DNA from: Thalia democratica | Lineage: Eukaryota | NCBI GenBank assembly: GCA_965202585.1 | Contig: OZ241826.1 | Location: forward strand, 26,412,001 to 26,476,000 | Reading direction: 5' to 3' | Length of the DNA: 64,000 bases | Shown: positions 1 to 64,000 of the stretch, piece by piece | Position numbering within the stretch: the stretch's first letter is position 1 | Layout: every line of letters starts with the position of its first letter | Notes under the pieces: generated by a model | Databases searched by the model: none | What the model saw: the letters and a program-made list of their open reading frames with translations, nothing else | Told to the model about the DNA's origin: nothing | Made by a program: the position numbers and the translations under genes

Positions 1-21
1 TAATAAAAAAACCCAACACAG

Positions 22-3000
22 AAAATCGAGGGAGCGTTGGAGCAGTACAAGGTGGAGGTGAAGCTGATGACGGTGGAGCACAAGAAGAAGTCGCTGGAGG
101 TGGAGAGGGACTTGGAGAAGGAGAAGATGTTGAGGAGGCAGCTCGCGCAGAAGTGCTTGGAGCAGGGCGAGGCGTTCGAGGTGCAGCAGAAGCTCGTGGG
201 GAGTTTGCAGCAGCAGGTTGATAGAAGATATATTGAAATACATTTAATTAATAAATAAGACCGAAGCTTTTGAGGTGCAGCAAAAATTAGTTGGAAGTTT
301 GCAACAACAGGTTTTAAATGATTGAAAAGTAAACAAAATAAATATTTATGAACGAGGATTTTGATCAATTAATAAGTTTTAAATGTAGCAGTAACTTGTT
401 AGAAGTTTGCAACAGCAGGTAAATAAAAGTGATTAAAAAATGTGTTTAATTAAAATATAATGTGTATAATTATGAACAACAGGTTTGGTTTTATTCAATT
501 AAAACAATTCATTTTGGTTAAAGTTAATAACTTAAATTACAATAAATAAGAAATTGGCTTTTGAGGTTCACCAGAAATTAGTTGGAATTTTGCGACAGCA
601 GATTGTGATTAGTAGCTGTAAAGTAGGATAACAGTTTTTTGTAAATCTTAAAGACATTTAAAACGAATAAAACTTCTTTTAGATGTTTTAATTAATATAA
701 TGTTTATTAATACTACAGTTTGTTTAAAATAAGTATCTATTGAAGTATGTAGCGACATGTTTGAATAAAATTGTAAGGTTAAACAATGAAGCTAAAGCTA
801 CTCAAAATTTTGTATGATTTTTTCTTTTATTTTTAAAATTTTTTGGTAAAAGCAGGTTTTAAAAGATTACTTATTACATTCAATAGTTGAATGAAATCAT
901 AAAGTTTATTGCGTATAAATTATTTCTTTTAATTAAGTTATTTAAGTCAATTCTTAAACATTATGTTATTAATTGCGTTAGAATGTTTAATTAAAGATGA
1001 GAAACTTGTTTGCTATAAATGTAGATACTGATAATTCTGTCTGCGTCATTACTTGCTTTGTAAAAATAAATCTCTAATTTTCAAATGTCAAGTAAGTATT
1101 AAAGCTTGTTGTAAAATCTATAGGTCATGACCCTAGACTTTTATAAAATACATTTTGAAATGAAAAACTTTTATGTTCAAATAGCTTCAAGAAGTTTTGT
1201 AAATTGTCAATAAAGATAATAGGAGTGTTTAAATAATGATTAAACTAGATTAATATTACTTTTTGTAAACGTTTAAAAATTTAATTTTATTAATGTTTCT
1301 TTAAAAATTATCAATAAGCTTAATTATTTCAATGATTTAAAAATAATCGAAAGTCAGTTCAAATTTACAAGTTTGTAACTTTTTTTTCTATCTTTATTTA
1401 AGAATACAACCAGCCATACAACAATAGTTTTTCACTACATTATTACTATATTTTATCAATAATACATCAAACATCTTATAGATTTCTATTATTAGTAGAA
1501 CTTATCTACTAGAAGATAAAATATTATTATTTTTATGCACCATGCTTGGCAAAGATTTTCAACTAGCTATAACAAAAAATAGTTTTTTTATAATTAAAGT
1601 GACCTGTATAACATTAAAAACATATAATTATAATTTATGAAAAAATTCAAGTATGTAGCAAATTTCAATTTAATTTGAAATTTTTTCAAATAAGTATTAA
1701 TATTATGAACTTTAATGAATTAGTAAACCTAAATTAACTAACCACAAGTAAAATGTTACCGAAAGTCTAAATAAACTCTGACTTTAAAGACTTTCTTTAA
1801 CATAGCATACGAAATAACCAATGTTTAGTAAAAATAAGATTTAGATCACCACTTGTGTTTTAATTTATATTATTTTTTAAATTAATAAATATTTCAACAA
1901 AGTTACTTTTTCAGCAAGCTTTATACATTATTAAAATTGTTGGTGTAACAAATTTAACAAGATCAGATAAAACAATGTTTCTTTAATTACCAACACTTGA
2001 AAAAAACTACAGTATACTAAAATAATTTTATTAAAAATAAACCCTCTATATTACACAGATCAAATTTTACGAAAAGAAGTTCGGTGAGGTGCAAACGATG
2101 CTGACCAAATCTCACGATACTTGCACGTCATTGGCCGATCAGCACGACAAGATGAAGAAACGCTTGAGCGCCGTCCAATCAGAAAGAAGCAATCTGCAGC
2201 ACAAACTCGAAGTGAAATCTAAACTCGCCAATCAGGCTATTAAACAGGTTTGTGGTTTTCAAACTAAGTTATAATACAAATTTGTTTATATTTTTAAAAA
2301 CGTTAAGAAATTGTAAGTTAAAAAAGTTGGTTTGTTTCATTGTTAATTTTTTATACAAGTTTTAAAAATCGTTTAATTAATGTAAAAGTTCATCTTTCAA
2401 ACTTCTGCAAACCTATGATGTAAAAAATGAGCTTATAAAACATTTTACTTAAAATAAAAAAAAATAAAATATTATTTAGGCCTTCACTAGGTGATTTTAT
2501 AGTTTTATTGTACATATTTTGATCATATAAAGTAATTCAATATTTATACTTTTATTATTAACAGATGTGTCAACAATATTTTGTAAAATTTAAAACTAAT
2601 GATTTTTTATTGCTGTAGTAATGTTACAGTTTATTAATATTAAACAGCTAAAACGAAGGATTGTATTTCAATTACTCCATCAATAAAATTTAAACTTTAA
2701 AATAACTAGTACTTTTGTATTATTGTTATAGAAACACAGTACATAGTGTTTTAGATTACACATACCAACTAATTTTCCGAGAGATACACTTTCTTTGTTA
2801 TTTAATAATAAACTGGATTTAATAATTATCAAAATATTAGACAGTTTATCTTTTAGACAGTTAACTTGTATTAAAAACTGTCTAAATGTGCCTTTTTGTA
2901 TTTGACATTTTATTTATACCAATAGAATATTTCTAGCTAAGTTCTCTCGTTCATGAAGCAAGTTTAGAATTAAAAAAGTTAGAAATTGAAAATGTATTTG

Positions 3001-6000
3001 TTTTCAGGTTATCAAAAATGTGATTTAAGTTTTTTTTTGAAAAATTTTTTACTTCAAAGTTTAAGCTTATATTTTTTTATTTAACTTATTGTAAGTATCA
3101 ACATAACATGCTCTGTTTTTAAAGAGGTATATTTCTTGAAATTATATTTGTAGCTGTCATATTTACTTACTTTTTTCTTCTCTTTATTTCGATTCTCATC
3201 ACCTTTTTTGACAAACTTACAGATCTAAATTATGCTAGTACATAAATACAAACTTTTACATTTTAATTATTTATGGTTAATATTTTATCATTAGAAATAT
3301 ACAAATTACAGAATTGCTAAAAAACAGTAATCTTGGAAAAATCTGAAATCTGACTATTTGGTCTAAAAAAGCCTGTAAAAACCTGGAGTTTAAGAAACTT
3401 TGAAAAAAAAAACCTAAAGTTTTGAACAAAAATCACTAAAAATTCTGGTATTCTAAACAATTTTTACATTTTTAGTCGTGAAATTTCATTTTGAGATAAA
3501 ATCTATCATAAAGATTAAAAAAAGTTGTCAATATCAAATTTTTTTAACACGGATTTAAAGAAGCTTTAAAGTATATTTTAACTTTTAATATACTATTTAA
3601 AACAGTGTTTTACCTTTAACATAACTTTAAACAAAAAACCCAAAAATTTGTAATTTCGAAAACCTGAAAGAAGCTTTTTTAAATCCATAGGCAACACTTA
3701 GATTAATATTAGTTATATAAAAGGAAAACTAAACTATCGAATTGCATACTTACATACTATCCAAATAGTTTTTATCTACAACAATTAATCAAAGGGAGAA
3801 AAGACCAATTTAAAGTTATAATTCGACATATGGAAGTCATATGTGGTTAAAACTAGTAATCAGCATTGACTAGTTTTATTCTATTTATAAGCTAAAGGTA
3901 TTTCAAATAGTTTTGAAAAACAAAAAAAATAGAATGAAAATTATACATATGAACAGCTGTGTTTAGTTGTATTTTACTTCTAAGAGGTTTTTGGAATGGC
4001 TTGTATTGACTTGCAACTTCTCCAATAAGTTATTAGTAAAAATGACTAATGACAACTTGTCTATAAGCTTAAAAGTTCAAATAGCTCAATTTGTATAAAA
4101 TAACCTTGAGTCTAGTTTTGTTTACAAGCTTAAGAGTTTTTTAAAAGACTTTCAAACATTAGACTTGTTTTGACTTGTGCTTCTTCAAATAGTTATTACT
4201 AATAGCAAACTCGTTTAATACTTTAGATTAAATGAAACAACTTCGAAGCTTACTAAAAACTTGAGTGTAGTTTTAACTTTGATTATAGAATTTAGATAAT
4301 TTTTAAAGTGTTTTTATTGTTTGTAGTTAATTTTCTTTAGTAGTAATTACTAAAACAATTTAATCGAGAAAAGATCAACTTGAAATAATGATTCTCTAAA
4401 GTATTGAAATAAAGGTATAGTTATAAAGTATATAATTTTGACAAATTAAAATTTTACTCAAGGCTTGAAATTTTTAAATTTTTCTTTCAACTTACAACTT
4501 ATATTAGAACGAGAAAACGGCAACAAAACAAGGCAAATTGGAGAAATTGTGCAGAGCTTTACAGCAGGAAAGAAGTCAGCTTAACAAGCAACTTAGACTG
4601 TTGGAAAGTCAGCTGTCTAGCAACTGCTCCACTAGGACATCTAACGGTTAGATAGTTGTAAAAAGACTAATCATTTTTGAGCTGTAAAGCAATTTTAGAA
4701 AACCTTAAAGTATACTGTTCCTGCTTTTGGACATGGTTTAATTTAATTTGTTACCGAGCTTAAAAGTAAGCAAATAAATCTAATCTTGTGAATAAGTAAA
4801 ACATTATATGATGATATATTTATATTATTTGATATGTAGTAGTTTAAAGTTTGAAATGTAAAGAAACTATATTATAAATAAGCCGTTTAAAATTGTTATT
4901 AACTGTCTTTTACATTTGTTGAATTAAATTATGGTAAGACTATCTATTAAGGGTATAATGGGAAACCATCTTGTTTTATTTTTACAAGCTGGTTCTAATT
5001 TTAAGAGTAAATCTTAGCTTTTAGACATTTTTACCAATTAAAAAAATCAAAGTAACTTTTAACTTAAATGAAATTAAACTCGTTGAGTTCAATAGAAAAA
5101 TAGCGTTGTTAAAACACATATGTTATAGATAATTGTTCTAATTCAATTAATTTTTAATTTTTTTATAGTTGTATATGGGGTGAATGAAGTAGAAACTATT
5201 GTTATTGAAAGTAGTTTAGAATTAAATAATTTATAGTTAGACTTGTTGAAAATTAATTTTTGTCTCTTAAAATATTCTTAAAGTTTATAGGTTTTTTAAA
5301 TATTTTTTCTCGTTTATTATAAGTTAAACATCTTATTCAAAAACAAACGTGTCCAACAACCTATAATAAACAATGTTCCAATATACATATATATTATGTA
5401 TTTATTATACAAAAAACTACTAATTTTCGTATCGTTTACTAAGTTTTAACGTTAAGACGTATCTTTAGAATTAAATAAAGTACATAGCAAAAATTTTAAA
5501 GAATCACACATAAAAACACATTATGACGTTTCAAATAAAGTTGAATAATTTTAGTTAGCTTATCTTAAAAACAACTTATATATAAGTCAACTTAGTTTGT
5601 TCTTGTTTTTGGTTCTTGTTATAAATATATATATAATGTATATTTACAACAGAATCAACTGACAAAAGCAAAAAAGAAGTTTGCAACGAAAACTCTGAAG
5701 AGCTTGCAACAGTTGGAAATACAGATGACAAATCCGATAAAAACAATAGTGACGTCATATTAGAAGCTTGTGACAAAACAAACAAAGTCCAACCTGAGGA
5801 TGTCACAAAAAAAAGTTTAACTGAAGAAACAACGGCCGAGAAAGATGAAGCAGAATGTTCTAACGCTGTTCAAGTAGTGCCTGAAGCAGTTGCAGCGACC
5901 GAGGAAAACAAGGAACCTAATGATGCAGTACCCGAGAAGGAAAGCAAAGTTAATAGTGGAGCAGAAAAACCTTCTCTAAATGAAGCAGTTCCAACAGAAG

Positions 6001-6053
6001 CTAGTTCGGGTGCAGTTGAAAATTCCACTCACAAATACGAAGATTTGGATTGA
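22..6053 (+). CDS. TXLN: Taxilin-family coiled-coil protein, 3' part (4 coding exons; 5' exons lie upstream of the window)
   Basis: Exons 22-216, 2059-2247, 4508-4646 and 5653-6053 all have AG/GT ends with compatible phases (0,0,1) and end in TGA at 6051-6053. Spliced peptide ...QQQ|IKFYEKKFGEVQTMLTKSHDTCTSLADQHDKMKKRL...|NEKTATKQGKLEKLCRALQQERSQLNKQLRLLE matches the taxilin C-terminal signature (LY.EKF.EFQ..L.KS...KLEKLCRALQ.ER), followed by an acidic low-complexity tail. Paralog (A/B/G) not assignable. Confidence 0.88.
250..605 (+). repeat. Degenerate intronic tandem copies of the 3' end of taxilin exon 22-216, including its donor site
   Basis: 263-312 reads gaa gct ttt gag gtg cag caa aaa tta gtt gga agt ttg caa caa cag GT (EAFEVQQKLVGSLQQQ, same peptide as 169-216). 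Further copies at about 403-420, 474-484 and 557-604 (AFEVHQKLVGILRQQ). The copies at 260 and 551 are both preceded by aataaataaga. Confidence 0.9.
3309..3699. mobile_element. Non-autonomous hAT-like MITE (CAGGGTTGC-type TIR), degenerate copy
   Basis: Internal sequence aligns by eye with 7874-8163 and 32591-32880; ends cagaattgct...ggcaacactt; flanks aaatta/agatta. Confidence 0.55.
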
Positions 6054-7873
6054 GCTTTTGTATACATTGTCAGATATCTGTCTTGAAGAGCACTTTTTTA
6101 AGAAAATTTTACGAACATTTTCTTTAAACTTAACTTTATAATCAGTTTTTTTTATGTTTTGAAGCAGTTTTAGCATGATAGTATTTAATCCAACTTGTAT
6201 AACTATGCATAACAAGTTTCAAACTAACTCTTTATTCAAAATATATATTTATGATACATACGCTTTCAACGTTACTGTGTTTCGTGTTTATTTTGATACG
6301 CTTTTTATTTTCGGTGCTTTTTATTTATATTAATACCAGTTTGCCTTACATATCTCAATTATGCTTTGCTGCTTCGTTGTATTGGATGCCAATTGAGTTT
6401 AATTTATTATTTTATAAAACAAAGTAGTACTTTTTAAAGTTTTGTCATGAGAGATAAACTATTTAATTTTTATAAATTTTTTTTATAGATTAATTTTTAC
6501 TCCAGCTGAATCAATACTGTTTGAATTTTAAGTCAAAGTTTGTATTTTAGATGCCAAGTTTTTGAAATGTGCTTTTAACGATTTTAGATTTTAATGAACT
6601 GTATTTGTATTGTTTTGATAATGTGTTTAGATTAATAGTTATATATACATAAAAACTATAAAAAAAAGTTTTTTAAGTTTAATAAAACTAGAATGGTTGT
6701 TTGAAGGGCTGAAGTCTTGTATGAGAGGAAGAACACATTATAACAAATAATATCAAACTAAAGATTTTGATTTTTAAAATACAGAAATTTAGTTATTTAT
6801 ATATTTCACTACTTACTTGCTTCTTTGGCAGCATTAGGTTAATTGATAAATATATAAGTGTAAGTTAGTATAGAATTAACATATTATTTTTCAAACTAAT
6901 TGAAATTAAGCGTTTCATATTTAGTTAGGTTAATTACGACTACATATAAATTTTATTAATGTTTGTGTATTTCTAATTTTTATACTTGTGTACAATTAAT
7001 ACTTATATTGTTGTTGTCACACACTCAGGTTATATCAGTAACTCGAGATAATTAATGTTTGTAAATCTATTTTCAAACTTTGGCTAACTTAAGACAATTT
7101 TGTTTAAGGCTCAGGATGGTTTTAATATTTTTGAATATTCTCAGGAGATATTTTTACAGGTTTTGTTGGTTTATATCGAGCTTTGTCGAAGAACTTTATT
7201 TTTACTAATTTTTAAAAGATTTAAAAAAATTAATAACTTTTTGAAAATTTCAGACGGTATTTGGTCACTAAAGGCAGTTTTTTGACTCTTTTTAGTGAGT
7301 GACAACCTTTTATACGTATACACAACTTTAAGAAATTAAATGCTTTTACATCTTAGCTTATGCAATTTTTTTTTGGTTCTCTTCATAAAATTTGTATCTG
7401 ATTAGCAGAAAGTACTATAAAAAGCATTTTTTATTAAATAAATTTTCGTGACCTTCAGCTTTGAAAAACATTAAGTGTGCTCAGTTTCTAACATAAGCTC
7501 ATTAATATTTTCAGTAAATCAACGTTCTTAGCTTAAATAACTGAAAAGGTGTTTAAACTTATCGACTTTACATAACTAACTAACAAATGTACTTTATTTT
7601 TAGTTTTACACTAGTTTAGTTCATGACTAACAGTAACAAATTCTAAACAAATAATTCATTAAATGTTGAGAAACAATAAACTAATAGACAAAACTATCGA
7701 TGATCACTAGATCATGACCAATAATAAGCAGGCTTAAGTATATGGTTGAATTAAGAATAAATTCAAGATGAAGATTCAAATATTAAAATATATTTGTTAA
7801 AGAATTCACTGAGTTTTAGCGCAAACTGTAAAACGTAGTAACTGTTTGAATATTTCAATAAGCTAGCTTTACA

Positions 7874-8163
7874 CATGTTTGCCAAAATACCTGGAATTTA
7901 AGCTAAAAAATCTGGAGTTTTTAACATGCTAAGTAGTAAAATTTCAATTTGACGCCAAAAATTATCATAAACATAAAATGTTTTCAATCACCAAAAAAAA
8001 AATATTAAAAAACACTTTTAAAATAGCTTTGGAGTATTTTTTCAATGTTTTTATATTATAAAATATTTTTTTACCTAAAACTTAACTTATAACTTAAAAT
8101 AGACCAAACAATTTATACTTTTGAAACCTGGAGAAAACTTTTCGAAAACATTTGCAAACCCTG
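7874..8163. mobile_element. Non-autonomous hAT-like MITE, same family as 32591-32880
   Basis: Ends catgtttgcc...tgcaaaccctg; perfect 6-bp flanking duplication tttaca (7868-7873 and 8164-8169); shared internal blocks (taagtagtaaaattt, aaaatagacca). Confidence 0.65.
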
Positions 8164-9244
8164 TTTACAAGTAAAAATCTATAAAATGTTTGTTTGTACG
8201 AAACTGTTATATAAAGCAGTACTTTGACTGTTTTTTTAAGTGAGAGTAAACCTAATTTTGATTTTATAAGTTACTACTTACAAAAACGAGTATGTTATAA
8301 TAATTTTTTTTGTTTACGTTGTATTCATGCCTAGCACTGAGCACACAGGTTCGCACTTGGAGAATGACTGACCTGAGAATTTCTAGATTAGTGATCAAAG
8401 TTCAATTTTAAAGAACAACTTTTTATCGTTTGTAATTTAAGTTTTTATAGTTCTTAAAAAAGTCTTCAGGCTTTTTTCACTATAATACAAGTTATTTAGA
8501 CTTTTAGCTCATGTTAACATTCTAAAAAAAAATTAAATGAAAAGTAACTTTAGTGTTAAAGAGTTTATTTGTGAATAAAATTTTTATAAGACTTATAAAA
8601 ATCTTATAATTTTATACTTATATTACAAAATTTATAGTCTGCTACTATTTTTTTTACAAAAGTTTTCAATAAAAAGCTAATTCTACTCTACATTGATAAA
8701 AAAAAAACTTACTTGAAAAGGAGTTAGTGAAAACATTAACAATACTTCTTATTTAAACATGCTTAAGTTTTAAAACCGTAAAAAATAAGTCCCAATAAAA
8801 CTTAGTAATAAAACTACCTGTAAATGTTTAAGTATTTTATGTCCAGTAGCTAGGACATTTGTTGTTACGAATTTTGTTTTTTCAATACAAAAGAAGTTTT
8901 ATAATTTTCGTTTTGAACAAAGCAGACCCAAAAACTTAATAAAAGTTTTTACCGAAAAGCTTGAAGTACGAAGTATACTACACTAATAAATAGAAACATA
9001 AAAAAATACAACTTAAAAGTTCTAATTGTAACAACGTTAGAAACGGCTTTAAATTGTTTATTCATTTCTCTTTCTACTACTAAATTTTGATAGAAAATTT
9101 TGTTAGTTTTTTTTTATTAGCATATTTAAGTAATTATGCTTAGTACTATTTCAATCTTGACCAGTACTGATTTTTTTACTAAAAAGTTGCCCTACAAGCT
9201 CAAATTTTTAGTTAAATAAATTTTGCAATCAAAGAAAAGTCATT

Positions 9245-9345
9245 ATTTGGGCATTCAACTCGATGACCGAGAGGTCTTTTTGTGTACCCAGGTCCTTAAA
9301 CCGAAATTTATTGAGCATTTTTTCGTACTTTTCGTTTGTTAAATG
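9245..9345. repeat. Dispersed repeat fragment, inverted relative to 14815-14905
   Basis: Reverse complement (aaggacctgggtacacaaaaagacctctcggtcatcgagt) aligns with 14851-14890 (aaggacctagtacacgaaaaaaccttacgcttatcgagt). The 14.8-kb copy is absent from the paralogous position near 41110. Confidence 0.5.
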
Positions 9346-12300
9346 AACTATTTTATTCTAAATGAAGCTTCCTTAAATTTAACACTACTTAATTTTATAT
9401 TTTATTGCTTTTAACTTATCGTTACTAGACGCATAGTTTTAAAAATAGGAGACCATAATATTTACAAGTTCTAAATTGTTGAAATTCAACTTATGGCAGT
9501 TTTTAAAGAATTATATAGGGTAAACTAAAAGAAAGTTGGTAGATGATATAAGCAAAAACCTTCTTTTCCTACGACTGGTAAAAATAAGCCTAAAAAATAT
9601 ACGCAATTAGCAAACCTAGTTTGGAACCTAAACGTGATTCTGTAGAAACAAAGCAAACGGTGTTAGTATATGAACCTTATGCTACCTGAAAAGACTACAT
9701 ACTGAACTATCAGGTAACAGAAAATCATAAGATAAAAGAAATGAACTCATTACTTAATGTCTACAATAGTCAAAAAAAAATTATTGATAAAATCCTTACA
9801 AATAAAATGTTTTAACAATTTTTGTATGTTATCCAACTTAAGTAGTAAAATGATTTATTTCTGTATATGTACTTTTAAGTTACTAGACAACTTTATCTTT
9901 TTTGTGATTCCTTTAGTGATAACTTCTACTATATTTCTCTACACAAATTTCAACTAAAGCTTTGTATTTTTATGCTAAGTATACAACCCTAATTTTTAAA
10001 ATGTTTTTTTTTAATTAAAGCTTTTTTATACTACATAGTAAAACAGTTGTAAACTTAACCATAACAACTTAATTTGGATACATGATGTAATATATTTAGT
10101 CATTTTCACAAGTTCCAACTTAATTTTATTTATTTTTAGTTTTGTACAACAATCTAATTAACTATTTAATAGCATTTAAAATTTATGCAAAATACTTTCC
10201 TTAAGTTTATTTAAATCATAATAAGTTTTTGCATAGTTTCACATTATAATCTGTTCAGCGGTTAAACTTTCTAACTGTCTTAATTGTTTTTTATCTTAAA
10301 TAAATCTTTGTTAAATCTGTTTAATTTTTAAAGTTTTTTTTGTATTTTTAAAGTTATTAAGTAAACTTATATCGTCCAGTGTGTTTGTTGCATACGTATA
10401 CGCTTTTTATTTGTACATTTTTTGTTTATTAAGTTAGAAAAAAAAATGTGTCATATTTCTTTTTTTAATGCTTTGGTTTATAATTATGTTACAATGTCTC
10501 AGCTAAGGAAAATTGAGATTTCTATGTTTTTTACAAGTTAATTCAAATAGGTTTAGAGCATAAATAAAACGATTAGCTTGAAATGATAAACTATCTATTT
10601 AGATACCAAAGTAGTGTTATTTTAGTATTCTAAATACTATAATAAGTATTAAATAAATTAATAAAACTTTTTATATTAATTAGAACTGTTATATTTAAAA
10701 AACTTTCTTATAACTATTAAATTTAACGCAAGTTTAGTTTGTAATGCTAAGTTTTAATAAATATGTTTATTAAGTTTAGTAACTATTATACTTTTTAGTC
10801 CTAGTTTAGAATTATTTTAAACTTTTTATAAAAACAAAACACTTATAGTCGTGAAAAAAGGATATAGTTATACAAATAACTGCTACAAATATTTTATCAG
10901 TATAAATGTAATTGTACCTCTTTGATATATCTTTTTAGCATAATAAATACTTTGTTTTTTCAAAACTGAATTAAACTTTCGTAAGATATTAAACACATCT
11001 AGTTTTTTAGAAAAAGTTTCAAACAGTTTTTTTAATCATTATTTTCATTTTTGTTTTAGTCTAAAATGTTTCTAATTTTTAGTTATAATCGTCGTTGTTC
11101 AATTTGATAAAAACAAAGACGATTTTCTAAAGATTTTTTTCAATCATGAAACAAAGTATTGAGTATTTTAAAAACGATTGCAACAACATGCTTATTTTAG
11201 AAACAGTAAAATTGTTTATTATTTGAAAGCAAACTTAAAACCTACAAAATAAAATCAAATTTAGAATTTTTATAAGATATAAGTTTTATGTATCTTAAAA
11301 TATACCGAGAGAAAAATGATTTAAGAAACTTTATGTTGTAGAAACAACTTCATATACTTAATCTTGTATAAAAACACAGTAAAGTTTAAAAGCTTTGTAG
11401 CATTTAAACTTAGTTATCTTTGTTGAGTTTTTGTGATACTTAAACATATTAAATTTTAAAGAAGTTGTGAACATGATAAAAGAGGGTTTTAGATAACTCT
11501 AAAATGTACAATCCTTTGTTAACTGTCAAGAACTACAAGTTTACTTAAAATTATGTCGTTAAAGTTTTTTGGGATAAAAACTGTCTTAACTTCAATTGAA
11601 AAAATTACAGCTGCAAAAAAACTTATACTATTAAAAGGTTATAAGTCTGAATTATAATTGTAAATTTTCACCCGAACTTCGAATATCACTTTTTTTATTA
11701 AGTAAACATAAAATTCTCAGACTGTTTAAAAACCCAACATTGTATTTTTCAAATTCGACACACAAACAAATTTTGAAATTATACAAGCTTTGAAATTTTG
11801 AAGCTAAACGTTAAACTTTTTAAGGATTGAGCCAAAAAAAGCTTAGCAAATGAATCAATAGCATAAAAATGTGTTTTTCAAATTACTATATCTGGACTTG
11901 CGATTTTATGACAATGAAACAATATGTTAAAACTCATTTACGTTAACATAGTAAATGGAAGTTAAAAAAACTGACCAATCTAGCGAATAAATTTCTAAAA
12001 TACACACAAGTTTTATCAGATCAAAACAGTTTTCTTTTAAATACCTTGAAAACTATAAATATAAACTCTATTCTGCTTTGTCATATTAAATAAGTAATTA
12101 AATTTTTCGTTAGTGTTTTATTATCCTTACCATACCTTTTTTTTTTATAAGGTCTATTCAAAATGAAAGCTTACAAATGTTTTTGGTAAAACTTTAATGG
12201 TTTACTTTAAATTCTTAATCAGTATGTTTCTAACAATACATAAGTTTATTGTAAGTTTTCGATAACAGTTTATTTAGCTTTTTTTAGTTCATAAATTTAA

Positions 12301-13031
12301 CATATTTTTATAAGTTTACTAACTTTTGTTATTTTGATATTTATTTTAACAGAAAGTAATTAAGGTTGAAACTGATATAAACCTGTTATTACCTAAAACT
12401 ATTAACTGCAAGGTAAAGTTTCAACAACACAAATGTTTTCGCAACCATGCATTTCAACTCGGTAAACGAAAATTTCATTGTTTTTTAACTAAAACAAACA
12501 AAAACAACTTAAAAATAGTCTTAAGAAGGCTTAAAACCAATAAAATGTTGCATTAAACAAACATTATGTGGTATTTCAACACACCATCAGTATAAGTATT
12601 CTTACACAAAAAACATCCTTGAACTACTTAAAAGTAAACATTGTTGCTTTGTCACCATTTCATAAAAACCATATGGCAATTTTCTTGGAGTTTCTGGTAA
12701 ACAAGAAAATTGTTTAAAAGCCATACCGTTTTGAGTTTTAGTACATAATTGAAAAGTTTCAGAACAAAATTAGTTTGAAAATTTAAAAATTTTGAATTAA
12801 ACGAAAAGTTGCAAAAAAATTAATCTAATATTTATGATAAAATAGTTAAACAAAACATTTTTTGTAAATAAGCTTTAAAACGTGGTTGTAATATTACAAA
12901 GTCTTAATGGTACCACATTTAAGTATAATATATCTATTTGCTTTGAGAAATAAAAGCATTTTAAAACAGAATCTTTAAATAAATAAAAATGAAATTGTCT
13001 ATTTTGTTGACACTCGCTTTTATCTGTTCAG

Positions 13032-14508
13032 TTTCTGCTGGACCACCACAATTTCCTAATGCAAGACGTAAGCTTTAAAATGTTTTGTTAAAAGTATAAA
13101 ACTATGTATTAGTTTGATAGAATGTACAGTAATAAGTCTTTAAATACTAAAAAAAAAAATTTGAACGAAATATAACGTGCTATGATTAAATTTAATTAGC
13201 ATACGACTAAAACTAATAACTAAAAAAAAACGAGTTATACTTTTTGAAATTAAAACTTAGAAATTATATTTTTAAGGATATAAGTTTATTAATACTTAGT
13301 CATATAATTTAAAATATTAGTCTAGTAAATAAATACCTTTGCGAACCAAAGCATAGATAGTACTTAGAATATAGTTGAGTAAACTGTTTTTAATATATAT
13401 TAAGTTACTATATAAAGTTAAAGTGACCATTTAAGTAAACATGTTTTCTTGTCTCTTAAGATCACTCAACGTCTTTGGTCGTCAGATTAACTTGTAATTA
13501 AAAATACATTCAAATAAATATAATAAGACATATATATTGTTAAATCTCTTCAGGATTGAAACAACTCAACATCCAAGATTGTCAGATCAACTTGTAAATA
13601 TACATATATACTTTATCAAAAACTATTTTATGTTATTTACTTTCTCTAGGTTTGAGATCACTCAACGTCCAGGGCCGCCAGATCAACTTGTACGCTGCAT
13701 GCTCCGGATACCACCTCCACGACAGCGGACGCGTCACCTCCCCAAACTACCCAAGTAACTATGACAACTACATGGACTGCAACTGGCTGGTCCACGCCGA
13801 GGACGGACACCCGGTCAGCATCGATTTGAACGTGGACGGTGTTGAGAGCAACGACTACCTTCAGGTTAGGGGATTTTATTTTGAATCTATTGGAAGCAGC
13901 TTTAATTTGTAATAATTTGTACACATCAAAACAAGATTTATTTGTTATATATATACATAATACATCAGCACCAGATTTATTACGTTTAAAGTGTAGCATT
14001 TACATTAGTTTTCTTTAACTAAGAAAAAACTTAATTGTAGTAACTCTTCCAAGCAGTATGTTTAATAAAGAGTGTTAAATATAGTTAGAAATGTGTAAAA
14101 CTTATTTAAGGAAAATGTTGTAAGATGTTAAATTTTAAAGTGATTGTTTCTGAAAAAGTTTGAAAATAATTTCAGGCTTAAAACAGCTTATATTAAACAA
14201 AAGTATTCTATGTTTAAATACAAACTCGTTAAAACTTTTAAGATAAAAAACGATAAACTAAAGACTTATTCTTTTTCGGAAAATTCTCCACAATTTTTCA
14301 ATACTTAAGTACTTTAGAAACTTAGTTAATTAATTAAACTTCTAAATAGGTGTACGACGGACAAACCGAATCGGACGCCCAACTGGCCAACATTTTCGAC
14401 AACTACAACCAGAGGTACCACATTGAAGCGACCGGTAACTGGATGTACATCGTGTTCAGATCTGACAGCGCCAACACCGCCAAGGGATTCTACTTCGATT
14501 ACCAATAA
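13032..14508 (+). CDS. CUB-domain protein, 3' part (small or secreted; 5' exons not identified)
   Basis: Exons 13032-13067 (36 nt, phase 1-1, donor gtaagc; less certain), 13650-13864 and 14350-14508 (TAA). Peptide ...CSGYHLHDSGRVTSPNYPSNYDNYMDCNWLVHAEDGHPVSIDLNVDGVESNDYLQ|VYDGQTESDAQLANIF...ATGNWMYIVFRSDSANTAKGFYFDYQ* has the CUB motifs C.G, SPNYP..Y, C.W.I, D.L.VYDG, M.I.F.SD, GF...Y. Confidence 0.88.
13441..13600 (+). repeat. Two degenerate intronic copies of the 5' end of CUB exon 13650-13864
   Basis: 13455-13497 (tta aga tca ctc aac gtc ttt ggt cgt cag att aac ttg taa) and 13551-13597 (cag|ga ttg aaa caa ctc aac atc caa gat tgt cag atc aac ttg taa) versus exon ttg aga tca ctc aac gtc cag ggc cgc cag atc aac ttg tac. 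Confidence 0.85.
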
Positions 14509-14527
14509 ATATACTTTGATGTTACTG

Positions 14528-14533
14528 AATAAA
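14528..14533 (+). promoter_or_regulatory. Probable polyadenylation signal of the CUB gene
   Basis: AATAAA 20 nt after the stop, retained in both duplicate copies (about 40812 and 44567). Confidence 0.5.
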
Positions 14534-15259
14534 CTTGTTTAAAGTGAAGCACTTGTTTTTTTTAGTTACTGTTAGTTTATTGTCTAACGCAGGACCCCGG
14601 CACTAAAATACGTTTTGTAAAAACTTGAATTACGATAATTGGCAAACTCTGTATTATTTTGTAAAACTTAGAACAATTTAGTTATGCTTCTCATCAAAAC
14701 AATATATCAACATCTAACCTTATTACTGCTTTAAAACTAAAAAAAGAACAAAAAAATTTTTTTAATACTTTTTAAGTTTTAAATGCTAAAATCGTCAGTT
14801 TATATATTGTCTATTGAACGACAAAAAAAAGTGCTCAAAAAGTTTGGTCCAAGGACCTAGTACACGAAAAAACCTTACGCTTATCGAGTCATACACCAGA
14901 ACAGTTTAATGTCATGTCCAGGAATATATTTATTATTAATTTTTTTTAACTATAAGCTTTCATTAAATATATTTAAAAAATGGTGTTTCATACGTTTTGT
15001 TAACATGTACTACTCTATAAATTCGTAAAGGTGATATGTTTAGTGGAGCAAACTTTTACTACAGTAAGGTATAAAGGAGAGTTTTCTGAAAAGCAATCAA
15101 AACTTAAATGATACAAAATGTTAACAAATGTTTAGATTTTTAATAGTTTTAACCATTTATAAAAACAAATACTTTTTATCATAACATAGAACTTAAAAAT
15201 GAATACTTATAAAAATTACAAAACTAAACAACTTAAAAATATAAAAGTTTATATTATAC

Positions 15260-15310
15260 TAGAGGTCAACAAACTATGGTCCAACTGCCGTACTTATGGT
15301 TCGGGCCGTA
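15260..15310. mobile_element. Possible terminal remnant of a hAT/Charlie-type MITE
   Basis: tagaggtcaacaaactatggtcc...cgggcc resembles the CAGGGGTC(A/G)GCAAACT...GGCCC termini of hAT MITEs; paralog at about 41449. No right end identified. Confidence 0.3.
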
Positions 15311-18300
15311 TTTATTTTAACTAAAAAAACTCTTGAATAACAACTTTTTTTTTTGAATTTGATTTATAACTTTCAACTAAATAAACTGCTAACAAGAAAA
15401 GTATATTTGCTAATTCTACGACAAACCGATAAAAATATCTATTTTAGACCAAATGTTTTTCGTTTTAGATAGAAGGTATGTTTACGCTAAACTTTGACTT
15501 TGAATTTGCACACAATAATTAAATATTATGGCTATAAGCTATGAAATCTTTTTAGGTTTTATAAAGTCTTGACTAAAAAAAGATTTAACTCAAAACAAAA
15601 TTAAGTATTTTTTATTCATATTTTACACTATCAGTAAAGACTGTTTATTAATATATAAACTTTTTACATGTGTTTTTATAAAGTGCATTGTGTTAGCTTT
15701 AGTTAACATAAAACTTCCAATAGGAACAATCAGTTAATAAATTCCTAACTAGTTAAAAACGAACAAAAAAAATATTTATTCTTAACTTAATATTGTTTTG
15801 AAGGTATACAACAAGTTTTCAGGGGTAAAAAAAGTTTAATATTTTTTTCATCTCATAACTATTACTGATACTAACTACAAGCTGACTTTTGTTTATAGTT
15901 AAGTAAAGACATTTTCTTTAAAGTTTTATTGTTTAAAAGCTATATACTTATACACTGTGGTGCACAACTCGATAACCAAAAGGTTCCTTTGAACACCAAG
16001 TCTTTAGACAAAATTTTTTGAGCGCGTTTTTTATTGTTCAATAAACAATATGTAAAGTTTGAATAAAAGTTAATAATAACTTTAATTAATGCATATTTAG
16101 ACTAAAATATTGAAAAAAAAGGTAAGCCTTTGTGTTCGACAAAGATAAATTTTGAAGTGTAGTTTACAAAATGATAAAACATATTTCTTGTTAGAACTTA
16201 AGCACTACTTGGACTTTCTTTTCTAGTTATTTAAATATTAAACATAACTAACTTTGGTACATAAATTTATTATAAACTAATTTGACATAAATCGGACAAC
16301 CTATCTAATTTAATACCCACAAAATGTTAGTTTTAAATAATAGACATTTTTTTGTTTTCAAATGCAAGTTTTTGAAATACAGTAAATAAGCATTAATTTG
16401 TTGGGAGGTTTAAATTTTTAACAGTTTAAGCTTTAATCCATACATTGTGCTTTTACTTTGTAACTAATGTTCAGCAAAATCCACAAGTTCCGGTCCGGAC
16501 CAAGGTACTTTTTATTTATTTTAATTTATTTGTTTTAAACTTCACTTCAACTATACTCTTTTATTCGCTTTTGACCTTAGAAACTTTTCTGGTTGGCGGG
16601 CTATACATATAAATATTTTACTGCGTGAAGTAATAATTTTTGAAGACGACAGCAAAAAATTATCTATAAAGCAAAACTATTTTTAAATGTACTTCGAAGT
16701 AAAAACAACTTTGTACTGAAAATAAAGTTAATAGCATCTTTGAAAAGATATAAAAAACTCAATTTTAGTTGTTATGCACGAGTTATTTCTCAGTAAAAAA
16801 TTACGTTTCAAGCTAGATGCTTCTGTTGGGTAAGTCGGATTCGGTCCTCAGTCCATATGATGCTTATATCTTATGTATATATGATTTGTATCTAGCCTAT
16901 AGTTATGTTTAAGCTATAGAAATAATTGATTACCAGTCTGACGATTTTATTTTTAACAACTTTATCATAGAACAGAGATGGTCATACTTGCAGGACACGG
17001 CAAGCGACTAACTACTTGATAACAACAATTTGCACTAAGCAAGAAAATGTTTAAATAAAAGCTTATAACTATGGTATGAATTGATTTTATAGTTAACTAT
17101 GATACTAATTTATCATTTATACTTTAAATTATTTTTTTTTATTGAAATTATTTCTAAGTATAGTTTTACAAAGCTAAGCTTTATAGCTGTATATAGAAAG
17201 TTGTCACAGATGGCCTACTAAATAGAAAATTTGCTCAAACCCAGACATATAGACACAAAAAACCATAAAAAGATCAGTTGATTAAGGAACAAAAAATAAT
17301 TGAAAAATACTGTGAACTGAAAATACTGTGAAAAAAATATTTGTGTGTTATAAAAATAAAAATTACTATAAGTTACTTTAATTTTAGTTAACGAATTAAG
17401 TCCAAGCCGTCGGGTTTTTTTTTTGTAATTTTTTATATATAATAAGTATAGATTTGAAACAGTTGTACAACAATACTACAAAAATTAAAGTTTGTAAAAC
17501 TATCTTATAGAATTGATATAACAATGCTTCATTGTCAATTTATGTCTTTAAGGGATTTTTTCTTATATAATTAGTGTGATTTCATTTTAAGTATAGACGT
17601 TTTGATTTAATGAAAAGTTAGTATGTTTTTTTTAACTTATTGGATCAGTTAAATAACTACTAATAAAAAAAATATTTTTTACTGACCCTTCAAAGTTTTA
17701 TAGTAAAAAAAAACTTTTGTAACTAAAAATATTTTCAATCAAAGAGTAAACACATATATCTTGACACAAACTTTTAGTTGTTGCTGCTGTTTAAAACACA
17801 AAAACCCACATGTGCTATTTATTTAACATTTTAAAACAATTTTTAACTTTATCAATACTCAACAGTTTCAAATACATAAAATTTTTGTAAAAACATTCAA
17901 CAAAAAAGCAAACAATATTTTAATCAGTAACTGTTTTTTTTTTTTTGACTGTAACAATCAAAATGTTATGCAAGTTTTTAATTTTTGTTCTTTATTTGTA
18001 TTTAGAAACTGATTTGCTTACAGCATATATCAAATATTTAGTGTTAAGACTTTAAGGACTATCGATTGTAACACAACGACATAACTTTTCATCTGTATAA
18101 GCTAAAAGAATTTAAATATTTGAGCTTCATTTAGGGATAAGTTATTTAATAACAAAGAAAATTATACTTCAAATTGGTCAACATATCTATAATTACATAA
18201 GTTTGCTTGTTTAAATAAATTAAAATTGTAAGACTAAAAGCTAGGATACATTTACAAAGATGAATGTAAAAAGCTTTTCAAAAGTAACACTAAAAGTAAC

Positions 18301-19939
18301 TAAACACATAAAAATTAAGCAGTACCTTCTCGAATTTTGTTCGCAAATTATAAGTTTATATTTTAGAATAACTTTCACTAACGTTAAGTAAGTAGTCTGT
18401 ATAAAATTTCGACCTTAATTGATAACTTACAATCATAACTATCCAACAAATATTTGAAAGACTTGTAGTATTTAATTAGGCTTTTTGACATATATATTAT
18501 AAAGTTAAAATGTAGAACTTTTTTTCATTAATTATTGTTTTAAAATTTTTTATATATTCAACAAATAAAAGCTTACAGTAAGAGGCTTCCGTAATCATTT
18601 AACCATATAACATAAAATACTGTGATCTGTTGTCATTATTCTTGTCTAAATTGCCGCGAAACAAGTTTTAATGTTGTTTAAAATATATTTCATAAAGTTT
18701 AAATTTAATAAAAAAAGAGGTTAAAGTTTAAATACACATCTCTTAAAAAAATACGTCTTGTCTTACAATATTTTATTTTTGAATAGAACCATGACTATTT
18801 TCAACCACTTTTATAAGCATAATTCTTTAAAATATCAATGACAAAACTTACTAAAAAACACTTGTGTGATAGATAAGAATTATTGATAAACAATATTGTA
18901 TTTTGTTCTTAAAACTGGTAAAACCTTTGTACAGGAAAGTAAAAAAAAATATCTAAGTCCTTGTTTTTGTACTTTGAAGATAGCAATTTTTTGATTCCGG
19001 GACACAAATACTGTAGTATTATAAACTAATACTTGTTGATAACTTAATTAAAACCTGCAAAGTTAGATAAAAAACTGATTCCTATGAAATTTAATTACCA
19101 TATAAGACTTACTCCCTTTTAATTCATCTCAAGCTAAAGAACTTTACACTGTCTGAAGACAAACACAGTCTGTAAAACAAATTACTTTTATATACTGTTA
19201 AAGAATATTTTCTTCTTATAGAAAAAAACTTAAGTTATAATTCTCTTACTTAACAAAAATTTTACAAATAGATGCATAAACACAAAAGTATACATTATAC
19301 ATGAAACTGCTTAGACCATTATAAAATCAAGTATGAAAACAAAACTTGACTTAACATTTTTATTAAATGGTAAATCTTCATCTTCAAAAATAGTAGAAGT
19401 TGAAAACATATATAACAGGTAATTTTACACTTATCTTCGTTTAAAAATTCTAAATATATACTTAATTTTTGTAAACATATTAGTCGTAAAAGTACCAATT
19501 GTATTTACTTAACTTTAAATAAAAAACACATTAAGTAAATAATTATTTTTTATCATCAATAATAAAAACACAAATTTTCTAAGACAAAATAATGTTAAAA
19601 ACGTAGATAAACATTTAGAACCTATAAATATTAGCCTATTTAAGTTTTTAAAATCATTATATAAAATAATAAAAGTTCTAACATTATAAAAATACAAGAT
19701 TGTCTTAAAACATAAAAACAAAAAACTCCAGAAAAAAATTTATCAAAACAATTACTTTGTAGTATGTAGTATCTTTTTTAATAAGCAATTTATTATTTTT
19801 GCATGTAAAGTAAAGCTTTAAAAATGTTAAGAGTAAAAACTGTGAATCATAAAACACATTGGTTTGCTCATAGCAATTAAAACTAAATATCTTTTAAACT
19901 TGTTTTAAACAACTAAACTCCAATAGTACATACTTCAAA

Positions 19940-19945
19940 TTTATT
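19940..19945 (-). promoter_or_regulatory. Probable UTP14 polyadenylation signal
   Basis: AATAAA on the minus strand about 43 nt after the stop; conserved in copy B (48299-48304). Confidence 0.5.
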
Positions 19946-19987
19946 TTCCAATATCAAAAAAAGACAAATCTACTGTTTTCTTAGTTT

Positions 19988-22900
19988 TCACTTTCCGAGC
20001 TCTCCCACCCTCTTGTAATGCTTTTGCTTCTTGGTCATGCCAAACTGCAGTTTCTGCTGTCTCCTCCTTCTACTCTGACCAACGTCCACCTTCACTACAT
20101 CCGGGTGCATTGGACTGATGAACTTGCCTGTAAAAAGTTTGTTAATCTAATTTTCGTTGTCAGGGTCGTAGGTTCAACAAGCCTTCGTTTGCTTGTTTGT
20201 TGATAAACACTAATTTTTGCTTACATTTTGACAAGAGTGATTTTCGTTATCTAAAACCAACTTGAATGTGTTTAAATCGTAAGCAAAATTTTTATGTTTG
20301 AAACCAGCAGCAATCTACGTCCCTAGTTGACACTGAATCGCAATGAATGTACTCGACACTAGATCTTTTTTCAAGATTATTTACTAAACAACAAACACAA
20401 CATGCACACCTGAAACAGTCTCGATCTTGGGCCGGTTGATCTTCTTGAGCGAGAGAGCCGTGTTGTACTGCTTCGCCACGGGGTAGTCCAGTGACCTCTC
20501 GAAGGCTGGGACGTCTCTGTGGTACTCCCACGGTATCTGCTGCACCTGTTTGCGCGTTGGTTTGTTCACGTTTGTTTGTTATGAAAAAAGTTGTTGTTAG
20601 AATAATGACAATAAGTTTTATGAGTAGTTTTGATGGGTAGGTTTATATTGCAAATATTAATAGTTACTTTATTAAATATATAATATTATTTTGAAAAAAT
20701 TAAAAAATAATAAGCTTAAAACAAATTTAATTAAAAAAAAATTAAGCTTCAAACAAAATTAATATAGAAAAAAAAGTTTTGATGTGCACTTCTAAACAAC
20801 TTCTCAATGAGAAACAAATAGTTTTACTCCAGTCATATACATTAAGAACTCAATAAAAACCTGCATCTTGGTCAAACCGAGATCTCTGTGCTTGGTCGGG
20901 ATCCACGCAAAACTCTTCCTCTCTTTCTCCACATCCCTCATCTTCCTCTTCTACAACATGAAACAACATTTGAAAACTTAATTTCAAACAAAAACTTCAA
21001 TTGTGTTTCGTTCTGCCATTCATGCAATGCAAACTTTACTTTTTTACACTTGAATACTTTATTTGACAAAAGCTTCGAAAATAATTAAATTTTCTCAAAA
21101 CAATCGTCGTAATAAAAAAAATCTTACAACATAATAAGAAAATTATTAAAATAATTATATCTAATCAATTTCCAACCAAACAACCTTGGCCTTTTTCTTC
21201 TTCTGGGTGATTCCTTCCCCCGCCCACCCGGTACCGAACCCCGGCATGTCCAGCTCCATCATCTCCTTCTCCCTCTTCCGCTCCTCCTCCTTCTCGTGCT
21301 CCCCCCACACGTCGTCCTCCTCGAACGCCTCCTCGATCAACCCCGCGTTCTTGTCTGGATTTGACAGTTTGATCATCATATATATAAATATGAGATTTTA
21401 CCATAAAATATGGTAAATTGGGGGCAAAAATCAAGGAAAGGTTTTCAGAAAAAGTCATTCTGAACTACAGTTGAGTAATTATTTTAGTTATTTTTAAATT
21501 TATGGTATTTAAACATTGTAAAGACTATAATGGGTAGATTAATTTCAAAGAGACAGCTAAGATATTTAATATGAAAATCACTCACCCGGAACGAAATCGT
21601 TCATGAGATCGTCCACTTCGCTCTGAACTTCCTTCCCTCCTCCCACGACGATCAGCTCCTCTTCACCGTCGCGCAACCTCACCGGTTTCAACACTTCCTC
21701 CTGCTGAGTCACTTGTTACAAAAACCGACAAGTCGCTGAATTGAGCGGTAAATTATCACGTTTGTTACTATGTGTTTTGATTTTTAGAGAACAAATAAAG
21801 ATATCTCAAATTTTTAAAAAGAAATTATATTTTTATTATTTTGCACAATAAAGTCTTGCAAGAAAAATATACATTTTTATAATGGAACACGTCGAAAATC
21901 CACCCAATAAAAATTCCACTCGGTCAAATTCGAGAACCGTTTTGCGACCGAGGGTTAGGGGTAACAGTGATAGTGAAAAATAAATAAATTCAAAAATTAT
22001 ATAAAACAAAATAATAAATAGATAAAACACAAAAAAATTGGGTGCATTTTGAACGTTAGAACATTTCGAAAGTACACCGTCATTACAACAAACCTTCCTT
22101 TGCACTGCCACCATCTTCGTTTCCCCCTCCCCGTCCAAACCGGCCTCCTCCGTCTCAACTTGCACCATCACCGTGTTCTCTTCCTTCTCTTCGGCTTCCT
22201 GCTCCTCCCTTGCCGCCTTCACCACCTCCTCTGCTGCTTGCAACGATTTCAGTGATTGCAACGCGCTGGTGAACTTTTGCTCGTTCCTGGCCGCTTCGTC
22301 GTCCTGAGCATGATTGTCTGCTTCTTCTTGACCTTTTTGGTTTTAATGAAAGATTTGAACTTGATTTGTGTATTTCATTGTTTACAAATTATAAAAACTT
22401 GGACATAGCCTTTAAATTTAACTTTAATCTGTTTAAAATTAGCCGTTTCAGATGTAAAATGACTGATTCTTAAAAAACTATAACTAAAAGTGGCTGTAAA
22501 GTTTTATTTTTAAAGTTAAATTGCAGATAATTTTTTAAACTTTCCAATTAATTGTTCTTACTAATCAAACAAACAAGAACAAATACAAACCTTCAGTCTC
22601 TTCACTGTCGTCTTGTTCAGCTGCCAGCCACTTGTTGTCTGATTTCAAAGGTTTTACTACCTCTTGTTGAACATCGTTACTTTCTCCTTCATCATCATCA
22701 TCTACTTCGGATTCACTGCTGTCACTTTCAACCTGATGAATAACTTCAAGTAAACTTTCTCAACTCCATTGAATTAAGAACCTTTACGTTATTTCTTAAA
22801 CTTCAACAAACACTCCATAATCATTTAGAACGAGCCATAAATCAATTGATACGATAAACACCAAACAAATCAAACACATTTTATATTTATCATTTTATTT

Positions 22901-25900
22901 AAGAAATTATAAGTACATTTTTTATTGTAACACACCTTTCTCTTCTTCATCAATTCCTTGTGCCGATCAGCTTCGGCATTCATCTTTTCCCTGACGTCCT
23001 CATTGTATTTGGCAATCTTCGCCTTGAATTTTGAATTTTGTTAGAAATTTTATGCATAAACCATTTTAAATTTTGAAGTAATTATTTAGTTTGTTACTTT
23101 ACTTCTATTTAGAATAAAGTTTCTAACCACTAACATCGTTGTATTTATTTAAAATTACATTGCAATATTCACCTTATTCTTATGCCATATTCCCGTCATG
23201 ATAAAATTGCTAATGACTAACATAAGAATAGAATAACTTAATTACACCTAAATAAATTACAACCCTAACCTTGTTCTTGTGCCATTTTCCCTGCCCCCGA
23301 TGAGCCAACGTAGCCCTCTCTTTGGCTCTCGCTCTCATGTGTTCCTCTTCCTCGTCTTCCTGATCTTCCTCGTCGCTCCCTTGCAGCTCCTTCAGCTTCT
23401 GCTGCTCCTGTTGGTTTTTTTTTCAGAATCACTAAATTTTATAGCTTAGTGCAGTATGTGTATTTATGTATAACTAGCTTGAAGCTTCATCAATTTCTTA
23501 TGATTTTTTTTAAATGTTGGATCTTTACAATTTACTATCATTTTTTTAAATTACCATTAAAATTATTAAATCTGTAGTAATTACTTTAAATAAATTGTAT
23601 TTTTAAAATTATGTTTGCTCGGATATCTTTAATAAAACAATGGTTTTTTGTTCATAAAAATTTAAAACTTAATAACAGAATAAACAACTTTATTTTTCAA
23701 AATTTCGTTATAAAAAAATATTTTTCGACCATTAAACAACAAAATGACCTTTATATTGTTCCAATCAATCATTATAAAAAAGTTAAACTTGTTTATGAAA
23801 TTATATATTCGAACCTTCTCTTTCTTCTTCCTCTGCACCCTCCTGAAGTTCTTGCTCTTGATCTTCTTGGTCCTCTTGTACATCTGCTGCATCCTTCCCA
23901 TGAAGACCCTGTTCTTCTGCAGCTGCTTCAGCCTCTCTCTCGCTTCCTGCTCGGACATCCTCTCTAGCGCCTCCTTGTCCCTCAGTGTCAGTCCCCGCCA
24001 CCTTTAATTAGTTTAAAGTTGTCCGGTTTAAATAGATAACGAACATAAGATAGGTAAACATTGTTTTACATAAAAAACTATTAAAAAAAGGACTTAAAAT
24101 AAAATAAATTAAAAATTTGAATAGCCATGCACCTTGCTACCCATAACATACCTGTGTAGTTATTACAATAAATAATAAACCAAAATGCGCTACATACCTG
24201 CCATGGTCGATTTCCTTGTCTTTCGGACCGTAAGTTGCCATCAGTTGGGCTTCCAAATCGCAAACGGGCTTCCTGGCTGTTGTGACTGTGTATTGGAGTA
24301 AAAGTTATTAGACAACCAAGAAATACATACGTACAAGATAAGCTTTTGAGAAGTTGAAATTAGAGTTTTTTTTTTTTGAAATTCTAACAATTTTAGTTAC
24401 TGATAATATAGGTTCACATGATAAAGATATACTAAAATAAAAAAGTTTAAAATCAAAGTGCTATAGTTCGATTTTAAGCATATTGAATGACCAAATCTCA
24501 AAAAAATCATTGAAAATACCTTACTCTATTGCCTGCAAAGTTATTTGTGGAAAAAAACTGTTTAAACTACAAAAACCAGCATTAATTCAAGTTCCATAAA
24601 CTTATAAGACTCCCTAAAACCAAAACATTAAAAATAAAAATTCCATACGACTAAAACCCCACCTCTCGAGTTTGCCCCCATCTTTCCCAGGTAGTTGCTC
24701 CTTAGCGGCTTCTGTTTTGGCGGGAACATTATGTGGTCTTCCCGCCACATCAGCTGGGCGTGATCGTCCCACTTGGAAGCTTCCTTGTTGTTTTTGATGG
24801 CGAGCGCCTTCATCTGCATGCGCTTCGACTCCGGCTTGCTCGGTTCGGCCTGCAACGTTTTCTTGTTCTTTTCAAGCATCTCCATCTTTCTCTTCATTTG
24901 GTCGCCTGAAAATAAGAAAGTTAATTCTAAACTCAAGGTTTTTTATTTGTTAAAGGATGAAAAATTATATTCATCAAATTTTAAAAAGTAAATAGTAACT
25001 GAATTTCTTTAATATATTCGACTAAAACACTTAACACTGTTTTTGTTATTCATATAAGAGAATAACTTTTTAACTGAAACTTCTTTAACTTAATTACTTT
25101 ACAACTTTAAATGATTAAACTTTTGTAATTAATAGTGTTCTTAGATTAGGTTTTGTGTTTAGTCTAATTTACACTTATTTATCATTTACAGTCAAAAACT
25201 TGCTATATAAAAAAGCAATAAGATTAATTAAACAAACTAATCGAATTATTTTCTAAAATAGAAGAAAACATAGCTTAGTTAAAGTTTAGTTCTGAAAAGT
25301 TAGTATCGTTTAACAAACTATAAAATAATATTTGTTTTAACGTTCTTGAACTATGATAAACAAGTTTAAGGGCATAGGGTAGTGTCTGACGATTATTTTT
25401 ACTAAAAATAACATTAAATCTTATATGAAAGCCACATATGAAAGTACGTACTACAAGCCAGTTTTTATAGAATTAAAAAATCATATTTAACTTTTGATAT
25501 ATTGTAATCTTTGTATAAAGCTTCTGATAATATGTTTAGACCGCAATTTTTTGTATTCAATATTCTCAGAAATTTGAAAAACCACTAAAAATCTATCTTC
25601 TTCTTTATTTTTTGAGCTAGAGACATCAGACTTTCAGGAAACGATCATTTTATAGTTTAAAAGGCTTTAAATGTTGCAACTTTCAAAATATGAAAAAATA
25701 TAATTTTTAGAATAAAAAAAAAAATAAAAAAGTTTTTTTTTTTATGAAAATTTTATTTTTCAAAAAGCGGTTTTAGTTTGTGCTTTCCATCAGAAACTTA
25801 TTAACATCACCGACTTTGATTGCTTTTATATCAAAAATTACTTTGAGTTTATTAAAGCGATTAAAAATGACTGATAGCGCAGATAAAACTGTATAAAATA

Positions 25901-27077
25901 AAATCAACTTGTAAAAATCAAGGTGATCACCCCCTATGCCCTTAAATCTTAAGCACATAGTTTCAAAACATTCTATTTAAAATGTTTAATTAATTTAAAT
26001 TTATAAAATAGTATTTTATTTTTTCAATAAAGCAAGACTAAATTAAAGGAAACCAGAAAAACTCATTTGGTGATAACATTAAATTATTGAAAAAAATACC
26101 AAAATTTGGAATGAAGTAAGAACCAAGCTTCAAAAAACCTATACACAAAATTGAATTAAGGACATAGGGGGTTATTCACTATTTTCACAATTTAGTCTTA
26201 TTTTAAAGAGTTTTAAATAAGCTACAAAATGCTTTTTACAGATTTTTAAAGTTTAAAATAGTATTTGAGACATAGCAGGCCAAAGTCAGGGGCAACATTA
26301 GGTTCCTTATGGGGGGTGCAAACTATAACCGCAAAAACAGTTTTGTTTTTTATCATAAAATTTTTATTTTTTTAATTTCTTCAAATTTTCTTTTGACAAA
26401 ATTTTCTAAATATTGCAAGAACCATTTCCTAAAAATTTGAGGTAGTTATCTTAAAAAACGTAGAAGATGAATTTTTAGTGATTTCTAGTTATTTGTTGTT
26501 TTAGTTTGCGCCCCCCATAAGTAACCAATTGTTGCTTCTGACTTTGACCTGCTGTATCTCAAAGATTTTTCTGAGTTTTAAAAACATGTAAAAAGCAACT
26601 TGAAGCTTAGTTAAAACTCAATAAAATAAGACTAAATTGTGAAAAGGTGATTTATCACCCTATGCCCTTAAATATGAAAGAATTTTGCTTATTTATGTAA
26701 ATTAATGAAAACATGATAAGGATCTAAATATCTTAAAATTTATGAAAACATAAAAGTTAAATGTACATTTTAAATGTAATAAATTCTGAAATTCTATAAT
26801 ATTAGTAAAAAAGTTATGAAGACTACTACAACAAAAAAAGTAAGCAATGAAACAAATAAAAGTTTATATTGACAACAACATTTTATAAATTATCTGTTTG
26901 CATATATTTATGCAATCTATAATAACGAAAACTATTAGTATATAAACAATTAAATCGCCTACCTTTAACATTTCCCTCTTCAAATATGTCACCAAAAGCA
27001 GTGTCACTTTCATTTAACACCGGACCGTCAACCAAAGTCCTGCGTCTTTTGTTAGTGGCTTGCTTCTCTTCCTCCTC
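19988..27077 (-). CDS. UTP14: U3 snoRNA-associated protein 14 (SSU processome), copy A; first coding exon(s) not located
   Basis: Exons in transcription order: 27077-26963, 24905-24663, 24285-24198, 24001-23815, 23407-23270, 23022-22936, 22732-22591, 22332-22094, 21700-21586, 21354-21185, 20950-20861, 20545-20410, 20127-19988 (TGA). All GT-AG, phases consistent, no internal stops. Motifs match UTP14: SKWDDHAQLMWREDHIMFP, MSEQEARERLKQLQKNRVFM...KKIKSKNFRRV, ERATLAHRGQGKW, LIEEAFEEDDV...LDMPGFGTGWAG, PWEY...FERSLDYPVAKQYNT...KINRPKI. Confidence 0.93.
21884..22078. mobile_element. About 195-bp MITE/HINE-like insertion specific to UTP14 copy A
   Basis: Absent from the paralogous intron (50160-50200). 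Subterminal inverted repeats cgtcgaaaatccacccaa (21890-21907) and ttgggtgcattttgaacg (22038-22055); internal agggttaggg (21951-21960). Confidence 0.6.
23171..23196 (-). repeat. Intronic echo of the 3' end plus donor of UTP14 exon 23407-23270
   Basis: Minus strand gga ata tgg cat aag aat aag|GTGAAT versus exon gga aaa tgg cac aag aac aag|GTTAGG; a related copy is present in paralog B (51272-51296). Confidence 0.7.
25370..25941. mobile_element. Kolobok-like MITE with TTAA target duplication
   Basis: TTAA|GGGCATAGGG...CCCTATGCCC|TTAA with long degenerate internal inverted repeats; also at 53384-53955 and 63385-63955. Confidence 0.75.
26160..26667. mobile_element. Kolobok-like MITE with about 170-bp TIRs and TTAA target duplication
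   Basis: TTAA|GGACATAGGGGG...CACCCTATGCCC|TTAA. Arms align as inverted repeats (ttttcacaatttagtcttatttt; gcagg(c/t)caaagtcag; cttatgggggg(t/c)gcaaact). Duplicate at 54174-54681. Confidence 0.85.
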
Positions 27078-30000
27078 CTTTACAATTTAAAGAGTTTATT
27101 TTTTTTTTACCTTAGGGGCAAAGAATTACAAATTGTTATTTTGGTCAAAAATGGACTAACTTTTACATATTCTTATTCAGAATAAATGTTCATACAACTA
27201 AAACTAATAACACACTTTCTAATTGGCTACAAGCTTGTGAATAACTTAGAATCATAATCTATTCAAAGAATTTTAAACTGAAAGATTTCAGCCCTTTTCA
27301 AAAATAAACTTTGACTTGTGATAGAATAAAATAATTAATAAAAATCACTTACAAAAATTATTGTATGATCTTGGGTTCCTCACTCCTATATCTTAACTCG
27401 GTTTCAGAAGGAATTGCATTTTCAAAACTAGATGTTTTCTTCAGATCAGCCTTCTCATAATACCATATAGGCTTGCTCAGTTCATATAAGGTTTTTTGGT
27501 GATGAGATTTAGTTGATTTTAATATATTTTCTGTTAGAAGTTTAACAATATTGTTAATACTAAGCTTTTACTTGTGTTGGGTACCTTGATGAAATTTTTC
27601 TGTTTACTTAAATTAATTTGTACTTTAAGATATTCATATAAATAGTTGTATGGTTTGCATGCTTCAAAGACTTAATTTAGTAAAGATTAATTTAAGTAGT
27701 TATAAGCACTAAAGTTCATATATATGAAACATTTTAAATACAGTTCACAAGTAGTTAATGTTCATAACTTTCCAAAACTAGACTAAGTTCTAAGATACAA
27801 TTTAGTCTAGCAACATAAGAAGTTTTTACAGCAGTATTATATCAATACTTATTTAGTTAATTAAAACAAATAAAGACTTTAGAAAAATTTAAACTTATCA
27901 TTTTTGTGGCTTAAAACTGAACTTGAAATATCATAATGTAATGATGGTTTTGTTTGATATAAAATATGTTTCACTCAAATATAAGTAGTTATTTTTCACA
28001 GTCATACAAAAATATTTTGTTAATTGTGTCTTTATTTAGCATTCACTCACTATGAACAATATGGCTTTTTGTTTTCTACCTGCTTTAAAAAGTTGTTACA
28101 TCAATGACTACAAAAACTCAGTAGTTTTGGCAAACATGGCAAAACGATTCGAACTAAATTATTACTGAAATGAGTTTGAAAAAGTTAAATGTAACCTGAT
28201 GAAATTAAAGGCTTTAAGCTAAATATATTAAATCTTATACAAATTGTTAGGTGTTAAACATCTTAAAAACAAATAAAAAACAATTTCGTAAAGTTTAGAG
28301 TTAAATACTTAATTCATATACTTAAATAAAGTTGTCAATGTAATTTATATGAGCATAATGAATTACTGTAGCTTAAATATTAAACAATACGTTTAACCAA
28401 CTATCACTAATGCAGTAAAAAAGGTAGAAATAAAGTTATGTAAAGTACTTTATGTTCAAAAAAGCTAAAAACCACCCTGCTATGCTAACATAGTGTTTCA
28501 ACTTGTAGTTTTTGATAAATTCTGTAAATTCTTACATTTTATTGTGACATCACACTAAAATAGTATTTTAGAAAATAATTTTTTTCAATGAAAATTCTTT
28601 TGAGAAAAGCACTTGTAGTAGTAAGAGCTCTGGATGCTGTAGGTGTAAATTTTTACTTTTTTTTCTTTTTTTATGCTGTTTATGTGAGCTTTGTGGAATA
28701 CTTAAGCAAACTCTATTTGATTATCAATACTGTTGAAGATAAAACTTGATAATTGTTGCTCATTTTATCTTCTATAATTCTTATTTTTCTTCACTGAGTG
28801 AGTGTAAGTTTAAGACCTAGTTTGGGAATCAACAGTCTTGAAAGTTTATGTTGATAATCTGTATTGTTTTTCTTATGCAAAACCTTTGAAATGACTCTTT
28901 ACTTTATCTTCTAATTCATCATATAAAGCACTTTTATATTTACAAGCATGACATGTTAAGAATGCACTTACATCATGCTAAAAAAGATCATCAAGAGGCT
29001 TTGAAATTTTGCATCTCAGTTTTTTTAATCTTTGAAACACCATTGTAAAGTGAACTGGGTAGAAAAAAGCTCAAAAAAATCTTTTTGAAAGTCTTTTGAA
29101 CCTCAGTAAAGTTTTAAAACTTCTGAGCTTGTTTCAAATCCTTTGTCTTTATACGTTGTTACTGTGACTTTTTCCTACATGCAGAGTTCAGATCACACTT
29201 CTTTGGATTCTGATTGGATGATGAGTACCTACTACAGCAGCTGTTGAGGTTAGTTTGTTTAATAGTTAATTAGATTGTTTTAATTTGTGCAAAACTTAGT
29301 ATTTTTTGCTATTTCAAGCAGCCAGACTAGTTGAGTCTCTAACAAAATTAAATATTATAGGATATTATAATAAATCTTAAAAAATTATATTTTCTACTTG
29401 TTAATTGGTGAGTCCTTTTGTCACTTAAAAATTTTTTGAGTGCTCATCCTTGAGTAACATTAAGCTTTAGATGTTATTTAAGTTTTGCACAAATTCAGAC
29501 TAGCACTTTCTATTCATGGAGTTGTAAACTTGGCTTATACCATAAACATATATTTGTCGTGTTGGGCTTCATTCTCCTAAAATTGCTAGGTTACCTTAAA
29601 AGAAAACTTAAATAAGGGAATAAATAAAATCATTAAAAAGTAGCAGCACTTGTGTTAAATTTTACAAGCTTGTATAAAGAAGTGTTGCATTCATGAATGA
29701 AGCCCAAAGAGACAGCAAGCTAAGTGTAGAAGTTTATTTACAGCATAAAATTTAAATTCTGGTTGTATTAATGTAGTTTATGTGTTCATAGATTAATAAT
29801 TTGTAATAAAAAGTACTTTTCAAAGTGTGCATGAAACATGTTAGGCAAGAGTAATTATAAAACAAATTGTTATTATTAATAAAATTTTTTACGAAAGAAA
29901 ACAGTTGAACCATATGAGGATTAAGTTTGCTAGTAAAAAAAGTTCCAAAATTTTAAGCTTACATTCATATATTTACAAAGCAGTTCACAGCAAGCAAAAT

Positions 30001-30919
30001 TTAAAAGTTGTTAATTCATATGTGTATGAGGATTGTTCTTACCTTTGTTTAATTTTTCTATTCTTCTATCATTAACTTCTTTCTCTTCTTTTATCTATCA
30101 ACAACTTCTTTTGTTCATATGTTTGCACTAATAAGCTTTTGACAACAACTTGCTGTACTGTTTTTTATGTATATGACAAATGTAAAGACTAAATTTTGGA
30201 ACAATATAAATATTAGTTAAATGGTGTTAAATGCAGAGTATTTAAGATGCAAGCATTTGAAAAACTTTGAAAAGAACTACATATGTTATTGACACAAAGT
30301 AGTGTGGTTTAACTGTTTTAGTTTGTAACAATGTATTGAGATGATAAATTCAAAACATCAAGCTCCTTTAATTTCTATGCACACTTAAAGAAACACACAA
30401 TATTGAGACAAACTTAACTGTCATGGAAAACTTTAGCTTATGTAAGATGATGACAAGTAAAATGATATACTGTAACAGTATAGAATCGAAGTTAAACAAA
30501 TTTACAGTTATTACTCAAATTAAAAAACTTTAAACTGTTTAGTCTAATCTCAAGCATTTATCTAATATTGAAAAATTTAAGATTTATACTGTTTTGAAAA
30601 GGTTACTAATTAAAATCAATTTACATAAGCAAGTTAAGTGACTGTTGTTTAAATATACATAGGATACAGTTCAATCATATAAATAGATTTGTCAATGTAC
30701 ACATTTAGACTCATATTATTCTTTCTATTTTTATTTGGTACATTTTGTCATAAAAAAGTACACTTATCTATGATATTGATGAACTGTTTTCTATGTATTT
30801 GTAAAATATTAGGTAACTAAGTAGGATGATGTAATATCTGAAACTATATTCATTAAATTTAGGCTCTCTAAACCATAACCATTAAGTGTGTGGTTTTAAC
30901 AAAATAAATACATCTCTAA

Positions 30920-31600
30920 GGTACGCATTTTAAGGAGTACGCACTAGTTTTTTAATAGAACCTTTTCTGTTGCAACTATAGGTTTTCTTTAAAGAGTACG
31001 CACCACCCGCACAAGGTACGCGATAAATTTTACGGCCCGCCACCCATTTTTTCAATATGGGGAATCCCCCAAACCGAAAATCGATGGGAAATTTTTGATG
31101 AAGATTATTTAAAATAATTTTTTTAAGGCATTTCGCCGGCTCCGCGAAATTTTTCACATTTTTCCTTTTCCCTTTTTCTCCACGGCCTTTTTTCTTGAAG
31201 GCCACCTTTTTCTGTCAAATGGACCGTGAGTAGCGTAACTGCCAAACAAATGTACGTTTGTATATTTGTACGGTCTTTATCTGTTATCTTTTACTAACCT
31301 TGAGCTTATGTGATCTAACTTATCAGTGTATAACCATTAAAGGCCTGACGGTAATATCGGTTGATAGTTTTTTAGTTATTGACTGAGTGGTTTTATATTG
31401 GTGAGTTTGATTAGTAAGTTTATAGGTAGCGGACAAGAATTAAAAAAAAACAAAGGGCTACGGCCGGTCGATGACACGGTGCTTCGCACCTGTCATCTCC
31501 CCGGCCTGCCCTTAGTTTTTTTTTAATTCTTGTCCTTTAGGCCCGGCCACTATGCTGGTCGGCACCTCCTTGAGTTATGACTTGGATGTACGAGTAAATG
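30920..31600. promoter_or_regulatory. GC/CpG-rich island upstream of UTP14 (candidate promoter, or TE-derived)
   Basis: Abrupt rise in CpG after a 3.8-kb CpG-poor block; four GTACGC motifs; contains a 105-bp palindrome. Function not demonstrated. Confidence 0.3.
31431..31535. repeat. 105-bp near-perfect palindrome (hairpin/cruciform)
   Basis: ggacaagaattaaaaaaaaac-aaagggc-tac-ggccgg-tc-gatgaca-c-ggtgc TTC gcacc-tgtcatc-tcc-ccggcc-t-gcccttag-tttttttttaattcttgtcc; duplicated at 59445-59549. Confidence 0.85.
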
Positions 31601-32590
31601 TGCTAGTACTTCTAAGTCACAACTAAACTTTATTTTCACTAGAAGTTATTAGATAGAACAGACTAATTTTAGTATTTAAATTAATTAACAGATATAAATT
31701 AATATGAGCCACTTGTTTTCTGCAAACTATTTACGTCTTAATTTGTCCACACAAAATTAGGTAAATTTACAAATTATTTGCGTTAATCGTACAATAGTAA
31801 ATAAAATAATTTCTTCTTAATTTGTCCACATAAAGGTAGGAAATTTAAAAAATAATCTGCATCAATTATACGAACTTTTCTTTTTCAGCTATTTTTTCAC
31901 ATTAAGTCCTTAAATTTTATTTTTATTTTACCGTATTGTTACGTCATAATAAGTCTCTTTTTTTAATAATTTATTAGGGTTTTGCTTCTTATGTAATATG
32001 CACGCAAGTTATATTTATAAACTATCTTTTAAAGCAAATAACTTTCTAATAATGGATGAATAACATCAAGATTTACTAGTTTATTTTTATGTATAACTTC
32101 TTACTCATCCTTTAATTAGATCTAACAGACAAACTTTGTTTACTTGTACTTCAAACTTCCTAGATTCCGTTGATCAACCTTGTGTATATTCTAAAGTGTT
32201 AGTTCATTTAAACAACTTGCTTTAATTTTTTTTTTGTGTTTTCGTCTGTTGTAGTTGCCATGTTTCTTATTTATTGGTTGTTTATGATTGCAGGGATGCT
32301 TGCTACCACTTACATATGCATAATAAGCAATGAATAACATATTTTTTAATAAATTTCTTGTATTTAAGCATATATGGTAACCAACTAGTAATGTTTTATT
32401 GCCTGGTCTCGTTTGACTTAGTTCAAACGAGTGAAACATTATTTTATTAACAAAATTTATGATATTGAATTGATTGTTCTCCTTATTATTTAGTCAAAAA
32501 CTTTTATTGTGATCTATATTGTAAAAAGTTCACAATACTTTATTGATACTAATAACTACTTTTTATGTTTATTGTAAAATTTAGATCATG

Positions 32591-32880
32591 CCGGGTTGCC
32601 GAAAAACCTGGAACTTGTGAAATTTTGAAAAAACCTTGAATTTTAAACAATTTTTACATGTTAAGTAGTAAAATTTTGATTCGACGCGAACAATCTATCA
32701 AATGTATAAATACTTTTTGTCATCTATAATTATTTATTTTAAAATACATTTAAAGTAGCTTCACAGTAATGTTGTTTTACTGTTTAACACAGTTTTTTTA
32801 CGTTAAACTTAACTTTTAATTAAAAATAGACCAATAAACGTGTAATTTGAAAATCTAGAAGAAATCCTGTTGCAACCCTG
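32591..32880. mobile_element. Non-autonomous hAT-like MITE (CAGGGTTGC TIR)
   Basis: ccgggttgcc...tgcaaccctg; flanks atcatg/atcata; homologous to 3309-3699 and 7874-8163; duplicated at 60605-60894. Confidence 0.7.
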
Positions 32881-33689
32881 ATCATAAGTCTTGATTTGAT
32901 GAAATTAATTTTGATATTAAACAATCGTTATTGTTTGTTTTCCTACTATTTTAATTTGATAGAGCAGTGTTTCTTAATTAAACAGTTTTGTTCATATAAT
33001 TTTGTACACTCCCTTACTAAACTTAAGTTAAACAAATATTCAAACTAAAACCAACTCTTATGGTTTTATCATTGATTATCATCTTGTTGCGCTTGTTTTA
33101 ACTGTTATATCTATTGCATTAAAAAATATTTATTTCACTCGAAATTCAATGAGATAAAATGTCTATTTAAAGTTACCATCCCGTTTTAAAAAGTATAGTT
33201 TCACGGTCTGTACTACACTTAACCGTTATATACATGGTACCACAAAATCAGGAAAAAGTAGGGGTTTTTAAAAATGTCATGAAATTTGATATAAACATGC
33301 TGTTAATATGAAAGCTTATCATCACTATAAACTGCATTTTGAGAATGTTACTTCCAAAAAAAATTGCACTTCATTTTTTTTCAAGGTTTAGTTGAATTTT
33401 TGGAACAAATTAAAATCTTCTATGACCTCATGTGTGTATTTATTATGTGGTAAAGATACAAGTATTTTGCTTGTAGAGCTTTTTATTGCGTATACATTAA
33501 TAATATACATATGATTCAAATAGTGCAATGGAAAACTTATATGATTGAATCATAAACTGTTGTTAAAACTTATAAAAAACTAAGATTAAAAATTTCACAT
33601 AATTTCAAGTCATTGTTTATGTATTTTTGAATTAAATCCAAAAATCCGTAAATTTTTTTCAACTCGATATGTGACAACCTTGTATATGT

Positions 33690-36600
33690 TTACATTATAA
33701 AACTGTCTCTACCTAAACTAAAAATGGCGAATTGACCAGCTTCAAATAATTGTTTTCTAACTGAACACAGTTACGCCAATTAAGTAACTGTTTTATTTTT
33801 GAGGTCTTGTTTATAATTTTTTAAGAATAGTTTTTGTAGTACGATTAAGCAAAGTTTTTTTTTTGTATACAAGAATGAGCATATTATACTTACTTGTCTT
33901 GTCAAAATTATATTTTTGCTTAAAAGCATTTAGTATCCTCAAATTCGTATGTTTGTAATGCGTCTACATTTAATTGAAAGATTTTATATTTTCTTACTGA
34001 TTTAATCTATGTAAACACAAGGGTACACTTGTCTTAAAACTGTAGTTTACGCTTGGGCTTTATGTAGCCCAACTAGCTCGTTTCTACTATTTCTTTATTT
34101 AGTCTACTACTATTATTCTTATCTTTTATTGAACTTTCAAGTCGTTTTAAAAGGTTAGTTTTGGTAGATTTTTTTAAGGTAAGTTGTGTATTCTGCCTTA
34201 ATTACGTAAGAAGTATCGATAAAGTAATGTAATCATAGCATCATAAAAAATATTGGATAAGGTGCCTCTTAATTAAATAACACATATGTATGTGGCAATT
34301 AACTCTTTTTTTTATTTAATTGCTGCGTATTTAATTAAACTAGTATCAAAATTACAATAAATTCTTAATACTTAATCATTAATTTTTATCATTTTGTGCT
34401 GGTTTATATGATTATTTCTAGTTTTATGTCACAAACAACATATATTTATCTTTGAATTTAAAAAATTAAACTGTTTCTTTCAAGTAATAATTACAGTTGA
34501 AATACACTTAGAGGCTTTATAAGTTTAAAGGTTTTGTTTTTCAGCTGTAATTTATGTTGTGCCATTTAAGCCAAACTTTTGGTCTACAAGGTTGTGTTTA
34601 CCAAACATTATGTTTGCTAATGTCTTATCTAAGCACAAACTTGCTGTTTAGTAATTTAAAAGAATTAAATCTCCCTAGTTCGTATTTTTTTAAAGCGCAT
34701 CTATTTAAAATAAGTATTTTATTGCTTAGCCATAACACTGTTCATATTTCAAATAACAAAGGCATTTTACCTATGTAAATCTTTCAACTTAGATCATCAG
34801 TTTGGTTTTAATTGTCTAATTAAACAATCAATTAATAGCTAATTATCACTAATTCGCCCTTTTATTAACTTATTTTTCTACATTAACTATTTATTTTATA
34901 CTAATCACTTTGATAGAAAAGTATTTCTTAAGTAAACAATTAAGTATGCATTCAGTTTTAAACAATACCTTACCGCGCTGAAGATTAATTTATGTTATAA
35001 TTACTTTCAATTCTTAATATATAATCTTTGATTTTATTCTTAATTAATCTTAATAACTAATTTTGTTGCGCTGCTTTATATGGTTATTTCCAATTTTATG
35101 TTTTAAACAATAAACGGTCTGTATTAAATTAAATCGTTATGTATGACTTTATTTTACACTAATATATATAACTCTAAACCAAATACTGGCGAAGTTATAA
35201 AACTGTGCCGATTAAGTAAACATTTCAATTTTGAGGTCGTATTTTGTTTTTTTCAACTTGTTTAGTTGTTTTTGGTGGTTTTTTAGTATAAGATTGTATA
35301 TACTATGGTCTTATTTTCTGTCAACTAATTTGAAAACTTCCTTAGTTTTACATGTTCTAAAGCTCGTCTACTTGATTTAAACTTTTTAAAACATATTTTT
35401 TTTTACAGTTCTTTTTTGAAATCTTTATATAAAGAAAGGTTAGAAAACGGTGAAGTAAATTTATTTAGTTTTAATTTATTTATGGGTCAATCTAAGTCTT
35501 ATCAATCAAAAACGGATCATGTTTTAGTGATTGTTTCATTATTATTACTGTAGAATACTTGAAAGTTTGTTTAAAAAAAATTGGTTTTTCATGAATTTGT
35601 TCTAAAGTTTGTTTATAAGTCTAATTCGTTATTATGTTCTAAATTTAATTTTTTCTTGATTTAATTCTACTTCGATAAATTTTGGTTTAAAAGTGAGTTT
35701 TATATTATAAAGTTTGTTTTACTCATGGTTTAGATATATTTTTAGTTAACACTTCATTGTTTTGTTCATGTTACTGTAAAATAACTTTGCAATTTAAATA
35801 CCAAGGTTATTTGGAAACTTTTCCACGGGTTCTCTTTAGTTAATAATATTTGTAAATAGTTTTAGTTCTTTTAAGTGCAAGTAATTTTGCACAATAATTT
35901 TCAATCAAGTTCAAATTTCTCATAATAAACGTCTTTGTTTGTCCACATAAAATTGTATGCATTATTAAAGTAACGAAATATCTTTTTTTATCCATATAGT
36001 TTAGGTGTTTTAGTTGAAATTTATTTGGTCTTATTACACACTATTATTACGTCATCATATAGTCTCATTAAGTGTGGTAGTTTTCTCTACATTAACATAT
36101 GCTTTAAAGTGTCAAGATGTATTGATGAAGAGCTTTTATTAATGTTTTATCATTCAAGTTTTAGTATTTTCTTAGTTATTGCATTGTTATTCGTATGTTA
36201 ATTATTACACTTATTTTTGTTAATTATTAATCATCTGTAGAACTACTTGGTTGGTTTGATTTTGGATGCAATTAAACGTTAGGTTATTAGAAATCTATGA
36301 TGTGTTTTTACTTAATTTAAGTGAAGCAGTTGTTTACGGATTTAATACTAATTTCCTTTAATTTCACTTCATAACTACAAATAATCCTGCTTGTAACTAC
36401 CTTATCTACTTAGACTATTTACTCTACATCTAGTTTTACTAAAAAAGTATGTTTATTACCATATAAAATTCAACTGAATCGCTAAATCTAGTTTTAAAAT
36501 GTCTGCAACATACTTGCTTACCTTACAAATTATTCACTAGAGATTTTAGTTTTAAATGAACCAAATTTTAATAAGCGTATAACGTTCAATTGATAATGGT

Positions 36601-37970
36601 ATTATGGCAACTCTGGTTCGTAAATTTGTCCTACTTTTGTCGAAATTTACGTTATTCAATCATTTCAATTTAAAAAAATATTGGTTTAGCATAGAGCTTT
36701 GAACTATGATTTATGTCGTATTCGTGAATAAATATACTTATTCTCAACAAGACTAAAATTAGATCCAATTTCGTATTTTTAGCTGGTATAAAATTCTTCC
36801 GTTCGTTTTACTGTGATGTTAACTAAAGTTTTCTTTAACTATGGTTTCTCTTTAATCATTCTAATATATACATCTATATATTTTGTTTTATTCTCCTATT
36901 ATTTTCAGAACATACTGATTTTTAAATTAAAATTTGCTCTTAGTATTTTATTATGAACTATTATCTTGTCGCGCTGGTTTATATTACTAATTCCAGATTT
37001 ATTCTAAAAACAACATTTAACTTTAACTTACAGATAATAATTACAGCTCGAATATACTTTCTATATAAAAGCTTATTAAAGTCCTGTAAAACTTATTAGG
37101 TCTTTAACGCCAAACATTATATGTTTCTCTAAATTCAAAAACTTAAAATTAACTTATGTTTTTATTATAATCAAGGCCAGTTCAAAAACCATTTTAATTT
37201 TGGGGTCTCGTTTAGTTATTGTTTACAGTAATTTTGGTAACTCCATATTGTTTTGTATTTCATACATAATGGTCTTGTCTAAGTTGTATTTTTAAAAAAT
37301 TTTTCAATAAAGTTGAAAAACATTGAAAATAGGTACTACATTTAGAGTCTTATGAAATCTAAACTGTTTGGTTTAACAATGCCTCAATATTTCATACATG
37401 TTTCAATAACTAAAACAGTTAACTAAATACTATGTTATGATTTATTGCCCATCTTTTCTTAAAGATTCTGATCATTTATACTTCTGCTTATCACCAACAT
37501 AAAACTCAATGGAATTAGGCAAATTAATTCTCTTTTCATATGTTTGTGAGTTTTCCAAATGTAACTACTTCGTTGTAGCATTCATTGTATTCAATGTAGT
37601 TTTTTCTAATGTTATGGGATCGTTTTTAATTGGACAAGTATTTGTTAAAGTTCAACAAAACTCGGAATTAGTTCAAATGTGTATTTTACTAATGATTTAT
37701 TTCTTTCCTTTTAACAAAATTACATCATATTTTAGTAAATAGTTCATTGATGTTGCTGTAGAACTTTTTTAAATTGTAAAAACATGTTTGTATGGTTTCT
37801 TATGAAATTGTCCTAATGTTTATTTATAAGTCTAATTTGTTATTATGCTTCAAATTTCTTATTTCGTAAGTTAATTCTATTTTAATAAACTAAAGTTAGG
37901 TCCAGCTTTATATTTTTAGTTAACACTTCATTGTTTTTTGTTGTTTCAGTAAAACTATTTCAAGGTTTAC
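33690..37970. repeat. Highly diverged 2-3-unit direct repeat (period about 1.5-2.2 kb)
   Basis: Shared anchors gcc(a/g)attaagtaa...tttttgaggtc at about 33777, 35208 and 37176; gcgctg(c/g)tttatat at 35068 and 36971; tatttttagttaacacttcattgttt at about 35738 and 37912. Confidence 0.55.
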
Positions 37971-39831
37971 TTAAAAATAAATCTATGTGTTCTTTTTAAT
38001 TAATGTTATTTGTGTATAAGTCTATTTTGTTGTTATATTATGCTTTTTTGTTTGTCTATTTAGTTATATTTCTTGCCGAATAAGTAAAGACTGAATATAA
38101 TTATATATATTTATATTTTAAGTGTATTTTGTATGTTTTGGAAAATAAAGGTAGGATAGTTATTTATTTATAAGTAAATAAAACTTTTGGATTAACTAAA
38201 ATATATGTTTCAATCTAAACGAAATTATTGTTAGATAAGTTAGATAAATCGTATTGTTAGATAGCTTATAATTTCTTATGTCTGTCAAGTTATTTTAATT
38301 TTTGTTCAACCTGAACTAATAGCGTTTGTTATTGAGAGTTAATGCTGTTTCGTATTTAATTCTATTAACAGCCCAAAACTAAGCAGAATTTTATTTTTAA
38401 AGTTAGGTTTAAACTAAAAGTAAAGCTTGATGTTTTATAGTATATATCCTTGGTGTTGTACTATGAATGATGCATTTTTATAGTAGACAACCTTGGTATT
38501 ATTCTATAAGTAACACAGCAGTTTTGCATTGTAGTTTAGTATGTCAGTATCTATTGTAATTCAAGTAGTTAAACTATTTTATTGTATTTAATACTAAGTC
38601 TCATAAATAGCAATAAAAATTTTTTTTTGTATTTAATTATCTTGTAGACTGTTTGTTTATAAAAGTCAGTTAAAAGTTGCTCATGTCACTATTTTAATTT
38701 AATTTCAATTAGACATACTACGTGTTATTTGTTTTACTTAAAATTTATAAGCAACCACACGAATTTATTTGACAATAAAAGCAACGTTTAACGACTCAAC
38801 AGTTTTAAATAGTTATTGTAATCAAACTTGTTATAATTATTCTTTTGTAATCGACTTTAGATACTGTTTTTAGTACGATAATATGTCCTTTAAGTAGCAA
38901 ATGACAAGACACAATTTAATAACTAAAGTAACTGCTATTACAATTATATCGTCTATTTATAAAAGTTTAAGTACACCTATAAGTCTTGTTTTCGCGTAGA
39001 CTATAAGTTAATTATGTCTCTATTTTAGTTTAATTACAATTGAATCTTAACAATTGTTTAAGTAAGAAATCAGGTTTATTTTAATTTTATTTTCAATTCC
39101 TTATTTCTTATAAGCTTTAAATTTAAATTTAATGTTTATAAGTTTAATTTACTTTTATTCTTTAAATTAAAATTGTAATGTAAGTAAATTTGTAAAGTGT
39201 CCGTTTTATTAAATATTAAATATAATTTACTCTTTTACCCAAATGTTGTTAATTGACGAAATGACGTAAAAATAAAATTATTTGATTTTAATGTTATTTA
39301 TTCTTTTTTTTTTACTAAGACACTATTAAATCATTTTTTATCTTTCCAATAAACTGTTTAGATTCTATCTTTAAAATGAAGAAGTTTGCTAGTTATACAT
39401 GACAATCAAAAAATTGTAAAAATCTGCTTAAGTTTTACTTTAAGTAATAATATAAACAAAATTACTTTACGTTTATCAAAGTTTAAACATTTAATTTATC
39501 ATACTAGTTAATAATAAACTTATAACTTAATGAATAAATATTGTCTTGAAGTAACATCGTTTAATAAGATAACTGTCTTAAAATGTATAAAAAGCATCGA
39601 AGCTTGTTTAATGTTGTACTTATATACTACTTTTTGATTCATCCATAGTACTGTGCTTACTCCAATAAAATGTTTTGGTTCTCATTGATAGTTACCAAAC
39701 TTTTTGTTTTATTTTAGGCATAAGCGCTACAAGTTTTTAAACAATTTAATAATATTATGAACTAAATAAGTTATATGCAATTAAATTATCATGCAAAATT
39801 ATATAATCTCGAAAACGTAATAATTTCATGT

Positions 39832-39903
39832 GGAACAATAGTGTAGAGGTCAATGCTCGCGCCCCTCAGTCCAGAGACCCGAGTTCGAGCCCTCGCTGCA
39901 TTA
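39832..39903 (+). mobile_element. tRNA-derived SINE head / tRNA-like pseudogene
   Basis: Pol III A-box-like TAGTGTAGAGG (39839-39849) and B box GTTCGAGCC (39883-39891) at tRNA spacing, but no acceptor stem. Confidence 0.6.
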
Positions 39904-40739
39904 CTTTTTACCAACATAATTTCCTTGATTTTAAACTTTCTTAGATGAGTTGTAGTTCTTATTTTTAATTAATGCATCAATTTCTATTCAAGTGTGTATT
40001 GATTTTAAGAGTGACTCACGAATTACCTTAGAATTGTTTTAAAATGCAGAAAAATATTAATTAAATTAAGATATATACTGGCGTATACTTATTTTTGTAT
40101 ACCCTTATCCCAGCTCACTTGAACATGGAACAAACGAAAAAATTATTTAATATTTAAAATTAGAAATAAATTGACAAAGTGTTTGAAAAATTATTTTTGA
40201 CATAAGCAAACTACTAGCAGGTTTTTGAAGTTGACCTTTAATAGCTTTTATCAATAAATGAATACATTTGTGGAAAAATAAAATTTTAATTATAAAAGTT
40301 TATATTAACCTCTTGTAAGTTTAGTTTGTTTTAATACACCAACACCAGATTCATTACGGTTAAAGCATAGATTTTCATTAGTTTTCTTTAATTAATAAAA
40401 AATTTATTTGTAGCAACTCGACAAAGCAAAATTTTTGCAACAAAATATTATTAATTAGAAATATGTAAAACTCAGTTAATGGAAAAGGAGAGTTGGTTGT
40501 AAGTTCACACTTTTAAGTTCTTATCTACTAAAGTGTTTGGAAATAAATTCGGAGTTTAAACAGTATATATTAACACAAAATGATTCTATAATGAGTTTAA
40601 AAAAGAATTTGTTTAAACTGGAAAGATAAAAAACGCTAAACAAACTCTAAACCAATGGCTTATTCTATTTTGAAAAATGTTCTGCTTCTTTTAATTTTCA
40701 AGTTCAATTCTCAAAACAATCAAATAAACATTTTCAAAG

Positions 40740-40792
40740 GGACAGACCGAATCAGACGCCCAACACCGCCGAGGTACTTCAATTACCAATAA
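40740..40792 (+). pseudogene. Internally deleted copy of the last CUB exon
   Basis: 53 of 159 nt remain: deletions of 9, 92 and 5 nt plus substitutions; the 92-nt deletion joins two CCAAC motifs. Confidence 0.85.
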
Positions 40793-43460
40793 ATATACTT
40801 TGATGTTACTGAATAAACTCGTTGAATAGATTTTATTTTTATTTTTTAAAGTAACAACGCTTGATTACTGTCAGTTTATTGTCTAACTCTGGACCTAGGC
40901 ATTAAAATAAAATTGTTACAAACCTTTAATAAGATAAATAACAAGTTCTGTGTTACATTTTAAAACTTGAAACAGTTTAATTATGCTTCTCATCAAACTT
41001 CTGGTTGTAAAACAATACACCAATACAAAACCGTAATACTGTTGAAACTAAAAAAGAACATATAAACGTTTTCATGCTATTCAAGTATTTAGATGCTGAA
41101 ATCGTCAATTTATCTATCATTAACTTTTTTTAACTATAAGCTTTCATTAAGTATATTAAACAAAAGGTATTTTCTACGTTTTATTAACATGTACTACTCT
41201 ATAAGTTCGTAAAGGTGATATATTAAGTAAAACAAACGTTTATTACATTTAAGTATAAAGGAAAGTTTTCTGAAAAACATTTTGCTTTAAACTTTTAATG
41301 ATACAAAATGTTAACAAAATTTAATTTCTAAACAGGTAAAACCGTTTATAAAAAAAATTACTTTTCATCATAAAATAAAAGTTAGAAATAAGCTGTTATA
41401 AAAGTTGTTAAAAAAAAACAAGGCAAAGTATAAAACTTTAAATTAGACTAGAAGCGAGCAAACTATGGGCCAACTGCTAATTTAGGGCCGTACTTACTTC
41501 AACTAATAAAGCTTTGGAAAAACAACTAAATCTTTTCAAATAAACTTATAGTTTGTAACTACATAAATAGCTAAAAGGAAAAAGTTTTTTTTTGCTAGTT
41601 CTACGACAAACCGATACAAATACCTATTTTAGATAAAATGTTATATATTTCTAGATAGGTACCAGTTTACGATTAACTTTGACTTTAAATATGCACACAA
41701 CTAAAATTAAATGCTACGGCTATAAGCTAAATAAAACTTCAAGTTTTATCAAGTCTTTACTACAAAAAGGAGTTAACTCAAAACAAAATTTAGTATTTTT
41801 TATTTATAATTAGTTTTATACTATCAGTAAAGACTGTTTTTTAAGATATAACTTTTTACAGATAATTTTTATAAAGTGTGTTGTGTTACATTTAGTTACA
41901 TAAAAGTTCCACAAGAAACAAGAAGTTAACAAATTCCTAACTAGTTATGAACAAAAAAAAATCTATTTATTATTAACTTAATCTATTTTTAAAGGTATAC
42001 AACAAAAGTAAAGTTCACGGTAAACTTATGTCTAAATACAACAAGTTTTCAGGGGTATAGAAGTTTACTATTTTTTTTATCTCATAACTACCACTGATAT
42101 TAACTTAAAACTGAGTTTTATTTATAGTTAAGTAAAGACTTTTCCTTTATAGTTTTACTGTTTAAAATATAAATACTTATATACTGTGGTGTACAACTCG
42201 ATAACCGAAAGGTTCTTTTCTACACCACATCCTTATACCAAAATTTTTTAAGGGTTTTTCTTATCGTTCAATAAACAATATATATAACTCGAATTTAATA
42301 TCAATAATAAATTTTATTTTTGAAAAAGATTAAAAAATTTATTGAATTAGAAAAAAAAAAGATAAGGTTTTGTGTTCGACAAAGATAAATATTGAAGGTT
42401 AGTTTAAAAAATGATTAGATGTATTTCTTGTTACAACTTAAGTTACAACTTGGACTTTCGTTTCTAGTTATTGAAATGTTGTACATATCAAATTTTAGTA
42501 CATAAATTGTATTATAAAATAATTTAACATAACCTATCTGATTTAATACCCACAAAATGTTAGTTTTAAAATAATGGACTTTATTTTTGTTTTTAAATGG
42601 AAGTTTTAAAAATAGTAAAAAAAACATTAATTTGTTAGGAGGTCTAAACTTTTAACCGTTTAAGCATTAATCAATACCTTGTGCTTTTACTTTGTTACTA
42701 GTATCTAATGTTCAGAAAAATCCACAAGTTGCGGTCCGCAACAAGGTACTTTTTTTAATTTATTTGTTCTAAATTTCACTTCAACTATACTTTTTTTTTT
42801 GACCTATAATATAAGTAGAAACTTTTCTGGTCGGCGGGCTAAACATATAGATATTATACTGCGTGAAGCGATAATTGTTGAAGACGACAGCAAAAATAAT
42901 CTTTAAAGCAAAAGTAATTTTAAATGAACATTGAAGTAAGCACAACTTTGTACTAAAAATAAAGTTAATAGCATCTTCTTTGAAAAGATATAAAAAACTC
43001 AACTTTAGTTGCGTTTCTATTTATTACGTTTCTAGCCAGATGTTTTTGTTGGGTAGGTCGGACTCGCCCTCATATCTAGCCTATAATTATGTTTAAGCTA
43101 TAAGTCTGACGGTTTTATTTTTAACAACTTTATCATAGAACAGAGATGGTCATACTTGCAGCACACGGCAAGCGACTAACTACTTGATTACTACAATTTG
43201 CACTGAGCAAGAAACGATTTGAACAAAATTTTATAACCATGGCATTATTATTAACTATAGGGGCTAATTTAAAAGTTATATTTCAATAGTTTTATAAAGC
43301 TAAGGCGGAAAGCTGTGTGAAGAAATATGTCACAGCTGGTACTGTGCTTACTCGAATAAAATGTTTTGGTTCAATTTAATAATATTATGAACTAAATAAG
43401 TTATATGCAATTAAATTATCATGCAAAATTATATAATCTTAAAAACGTATCATTTTGTGT

Positions 43461-43532
43461 GGAACAATAGTGTAGAGTTCAGTGCTCGCGCCCCTCAACC
43501 CAGGGACCCGAGTTCGAGCCCTCGCTACATTA
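43461..43532 (+). mobile_element. tRNA-derived SINE head (second copy via local duplication)
   Basis: tagtgtagagttcagtgctcgcgcccctcaacccagggacccgagttcgagccc; same boxes as 39832-39903. Confidence 0.6.
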
Positions 43533-44388
43533 CTTTTTACCAACATAATTTCCTTGATTTTAAACTTTTTTAGATTAGTTGTAGTTCTTATTTTTAATTG
43601 ATGCACAAATTTCTTTTCAAGTGTGTATTGATTTTAAGAGTAACTCATAAACACTTTAATCTCAGAATTGTTTTAAAATGCCGAAAAATATTAATTAAAT
43701 TAAGATATATACTGGCGTATACTTATTTTTGTATACCGTTATCCCTAACCCAGCTCACTTGAACATGGAACAAACAAAACAATTATTAAATATTTAAAAT
43801 TAGAAATAAAATGACAAAGTGTTTGAAAAATTATTTTTGACATAAACAAACTACTAGCAGGTTTGTGAAGCTGACCTTTGATATCTTTTATCAATAAATG
43901 AATACAATTTTGTGGAAAAATAAAATTTTAATTATAAAAGTTTATATTAACCTCTTGTAAGTTTAGTTTATTTTAATACACCAACACCAGATTCATTACG
44001 GTTAAAGCATAGCATTTACATTAGTTTTCTTTAATTAATATAAAAATTACTTGTAGCAACTCGACAAAGCAAAATTTTTGCAACAAAATATTAAATATAA
44101 TAGGAAATATGTAAAACTCAGTTAACGGAAAAGGAGAGCTGGTTGTAAGTTCACACTTTTAAGTTCTTATTTACAAAAGTGTTTGGAAATAAATTCGGAG
44201 TTAAAACAGTATATATTAACACAAAAGGATTCTATAATGAGTTTAAATAAGAATTTGTTTAAACTGGAAAGATTAAAAACGATAAATAAACTCTAAAGCA
44301 ATGGCTTATTCTATTTTGAAAAATTTTCTACTTTTTTTAACGTCCAAGTATTTTAGAGATTAAAAAAATCAAATAAACGTTTTCAAAG

Positions 44389-44547
44389 GTGTACGACGGA
44401 CAAACCGAATCTGACGCCCAACTGGCCAACATTTTCGACAACTACAACCAGAGGTACCACATTGAAGCGACCGGTAACTGGATGTACATCGTGTTCAGAT
44501 CTGACAGCGCCAACACCGCCAAGGGATTCTACTTCGATTACCAATAA
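44389..44547 (+). CDS. Orphan duplicate of the last CUB exon (open frame; no upstream partner exon in this unit)
   Basis: AG acceptor at 44387-44388; VYDGQTESDAQ...GFYFDYQ*; 158/159 nt identical to 14350-14508 (single synonymous tcg/tct change). Expression unproven. Confidence 0.6.
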   Translation: MYDGQTESDAQLANIFDNYNQRYHIEATGNWMYIVFRSDSANTAKGFYFDYQ

Positions 44548-44770
44548 ACATACTTTGATGTTACTGAATAAACTCGTTTAATGTATAATATTTGTATTTG
44601 TATTTATTCTAAGTAAATCTATAATGTTTTTATATGATAAATAAAAATTCCTTCACCATTATTATTTTTTTTTGGAGTAGTTTTCGGGTTTTGATCAAAA
44701 ATATGCTGTACTATCATGTTTCAGTACTACAACTTTGTACCGTTTCCTAATTAAAAAAGCCAATATTTAT

Positions 44771-44826
44771 TTCGGTCATCTGATGAGTCCTAATAAGGAC
44801 GAAACTGGTCGTAGGATTGTCTCGGA
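44771..44826 (+). ncRNA. Minimal type I hammerhead ribozyme motif (Penelope-like element/retrozyme class)
   Basis: CTGATGA (44780-44786), stem II GTCC-taataa-GGAC (44787-44800), GAA (44801-44803), stem III AC-tg-GT, C17 at 44810 (GTC cleavage triplet). Core complete; stem I weak. Confidence 0.75.
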
Positions 44827-47800
44827 TGCTGTTGTTGTTGATCTTGCGGTAAAGTTCATTGTCTAATTAAAAAAAGAAAACAAGTTATATTTTCTGGTGT
44901 TTTATACGAATAAGCTGCGTAAACCGTGGTTTAAAATATTGTTAACCTCCTTGCTTCAAATAATTTAAACAAAAAAGTTTTTTATATGCTTTAATATCAT
45001 GTTTAATATTGTTTATGAATAATTTAAAGTTAGTGTGGTACGGAGAAAAACAGATTAGATGCACTTGAAAACTAAAGTTGGATAGTTTTACGATTCAAAA
45101 TCAATCTGGAAAAGCTTGAAACTTTAGCACAGCTCTGTTTTTAGTTCCAAATTTAAAACTTTACCTTTAATCAACTTTAATTTTAAAATTTCCGATAATT
45201 TAAGTTTAAAGTTGAAATTAGAGTATACTTACAGTTATGCTAGTTCAACTTAATGATACTCACTTGAACTTTTTTCAACTTTCCCTTGTGTAATTTGTTT
45301 AAACTTTTGTTGCATATATAAATTTTTAACTTAAAAGTTTAATGTTCAGTGGTATAAAGTTCATAAAACTTCAACGTCTACTGTCGATTACTTTAGAATA
45401 TAACTTTTAAGTACGATGATAAAATTATACAAACGCAATACAATTTATTTGATTTACTTATAACTACTAAAATTTAGAACAAGATAAAATGAAATTTGGG
45501 AGTTAAAAACACCAAAATTTCGAATAGTATGTATTGAAGTCAAAAGACAAATATGTATATTGAAGTTAAGAAACAACGTGAAGCTATAAAACATCCACTC
45601 GCTTCTAATGGTATAGTACGAAAAGAAATAACAAACAAAGTTCAAATTGAAAATTAATTTTGAATTTTATATCAATTAGTTTTCTAACTTCTTTAGCAAC
45701 AAAAATGTTCTTTTTATTAAAATATGCATCAACTAGGGGTTTTAAAAGTATTTAATAAAGTGTTTATTTTAAGACTTGTGTAATTTAAGGCAGTTATGTC
45801 GTTTAGTTAGTATGATTGGTTTTTGAAGTATAACGTCGTGTTCTACAAAAAAATATTGACTCTTGCTTTTGAGTCATTTTGATCCGGCCAGAACTTAGTT
45901 AGGATACAAATTATATTTTTGAAAAAAGAAACATAACAGAAAAGACCGTATTCGGTAATTATCTAAGACAGAAACAATTTAATTTTTCAAAAAAAAAAGC
46001 TTATGCTCTTCGAAACATTTTCTCTTAATATCTTTTTAACACTAACATCAATTAACATAAAGTTATAATAAATAGCTATCTAGAATACACGTATGTTTGT
46101 TTAAAACTATCCGTGCTAAGTTAATAAACATTCACTCTTTTTTTTTTTAAATAAGCTTTAACTTTATTTCTATTCTTGCTAGTGCTCGTTGTAAAGATCA
46201 ATGTTTTGTCGTAAAATCAGTGAAAATAACGCAAAAAATTTATAAACCGTAAAAAATAACTAAACATTTTTATCAAAACATCAAGCAGTGTATTGCAGCT
46301 TTCTTTTTATTTTACTATTTCCAAATTGGTTTAATTGAAAAACCGGGTTATCTCAAAACTAGGATTCATTATTTTATTTTCCAAGGATTATTTTAAAGTG
46401 AAAACACGTAAAAGTATTGTTTCTACAAACTTAAAGTAAGAAGCGTTCAAAGGACAAATTATTATATATGGAAAAATATTTTTTTTTGCATAAACAGATT
46501 CAAACTTAGCTAATTTTAAAAGTCGAGTGCTTAAAAACAAAAACTTTTAGACCAAAACGAAAGACATTTTTACAATTAAGAATGTGCAAAGCTATTCTAA
46601 AAATAAAATTGATATTACTTATAATATTTAAACTAATCTTTCATTAATTGTAGTCTAAAATTATTAACTGTAAAATAATCACCTAATATTTTAGTATTTA
46701 CAAATCTTTGTCTTTGGATGATTACTAACATTGATGAAAAAACAAACATCTAAATTACTTGATATACTTAACACAATAATATTCATTAACATAACTAGTT
46801 GACATAATACATTTATTGAAAGTTATGTTTAATTTTTATAGAATATATGTTAAGTGGACTTGTAATTTTATTACTAAATTTATTCAGTCCGACGTCATAA
46901 AAATACTATAATGACGTCATACAAATATTATTACCACCATATAATCTGTTAGCAGATTTTCTTAAATAAAATGTCTTGAAACAGGCTTATAGTATTTTTA
47001 AAATTATATCATTTATAATTCGCTTCACCAAAGGCAAGCACACCTTAACAGGTAGCTTTAATTATTGATAACTTGTATTTAATACTGCCAAAACTTTCTT
47101 AAGCAATTTTAAGAGCAAAATTTTTTAAAATATCGTTGATCAAGCTGCTTAAAATCACTTTTTATAGATAAAACATTTTGATAAACTTTTTCATTAAACT
47201 TATCTATATACCATTGTATAGAGAAGCAAAAAAAACACCATCAACTTAAAACTTTACTTTTTAAATTTCGCGATGGATAATACTGTAACGAATAAAAATA
47301 ATGTTTGTAGACAATAATATGAAACACAGATTAAAACCTTACCTTGCTAAGTTAACTAAACATTTTGAATCATCTAAGTAACAAAATTTATCCTTATGAA
47401 ATTAAATTACCATAAATTACTTATAACCATTTAATCTATCTTAGCTCAAGAACTTTAAACTGTCTGACAAATAAATTTTTTAAGGGCATTTGTTGCTCAA
47501 ATAAATTACTTAGATATACATTTTAGTTAAGTTTTCTTCCTACACTATAAAGTGTAGAAAAAAATTATTCTTGTAATTCTCTTACCTAGCAAAAAAACTT
47601 ACAAGTAGATGCATAAACATAAGCATACACATAAAACTGCTTTAAAATAAGTGTGAAAATTTAACATGAAACACAATAAAATCTAACTATTCTTCATAGG
47701 TATTATTTTTAAAAAGTGTATAAGTTGATAATATCAAAAACATGTAATTTTGATTTTATCTCTATCTATTACTATTCATTTTTAACTTTTATCCAAAAAA

Positions 47801-48347
47801 AAGTCTAAATCAACTTAGCTTTTGTAAATAGAATAATAATTAAAGTACCAAATATATTTTTTGTACTTTAAACTAAAAACACCTCAATCAAATAACCATG
47901 TTTTATAATCAGTGGTAAAAACATTAATTTTTCTAAGACAAATAAAACGATGTTAAAAACGTACATAAACAATTCTAACCTATAAATATTAGCCTATTAA
48001 AGTTTCTAAAATCATTATATAACTGAATCAACGTGTAAATAAAAATACAAGATTGTCTTCCACAAAATATCAAATAAGTAATTTGAGATAAAATATTCAT
48101 CAAAACATTTTGTTTTTTTTTTATGTGAAAACATTATTTTAAACAACATTTACTATAGTAAGTAATATAAAGCTTTAAAAATGTTAATAGTAAAACTGTG
48201 ATAGCTTAAACATATAAAACTGTTTATAGCAATTAAAACTAAATATTCTTTAAACTACTTGCAATAAAAAACTAAACTATAATAGTATATACTTCAAATT
48301 TATTTTCTAACATCAAAAAAAAGACAAATCTACTGTTTTCTTAGTTT

Positions 48348-51300
48348 TTACTTTCCGAGCTCTCCCACCCTCTTATAATGCTTTTGCTTCTTGGTCATGC
48401 CAAACTGCAGTTTCTGCTGTTTCCTCCTTCTACTCTGACCAACGTCCACCTTCACTACATCCGGGTGCATTGGACTGATGAACTTGCCTGTAAAAAGTTT
48501 GTTAATCTAATTTCCTTTGTCAGGGTCGTAGGTTCAGCAAGCCTTCGTTTGCTTGTTTGTTGATAATCATTAATTTTTATTTTGACAAGAGTAATTTTCG
48601 TTATCTAAAACTAACTTTAATGTGTTTAAATTGTAAACAGAAAAAAAAAATGTTTGGAACCGGCCGTAATCTACTAGTTGACACTGTATCGCAACGAATG
48701 TGCTCGACACTAGATATTTTTTCAACCTTTTTAGATTATTTACTAAACACAAATACAACGTGCATACCTGAAACAGTCTCGATCTTGGGCCGGTTGATCT
48801 TCTTGAGCGAGAGAGCCGTGTTGTACTGCCTCGCCACTGGGTAGTCCAGTGACCTCTCGAAAGCGGGGACGTCCCTGTGGTACTCCCACGGTATCTGCTG
48901 CACCTGTTTGCGCGTTGGTTTGTTTACGTTTGTTTGTTATGATGGCAAAAAGGAGCTTTTAGAACTAGCTTATAATTAAATATATAATAGTTTTAATAAT
49001 AAAATAATAATAAGCATAAAACAAAATTAATAAAAAAAAAGCTTTGATGCGCACATTGTAGCTATTTCAGCAACTTCTAAATGAGAAACAAATAATTTTA
49101 CCCCAGCCATATACATCAAGAACTCAATAAAAACCTGCATCTTGGTCAAACCGAGATCTCTGTGTTTGGTCGGGATCCACGCGAAGCTCTTCCTCTCTTT
49201 CTCCACATCCCTCATCTTCCTCTTCTACAACATAAAACAACATTTGAAAAACTTAATTTTAAACAAAAACTATTTATTCGATTGTTTTTTCGTTCTGTAA
49301 TTCATGCAATGCGAACTTTACTCTTTTTAACTTGAATACTTTATTTGACAAAGGTGTCAAAAATAAATATAAAGTTCTCAAAACAATTGCCGTGATAATA
49401 AAAATCTTACAACATATCAAGAAAAATATAAAAAAATAATCATATTCTAATCAATCTGCAACCAAACAACCTTGGCCTTCTTCTTCTTCTGGGTGATCCC
49501 TTCCCCCGCCCACCCGGTACCGAACCCCGGCATGTCCAGCTCCATCATCTCCTTCTCCCTCTTCCGCTCCTCCTCCTTCTCGTGCTCCCCCCACACGTCG
49601 TCCTCCTCGAACGCCTCCTCGATCAACCCCGCGTTCTTGTCTGTGGAAAAAAATTGAACATCATGTATGGGTTTTACCAAAAAATATGGTAAATTGGGGG
49701 CAAGTGAAAAATCAAGGAAAGATTTCTAGAAAAAGTCATTCTAAATTGAAGTTAAACAATTTTTTGAAACATTTTTAAAATTTCATCGTATTTAAACGTT
49801 GTAAAGTTTATAATTTAACTTCAAAAAGACAGATAAGATATTTAATATAAAAAGCACTCACCCGGAACGAAATCGTTCATGAGGTCGTCCACGTCTTCCT
49901 CAACCTCCTTCCCTCCTCCCACGACGATCAGCTCCTCTTCACCGTCGCGCAACTTCACCGGCTTCAACACTTCCTCCTGCTGAATCACTTGTTACAAAAA
50001 ACAAACAAGTCGCTGAATTGAAACTATCACGTTTGAGAATCATGAATACGTTTGTTGTTATGTGTTTTGATTTTAAGAAAACAAACAAAGATGTCTCAAC
50101 TTTTAGAGAAGAAATTATACATTTATTAGTTTGAACAACAAAGTTTATTTTTTTTAAGATTTAATTTATACAAATTAATATTTCCTTATCGTCATCATAA
50201 CAAACCTTCCTTTCCACAGCCACCATCTTCGTTTCCCCCTCTCCGTCCAAACCGGCCTCCTCCGTCTCAACTTGCACCATCACCGTGTTTTCTTCCTTCT
50301 CTTCGGCTTCCTGCTTCTCCCTGGCCGCCTTCACCACCTCCTCTGCTGCTTGCAAGGATTTCAGTGATTCCAACGCGCTGGTGAACTTTTGCTCGTTCCT
50401 TAACGCTTCGCTGTCCTGAGCATGATTGTCTGCTTCTTCTTGACCTTTTTGGTTTTAATGAAAGTTTTAAATTTCATTCGAGTATTTTATTATTTACAGA
50501 TTATAAAAACTTGGACATAGCCTTTAAATTTAACTTTAATCTGTTAAAAATTAGAATTTTCAGATGTAAAATAACTGATTCTAAAAAAACTAAAATTGGC
50601 TGTAAAGTTTTAGTTTCAAAGTTAAATTGCAAATAATTTTTTAAACTTTCTAATTAATTGTTCTTATTAAACAAACAAGAACAAATACAAACCTTCAGCC
50701 TCTTCACTGTCATCTTGTTCAGCTGCCAGCCACTTGTTATCAGACTTCAGCGGTTTCACAACCTCTTGCTGAACATTGTCATTTTCTCCTTCATCGTCGT
50801 CGTCTTCCTCCGATTCACTGCTGTCACTCTCAACCTGATAAATTTTTTTAAGTAAACTTTCTAACTCCATTGAATAAAGAACCTTTACGTTATTTTTTAA
50901 ACTTCAACAAACACTTCATAAACATTTTGAACGAGCCATCAAATCAATTGATGCGATAAACACCAAACAAACCAAACACATTTTATACTTATCATTTTAT
51001 TTAAGAAATTATAAATACATTTATTATTGTAACACACCTTTCTCTTCTTCATAAGTTCCTTGTGCCGGTCGGCTTCGGCGTTCATCTTTTCCCTGACGTC
51101 TTCATTGTATTTGGCAATCTTCGCCTTAAATTTTGAATTTTGTTACAAAACTTATGCATAAACCATTTTAAATTTTGAAGTAATTATTTAGTTTGTTACT
51201 TAACTTCTATTTAGAATAAAGTTTCTAACCACTAACATCGTTGTATTTATTTAAAATTACATTGCAAAATTCACCTTGTTCTTCTGCATTATCCCGTCAT

Positions 51301-54300
51301 GATAAAATTGCTAATGACTAACATAAGAATATGAATAACTTAATTACACCTAAATAGATTACAACCCAACCTTGTTCTTGTGCCATTTTCCCTGCCCCCG
51401 GTGAGCCAACGTAGCCCTCTCCTTGGCTCTCGCTCTCATGTGTTCCTCTTCCTCGTCTTCCTGATCTTCCTCGTCGCTCCCTTGCAGCTCCTTCAACTTC
51501 TGCTGCTCCTGTTGATTTTTTTTCTAAATGTTGGATCTTTATAATTTACTATAATTTTTTAAATTACCATTAAAAATATTAAATCAGTAGTAATTACTTT
51601 AAATAAATTGTATTTTTAAAACTATGTTTGCTCAGATATTTTTAATAAAACAATGGTTTTTTGTTCATAAAAATTTCACTCAGTCATTTAAAACTTAATA
51701 ACAGAACAAACAACTTTATCTTTCAAAATTTCTTTATAAAAAATACTTTTCGACCATTAAACAACAAAATGACCTTTATATTGTTCCAATAAATAATTAT
51801 AAAAAAGTGAAACTGATTTATGAAATTATATATTCGAACCTTCTCTTTCTTCTTTCTCTGCACCCTCCTGAAGTTCTTGCTTTTGATCTTCTTGGTCCTC
51901 TTGTACATCTGCTGCATCCTTCCCATGAAGACCCTGTTCTTCTGCAGCTGCTTCAGCCTCTCCCTCGCTTCCTGCTCGGACATCCTCTCTAGCGCCTCCT
52001 TGTCCCTTAGTGTCAGTCCCCGCCACCTTGTGAAACAATTTGTTTAAAGTTGTCCGGTTTAAATTGATAAAAAACATAAGATCGGTAAACATTGTATTAC
52101 ATAAAAAACCACTAAAAAAGGAACTTAAAATAAATCAAGAATTTAAATAGTCATGCACCCTACTACTCATAACACACATGTATATTTATTACAAATGCGC
52201 TACGTATACATACCTGCCGTGGTCGATTTCCTTATCTTTCGGACCGTACGTTGCCATCAGTTGGGCTTCCAAATCGCAAACCGGCTTCCTGGCTGTTGTG
52301 ACTGCGTGTATTGGAGTAAAAGTTATTAGACAACCGAGAAATAAATGCGCACAGTATAAGCTTTTGAGTAGTTGTAATTATAGTTTTTTTTTTGAAATTC
52401 CGACAATTTAAGTTACTTACTAATAATATAGGTTCACATGATAAAGATATACTCAAATTAAAAAGTTTAAAGTAAAGTGCTATAGTTCATTTTTAAGCAT
52501 ATTGAACGACCTAATCTCAAAAAATCATTAAAAATAGCTTACTATAATGCCTGCAAAGTTATTTGTAGTAATAAACTGTTTAAATTACAAAAATCAGCGT
52601 AAATTCTAGTTCCATAAACTTATAATACCTTAAAAAGAATATTCAAAATAAAAAATCCATACAACTAAAACCCCACCTCTCGAGTTTGCCCCCATCTTTC
52701 CCAGGTAGTTGCTCCTCAGCGGCTTCTGTTTTGGCGGGAACATTATGTGGTCTTCCCGCCACATCAGCTGGGCGTGATCGTCCCACTTGGAAGCTTCCTT
52801 GTTGTTTTTGATGGCGAGCGCCTTCATCTGCATGCGCTTCGACTCCGGCTTGCTCGGTTCGGCCTGCAACGTTTTCTTGTTCTTTTCAAGCATCTCCATC
52901 TTTCTCTTCATTTGGTCGCCTGAAAATAAGAAAGTTAATTCTAAACTCAAGGTTTTTTATTTGTTAAAGGATGAAAAATTATATTCATCAAATTTTAAAA
53001 AGTAAATAGTAACTGAATTTCTTTAATATATTCGACTAAAACACTTAACACTGTTTTTGTTATTCATATAAGAGAATAACTTTTTAACTGAAACTTCTTT
53101 AACTTAATTACTTTACAACTTTAAATGATTAAACTTTTGTAATTAATAGTGTTCTTAGATTAGGTTTTGTGTTTAGTCTAATTTACACTTATTTATCATT
53201 TACAGTCAAAAACTTGCTATATAAAAAAGCAATAAGATTAATTAAACAAACTAATCGAATTATTTTCTAAAATAGAAGAAAACATAGCTTAGTTAAAGTT
53301 TAGTTCTGAAAAGTTAGTATCGTTTAACAAACTATAAAATAATATTTGTTTTAACGTTCTTGAACTATGATAAACAAGTTTAAGGGCATAGGGTAGTGTC
53401 TGACGATTATTTTTACTAAAAATAACATTAAATCTTATATGAAAGCCACATATGAAAGTACGTACTACAAGCCAGTTTTTATAGAATTAAAAAATCATAT
53501 TTAACTTTTGATATATTGTAATCTTTGTATAAAGCTTCTGATAATATGTTTAGACCGCAATTTTTTGTATTCAATATTCTCAGAAATTTGAAAAACCACT
53601 AAAAATCTATCTTCTTCTTTATTTTTTGAGCTAGAGACATCAGACTTTCAGGAAACGATCATTTTATAGTTTAAAAGGCTTTAAATGTTGCAACTTTCAA
53701 AATATGAAAAAATATAATTTTTAGAATAAAAAAAAAAATAAAAAAGTTTTTTTTTTTATGAAAATTTTATTTTTCAAAAAGCGGTTTTAGTTTGTGCTTT
53801 CCATCAGAAACTTATTAACATCACCGACTTTGATTGCTTTTATATCAAAAATTACTTTGAGTTTATTAAAGCGATTAAAAATGACTGATAGCGCAGATAA
53901 AACTGTATAAAATAAAATCAACTTGTAAAAATCAAGGTGATCACCCCCTATGCCCTTAAATCTTAAGCACATAGTTTCAAAACATTCTATTTAAAATGTT
54001 TAATTAATTTAAATTTATAAAATAGTATTTTATTTTTTCAATAAAGCAAGACTAAATTAAAGGAAACCAGAAAAACTCATTTGGTGATAACATTAAATTA
54101 TTGAAAAAAATACCAAAATTTGGAATGAAGTAAGAACCAAGCTTCAAAAAACCTATACACAAAATTGAATTAAGGACATAGGGGGTTATTCACTATTTTC
54201 ACAATTTAGTCTTATTTTAAAGAGTTTTAAATAAGCTACAAAATGCTTTTTACAGATTTTTAAAGTTTAAAATAGTATTTGAGACATAGCAGGCCAAAGT

Positions 54301-55091
54301 CAGGGGCAACATTAGGTTCCTTATGGGGGGTGCAAACTATAACCGCAAAAACAGTTTTGTTTTTTATCATAAAATTTTTATTTTTTTAATTTCTTCAAAT
54401 TTTCTTTTGACAAAATTTTCTAAATATTGCAAGAACCATTTCCTAAAAATTTGAGGTAGTTATCTTAAAAAACGTAGAAGATGAATTTTTAGTGATTTCT
54501 AGTTATTTGTTGTTTTAGTTTGCGCCCCCCATAAGTAACCAATTGTTGCTTCTGACTTTGACCTGCTGTATCTCAAAGATTTTTCTGAGTTTTAAAAACA
54601 TGTAAAAAGCAACTTGAAGCTTAGTTAAAACTCAATAAAATAAGACTAAATTGTGAAAAGGTGATTTATCACCCTATGCCCTTAAATATGAAAGAATTTT
54701 GCTTATTTATGTAAATTAATGAAAACATGATAAGGATCTAAATATCTTAAAATTTATGAAAACATAAAAGTTAAATGTACATTTTAAATGTAATAAATTC
54801 TGAAATTCTATAATATTAGTAAAAAAGTTATGAAGACTACTACAACAAAAAAAGTAAGCAATGAAACAAATAAAAGTTTATATTGACAACAACATTTTAT
54901 AAATTATCTGTTTGCATATATTTATGCAATCTATAATAACGAAAACTATTAGTATATAAACAATTAAATCGCCTACCTTTAACATTTCCCTCTTCAAATA
55001 TGTCACCAAAAGCAGTGTCACTTTCATTTAACACCGGACCGTCAACCAAAGTCCTGCGTCTTTTGTTAGTGGCTTGCTTCTCTTCCTCCTC
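48348..55091 (-). CDS. UTP14: UTP14 copy B (intact frame; the 5'-most exon and most of the second are probably copy-A sequence mis-joined)
   Basis: Exons 55091-54977, 52919-52677, 52301-52214, 52026-51840, 51508-51371, 51124-51038, 50834-50693, 50444-50206, 49976-49862, 49640-49471, 49224-49135, 48903-48768, 48487-48348 (TAA). Same exon lengths and phases as copy A; no stops or frameshifts found. Confidence 0.9.
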
Positions 55092-58000
55092 CTTTACAAT
55101 TTAAAGAGTTTATTTTTTTTTTACCTTAGGGGCAAAGAATTACAAATTGTTATTTTGGTCAAAAATGGACTAACTTTTACATATTCTTATTCAGAATAAA
55201 TGTTCATACAACTAAAACTAATAACACACTTTCTAATTGGCTACAAGCTTGTGAATAACTTAGAATCATAATCTATTCAAAGAATTTTAAACTGAAAGAT
55301 TTCAGCCCTTTTCAAAAATAAACTTTGACTTGTGATAGAATAAAATAATTAATAAAAATCACTTACAAAAATTATTGTATGATCTTGGGTTCCTCACTCC
55401 TATATCTTAACTCGGTTTCAGAAGGAATTGCATTTTCAAAACTAGATGTTTTCTTCAGATCAGCCTTCTCATAATACCATATAGGCTTGCTCAGTTCATA
55501 TAAGGTTTTTTGGTGATGAGATTTAGTTGATTTTAATATATTTTCTGTTAGAAGTTTAACAATATTGTTAATACTAAGCTTTTACTTGTGTTGGGTACCT
55601 TGATGAAATTTTTCTGTTTACTTAAATTAATTTGTACTTTAAGATATTCATATAAATAGTTGTATGGTTTGCATGCTTCAAAGACTTAATTTAGTAAAGA
55701 TTAATTTAAGTAGTTATAAGCACTAAAGTTCATATATATGAAACATTTTAAATACAGTTCACAAGTAGTTAATGTTCATAACTTTCCAAAACTAGACTAA
55801 GTTCTAAGATACAATTTAGTCTAGCAACATAAGAAGTTTTTACAGCAGTATTATATCAATACTTATTTAGTTAATTAAAACAAATAAAGACTTTAGAAAA
55901 ATTTAAACTTATCATTTTTGTGGCTTAAAACTGAACTTGAAATATCATAATGTAATGATGGTTTTGTTTGATATAAAATATGTTTCACTCAAATATAAGT
56001 AGTTATTTTTCACAGTCATACAAAAATATTTTGTTAATTGTGTCTTTATTTAGCATTCACTCACTATGAACAATATGGCTTTTTGTTTTCTACCTGCTTT
56101 AAAAAGTTGTTACATCAATGACTACAAAAACTCAGTAGTTTTGGCAAACATGGCAAAACGATTCGAACTAAATTATTACTGAAATGAGTTTGAAAAAGTT
56201 AAATGTAACCTGATGAAATTAAAGGCTTTAAGCTAAATATATTAAATCTTATACAAATTGTTAGGTGTTAAACATCTTAAAAACAAATAAAAAACAATTT
56301 CGTAAAGTTTAGAGTTAAATACTTAATTCATATACTTAAATAAAGTTGTCAATGTAATTTATATGAGCATAATGAATTACTGTAGCTTAAATATTAAACA
56401 ATACGTTTAACCAACTATCACTAATGCAGTAAAAAAGGTAGAAATAAAGTTATGTAAAGTACTTTATGTTCAAAAAAGCTAAAAACCACCCTGCTATGCT
56501 AACATAGTGTTTCAACTTGTAGTTTTTGATAAATTCTGTAAATTCTTACATTTTATTGTGACATCACACTAAAATAGTATTTTAGAAAATAATTTTTTTC
56601 AATGAAAATTCTTTTGAGAAAAGCACTTGTAGTAGTAAGAGCTCTGGATGCTGTAGGTGTAAATTTTTACTTTTTTTTCTTTTTTTATGCTGTTTATGTG
56701 AGCTTTGTGGAATACTTAAGCAAACTCTATTTGATTATCAATACTGTTGAAGATAAAACTTGATAATTGTTGCTCATTTTATCTTCTATAATTCTTATTT
56801 TTCTTCACTGAGTGAGTGTAAGTTTAAGACCTAGTTTGGGAATCAACAGTCTTGAAAGTTTATGTTGATAATCTGTATTGTTTTTCTTATGCAAAACCTT
56901 TGAAATGACTCTTTACTTTATCTTCTAATTCATCATATAAAGCACTTTTATATTTACAAGCATGACATGTTAAGAATGCACTTACATCATGCTAAAAAAG
57001 ATCATCAAGAGGCTTTGAAATTTTGCATCTCAGTTTTTTTAATCTTTGAAACACCATTGTAAAGTGAACTGGGTAGAAAAAAGCTCAAAAAAATCTTTTT
57101 GAAAGTCTTTTGAACCTCAGTAAAGTTTTAAAACTTCTGAGCTTGTTTCAAATCCTTTGTCTTTATACGTTGTTACTGTGACTTTTTCCTACATGCAGAG
57201 TTCAGATCACACTTCTTTGGATTCTGATTGGATGATGAGTACCTACTACAGCAGCTGTTGAGGTTAGTTTGTTTAATAGTTAATTAGATTGTTTTAATTT
57301 GTGCAAAACTTAGTATTTTTTGCTATTTCAAGCAGCCAGACTAGTTGAGTCTCTAACAAAATTAAATATTATAGGATATTATAATAAATCTTAAAAAATT
57401 ATATTTTCTACTTGTTAATTGGTGAGTCCTTTTGTCACTTAAAAATTTTTTGAGTGCTCATCCTTGAGTAACATTAAGCTTTAGATGTTATTTAAGTTTT
57501 GCACAAATTCAGACTAGCACTTTCTATTCATGGAGTTGTAAACTTGGCTTATACCATAAACATATATTTGTCGTGTTGGGCTTCATTCTCCTAAAATTGC
57601 TAGGTTACCTTAAAAGAAAACTTAAATAAGGGAATAAATAAAATCATTAAAAAGTAGCAGCACTTGTGTTAAATTTTACAAGCTTGTATAAAGAAGTGTT
57701 GCATTCATGAATGAAGCCCAAAGAGACAGCAAGCTAAGTGTAGAAGTTTATTTACAGCATAAAATTTAAATTCTGGTTGTATTAATGTAGTTTATGTGTT
57801 CATAGATTAATAATTTGTAATAAAAAGTACTTTTCAAAGTGTGCATGAAACATGTTAGGCAAGAGTAATTATAAAACAAATTGTTATTATTAATAAAATT
57901 TTTTACGAAAGAAAACAGTTGAACCATATGAGGATTAAGTTTGCTAGTAAAAAAAGTTCCAAAATTTTAAGCTTACATTCATATATTTACAAAGCAGTTC

Positions 58001-61000
58001 ACAGCAAGCAAAATTTAAAAGTTGTTAATTCATATGTGTATGAGGATTGTTCTTACCTTTGTTTAATTTTTCTATTCTTCTATCATTAACTTCTTTCTCT
58101 TCTTTTATCTATCAACAACTTCTTTTGTTCATATGTTTGCACTAATAAGCTTTTGACAACAACTTGCTGTACTGTTTTTTATGTATATGACAAATGTAAA
58201 GACTAAATTTTGGAACAATATAAATATTAGTTAAATGGTGTTAAATGCAGAGTATTTAAGATGCAAGCATTTGAAAAACTTTGAAAAGAACTACATATGT
58301 TATTGACACAAAGTAGTGTGGTTTAACTGTTTTAGTTTGTAACAATGTATTGAGATGATAAATTCAAAACATCAAGCTCCTTTAATTTCTATGCACACTT
58401 AAAGAAACACACAATATTGAGACAAACTTAACTGTCATGGAAAACTTTAGCTTATGTAAGATGATGACAAGTAAAATGATATACTGTAACAGTATAGAAT
58501 CGAAGTTAAACAAATTTACAGTTATTACTCAAATTAAAAAACTTTAAACTGTTTAGTCTAATCTCAAGCATTTATCTAATATTGAAAAATTTAAGATTTA
58601 TACTGTTTTGAAAAGGTTACTAATTAAAATCAATTTACATAAGCAAGTTAAGTGACTGTTGTTTAAATATACATAGGATACAGTTCAATCATATAAATAG
58701 ATTTGTCAATGTACACATTTAGACTCATATTATTCTTTCTATTTTTATTTGGTACATTTTGTCATAAAAAAGTACACTTATCTATGATATTGATGAACTG
58801 TTTTCTATGTATTTGTAAAATATTAGGTAACTAAGTAGGATGATGTAATATCTGAAACTATATTCATTAAATTTAGGCTCTCTAAACCATAACCATTAAG
58901 TGTGTGGTTTTAACAAAATAAATACATCTCTAAGGTACGCATTTTAAGGAGTACGCACTAGTTTTTTAATAGAACCTTTTCTGTTGCAACTATAGGTTTT
59001 CTTTAAAGAGTACGCACCACCCGCACAAGGTACGCGATAAATTTTACGGCCCGCCACCCATTTTTTCAATATGGGGAATCCCCCAAACCGAAAATCGATG
59101 GGAAATTTTTGATGAAGATTATTTAAAATAATTTTTTTAAGGCATTTCGCCGGCTCCGCGAAATTTTTCACATTTTTCCTTTTCCCTTTTTCTCCACGGC
59201 CTTTTTTCTTGAAGGCCACCTTTTTCTGTCAAATGGACCGTGAGTAGCGTAACTGCCAAACAAATGTACGTTTGTATATTTGTACGGTCTTTATCTGTTA
59301 TCTTTTACTAACCTTGAGCTTATGTGATCTAACTTATCAGTGTATAACCATTAAAGGCCTGACGGTAATATCGGTTGATAGTTTTTTAGTTATTGACTGA
59401 GTGGTTTTATATTGGTGAGTTTGATTAGTAAGTTTATAGGTAGCGGACAAGAATTAAAAAAAAACAAAGGGCTACGGCCGGTCGATGACACGGTGCTTCG
59501 CACCTGTCATCTCCCCGGCCTGCCCTTAGTTTTTTTTTAATTCTTGTCCTTTAGGCCCGGCCACTATGCTGGTCGGCACCTCCTTGAGTTATGACTTGGA
59601 TGTACGAGTAAATGTGCTAGTACTTCTAAGTCACAACTAAACTTTATTTTCACTAGAAGTTATTAGATAGAACAGACTAATTTTAGTATTTAAATTAATT
59701 AACAGATATAAATTAATATGAGCCACTTGTTTTCTGCAAACTATTTACGTCTTAATTTGTCCACACAAAATTAGGTAAATTTACAAATTATTTGCGTTAA
59801 TCGTACAATAGTAAATAAAATAATTTCTTCTTAATTTGTCCACATAAAGGTAGGAAATTTAAAAAATAATCTGCATCAATTATACGAACTTTTCTTTTTC
59901 AGCTATTTTTTCACATTAAGTCCTTAAATTTTATTTTTATTTTACCGTATTGTTACGTCATAATAAGTCTCTTTTTTTAATAATTTATTAGGGTTTTGCT
60001 TCTTATGTAATATGCACGCAAGTTATATTTATAAACTATCTTTTAAAGCAAATAACTTTCTAATAATGGATGAATAACATCAAGATTTACTAGTTTATTT
60101 TTATGTATAACTTCTTACTCATCCTTTAATTAGATCTAACAGACAAACTTTGTTTACTTGTACTTCAAACTTCCTAGATTCCGTTGATCAACCTTGTGTA
60201 TATTCTAAAGTGTTAGTTCATTTAAACAACTTGCTTTAATTTTTTTTTTGTGTTTTCGTCTGTTGTAGTTGCCATGTTTCTTATTTATTGGTTGTTTATG
60301 ATTGCAGGGATGCTTGCTACCACTTACATATGCATAATAAGCAATGAATAACATATTTTTTAATAAATTTCTTGTATTTAAGCATATATGGTAACCAACT
60401 AGTAATGTTTTATTGCCTGGTCTCGTTTGACTTAGTTCAAACGAGTGAAACATTATTTTATTAACAAAATTTATGATATTGAATTGATTGTTCTCCTTAT
60501 TATTTAGTCAAAAACTTTTATTGTGATCTATATTGTAAAAAGTTCACAATACTTTATTGATACTAATAACTACTTTTTATGTTTATTGTAAAATTTAGAT
60601 CATGCCGGGTTGCCGAAAAACCTGGAACTTGTGAAATTTTGAAAAAACCTTGAATTTTAAACAATTTTTACATGTTAAGTAGTAAAATTTTGATTCGACG
60701 CGAACAATCTATCAAATGTATAAATACTTTTTGTCATCTATAATTATTTATTTTAAAATACATTTAAAGTAGCTTCACAGTAATGTTGTTTTACTGTTTA
60801 ACACAGTTTTTTTACGTTAAACTTAACTTTTAATTAAAAATAGACCAATAAACGTGTAATTTGAAAATCTAGAAGAAATCCTGTTGCAACCCTGATCATA
60901 AGTCTTGATTTGATGAAATTAATTTTGATATTAAACAATCGTTATTGTTTGTTTTCCTACTATTTTAATTTGATAGAGCAGTGTTTCTTAATTAAACAGT

Positions 61001-62073
61001 TTTGTTCATATAATTTTGTACACTCCCTTACTAAACTTAAGTTAAACAAATATTCAAACTAAAACCAACTCTTATGGTTTTATCATTGATTATCATCTTG
61101 TTGCGCTTGTTTTAACTGTTATATCTATTGCATTAAAAAATATTTATTTCACTCGAAATTCAATGAGATAAAATGTCTATTTAAAGTTACCATCCCGTTT
61201 TAAAAAGTATAGTTTCACGGTCTGTACTACACTTAACCGTTATATACATGGTACCACAAAATCAGGAAAAAGTAGGGGTTTTTAAAAATGTCATGAAATT
61301 TGATATAAACATGCTGTTAATATGAAAGCTTATCATCACTATAAACTGCATTTTGAGAATGTTACTTCCAAAAAAAATTGCACTTCATTTTTTTTCAAGG
61401 TTTAGTTGAATTTTTGGAACAAATTAAAATCTTCTATGACCTCATGTGTGTATTTATTATGTGGTAAAGATACAAGTATTTTGCTTGTAGAGCTTTTTAT
61501 TGCGTATACATTAATAATATACATATGATTCAAATAGTGCAATGGAAAACTTATATGATTGAATCATAAACTGTTGTTAAAACTTATAAAAAACTAAGAT
61601 TAAAAATTTCACATAATTTCAAGTCATTGTTTATGTATTTTTGAATTAAATCCAAAAATCCGTAAATTTTTTTCAACTCGATATGTGACAACCTTGTATA
61701 TGTTTACATTATAAAACTGTCTCTACCTAAACTAAAAATGGCGAATTGACCAGCTTCAAATAATTGTTTTCTAACTGAACACAGTTACGCCAATTAAGTA
61801 ACTGTTTTATTTTTGAGGTCTTGTTTATAATTTTTTAAGAATAGTTTTTGTAGTACGATTAAGCAAAGTTTTTTTTTTGTATACAAGAATGAGCATATTA
61901 TACTTACTTGTCTTGTCAAAATTATATTTTTGCTTAAAAGCATTTAGTATCCTCAAATTCGTATGTTTGTAATGCGTCTACATTTAATTGAAAGATTTTA
62001 TATTTTCTTACTGATTTAATCTATGTAAACACAAGGGTACACTTGTCTTAAAACTGTAGTTTACGCTTGGGCT
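52718..62073. other. Probable false duplicate (chimeric assembly) of 24704-34059
   Basis: Apparently identical to copy A, ends at the gap; sequence after the gap restarts at the equivalent of 52171 and differs from it beyond about 52790. Confidence 0.75.
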
Positions 62074-62173
62074 NNNNNNNNNNNNNNNNNNNNNNNNNNN
62101 NNNNNNNNNNNNNNNNNNNNNNNNNNNNNNNNNNNNNNNNNNNNNNNNNNNNNNNNNNNNNNNNNNNNNNNNN
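62074..62173. other. Assembly gap (100 N)
   Basis: Exactly 100 N, the usual placeholder for a gap of unknown size. Confidence 0.98.
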
Positions 62174-62216
62174 AACACACATGTATATTTATTACAAATG
62201 CGCTACGTATACATAC

Positions 62217-62922
62217 CTGCCGTGGTCGATTTCCTTATCTTTCGGACCGTACGTTGCCATCAGTTGGGCTTCCAAATCGCAAACCGGCTTCCTGGCTGTT
62301 GTGACTGCGTGTATTGGAGTAAAAGTTATTAGACAACCGAGAAATAAATGCGCACAGTATAAGCTTTTGAGTAGTTGTAATTATAGTTTTTTTTTTGAAA
62401 TTCCGACAATTTAAGTTACTTACTAATAATATAGGTTCACATGATAAAGATATACTCAAATTAAAAAGTTTAAAGTAAAGTGCTATAGTTCATTTTTAAG
62501 CATATTGAACGACCTAATCTCAAAAAATCATTAAAAATAGCTTACTATAATGCCTGCAAAGTTATTTGTAGTAATAAACTGTTTAAATTACAAAAATCAG
62601 CGTAAATTCTAGTTCCATAAACTTATAATACCTTAAAAAGAATATTCAAAATAAAAAATCCATACAACTAAAACCCCACCTCTCGAGTTTGCCCCCATCT
62701 TTCCCAGGTAGTTGCTCCTCAGCGGCTTCTGTTTTGGCGGGAACATTATGTGGTCTTCCCGCCACATCAGCTGGGCGTGATCGTCCCACTTGGAAGCCTC
62801 CTTGTTGTTTTTGATGGCGAGCGCCCTCATCTGGATGCGCTTCGACTCCGGCTTGCTCGGTTCGGCCTGCAACGTTTTCTTGTTCTTTTCAAGCATCTCC
62901 ATCTTTCTTTTCATTTGGTCGC
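62217..62922 (-). CDS. UTP14: UTP14 exons after the gap (62922-62680, 62304-62217); probably the true continuation of copy B
   Basis: Identical to 52171-52790 (offset 10003), then diverges from the A/B sequence (RIQMRAL versus RMQMKAL plus intron SNPs). Confidence 0.85.
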
Positions 62923-64000
62923 CTGAAAATAAGAAAGTTAATTCTAAACTCAAGGTTTTTTATTTGTTAAAGGACGAAAAATTATATTCATCAAATTTTA
63001 AAAAGTAAATAGTAACTGAATTTCTTTAAATATTCAACTAAAACACTTACCACTGTTTTATTATACATATAAGAGGATAACTTTTTAACAGAAACTTCTT
63101 AAACTTAATTACTTTACAACTTTAAATGATTAAACTTTTGTAATTAATAGTGTTCTTAGATTAGGTTTTGTGTTTAGTCTAATTTACACTTATTTATCAT
63201 TTACAGTCAAAAACTTGCTATATAAAAAAGCAATAAGATTAATTAAACAAACTAATTGAATTATTTTCTAAAATAGAAGAAAACATAGCTTAGTTAAAGT
63301 TTAGTTCTGAAAAGTTAGTATCGTTTAACAAACTATAAAATAATATTTGTTTTAACGTTCTTGAACTATGATAAACAAGTTTAAGGGCATAGGGTAGTGT
63401 CTGACGATTATTTTTACTAAAAATAACATTGGATCTTATATGAAAGCCACATATGAAAGTACGTACTACAAGCCAGTTTTTATAGAATTAAAAAATCATA
63501 TTTAACTTTTAATATATTGTAATCTTTGTATAAAGCTTCTGATAATACGTTTAGACCGCAATTTTTTGTATTCAATATTCTCAGAAATTTGAAAAACCAC
63601 TAAAAATCTATCTTCTTCTTTATTTTTTGAGCTAGAGACATCAGACTTTCAGGAAACGATCATTTTATAGTTTAAAAGGCTTTAAATGTTGCAATTTTCA
63701 AAATATGAAAAAATATAATTTTTAGAATAAAAAAAAAGAAAAAAAGTTTTTTTTTTTATGAAAATTTTATTTTTGAAAAAGCGGTTTTGGTTTGTGCTTT
63801 CCATCAGAAACTTATTAACATCACCGACTTTGATTGCTTTTATATCAAAAATTACTTTGAGTTTATTAAAGCGATTAAAAATGACTGATAGCGCAGATAA
63901 AACTGTATAAAATAAAATCAACTTGTAAAAATCAAGGTGACCACCCCCTATGCCCTTAAATCATAAGCACATAGTTTCAAAACATTCTATTTAAAATGTT

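Follow-up and report, generated by a model that had tools for sequence, protein, structure and literature searches.

An intronic copy of a taxilin exon end probably keeps older silent codons of the exon in Thalia democratica

Near the start of the stretch of DNA analyzed here, a window of 64,000 nucleotides of Thalia democratica (assembly GCA_965202585.1, contig OZ241826.1, positions 26,412,001 to 26,476,000 of the forward strand), a taxilin exon ends in 16 codons which are found again a short way into the following intron, where the same peptide is spelled with other codons. Why should an intron carry the end of the neighboring exon with its peptide unchanged and its silent sites altered? Two readings had been put forward in the first-pass annotation, which was made from the letters of the window: either the intronic segment is translated as a small cassette exon, or it is a fossil of the ancestral exon, and the functional exon was afterwards driven to G/C-ending codons far faster than neutral intron sequence changes. 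Our analysis favors a modified form of the second; we consider it probable that the nearest copy, U1, mostly preserves older silent codons and that the live exon end was later pushed to G/C-ending ones.

The taxilin gene lies at the start of the window and its exon structure was set by the RNA contigs of two runs, a marine metatranscriptome (X1) and an RNA run of the same organism as the window (X5). In L007 coordinates, from which 2300 is subtracted to obtain window positions, the joints 1023>2322 and 2516>4359 were found in both runs; upstream, these contigs join exon 22-216 to an exon ending 1298 nt away. Seven exons joined together form one open taxilin frame, and the known introns of the gene measure 241-2260 nt. 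Full-length orthologous proteins (P0003 and P0004) contain PF09728 (Taxilin), and exon 2059-2247 matches profile positions 213-267 of PF09728 with an E value of 2.6e-6, which falls short of the cut-off used for whole proteins, as one expects from an exon taken singly. A search of the whole genome with PF09728 returned nothing and missed the known exons too, a result which reflects the sensitivity of the search and not absence of the domain. No Rfam match was found in window positions 1-2400 at E values up to 0.1. Two DNA-like runs from this organism, among which may be the very source of the assembly, contain 0.92-0.95 of the words sampled from the stretch. The features of the locus are collected in Table 1.

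Table 1. Taxilin exons of the locus and intronic copies of the exon end, in window coordinates.
Feature	Start	End	Strand	Description	Basis
Acceptor of exon 22-216	19	21		cag	
Taxilin exon	22	216	+	65 codons, phase 0, GC3 0.95	RNA joints, reading frame
Copied segment of exon	169	216	+	last 16 exon codons, all G/C-ending except AGT	
Donor of exon 22-216	216	217		CAG/GT	
Spacer	217	262	+	first 46 nt of intron, between exon and U1; in-frame stop 253-255; AG 258-259	
Copy U1	263	312	+	16 codons, same peptide as exon end, then GT; GC3 0.31 (0.33 without codon 11)	
Copy U2	354	420	+	354-365 and 383-418 with a 19-nt insertion between; GT 419-420; in-frame TAG and TAA	
Short copy U3	474	486	+	GAACAACAG then GTTT; 475-486 is a 12-nt exact match to U1 303-314	
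Copy U4	554	603	+	codons in register 554-601; donor decayed to AT 602-603	
Next taxilin exon	2059	2247	+	63 codons, GC3 0.59	RNA joint from 216, frame, PF09728

The exon end (169-216) and U1 (263-310) both translate to EAFEVQQKLVGSLQQQ and each is followed by GT, as the first-pass annotation had claimed; its count of 11 differences, which fall 1/0/10 over the three codon positions in 10 codons and are all silent, holds as well. Its figure of about 14 G/C bases at the first and second positions of the exon end is corrected here to 15, alongside 15 at third positions. Counted by codon, U1 differs from the exon by 10 silent and 0 non-silent changes. A fossil copy is recognized by changes over all codon positions, by stops and by indels, and U1 has no non-silent change of any kind. 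A search for a paralog elsewhere in the 800-Mb genome matched the exon and U1 only, and a paralog as the source of the copy with A/T-ending codons was dropped on that result; a degenerate codon pattern searched over JGI metagenome contigs gave 0 matches.

The signals which had suggested a cassette exon are present at U1: there is an acceptor AG at 258-259, an open frame and a donor CAG/GT at 310/311, with the 43-nt gap and the in-frame length of 51 nt as described. Translation of such an exon (260-310), however, is not supported by the RNA contigs, which join 216 directly to 2059 in both X1 (2 contigs) and X5 (3 contigs), this being, among the joints listed for the two runs, the only one which leaves exon 22-216 downstream. 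Among the same joints none leads into or out of U1 (216>260, 310>2059), contigs being a form of data which drops rare forms, and in the bin which holds U1 the mean RNA depth of two runs does not exceed what would come from the last 11 bases of the exon by themselves. The spliced transcripts of two relatives, L010 (...QQQ/IKFYEKKF) and L011 (...QDQ/VKFYESKF), have no insert at this joint; in a third, L008, known from a genomic contig, only the first 13 nt of the orthologous copy precede a repeat which interrupts it and for which this genome has >1000 candidate matches, and in a fourth, L009, no copy was found in 280 nt of intron. Stop codons are present in the sister copies of U1. Read-through to the second donor is ruled out by the in-frame stop at 253-255 and because 94 nt cannot be divided into whole codons; a recursive splice site is ruled out too, 216 joined to 260 giving CAG/AC, which is no donor. 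U1 is not spliced into any visible RNA, and nothing supports a cassette exon.

With U1 included, the exon end is present in this intron as four decayed copies (263-310, 354-418, 474-486 and 554-601). When the exon end was aligned locally to the intron, 262-322, 384-429 (with an upstream continuation at 354-365, past the 19-nt insertion) and 556-605 were returned, and the best alignment on the reverse strand scored far lower. The segment 169-216 is found again, with GT and a few further bases, at 263-322, 384-429 and 556-605, and a AATAAATAAGA-like tail precedes both U1 and U4. The likeness among the intronic parts of the repeat units does not exceed that of shuffled AT-rich sequence (z at most 2.3), and since they are not distinguishable from it they are unusable as an internal neutral clock. 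For the 12-nt match of U3 the chance expectation in an AT-rich intron is, by our own estimate, ~4e-5. Tandem Repeats Finder reported no array in 169-650, to which it is blind because the copies are too diverged.

The second echo of the first-pass annotation, which corresponds to U4, had been placed at 557-604; its register is really 554-601, with codons 2-16 at 557-601, and GT has become AT at 602-603. It has three amino-acid-changing substitutions in addition to a decayed first codon. It had been described as sharing the A/T codons of the first echo, with ordinary decay in addition; GCT, TTT, AAA, TTA, GTT and GGA are indeed common to the two echoes, but GAA and two of the three CAA codons of the first (positions 7 and 15) are not shared. 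The copies conflict in the states which they do share, TTA grouping U1 with U4 and sites 7 and 15 grouping U2 with U4, and this argues for exchange between copies.

Copies of exon edges were also found elsewhere in the gene. The upstream intron has three echoes of the start of exon 22-216, at window positions -158..-127, -520..-489 and about -719..-695, each made of the first ~30 exon nt and the acceptor, of which the nearest is identical over 32 nt. The 144 nt between this nearest echo and the exon are unique in the genome, and a transposon origin for them was dropped for this reason. A donor-end echo belonging to a second exon of the gene, -2168..-2061, lies at -1981..-1930 and has 2 silent and 2 non-silent codon changes. 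Overall, 3 of the 14 exon edges in the taxilin gene have copies, with scores above every shuffled control; the oldest exon-start echo and the -1981 echo display the pattern of a decaying pseudo-exon, as do U2 and U4.

It had been argued from the start that neutral decay of today's exon end would not yield U1, and our simulations bear this out, since among 100,000 simulated sets of 11 substitutions, whichever AT bias was tried, 0 consisted of synonymous changes only. For at least 10 of 11 G/C-to-A/T changes to fall at third positions the hypergeometric probability is 8.5e-4. Moreover, seven A/T states are common to U1, U2 and U4, all of them at third positions (P 0.003 if an ancestor common to the echoes had acquired them by neutral decay). 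By a hand tally, U2 and U4 have 1 silent and 10 non-silent private changes, against 10 to 0 for U1 and the exon (Fisher 3e-5); U2 and U4 have 6-7 private changes each per 48 nt (about 13-15%), and U1 has three. Because the changes of U2, U4 and the -1981 echo are spread over the codon positions, there is no mutational hotspot at third positions, and the copies are not generally protected. A context-dependent or UV-type hotspot at third positions was dropped on the same kind of evidence, the private changes of U2, U4 and other echoes falling on all codon positions; furthermore, the classical TC context of the UV type would strike the G which opens GAG, where no change is seen.

The direction of change was addressed through the codons of the relatives. 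In the live exon of L010, 7 of the 10 A/T-ending codons of U1 which are absent from this genome's exon occur at the same positions (1, 3, 7, 8, 9, 14 and 15), as GAA, TTT, CAA, AAA, CTT, CAA and CAA, respectively. With codon 11 left out, where the amino acids differ, U1 is separated from the L010 exon by 5/45 sites and from its own exon by 10/45. GCT is found in the L009 exon and GTT in that of L011. Position 8 is AAA in L008, L009 and L010 and AAG in this genome, so that AAG is derived here. Over the last 16 codons GC3 stands at 0.94 in this genome, at 0.88 in both L008 and L009, at 0.44 in L010 and at 0.50 in L011, whereas over the first 49 codons it is 0.86-0.96 in all five taxa. When this genome is compared with L010, 8/15 third positions differ silently in the last 16 codons against 4/44 in the first 49 (Fisher P 8e-4), and those eight are always G/C here and A/T in L010; in other exons the silent divergence of the two is about 0.25.

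The first-pass annotation had proposed to look for orthologous exons whose A/T-ending codons match the echo; the exon end of L010 does carry 7 of the 10 codons concerned, but that of L009, like that of L008, is G/C-rich. On the tree obtained from the first 147 nt of the exon, (L011,(L009,(L010,(L008,this genome)))), the G/C-rich exon end of L009 calls for a parallel shift or for a reversal in L010, each taking two steps, and because both scenarios cost the same the direction of change rests partly on the echo itself. With L011 as outgroup, the sites which differ from L010 divide into 3 G/C and 2 A/T within the last 16 codons, and into 12 and 9 elsewhere, and L011 is too distant to polarize them.

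The relatives also bear on the age of the copies. The exon is 95% identical in L008 and 82% identical in L009. Aligned to L008:360-408, the spacer 217-262 has 33 matches and 10 mismatches and leads into the copy by the same junction, and the duplication is therefore older than the L008 split. As the L008 copy starts GAG GCG TTT, GCT in the copies of this genome is probably decay of the echo, not fossil; the GTT and TTA steps are probably the copies' own decay too, at sites which happen to be silent.

What sets the live exon apart is its third positions: exon 22-216 has a GC3 of 0.95 versus 0.36-0.59 in the six other taxilin exons, it is flanked by introns of 0.16-0.24 GC right up to the splice sites, and no other coding-like island in 84 kb approaches it. 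A contig of organism C which covers window 38-200 shows four differences, none of them at a third position (0/54 third positions differ; P 0.006), and its introns differ by about 9-10%; in L008, counting codons for the same amino acid, 2/62 third positions differ (P 0.003), with introns which differ by about 15%, and in L009 5/53 third positions differ. The hyper-GC3 state is constant between relatives and probably held by constraint. Translation-driven codon choice is an unlikely cause because all exons would be affected, and regional biased gene conversion is unlikely because the flanking introns would rise too. The sequence comparisons point to selection on the pre-mRNA or mRNA of exon 22-216, or on its splicing, as the probable force. 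The idea that birth of a decoy copy triggered the G/C hardening of the true exon end was weakened on two counts: in L009 the exon end is G/C-rich although no copy is visible, and the copied exon -2168..-2061 shows no G/C enrichment.

The history which we propose would start with small tandem duplications across the donor, by which the last 48 exon nt and the start of the intron were copied into the intron, and re-copying of the copies would have brought them to four in all. Since the spliceosome keeps the first donor, the copies would be silent DNA. At the time of the founding copy, codon usage in the last 16 codons may have been ordinary, with a GC3 near 0.5 like the rest of the gene; later, in this lineage, nearly every A/T-ending codon of the segment would have been replaced by its G/C-ending synonym, the segment thus joining the hyper-GC3 state which already covered the first 49 codons, held by constraint. 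U1 itself would have gained a few G-to-A or G-to-T changes, silent by chance. The differences between U1 and the exon would be silent because most of them arose on the exon side, where only silent changes survive.

In its essence, then, the earlier reading of U1 as a fossil, with the exon driven to high GC3, agrees with the 7/10 codons found in L010 and with the derived AAG, but it needs amending in two respects: the shift is not recent, since it was all but finished when organism C (covered to window 200) and L008 split off, and some of the differences (the GCT, GTT and TTA steps) are probably decay of the echo. As a rough timing, the exon end would have been in its present state, AAA aside, at the L008 split (about 8% per lineage), and 6-10 A/T-to-G/C replacements among ~ten sites would have taken place while neutral sequence diverged by a few per cent. 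Such a pace would be an order of magnitude or more over the neutral rate, and against mutational bias. The direction of the changes other than AAG, selection over biased gene conversion, and the speed are what we infer from these comparisons.

Other explanations of U1 were weighed against this history. The copy is cleaner than its minimum age predicts, none of its 32 first and second positions having changed (P about 0.07 if divergence per site is 8%, 0.02 if it is 11%), and its three private G-to-A changes are all at silent sites (P 0.04) and all where L010 also has A. If U1 had been kept under amino-acid-level selection, either as a rare 51-nt cassette or by occasional unequal-crossover swaps with the exon end which leave silent variants only, both the absence of non-silent change in it and its similarity to the working exon end of a relative would be accounted for; we hold this to be unlikely. 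Its cassette form, in which 260-310 is or until recently was included after a 43-nt intron and, lying outside the GC3 force, drifted silently to A/T, is in our judgment distinctly improbable. The contrast of 10 silent with 0 non-silent changes in U1 with the random decay of its sister copies agrees with it, as do AG 258-259, the open frame and the intact CAG/GT; yet no joint at U1 is among those listed and two runs give no RNA depth there, in contigs which drop rare forms, and the transcripts of L010 and L011 lack the insert. Moreover, the copy is broken by a repeat in L008 and missing from the 280 nt seen in L009, the known introns of the gene are 241-2260 nt long against the 43 needed, and seven of the A/T states are common to copies which are dead.

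The nearness of U1 to the L010 exon (5/45, against 10/45 for its own exon, codon 11 left out) would also be expected had the copy been born different, by unequal exchange between silently diverged versions of the exon such as deep alleles in a highly diverse species or an introgressed L010-like version. We regard such an origin as improbable: 10 differing codons in 16 are far above plausible allelic divergence, L010 itself having a silent divergence of only about 0.25 in ordinary exons, GCT, TTA, GTT and GGA are shared by U1 with U4 and not with L010, and the variants listed from four runs include no form of the exon end with A/T-ending codons. Plain decay of a G/C-ending copy, all silent by chance and singled out for being striking, would have to be joined by independent relaxation in L010 at the same two-fold sites. 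Exon-edge copies are common in this gene (3/14 edges), the A/T outcome is fixed at two-fold sites, which leaves the overlap with L010 weakly significant (P about 0.08-0.1, by hand calculation), and TTC-to-TTT and CTC-to-CTT are CpG transitions; the simulated probability is nevertheless < 1e-5, or 8.5e-4 if only G/C-to-A/T changes are allowed, and AAG is the derived state, so this account is one to which we attach little credence. We find it hardest to credit a single-step swap, in which crossover or gene conversion replaced the live exon end (the L010 end having, for example, been captured from a copy) or some unknown G/C-rich template was written over that of this genome. The anomalous divergence from L010 does coincide with the copied 48 nt (8/15 versus 4/44), and the character conflict among the copies indicates exchange, but the genome holds no G/C-rich paralog, a captured copy must already have been silent-only, and L011 has the same dip in GC3 with no known copy.

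If U1 does preserve older codons of the exon, the copies would be dated snapshots of the silent sites of an exon, kept in the gene's own intron. One 48-nt segment would have exchanged most, or even all, of its codons ending in A/T for G/C-ending ones over a time in which neutral copies changed at about 6-15% of sites, which indicates that silent sites are under a strong force specific to this exon, in a genome with introns of about 22% GC; this force could be splicing or some other RNA-level function. Should other exon-edge copies in the genome behave alike, silent-site evolution could be polarized and timed genome-wide without outgroups.

Unprocessed pseudogenes and pseudo-exons are molecular fossils in which ancestral states are kept and by which the changes of the working copy are polarized; the taxilin copy differs in being a 48-nt fragment in the gene's own intron, where the signal is silent-site turnover and not loss of function. 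A difference in GC content between exons and introns aids exon definition in genomes with long AT-rich introns, and the taxilin exon, which is G/C- and purine-rich (58% GC) and has sharp edges against introns of 20-24% GC, is similar in this respect; however, in the taxilin gene only exon 22-216 is at GC3 0.95, and the other exon whose donor was copied is not G/C-enriched.

Introns can arise by tandem duplication of an AGGT-containing segment (PMC3265369), as in the potato RdRp gene (PMC4974935). The likeness to taxilin lies in a small tandem genomic duplication with splice-site sequence, after which the spliceosome picks among duplicated signals; the difference is that taxilin gains no intron, an existing donor being doubled and an existing intron lengthened, and splicing of a putative 43-nt intron 217-259 is not among the joints listed for X1 and X5. 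The human F7 gene has in its intron 7 a minisatellite, a VNTR of 37 bp, of which the first unit spans the boundary of exon 7 and the intron, and there the pseudo-donors are silent since the most upstream donor is chosen (PMC1557585). In taxilin, too, the repeat begins in the exon and the authentic donor 216/217, which is used, is followed by silent pseudo-donors, rare forms being of a kind which could escape contigs. Unlike F7, the taxilin unit is about 94 nt, the copies stand 65-118 nt apart and are about 6-15% decayed, one pseudo-donor has been lost, and the acceptor edge of the same exon has been copied as well; the codon-position pattern of the taxilin copies has no counterpart in the identical units of F7. 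A duplication which spans an exon boundary is thus of a known kind, and what the taxilin locus would add is a copy which serves as a fossil and exposes fast, exon-specific change at silent sites.

The first 49 codons of the taxilin exon at window 22-216 carry a conserved silent-site feature, namely their richness in G/C: GC3 lies between 0.86 and 0.96 in window 22-168 and in the orthologous codons of four relatives' sequences (L008, L009, L010 and L011; five taxa in all), and it remains high among these taxa at protein identity as low as 54%, whereas the remaining taxilin gene has a GC3 of about 0.32-0.59. In L011, a spliced transcript, the G/C-rich zone runs on into the codons of the next exon (about 181-340).

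This genome and the lineage of L010, also a spliced transcript, are separated by a general compositional shift that extends beyond the studied exon. Over the whole taxilin coding sequence, 47 silent third positions are G/C in this genome and A/T in L010, while the opposite state was found at only 14.

Copies of exon ends also occur elsewhere in the gene. The one derived from the donor end of exon -2168..-2061 shows five differences from it, two non-silent codons among them, and 15/16 identity in the intronic stretch after GT; its CTT matches the living codon of L010, where the exon of this genome has CTC.

Features located at and around the taxilin locus (L005 and L007 overlap the locus; L008 is a relative's genomic contig; negative positions lie upstream of the window).
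Feature	Source position	Window position	Remarks
Copy of donor end of exon -2168..-2061	L005:8019-8070	-1981..-1930	
Taxilin micro-exon, 42 nt	L007:481-522	-1819..-1778	confirmed: RNA joints at each end
Copy of exon 22-216 start plus acceptor	L005:9281-9305		upstream intron
Copy of exon 22-216 start plus acceptor	L005:9480-9511		upstream intron
Copy of exon 22-216 start plus acceptor	L005:9842-9873	-158..-127	upstream intron
High-copy repeat	L007:1838-2171	about -460..-130	word depth, genomic run X7
High-copy repeat interrupting the L008 copy of the exon end	L008:422-546		
Segmental duplication, about 14 kb		19956-34059 vs about 48300-62060	offset 28.0-28.35 kb
Further repeated piece		52171-54000	offset about 10 kb

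Word depths rise to more than 150,000 within the repeat of L007. For the repeat in L008, this genome contains more than 1000 candidate matches, with identities of 80-89%. The segmental duplication is nearly identical across 23.6-34.1 kb, and its end lies close to an assembly gap (N run 62074-62173).

The splice site in use for exon 22-216 has shifted to the downstream copy, because the real acceptor of L008 is the positional orthologue of the nearest upstream copy of the exon start, together with the upstream flank of that copy, and the 144 nt preceding the acceptor now used are unique in the genome.

What the first reader, a model, noticed from the sequence alone, without database searches (positions are those of the whole stretch)
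166..23290. Exon-edge echoes recur in all three genes with a near-constant 94-100 nt spacing
Offsets from exon edge to echo: taxilin 94 (216>310); CUB 96 and a further 100 (13554 vs 13650; 13461 vs 13561); UTP14 97 (23270>23173). Each echo includes the splice site and stops 8-17 codons into the exon. Three unrelated genes sharing geometry and direction of codon change suggest a systematic process, such as short tandem duplications anchored at splice junctions that leave decoy or spare splice sites, coupled to exon-restricted GC3 recoding. This is the best candidate for an undescribed genome-wide phenomenon, but n=3 and the mechanism is inference.
Basis: inference. Interest (0 to 1): 0.78.

Follow-up and report, generated by a model that had tools for sequence, protein, structure and literature searches.

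The report
Decaying splice-junction copies in introns
Four exon borders in three genes of this very AT-rich tunicate genome carry old, decaying head-to-tail copies of themselves about 95 bases into the neighbouring intron; this repeat type is already known from lancelet genes as "mirages", but the regular unit length and the partly silent-only differences are not yet explained.

Summary
Direct copies of exon end plus splice site lie at the stated offsets: taxilin donor 94, CUB acceptor 96 and a further 100, UTP14 donor 97. A blind scan of 32 junctions found exactly these three, plus a weak fourth (UTP14 acceptor, 98, or 89 counted from the junction).

They are true tandem duplications, direct only and always on the intron side of the copied junction. 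The taxilin array has at least five units. The UTP14 donor copy predates the 28-kb segmental duplication, and copy B lacks one 87-89-nt unit.

Strong copies are 30-60 times commoner at junctions than in intron tiles (p about 5e-4 to 1e-3). The clustering of offsets is unlikely by chance (p about 1e-4 to 1e-3).

Of 70 differences, 60 are G/C in the exon against A/T in the copy. Most copies fit AT-biased decay, but taxilin e1 (10 silent, 0 replacement) and CUB e2 do not.

The copies cannot serve as "spare" sites, because using any of them adds an in-frame stop. No RNA was available.

The structure matches the "mirage" minisatellites of amphioxus, so it is not undescribed. Other agents of this scan reported the same thing at many loci of this genome.

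The parts
164..219 (+). Source copy: last ~53 nt of taxilin exon (ends at 216) plus donor GT
   Evidence: The exon has GC3 0.98. The neighbouring exons match Pfam Taxilin.
258..313 (+). Taxilin echo e1 (offset 94)
   Evidence: 77% identity. Ten silent and no replacement codon changes. Donor score 7.2 bits against 8.9 for the real site. Bounded by AG at 258-259 and GT at 311-312, with a 51-nt open frame.
337..420 (+). Taxilin echo e2, whose two halves lie in registers 17 nt apart, consistent with an insertion of about 17-20 nt; contains stop codons
   Evidence: Its 5' half matches e1 at offset 91. Its 3' half matches at offset 108 and matches the exon at 202.
472..486 (+). Taxilin echo e2b, a truncated remnant with a strong donor-like site
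   Evidence: Read. Donor score 13.9 bits. Aligned.
541..604 (+). Taxilin echo e3, a copy of e1 including its upstream flank; the GT is lost
   Evidence: 81% identical to e1 at spacing 291. Seven silent and three replacement changes.
843..868 (+). Possible taxilin echo e4 (weak); shares e1's downstream flank
   Evidence: family D11: 81% over 26 nt. Its donor 11-mer is identical to e1's.
13456..13496 (+). CUB echo e2 (far copy): acceptor AG plus about 13 codons
   Evidence: Offset 196 to the exon, 83% identity, 47 bits. Four silent and one replacement change.
13533..13596 (+). CUB echo e1 (near copy): pyrimidine tract, AG and about 14 codons, ending in TAA
   Evidence: Offset 96, 73% identity. 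One silent and five replacement changes; 9 of its 10 differences are exon G/C against copy A/T. Acceptor score 6.8 bits against 5.3 for the real site.
13629..13692 (+). Source copy: intron tail plus first 43 nt of CUB exon 2 (starts at 13650)
   Evidence: Pfam CUB, E=3e-9.
23250..23291 (-). Source copy: last ~22-33 nt of UTP14 exon d (23270-23407) plus donor
23153..23194 (-). UTP14 exon-d donor echo (offset 97)
   Evidence: 30.6 bits, p at the floor of the test. Donor score 7.8 bits. Holds 5 of the 14 A/B differences of this intron within 27 nt.
23114..23136 (-). Second copy of the intron half of the UTP14 unit (spacing 87)
   Evidence: family D14: 83%.. Shows that the whole unit was duplicated, not only the exon-like part.
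23473..23505 (-). Weak echo of the start of UTP14 exon d (offset 98, or 89 counted from the junction)
   Evidence: 18.5 bits, p=0.02. It lies inside the segment that copy B lacks.
23417..23503 (-). One repeat unit (87-89 nt) present in UTP14 copy A and absent from copy B, abutting the acceptor
   Evidence: No other copy in the window, so no sign of a transposon.
51273..51295 (-). The same donor echo in UTP14 copy B (offset 96)
   Evidence: 25.3 bits. Shows that the duplication is older than the segmental duplication.

Best explanation
These are mirage-type splice-junction repeats. Small head-to-tail duplications, with units of 87-100 nt, each took in 27-53 nt of exon plus 41-70 nt of intron. 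They arose long ago at four junctions: the taxilin donor, the CUB acceptor, the UTP14 exon-d donor and, weakly, the UTP14 exon-d acceptor.

Arrays then grew by further duplication or unequal exchange. Taxilin now has at least five units over about 650 nt, and CUB has two extra units. Arrays can also shrink: UTP14 copy B lacks exactly one unit.

The genuine site remains the copy attached to the GC-rich exon. The other copies are passengers that drift towards intron composition (22-25% GC). The exon is held by selection and keeps G/C-rich third positions, so a comparison of exon and copy looks like "GC3 recoding".

Shown here: the duplications, their geometry and orientation, their age relative to the segmental duplication, the direction of the differences, and the in-frame stops.

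Inferred: how the duplications arise (slippage or unequal sister exchange), that the copies are not spliced, and why the unit is about 95 nt.
For: - Direct repeats at the stated places.
- Whole-unit homology, including the intron half, in CUB and UTP14.
- Only direct copies, and only on the intron side of the copied junction.
- The echo is present in both UTP14 paralogues. The paralogues differ by one unit at the acceptor.
- 60 of 70 differences are exon G/C against copy A/T.
- CUB e1, taxilin e2 and both UTP14 echoes have silent-to-replacement ratios as expected for random AT-biased decay.
- Echo-lineage changes that can be polarised between copies A and B include a replacement change and a 1-nt deletion.
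- Every copy would introduce a stop if used.
- Short-read contigs from genomic runs reproduce the taxilin ladder (144-1050) without a single difference.
- The same architecture is published for amphioxus genes. There the repeats were reported not to disturb regular splicing or generate aberrant mRNAs, although alternative use of the repeated AG/GT signals was not excluded, and haplotypes differ in unit number (PMC3087553, PMC3902484).
- In human F7, downstream identical donor sites stay silent because the most upstream one is chosen (PMC1557585).
Against: - Plain decay does not explain taxilin e1: 10 silent and 0 replacement codon changes (P<5e-5), with 10 of 15 third-position G/C sites changed against 1 of 16 at first and second positions. 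CUB e2 (4 silent, 1 replacement; P=0.01) is also unexplained.
- The first offsets (94, 96, 97, 98) are far tighter than a generic duplication process predicts. With exons masked, the introns show no matching peak at this lag.
- In taxilin, the intron halves of the units are no longer demonstrably similar.
- No RNA data were available, so the silence of the copies is not shown for these loci.
Confidence: 0.65

Rival explanations
1. The duplication process itself is aimed at splice junctions and has a preferred unit of about 95 nt. It could be set, for example, by the sharp GC/AT step or by exon-positioned chromatin. The copies then act as fossils that record a recent, exon-limited shift of third codon positions from A/T to G/C.
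For: - Junction excess with odds ratio 30-61.
- Offsets 94/96/97/98, p about 1e-5 to 9e-4.
- The junction sits at 34-56% of the unit in all four loci.
- GC falls from 0.50 to 0.22 within 30 nt of every junction.
- GC3 varies from 0.23 to 0.98 between exons of one gene.
- Silent-only differences in taxilin e1. In CUB, both echoes carry T at two third positions where the exon has C.
Against: - There are only four loci, chosen after the fact.
- Notes from other loci of this genome mention other unit lengths.
- The silent-to-replacement ratio does not scale with echo age: CUB e1 has more replacement changes but fewer silent changes than the farther e2.
- Between paralogues, exon divergence (1-8%) is not above intron divergence (5-21%), so a generally fast silent turnover in exons is not seen.
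- A simple mutation-selection calculation (my inference) predicts that a copy old enough to witness 10 silent exon changes should have lost G/C at first and second positions too.
Confidence: 0.2
2. The copies are kept by selection as working RNA elements: decoy splice sites, extra U1 snRNP landing sites that suppress premature polyadenylation in AATAAA-rich introns, or poison micro-exons that tune expression.
For: - Eight of nine copies keep GT or AG.
- Donor copies score 6-14 bits, at or above the 95th percentile of intronic GTs. The CUB e1 acceptor scores above its parent.
- AATAAA-type motifs sit directly upstream of taxilin e1 and e3.
- The CUB copies are bounded by AG and a GTAA-type donor.
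Against: - Retention of the dinucleotides is not significantly above what 75-80% identity predicts.
- Taxilin e3 has lost its GT.
- The UTP14 echo core is the fastest-changing part of its intron between paralogues (5/27 against 9/221).
- One paralogue has lost a whole unit without loss of the gene structure.
- No RNA evidence here.
Confidence: 0.1
3. Taxilin e1 is, or recently was, a real alternative coding cassette: a partial tandem exon duplication that adds 17 residues to the coiled coil. That would explain why it changes only silently.
For: - AG at 258-259 and GT at 311-312 bound a 51-nt open frame in phase with the preceding exon. It encodes 16 of 17 residues identical to the exon end.
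- 10 silent and 0 replacement changes.
- The two changes specific to e1 relative to e3 and the exon are both silent.
Against: - It would need a 43-nt intron, whereas the shortest intron seen in the window is 196 nt.
- CUB e2 shows the same silent bias but would be read in a different frame and runs into TAA.
- Earlier notes of this scan report silent-only copies that cannot be in frame.
- No RNA available.
Confidence: 0.05

Closest known systems
"Mirage" minisatellites of amphioxus (Adh3, TnC, globins BflGb6/9, PGBD5)
   Same: Head-to-tail repeats whose unit spans an exon-intron boundary and carries the AG or GT. They occur on both donor and acceptor sides. The genuine site is the one attached to the exon. 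Unit number differs between haplotypes or copies. Units are of the same order of length (10-160 bp; 60 and 108 bp in PGBD5) (PMC3087553, PMC3902484).
   Different: Here the copies are old and decayed (64-83% identity, against 81-100% in BflGb6). The host is a tunicate. Four loci share an 87-100-nt unit. Some copies differ from the exon only silently. Splicing behaviour was not tested here.
Human F7 intron 7 37-bp VNTR
   Same: The first repeat spans the exon 7 / intron 7 boundary, so the real donor is followed by identical pseudo-donors that stay silent (PMC1557585). This gives a tested mechanism, choice of the most upstream donor, for why donor-side copies are harmless.
   Different: It has a shorter unit with near-identical repeats and is a single locus. 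It does not cover acceptor-side copies.
Intron gain by tandem duplication of an AGGT-containing exon segment (Rogers model)
   Same: A small tandem duplication creates a second set of splice signals. The globin paper proposes mirages as a route to new introns.
   Different: In that model the new intron equals the duplicated unit and lies inside a former exon. Here the copies lie in pre-existing introns of 247-1842 nt, and no new intron is created.
Tandem exon duplication with alternative or mutually exclusive splicing
   Same: A local duplicate of coding sequence with splice signals. Taxilin e1 is in frame and open.
   Different: Only the exon edge is copied, not a whole exon. The other copies carry stops or frame shifts.

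Membership tests
Mirage (splice-junction minisatellite) | Head-to-tail (direct, adjacent) repeat units | tested here: met
   Direct repeat families with spacings of 94, 96, 100 and 97 nt. Unit alignments. No inverted copies.
Mirage (splice-junction minisatellite) | The unit spans an exon-intron boundary and includes the splice signal | tested here: met
   All copies align across the junction. GT or AG is kept in eight of nine copies.
Mirage (splice-junction minisatellite) | Only the exon-attached copy is used in mRNA; the extra copies are silent | not testable with these tools
   No RNA run holds the stretch. The sequence shows only that use of a copy would add an in-frame stop.
Mirage (splice-junction minisatellite) | Unit-number instability between alleles or copies | tested here: inconclusive
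   UTP14 copy B lacks one 87-89-nt unit at the acceptor. The sequenced individual shows no length variant in the taxilin ladder.
Intron gain by tandem duplication (Rogers) | The new intron equals the duplicated unit and interrupts a former exon | tested here: not met
   The host introns are 247-1842 nt long, and the copies lie inside them next to conventional junctions.
Tandem exon duplication / cassette exon | The copy has both splice sites and an open frame in phase with its neighbours | tested here: inconclusive
   Met on paper by taxilin e1 (and by e3, apart from its lost GT). Not met by taxilin e2, by either CUB copy or by either UTP14 copy, which have stops or frame shifts. Inclusion in mRNA is untested.
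Transposon insertion with target-site duplication | The spacer is a repeated element found elsewhere, flanked by a short duplication | tested here: not met
   The A-specific unit has no other copy in the 64-kb window. The spacers of the three loci are unrelated by eye. The duplicated part is 40-56 nt, far beyond usual target-site duplications.

The most novel reading that the evidence does not exclude
In this pelagic tunicate a mutational process centred on exon-intron junctions makes tandem duplications with a preferred unit of about 95 nt. The stranded copies preserve older codons, and so expose a recent, strictly exon-limited conversion of third positions from A/T to G/C. If so, introns partly grow from recopied exon edges, and the copies give a built-in outgroup for dating exon recoding.
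Probability: 0.2. Interest if true: 0.8.

Novelty: new member of a known kind. Interest (0 to 1): 0.45.

Why it matters
Mirages have been described only anecdotally, in a handful of lancelet genes, and their origin is unknown.

This window shows them in a second chordate subphylum, in three unrelated genes. It adds three quantitative features that a plain "random small duplication" model does not predict: a strong excess at junctions, a narrow unit length, and some copies that differ from the live exon only silently.

If these features hold genome-wide, the copies would be useful in three ways:
- as natural decoy-site experiments for splice-site choice;
- as a source of intron growth;
- as dated fossils of exon codon usage, in a genome where exons (GC3 up to 0.98) and introns (22% GC) have diverged extremely in composition.

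If they do not hold, these loci are ordinary decaying repeats.

Tried and rejected
- **Chance or compositional artefact:** rejected. Tested with block shuffles, a junction scan against 300 random intron targets per query, and inverted and wrong-side controls.
- **Assembly artefact:** rejected for taxilin. Independent short-read contigs cover 144-1050 with no differences, though they may come from the same individual.
- **Spare or backup splice sites:** rejected, because of in-frame stops.
- **Transposon with target duplication:** no support.
- **General ~95-nt periodicity of intron DNA:** with exons masked, lags 80-119 are not enriched beyond the roughly two-fold excess seen at all lags. Power is low.
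- **Exon silent sites evolving much faster than introns, which would make the copies simple fossils:** not seen between the UTP14 paralogues, where exons differ by 1-8% and introns by 5-21%.
- **Continual gene conversion between exon and copy as the cause of silent-only differences:** rejected by argument, not by test. A conversion rate low enough to let third positions drift to A/T is too low to protect first and second positions.
- **RNA evidence:** none available. The only runs are genomic.
- **Looking up an exon-spanning ORF in public assemblies** to find other individuals: nothing on record.
- **The original Adh3 mirage paper (PMC117041):** not held.
- the spliced gene models were searched exon by exon by reference, and the joined proteins were not searched. 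The 100 N in the window were left untouched.
Full report
**Setting.** The window is very AT-rich: about 22-25% GC outside exons. It holds three genes:
- the 3' part of a taxilin gene on the plus strand (exons ending at 216, then 2059-2247, 4508-4646 and 5653-6053);
- a small secreted CUB-domain gene on the plus strand (12989-13067, 13650-13864, 14350-14508);
- a UTP14 gene on the minus strand (12 exons, 19988-24905).

Pfam, searched exon by exon by reference, gives Taxilin, CUB and Utp14. The joined proteins were not searched.

A second UTP14 copy (B, about 47.8-53 kb) and a partial third copy (62.2-64 kb) come from segmental duplication, with mosaic identity of 84-98.6%. Notes by other agents of this scan call the organism a pelagic, highly polymorphic tunicate. 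I did not verify that.

**The observation.** Identities are 73-83% over 41-64 nt.

I then scanned all 32 internal junctions blind. Each query (50 nt of exon edge plus the splice site) was aligned to its own intron and to 300 random non-adjacent intron pieces.
- Exactly these three junctions stand out, at 53, 45 and 31 bits against null 99th percentiles of 17-20 bits.
- The next best hit is the acceptor of the same UTP14 exon (18.5 bits, p=0.02). Its offset is 98, which falls in the same narrow range.
- Inverted copies do not occur (maximum 19 bits). Wrong-side copies are absent apart from one borderline 23-bit hit.

**Tandem duplication.**
- In CUB, the pyrimidine tract and part of the spacer are repeated as well as the exon start.
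- In UTP14, a 23-nt block of the intron half recurs at spacing 87 (family D14).
- In taxilin, the intron halves are no longer significantly alike. However, the echoes share flanks with each other: e1 and e3 upstream, e1 and e4 downstream. The ladder therefore grew partly by recopying echoes.
- The taxilin ladder has exon-like ends at 310, 418, 482, 601 and 855. The two halves of e2 match e1 at offsets 91 and 108, consistent with an insertion of about 17-20 nt.

**Age and turnover.** The UTP14 donor echo is present in both paralogues, so it predates the segmental duplication. Copy B lacks 87-89 nt of copy A (23417-23503). This segment abuts the acceptor and contains the weak acceptor echo. It has no other copy in the window. 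The echo in it is only about 64% like the exon, so I read this as loss of one old unit in B rather than a recent gain in A. The sequenced individual shows no length variant in the taxilin ladder.

**Junction bias.** The same alignment procedure was applied to 591 non-overlapping 60-nt intron and intergenic tiles. One tile reached 30 bits or more and two reached 25 bits or more, against 3 of 32 junction queries. That gives odds ratios of 61 and 30, with p=4.8e-4 and 1.2e-3.

A copy whose partner is frozen by selection stays recognisable longer than a purely intronic pair. My rough estimate is that this accounts for a factor of 2-3, not 30. The enrichment therefore looks real, but it rests on three loci.

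**The unit length.** For the three strong loci, a range as narrow as 94-97 has probability 1.5e-4 under a uniform null (30-400 nt) and 8.9e-4 under a log-uniform null. Adding the fourth locus gives 1e-5 to 4e-4.
- The exon share of the unit is 34-56% in all four loci, so the junction sits near the middle of the unit.
- With exons masked, intron-intron repeats show a general two-fold excess over shuffles at all lags and no special peak at 80-119. Power is low.
- Other agents' notes mention a 95-base duplication at another gene, but also other unit lengths. I therefore regard the regularity as real in this window and unproven for the genome.
- Nothing in the sequence tells me what sets the length. 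Chromatin on GC-rich exons, Okazaki-fragment or flap processing, and staggered nicks are guesses.

**Direction of change.** Across the seven echo-exon comparisons, 60 of 70 differences have G/C in the exon and A/T in the copy. Only 3 go the other way. Exons have GC3 of 0.23-0.98, while intron GC drops to 0.22 within 11-30 nt of every junction. A copy stranded in an intron is therefore expected to lose G/C.

I simulated AT-biased random decay of the exon sequence.
- CUB e1 (1 silent, 5 replacement), taxilin e2 (3, 3) and the UTP14 donor (2, 3) and acceptor (4, 6) echoes look neutral.
- Taxilin e1 (10, 0; P<5e-5), its derivative e3 (7, 3; P=0.005) and CUB e2 (4, 1; P=0.01) have too few replacement changes.
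- In taxilin e1, 10 of 15 third-position G/C sites changed, against 1 of 16 at first and second positions.

**What could explain the silent excess.**
- *Silent A/T-to-G/C changes on the exon lineage (copies as fossils).* This fits the two third positions where both CUB copies have T and the exon has C. It also fits the extreme GC3 (0.98) of this one taxilin exon against 0.59, 0.50 and 0.26 in the next three. But the UTP14 paralogues do not show exons diverging faster than introns. A copy that old should also have lost G/C at other codon positions.
- *Gene conversion with the exon.* This cannot both protect first and second positions and let third positions drift (my argument, not tested).
- *A coding role.* This is possible on paper for taxilin e1, which has an AG, an in-phase 51-nt open frame and a GT. 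It is not possible for CUB e2.

I leave this point open. The alternative haplotype carries two silent G/C-to-A/T variants in the taxilin exon end (174 and 177, the latter equal to the echo state). That is expected under either reading.

**Function.** The copies cannot be spare sites. Using the taxilin, CUB or UTP14 copies would bring TAA 256-258, TAA 13595-13597 or a TAG into frame.

They remain plausible decoys. Donor copies score 6-14 bits on a matrix built from the window's 16 real donors, which is at or above the 95th percentile of intronic GTs. The CUB e1 acceptor scores above its parent. No RNA run holds the stretch, so their use is untested.

Between paralogues, the UTP14 echo core changes faster than the rest of its intron: 5/27 against 9/221, p=0.011. 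That speaks against conservation.

[quoted passage not shown] They were later found in TnC, two globin genes (units 150-160 bp, 3 against 6 units on the two haplotypes) and PGBD5 (60 and 108 bp). In those genes the repeats were reported not to interfere with regular splicing or generate aberrant mRNAs, although alternative use of the repeated AG/GT signals was not excluded, and their origin was called unclear (PMC3087553, PMC3902484). Human F7 intron 7 is a further case, and it shows experimentally that the most upstream of identical donors is chosen (PMC1557585).

The loci here meet the structural criteria. Silence of the copies and allelic instability could not be established. Full-text searches found no description in tunicates and no genome-wide study.

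**Verdict.** However, the phenomenon is a known kind. "Spare sites" is wrong, and "GC3 recoding" is at most part of the story. The same phenomenon was reported by this scan at many other loci of this genome. What this window adds is the narrow unit length, a unit lost between paralogues, and a clean example of a silent-only copy.

Noticed in passing
window 14350-14508 vs 44389-44547: The last coding exon of the CUB gene is 158/159 identical to an orphan copy 30 kb away. The upstream intron is only 73% identical and the 3' flank 46-63%. The sharp edges fall at the acceptor and at the stop codon. This points to exon-limited homogenisation or very strong constraint on silent sites.
   Followed up: partly
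window 19443-34059 vs 47798-62073; 62174-64000: Identity between the two UTP14 copies is mosaic: 84-85% over the 3' exons, 92% in the middle, and 98.6% over the 5' exons and 10 kb upstream. A third partial copy is 98.6% like B and 95% like A. Either there were several duplication ages, or part of the region underwent gene conversion.
   Followed up: partly
window, all exons: GC3 differs hugely between exons of one gene (taxilin 0.98, 0.59, 0.50 and 0.26 from 5' to 3'; CUB 0.23, 0.79 and 0.74). Intron GC is flat at 0.22-0.25 and drops within 11-30 nt of each junction.
   Followed up: partly
window 23173-23199: The core of the UTP14 donor echo holds 5 of the 14 A/B differences of its 248-nt intron (Fisher p=0.011). 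At most of these sites one paralogue still has the exon state.
   Followed up: partly
window 3200-3800 and 5400-5600: Contig word depth reaches 1e4-1e5 in the genomic runs, so these intron stretches are very high-copy repeats.
   Followed up: no
window 21857-22062: An insertion of 173 nt (in three adjacent blocks spanning about 200 nt) present only in UTP14 copy A, with a GC-rich, partly palindromic core (21884-21983). It is probably a small transposon.
   Followed up: no
window 31724-31871 (and 59738-59885): A two-copy 79-nt tandem repeat at 75% identity, away from any recognised exon. It is the only strong purely non-coding short tandem duplication in the window.
   Followed up: no
window 4007-4029 vs 4614-4636: A borderline (23-25 bit) intronic copy of an internal part of taxilin exon 3, 607 nt upstream. 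It may be a very old echo or chance.
   Followed up: no
window 3861-3891 vs 3954-3984: A weak 93-nt-spaced direct repeat inside taxilin intron 2. Both copies end in AG followed by GT, so it could be the remnant of an old ladder.
   Followed up: no
window 174, 177 and 2051-2205: The second haplotype differs at silent G/C-A/T sites in the taxilin exons (2 in the last 73 nt of the first exon, about 6 in the second). The 840-nt ladder region has none.
   Followed up: no
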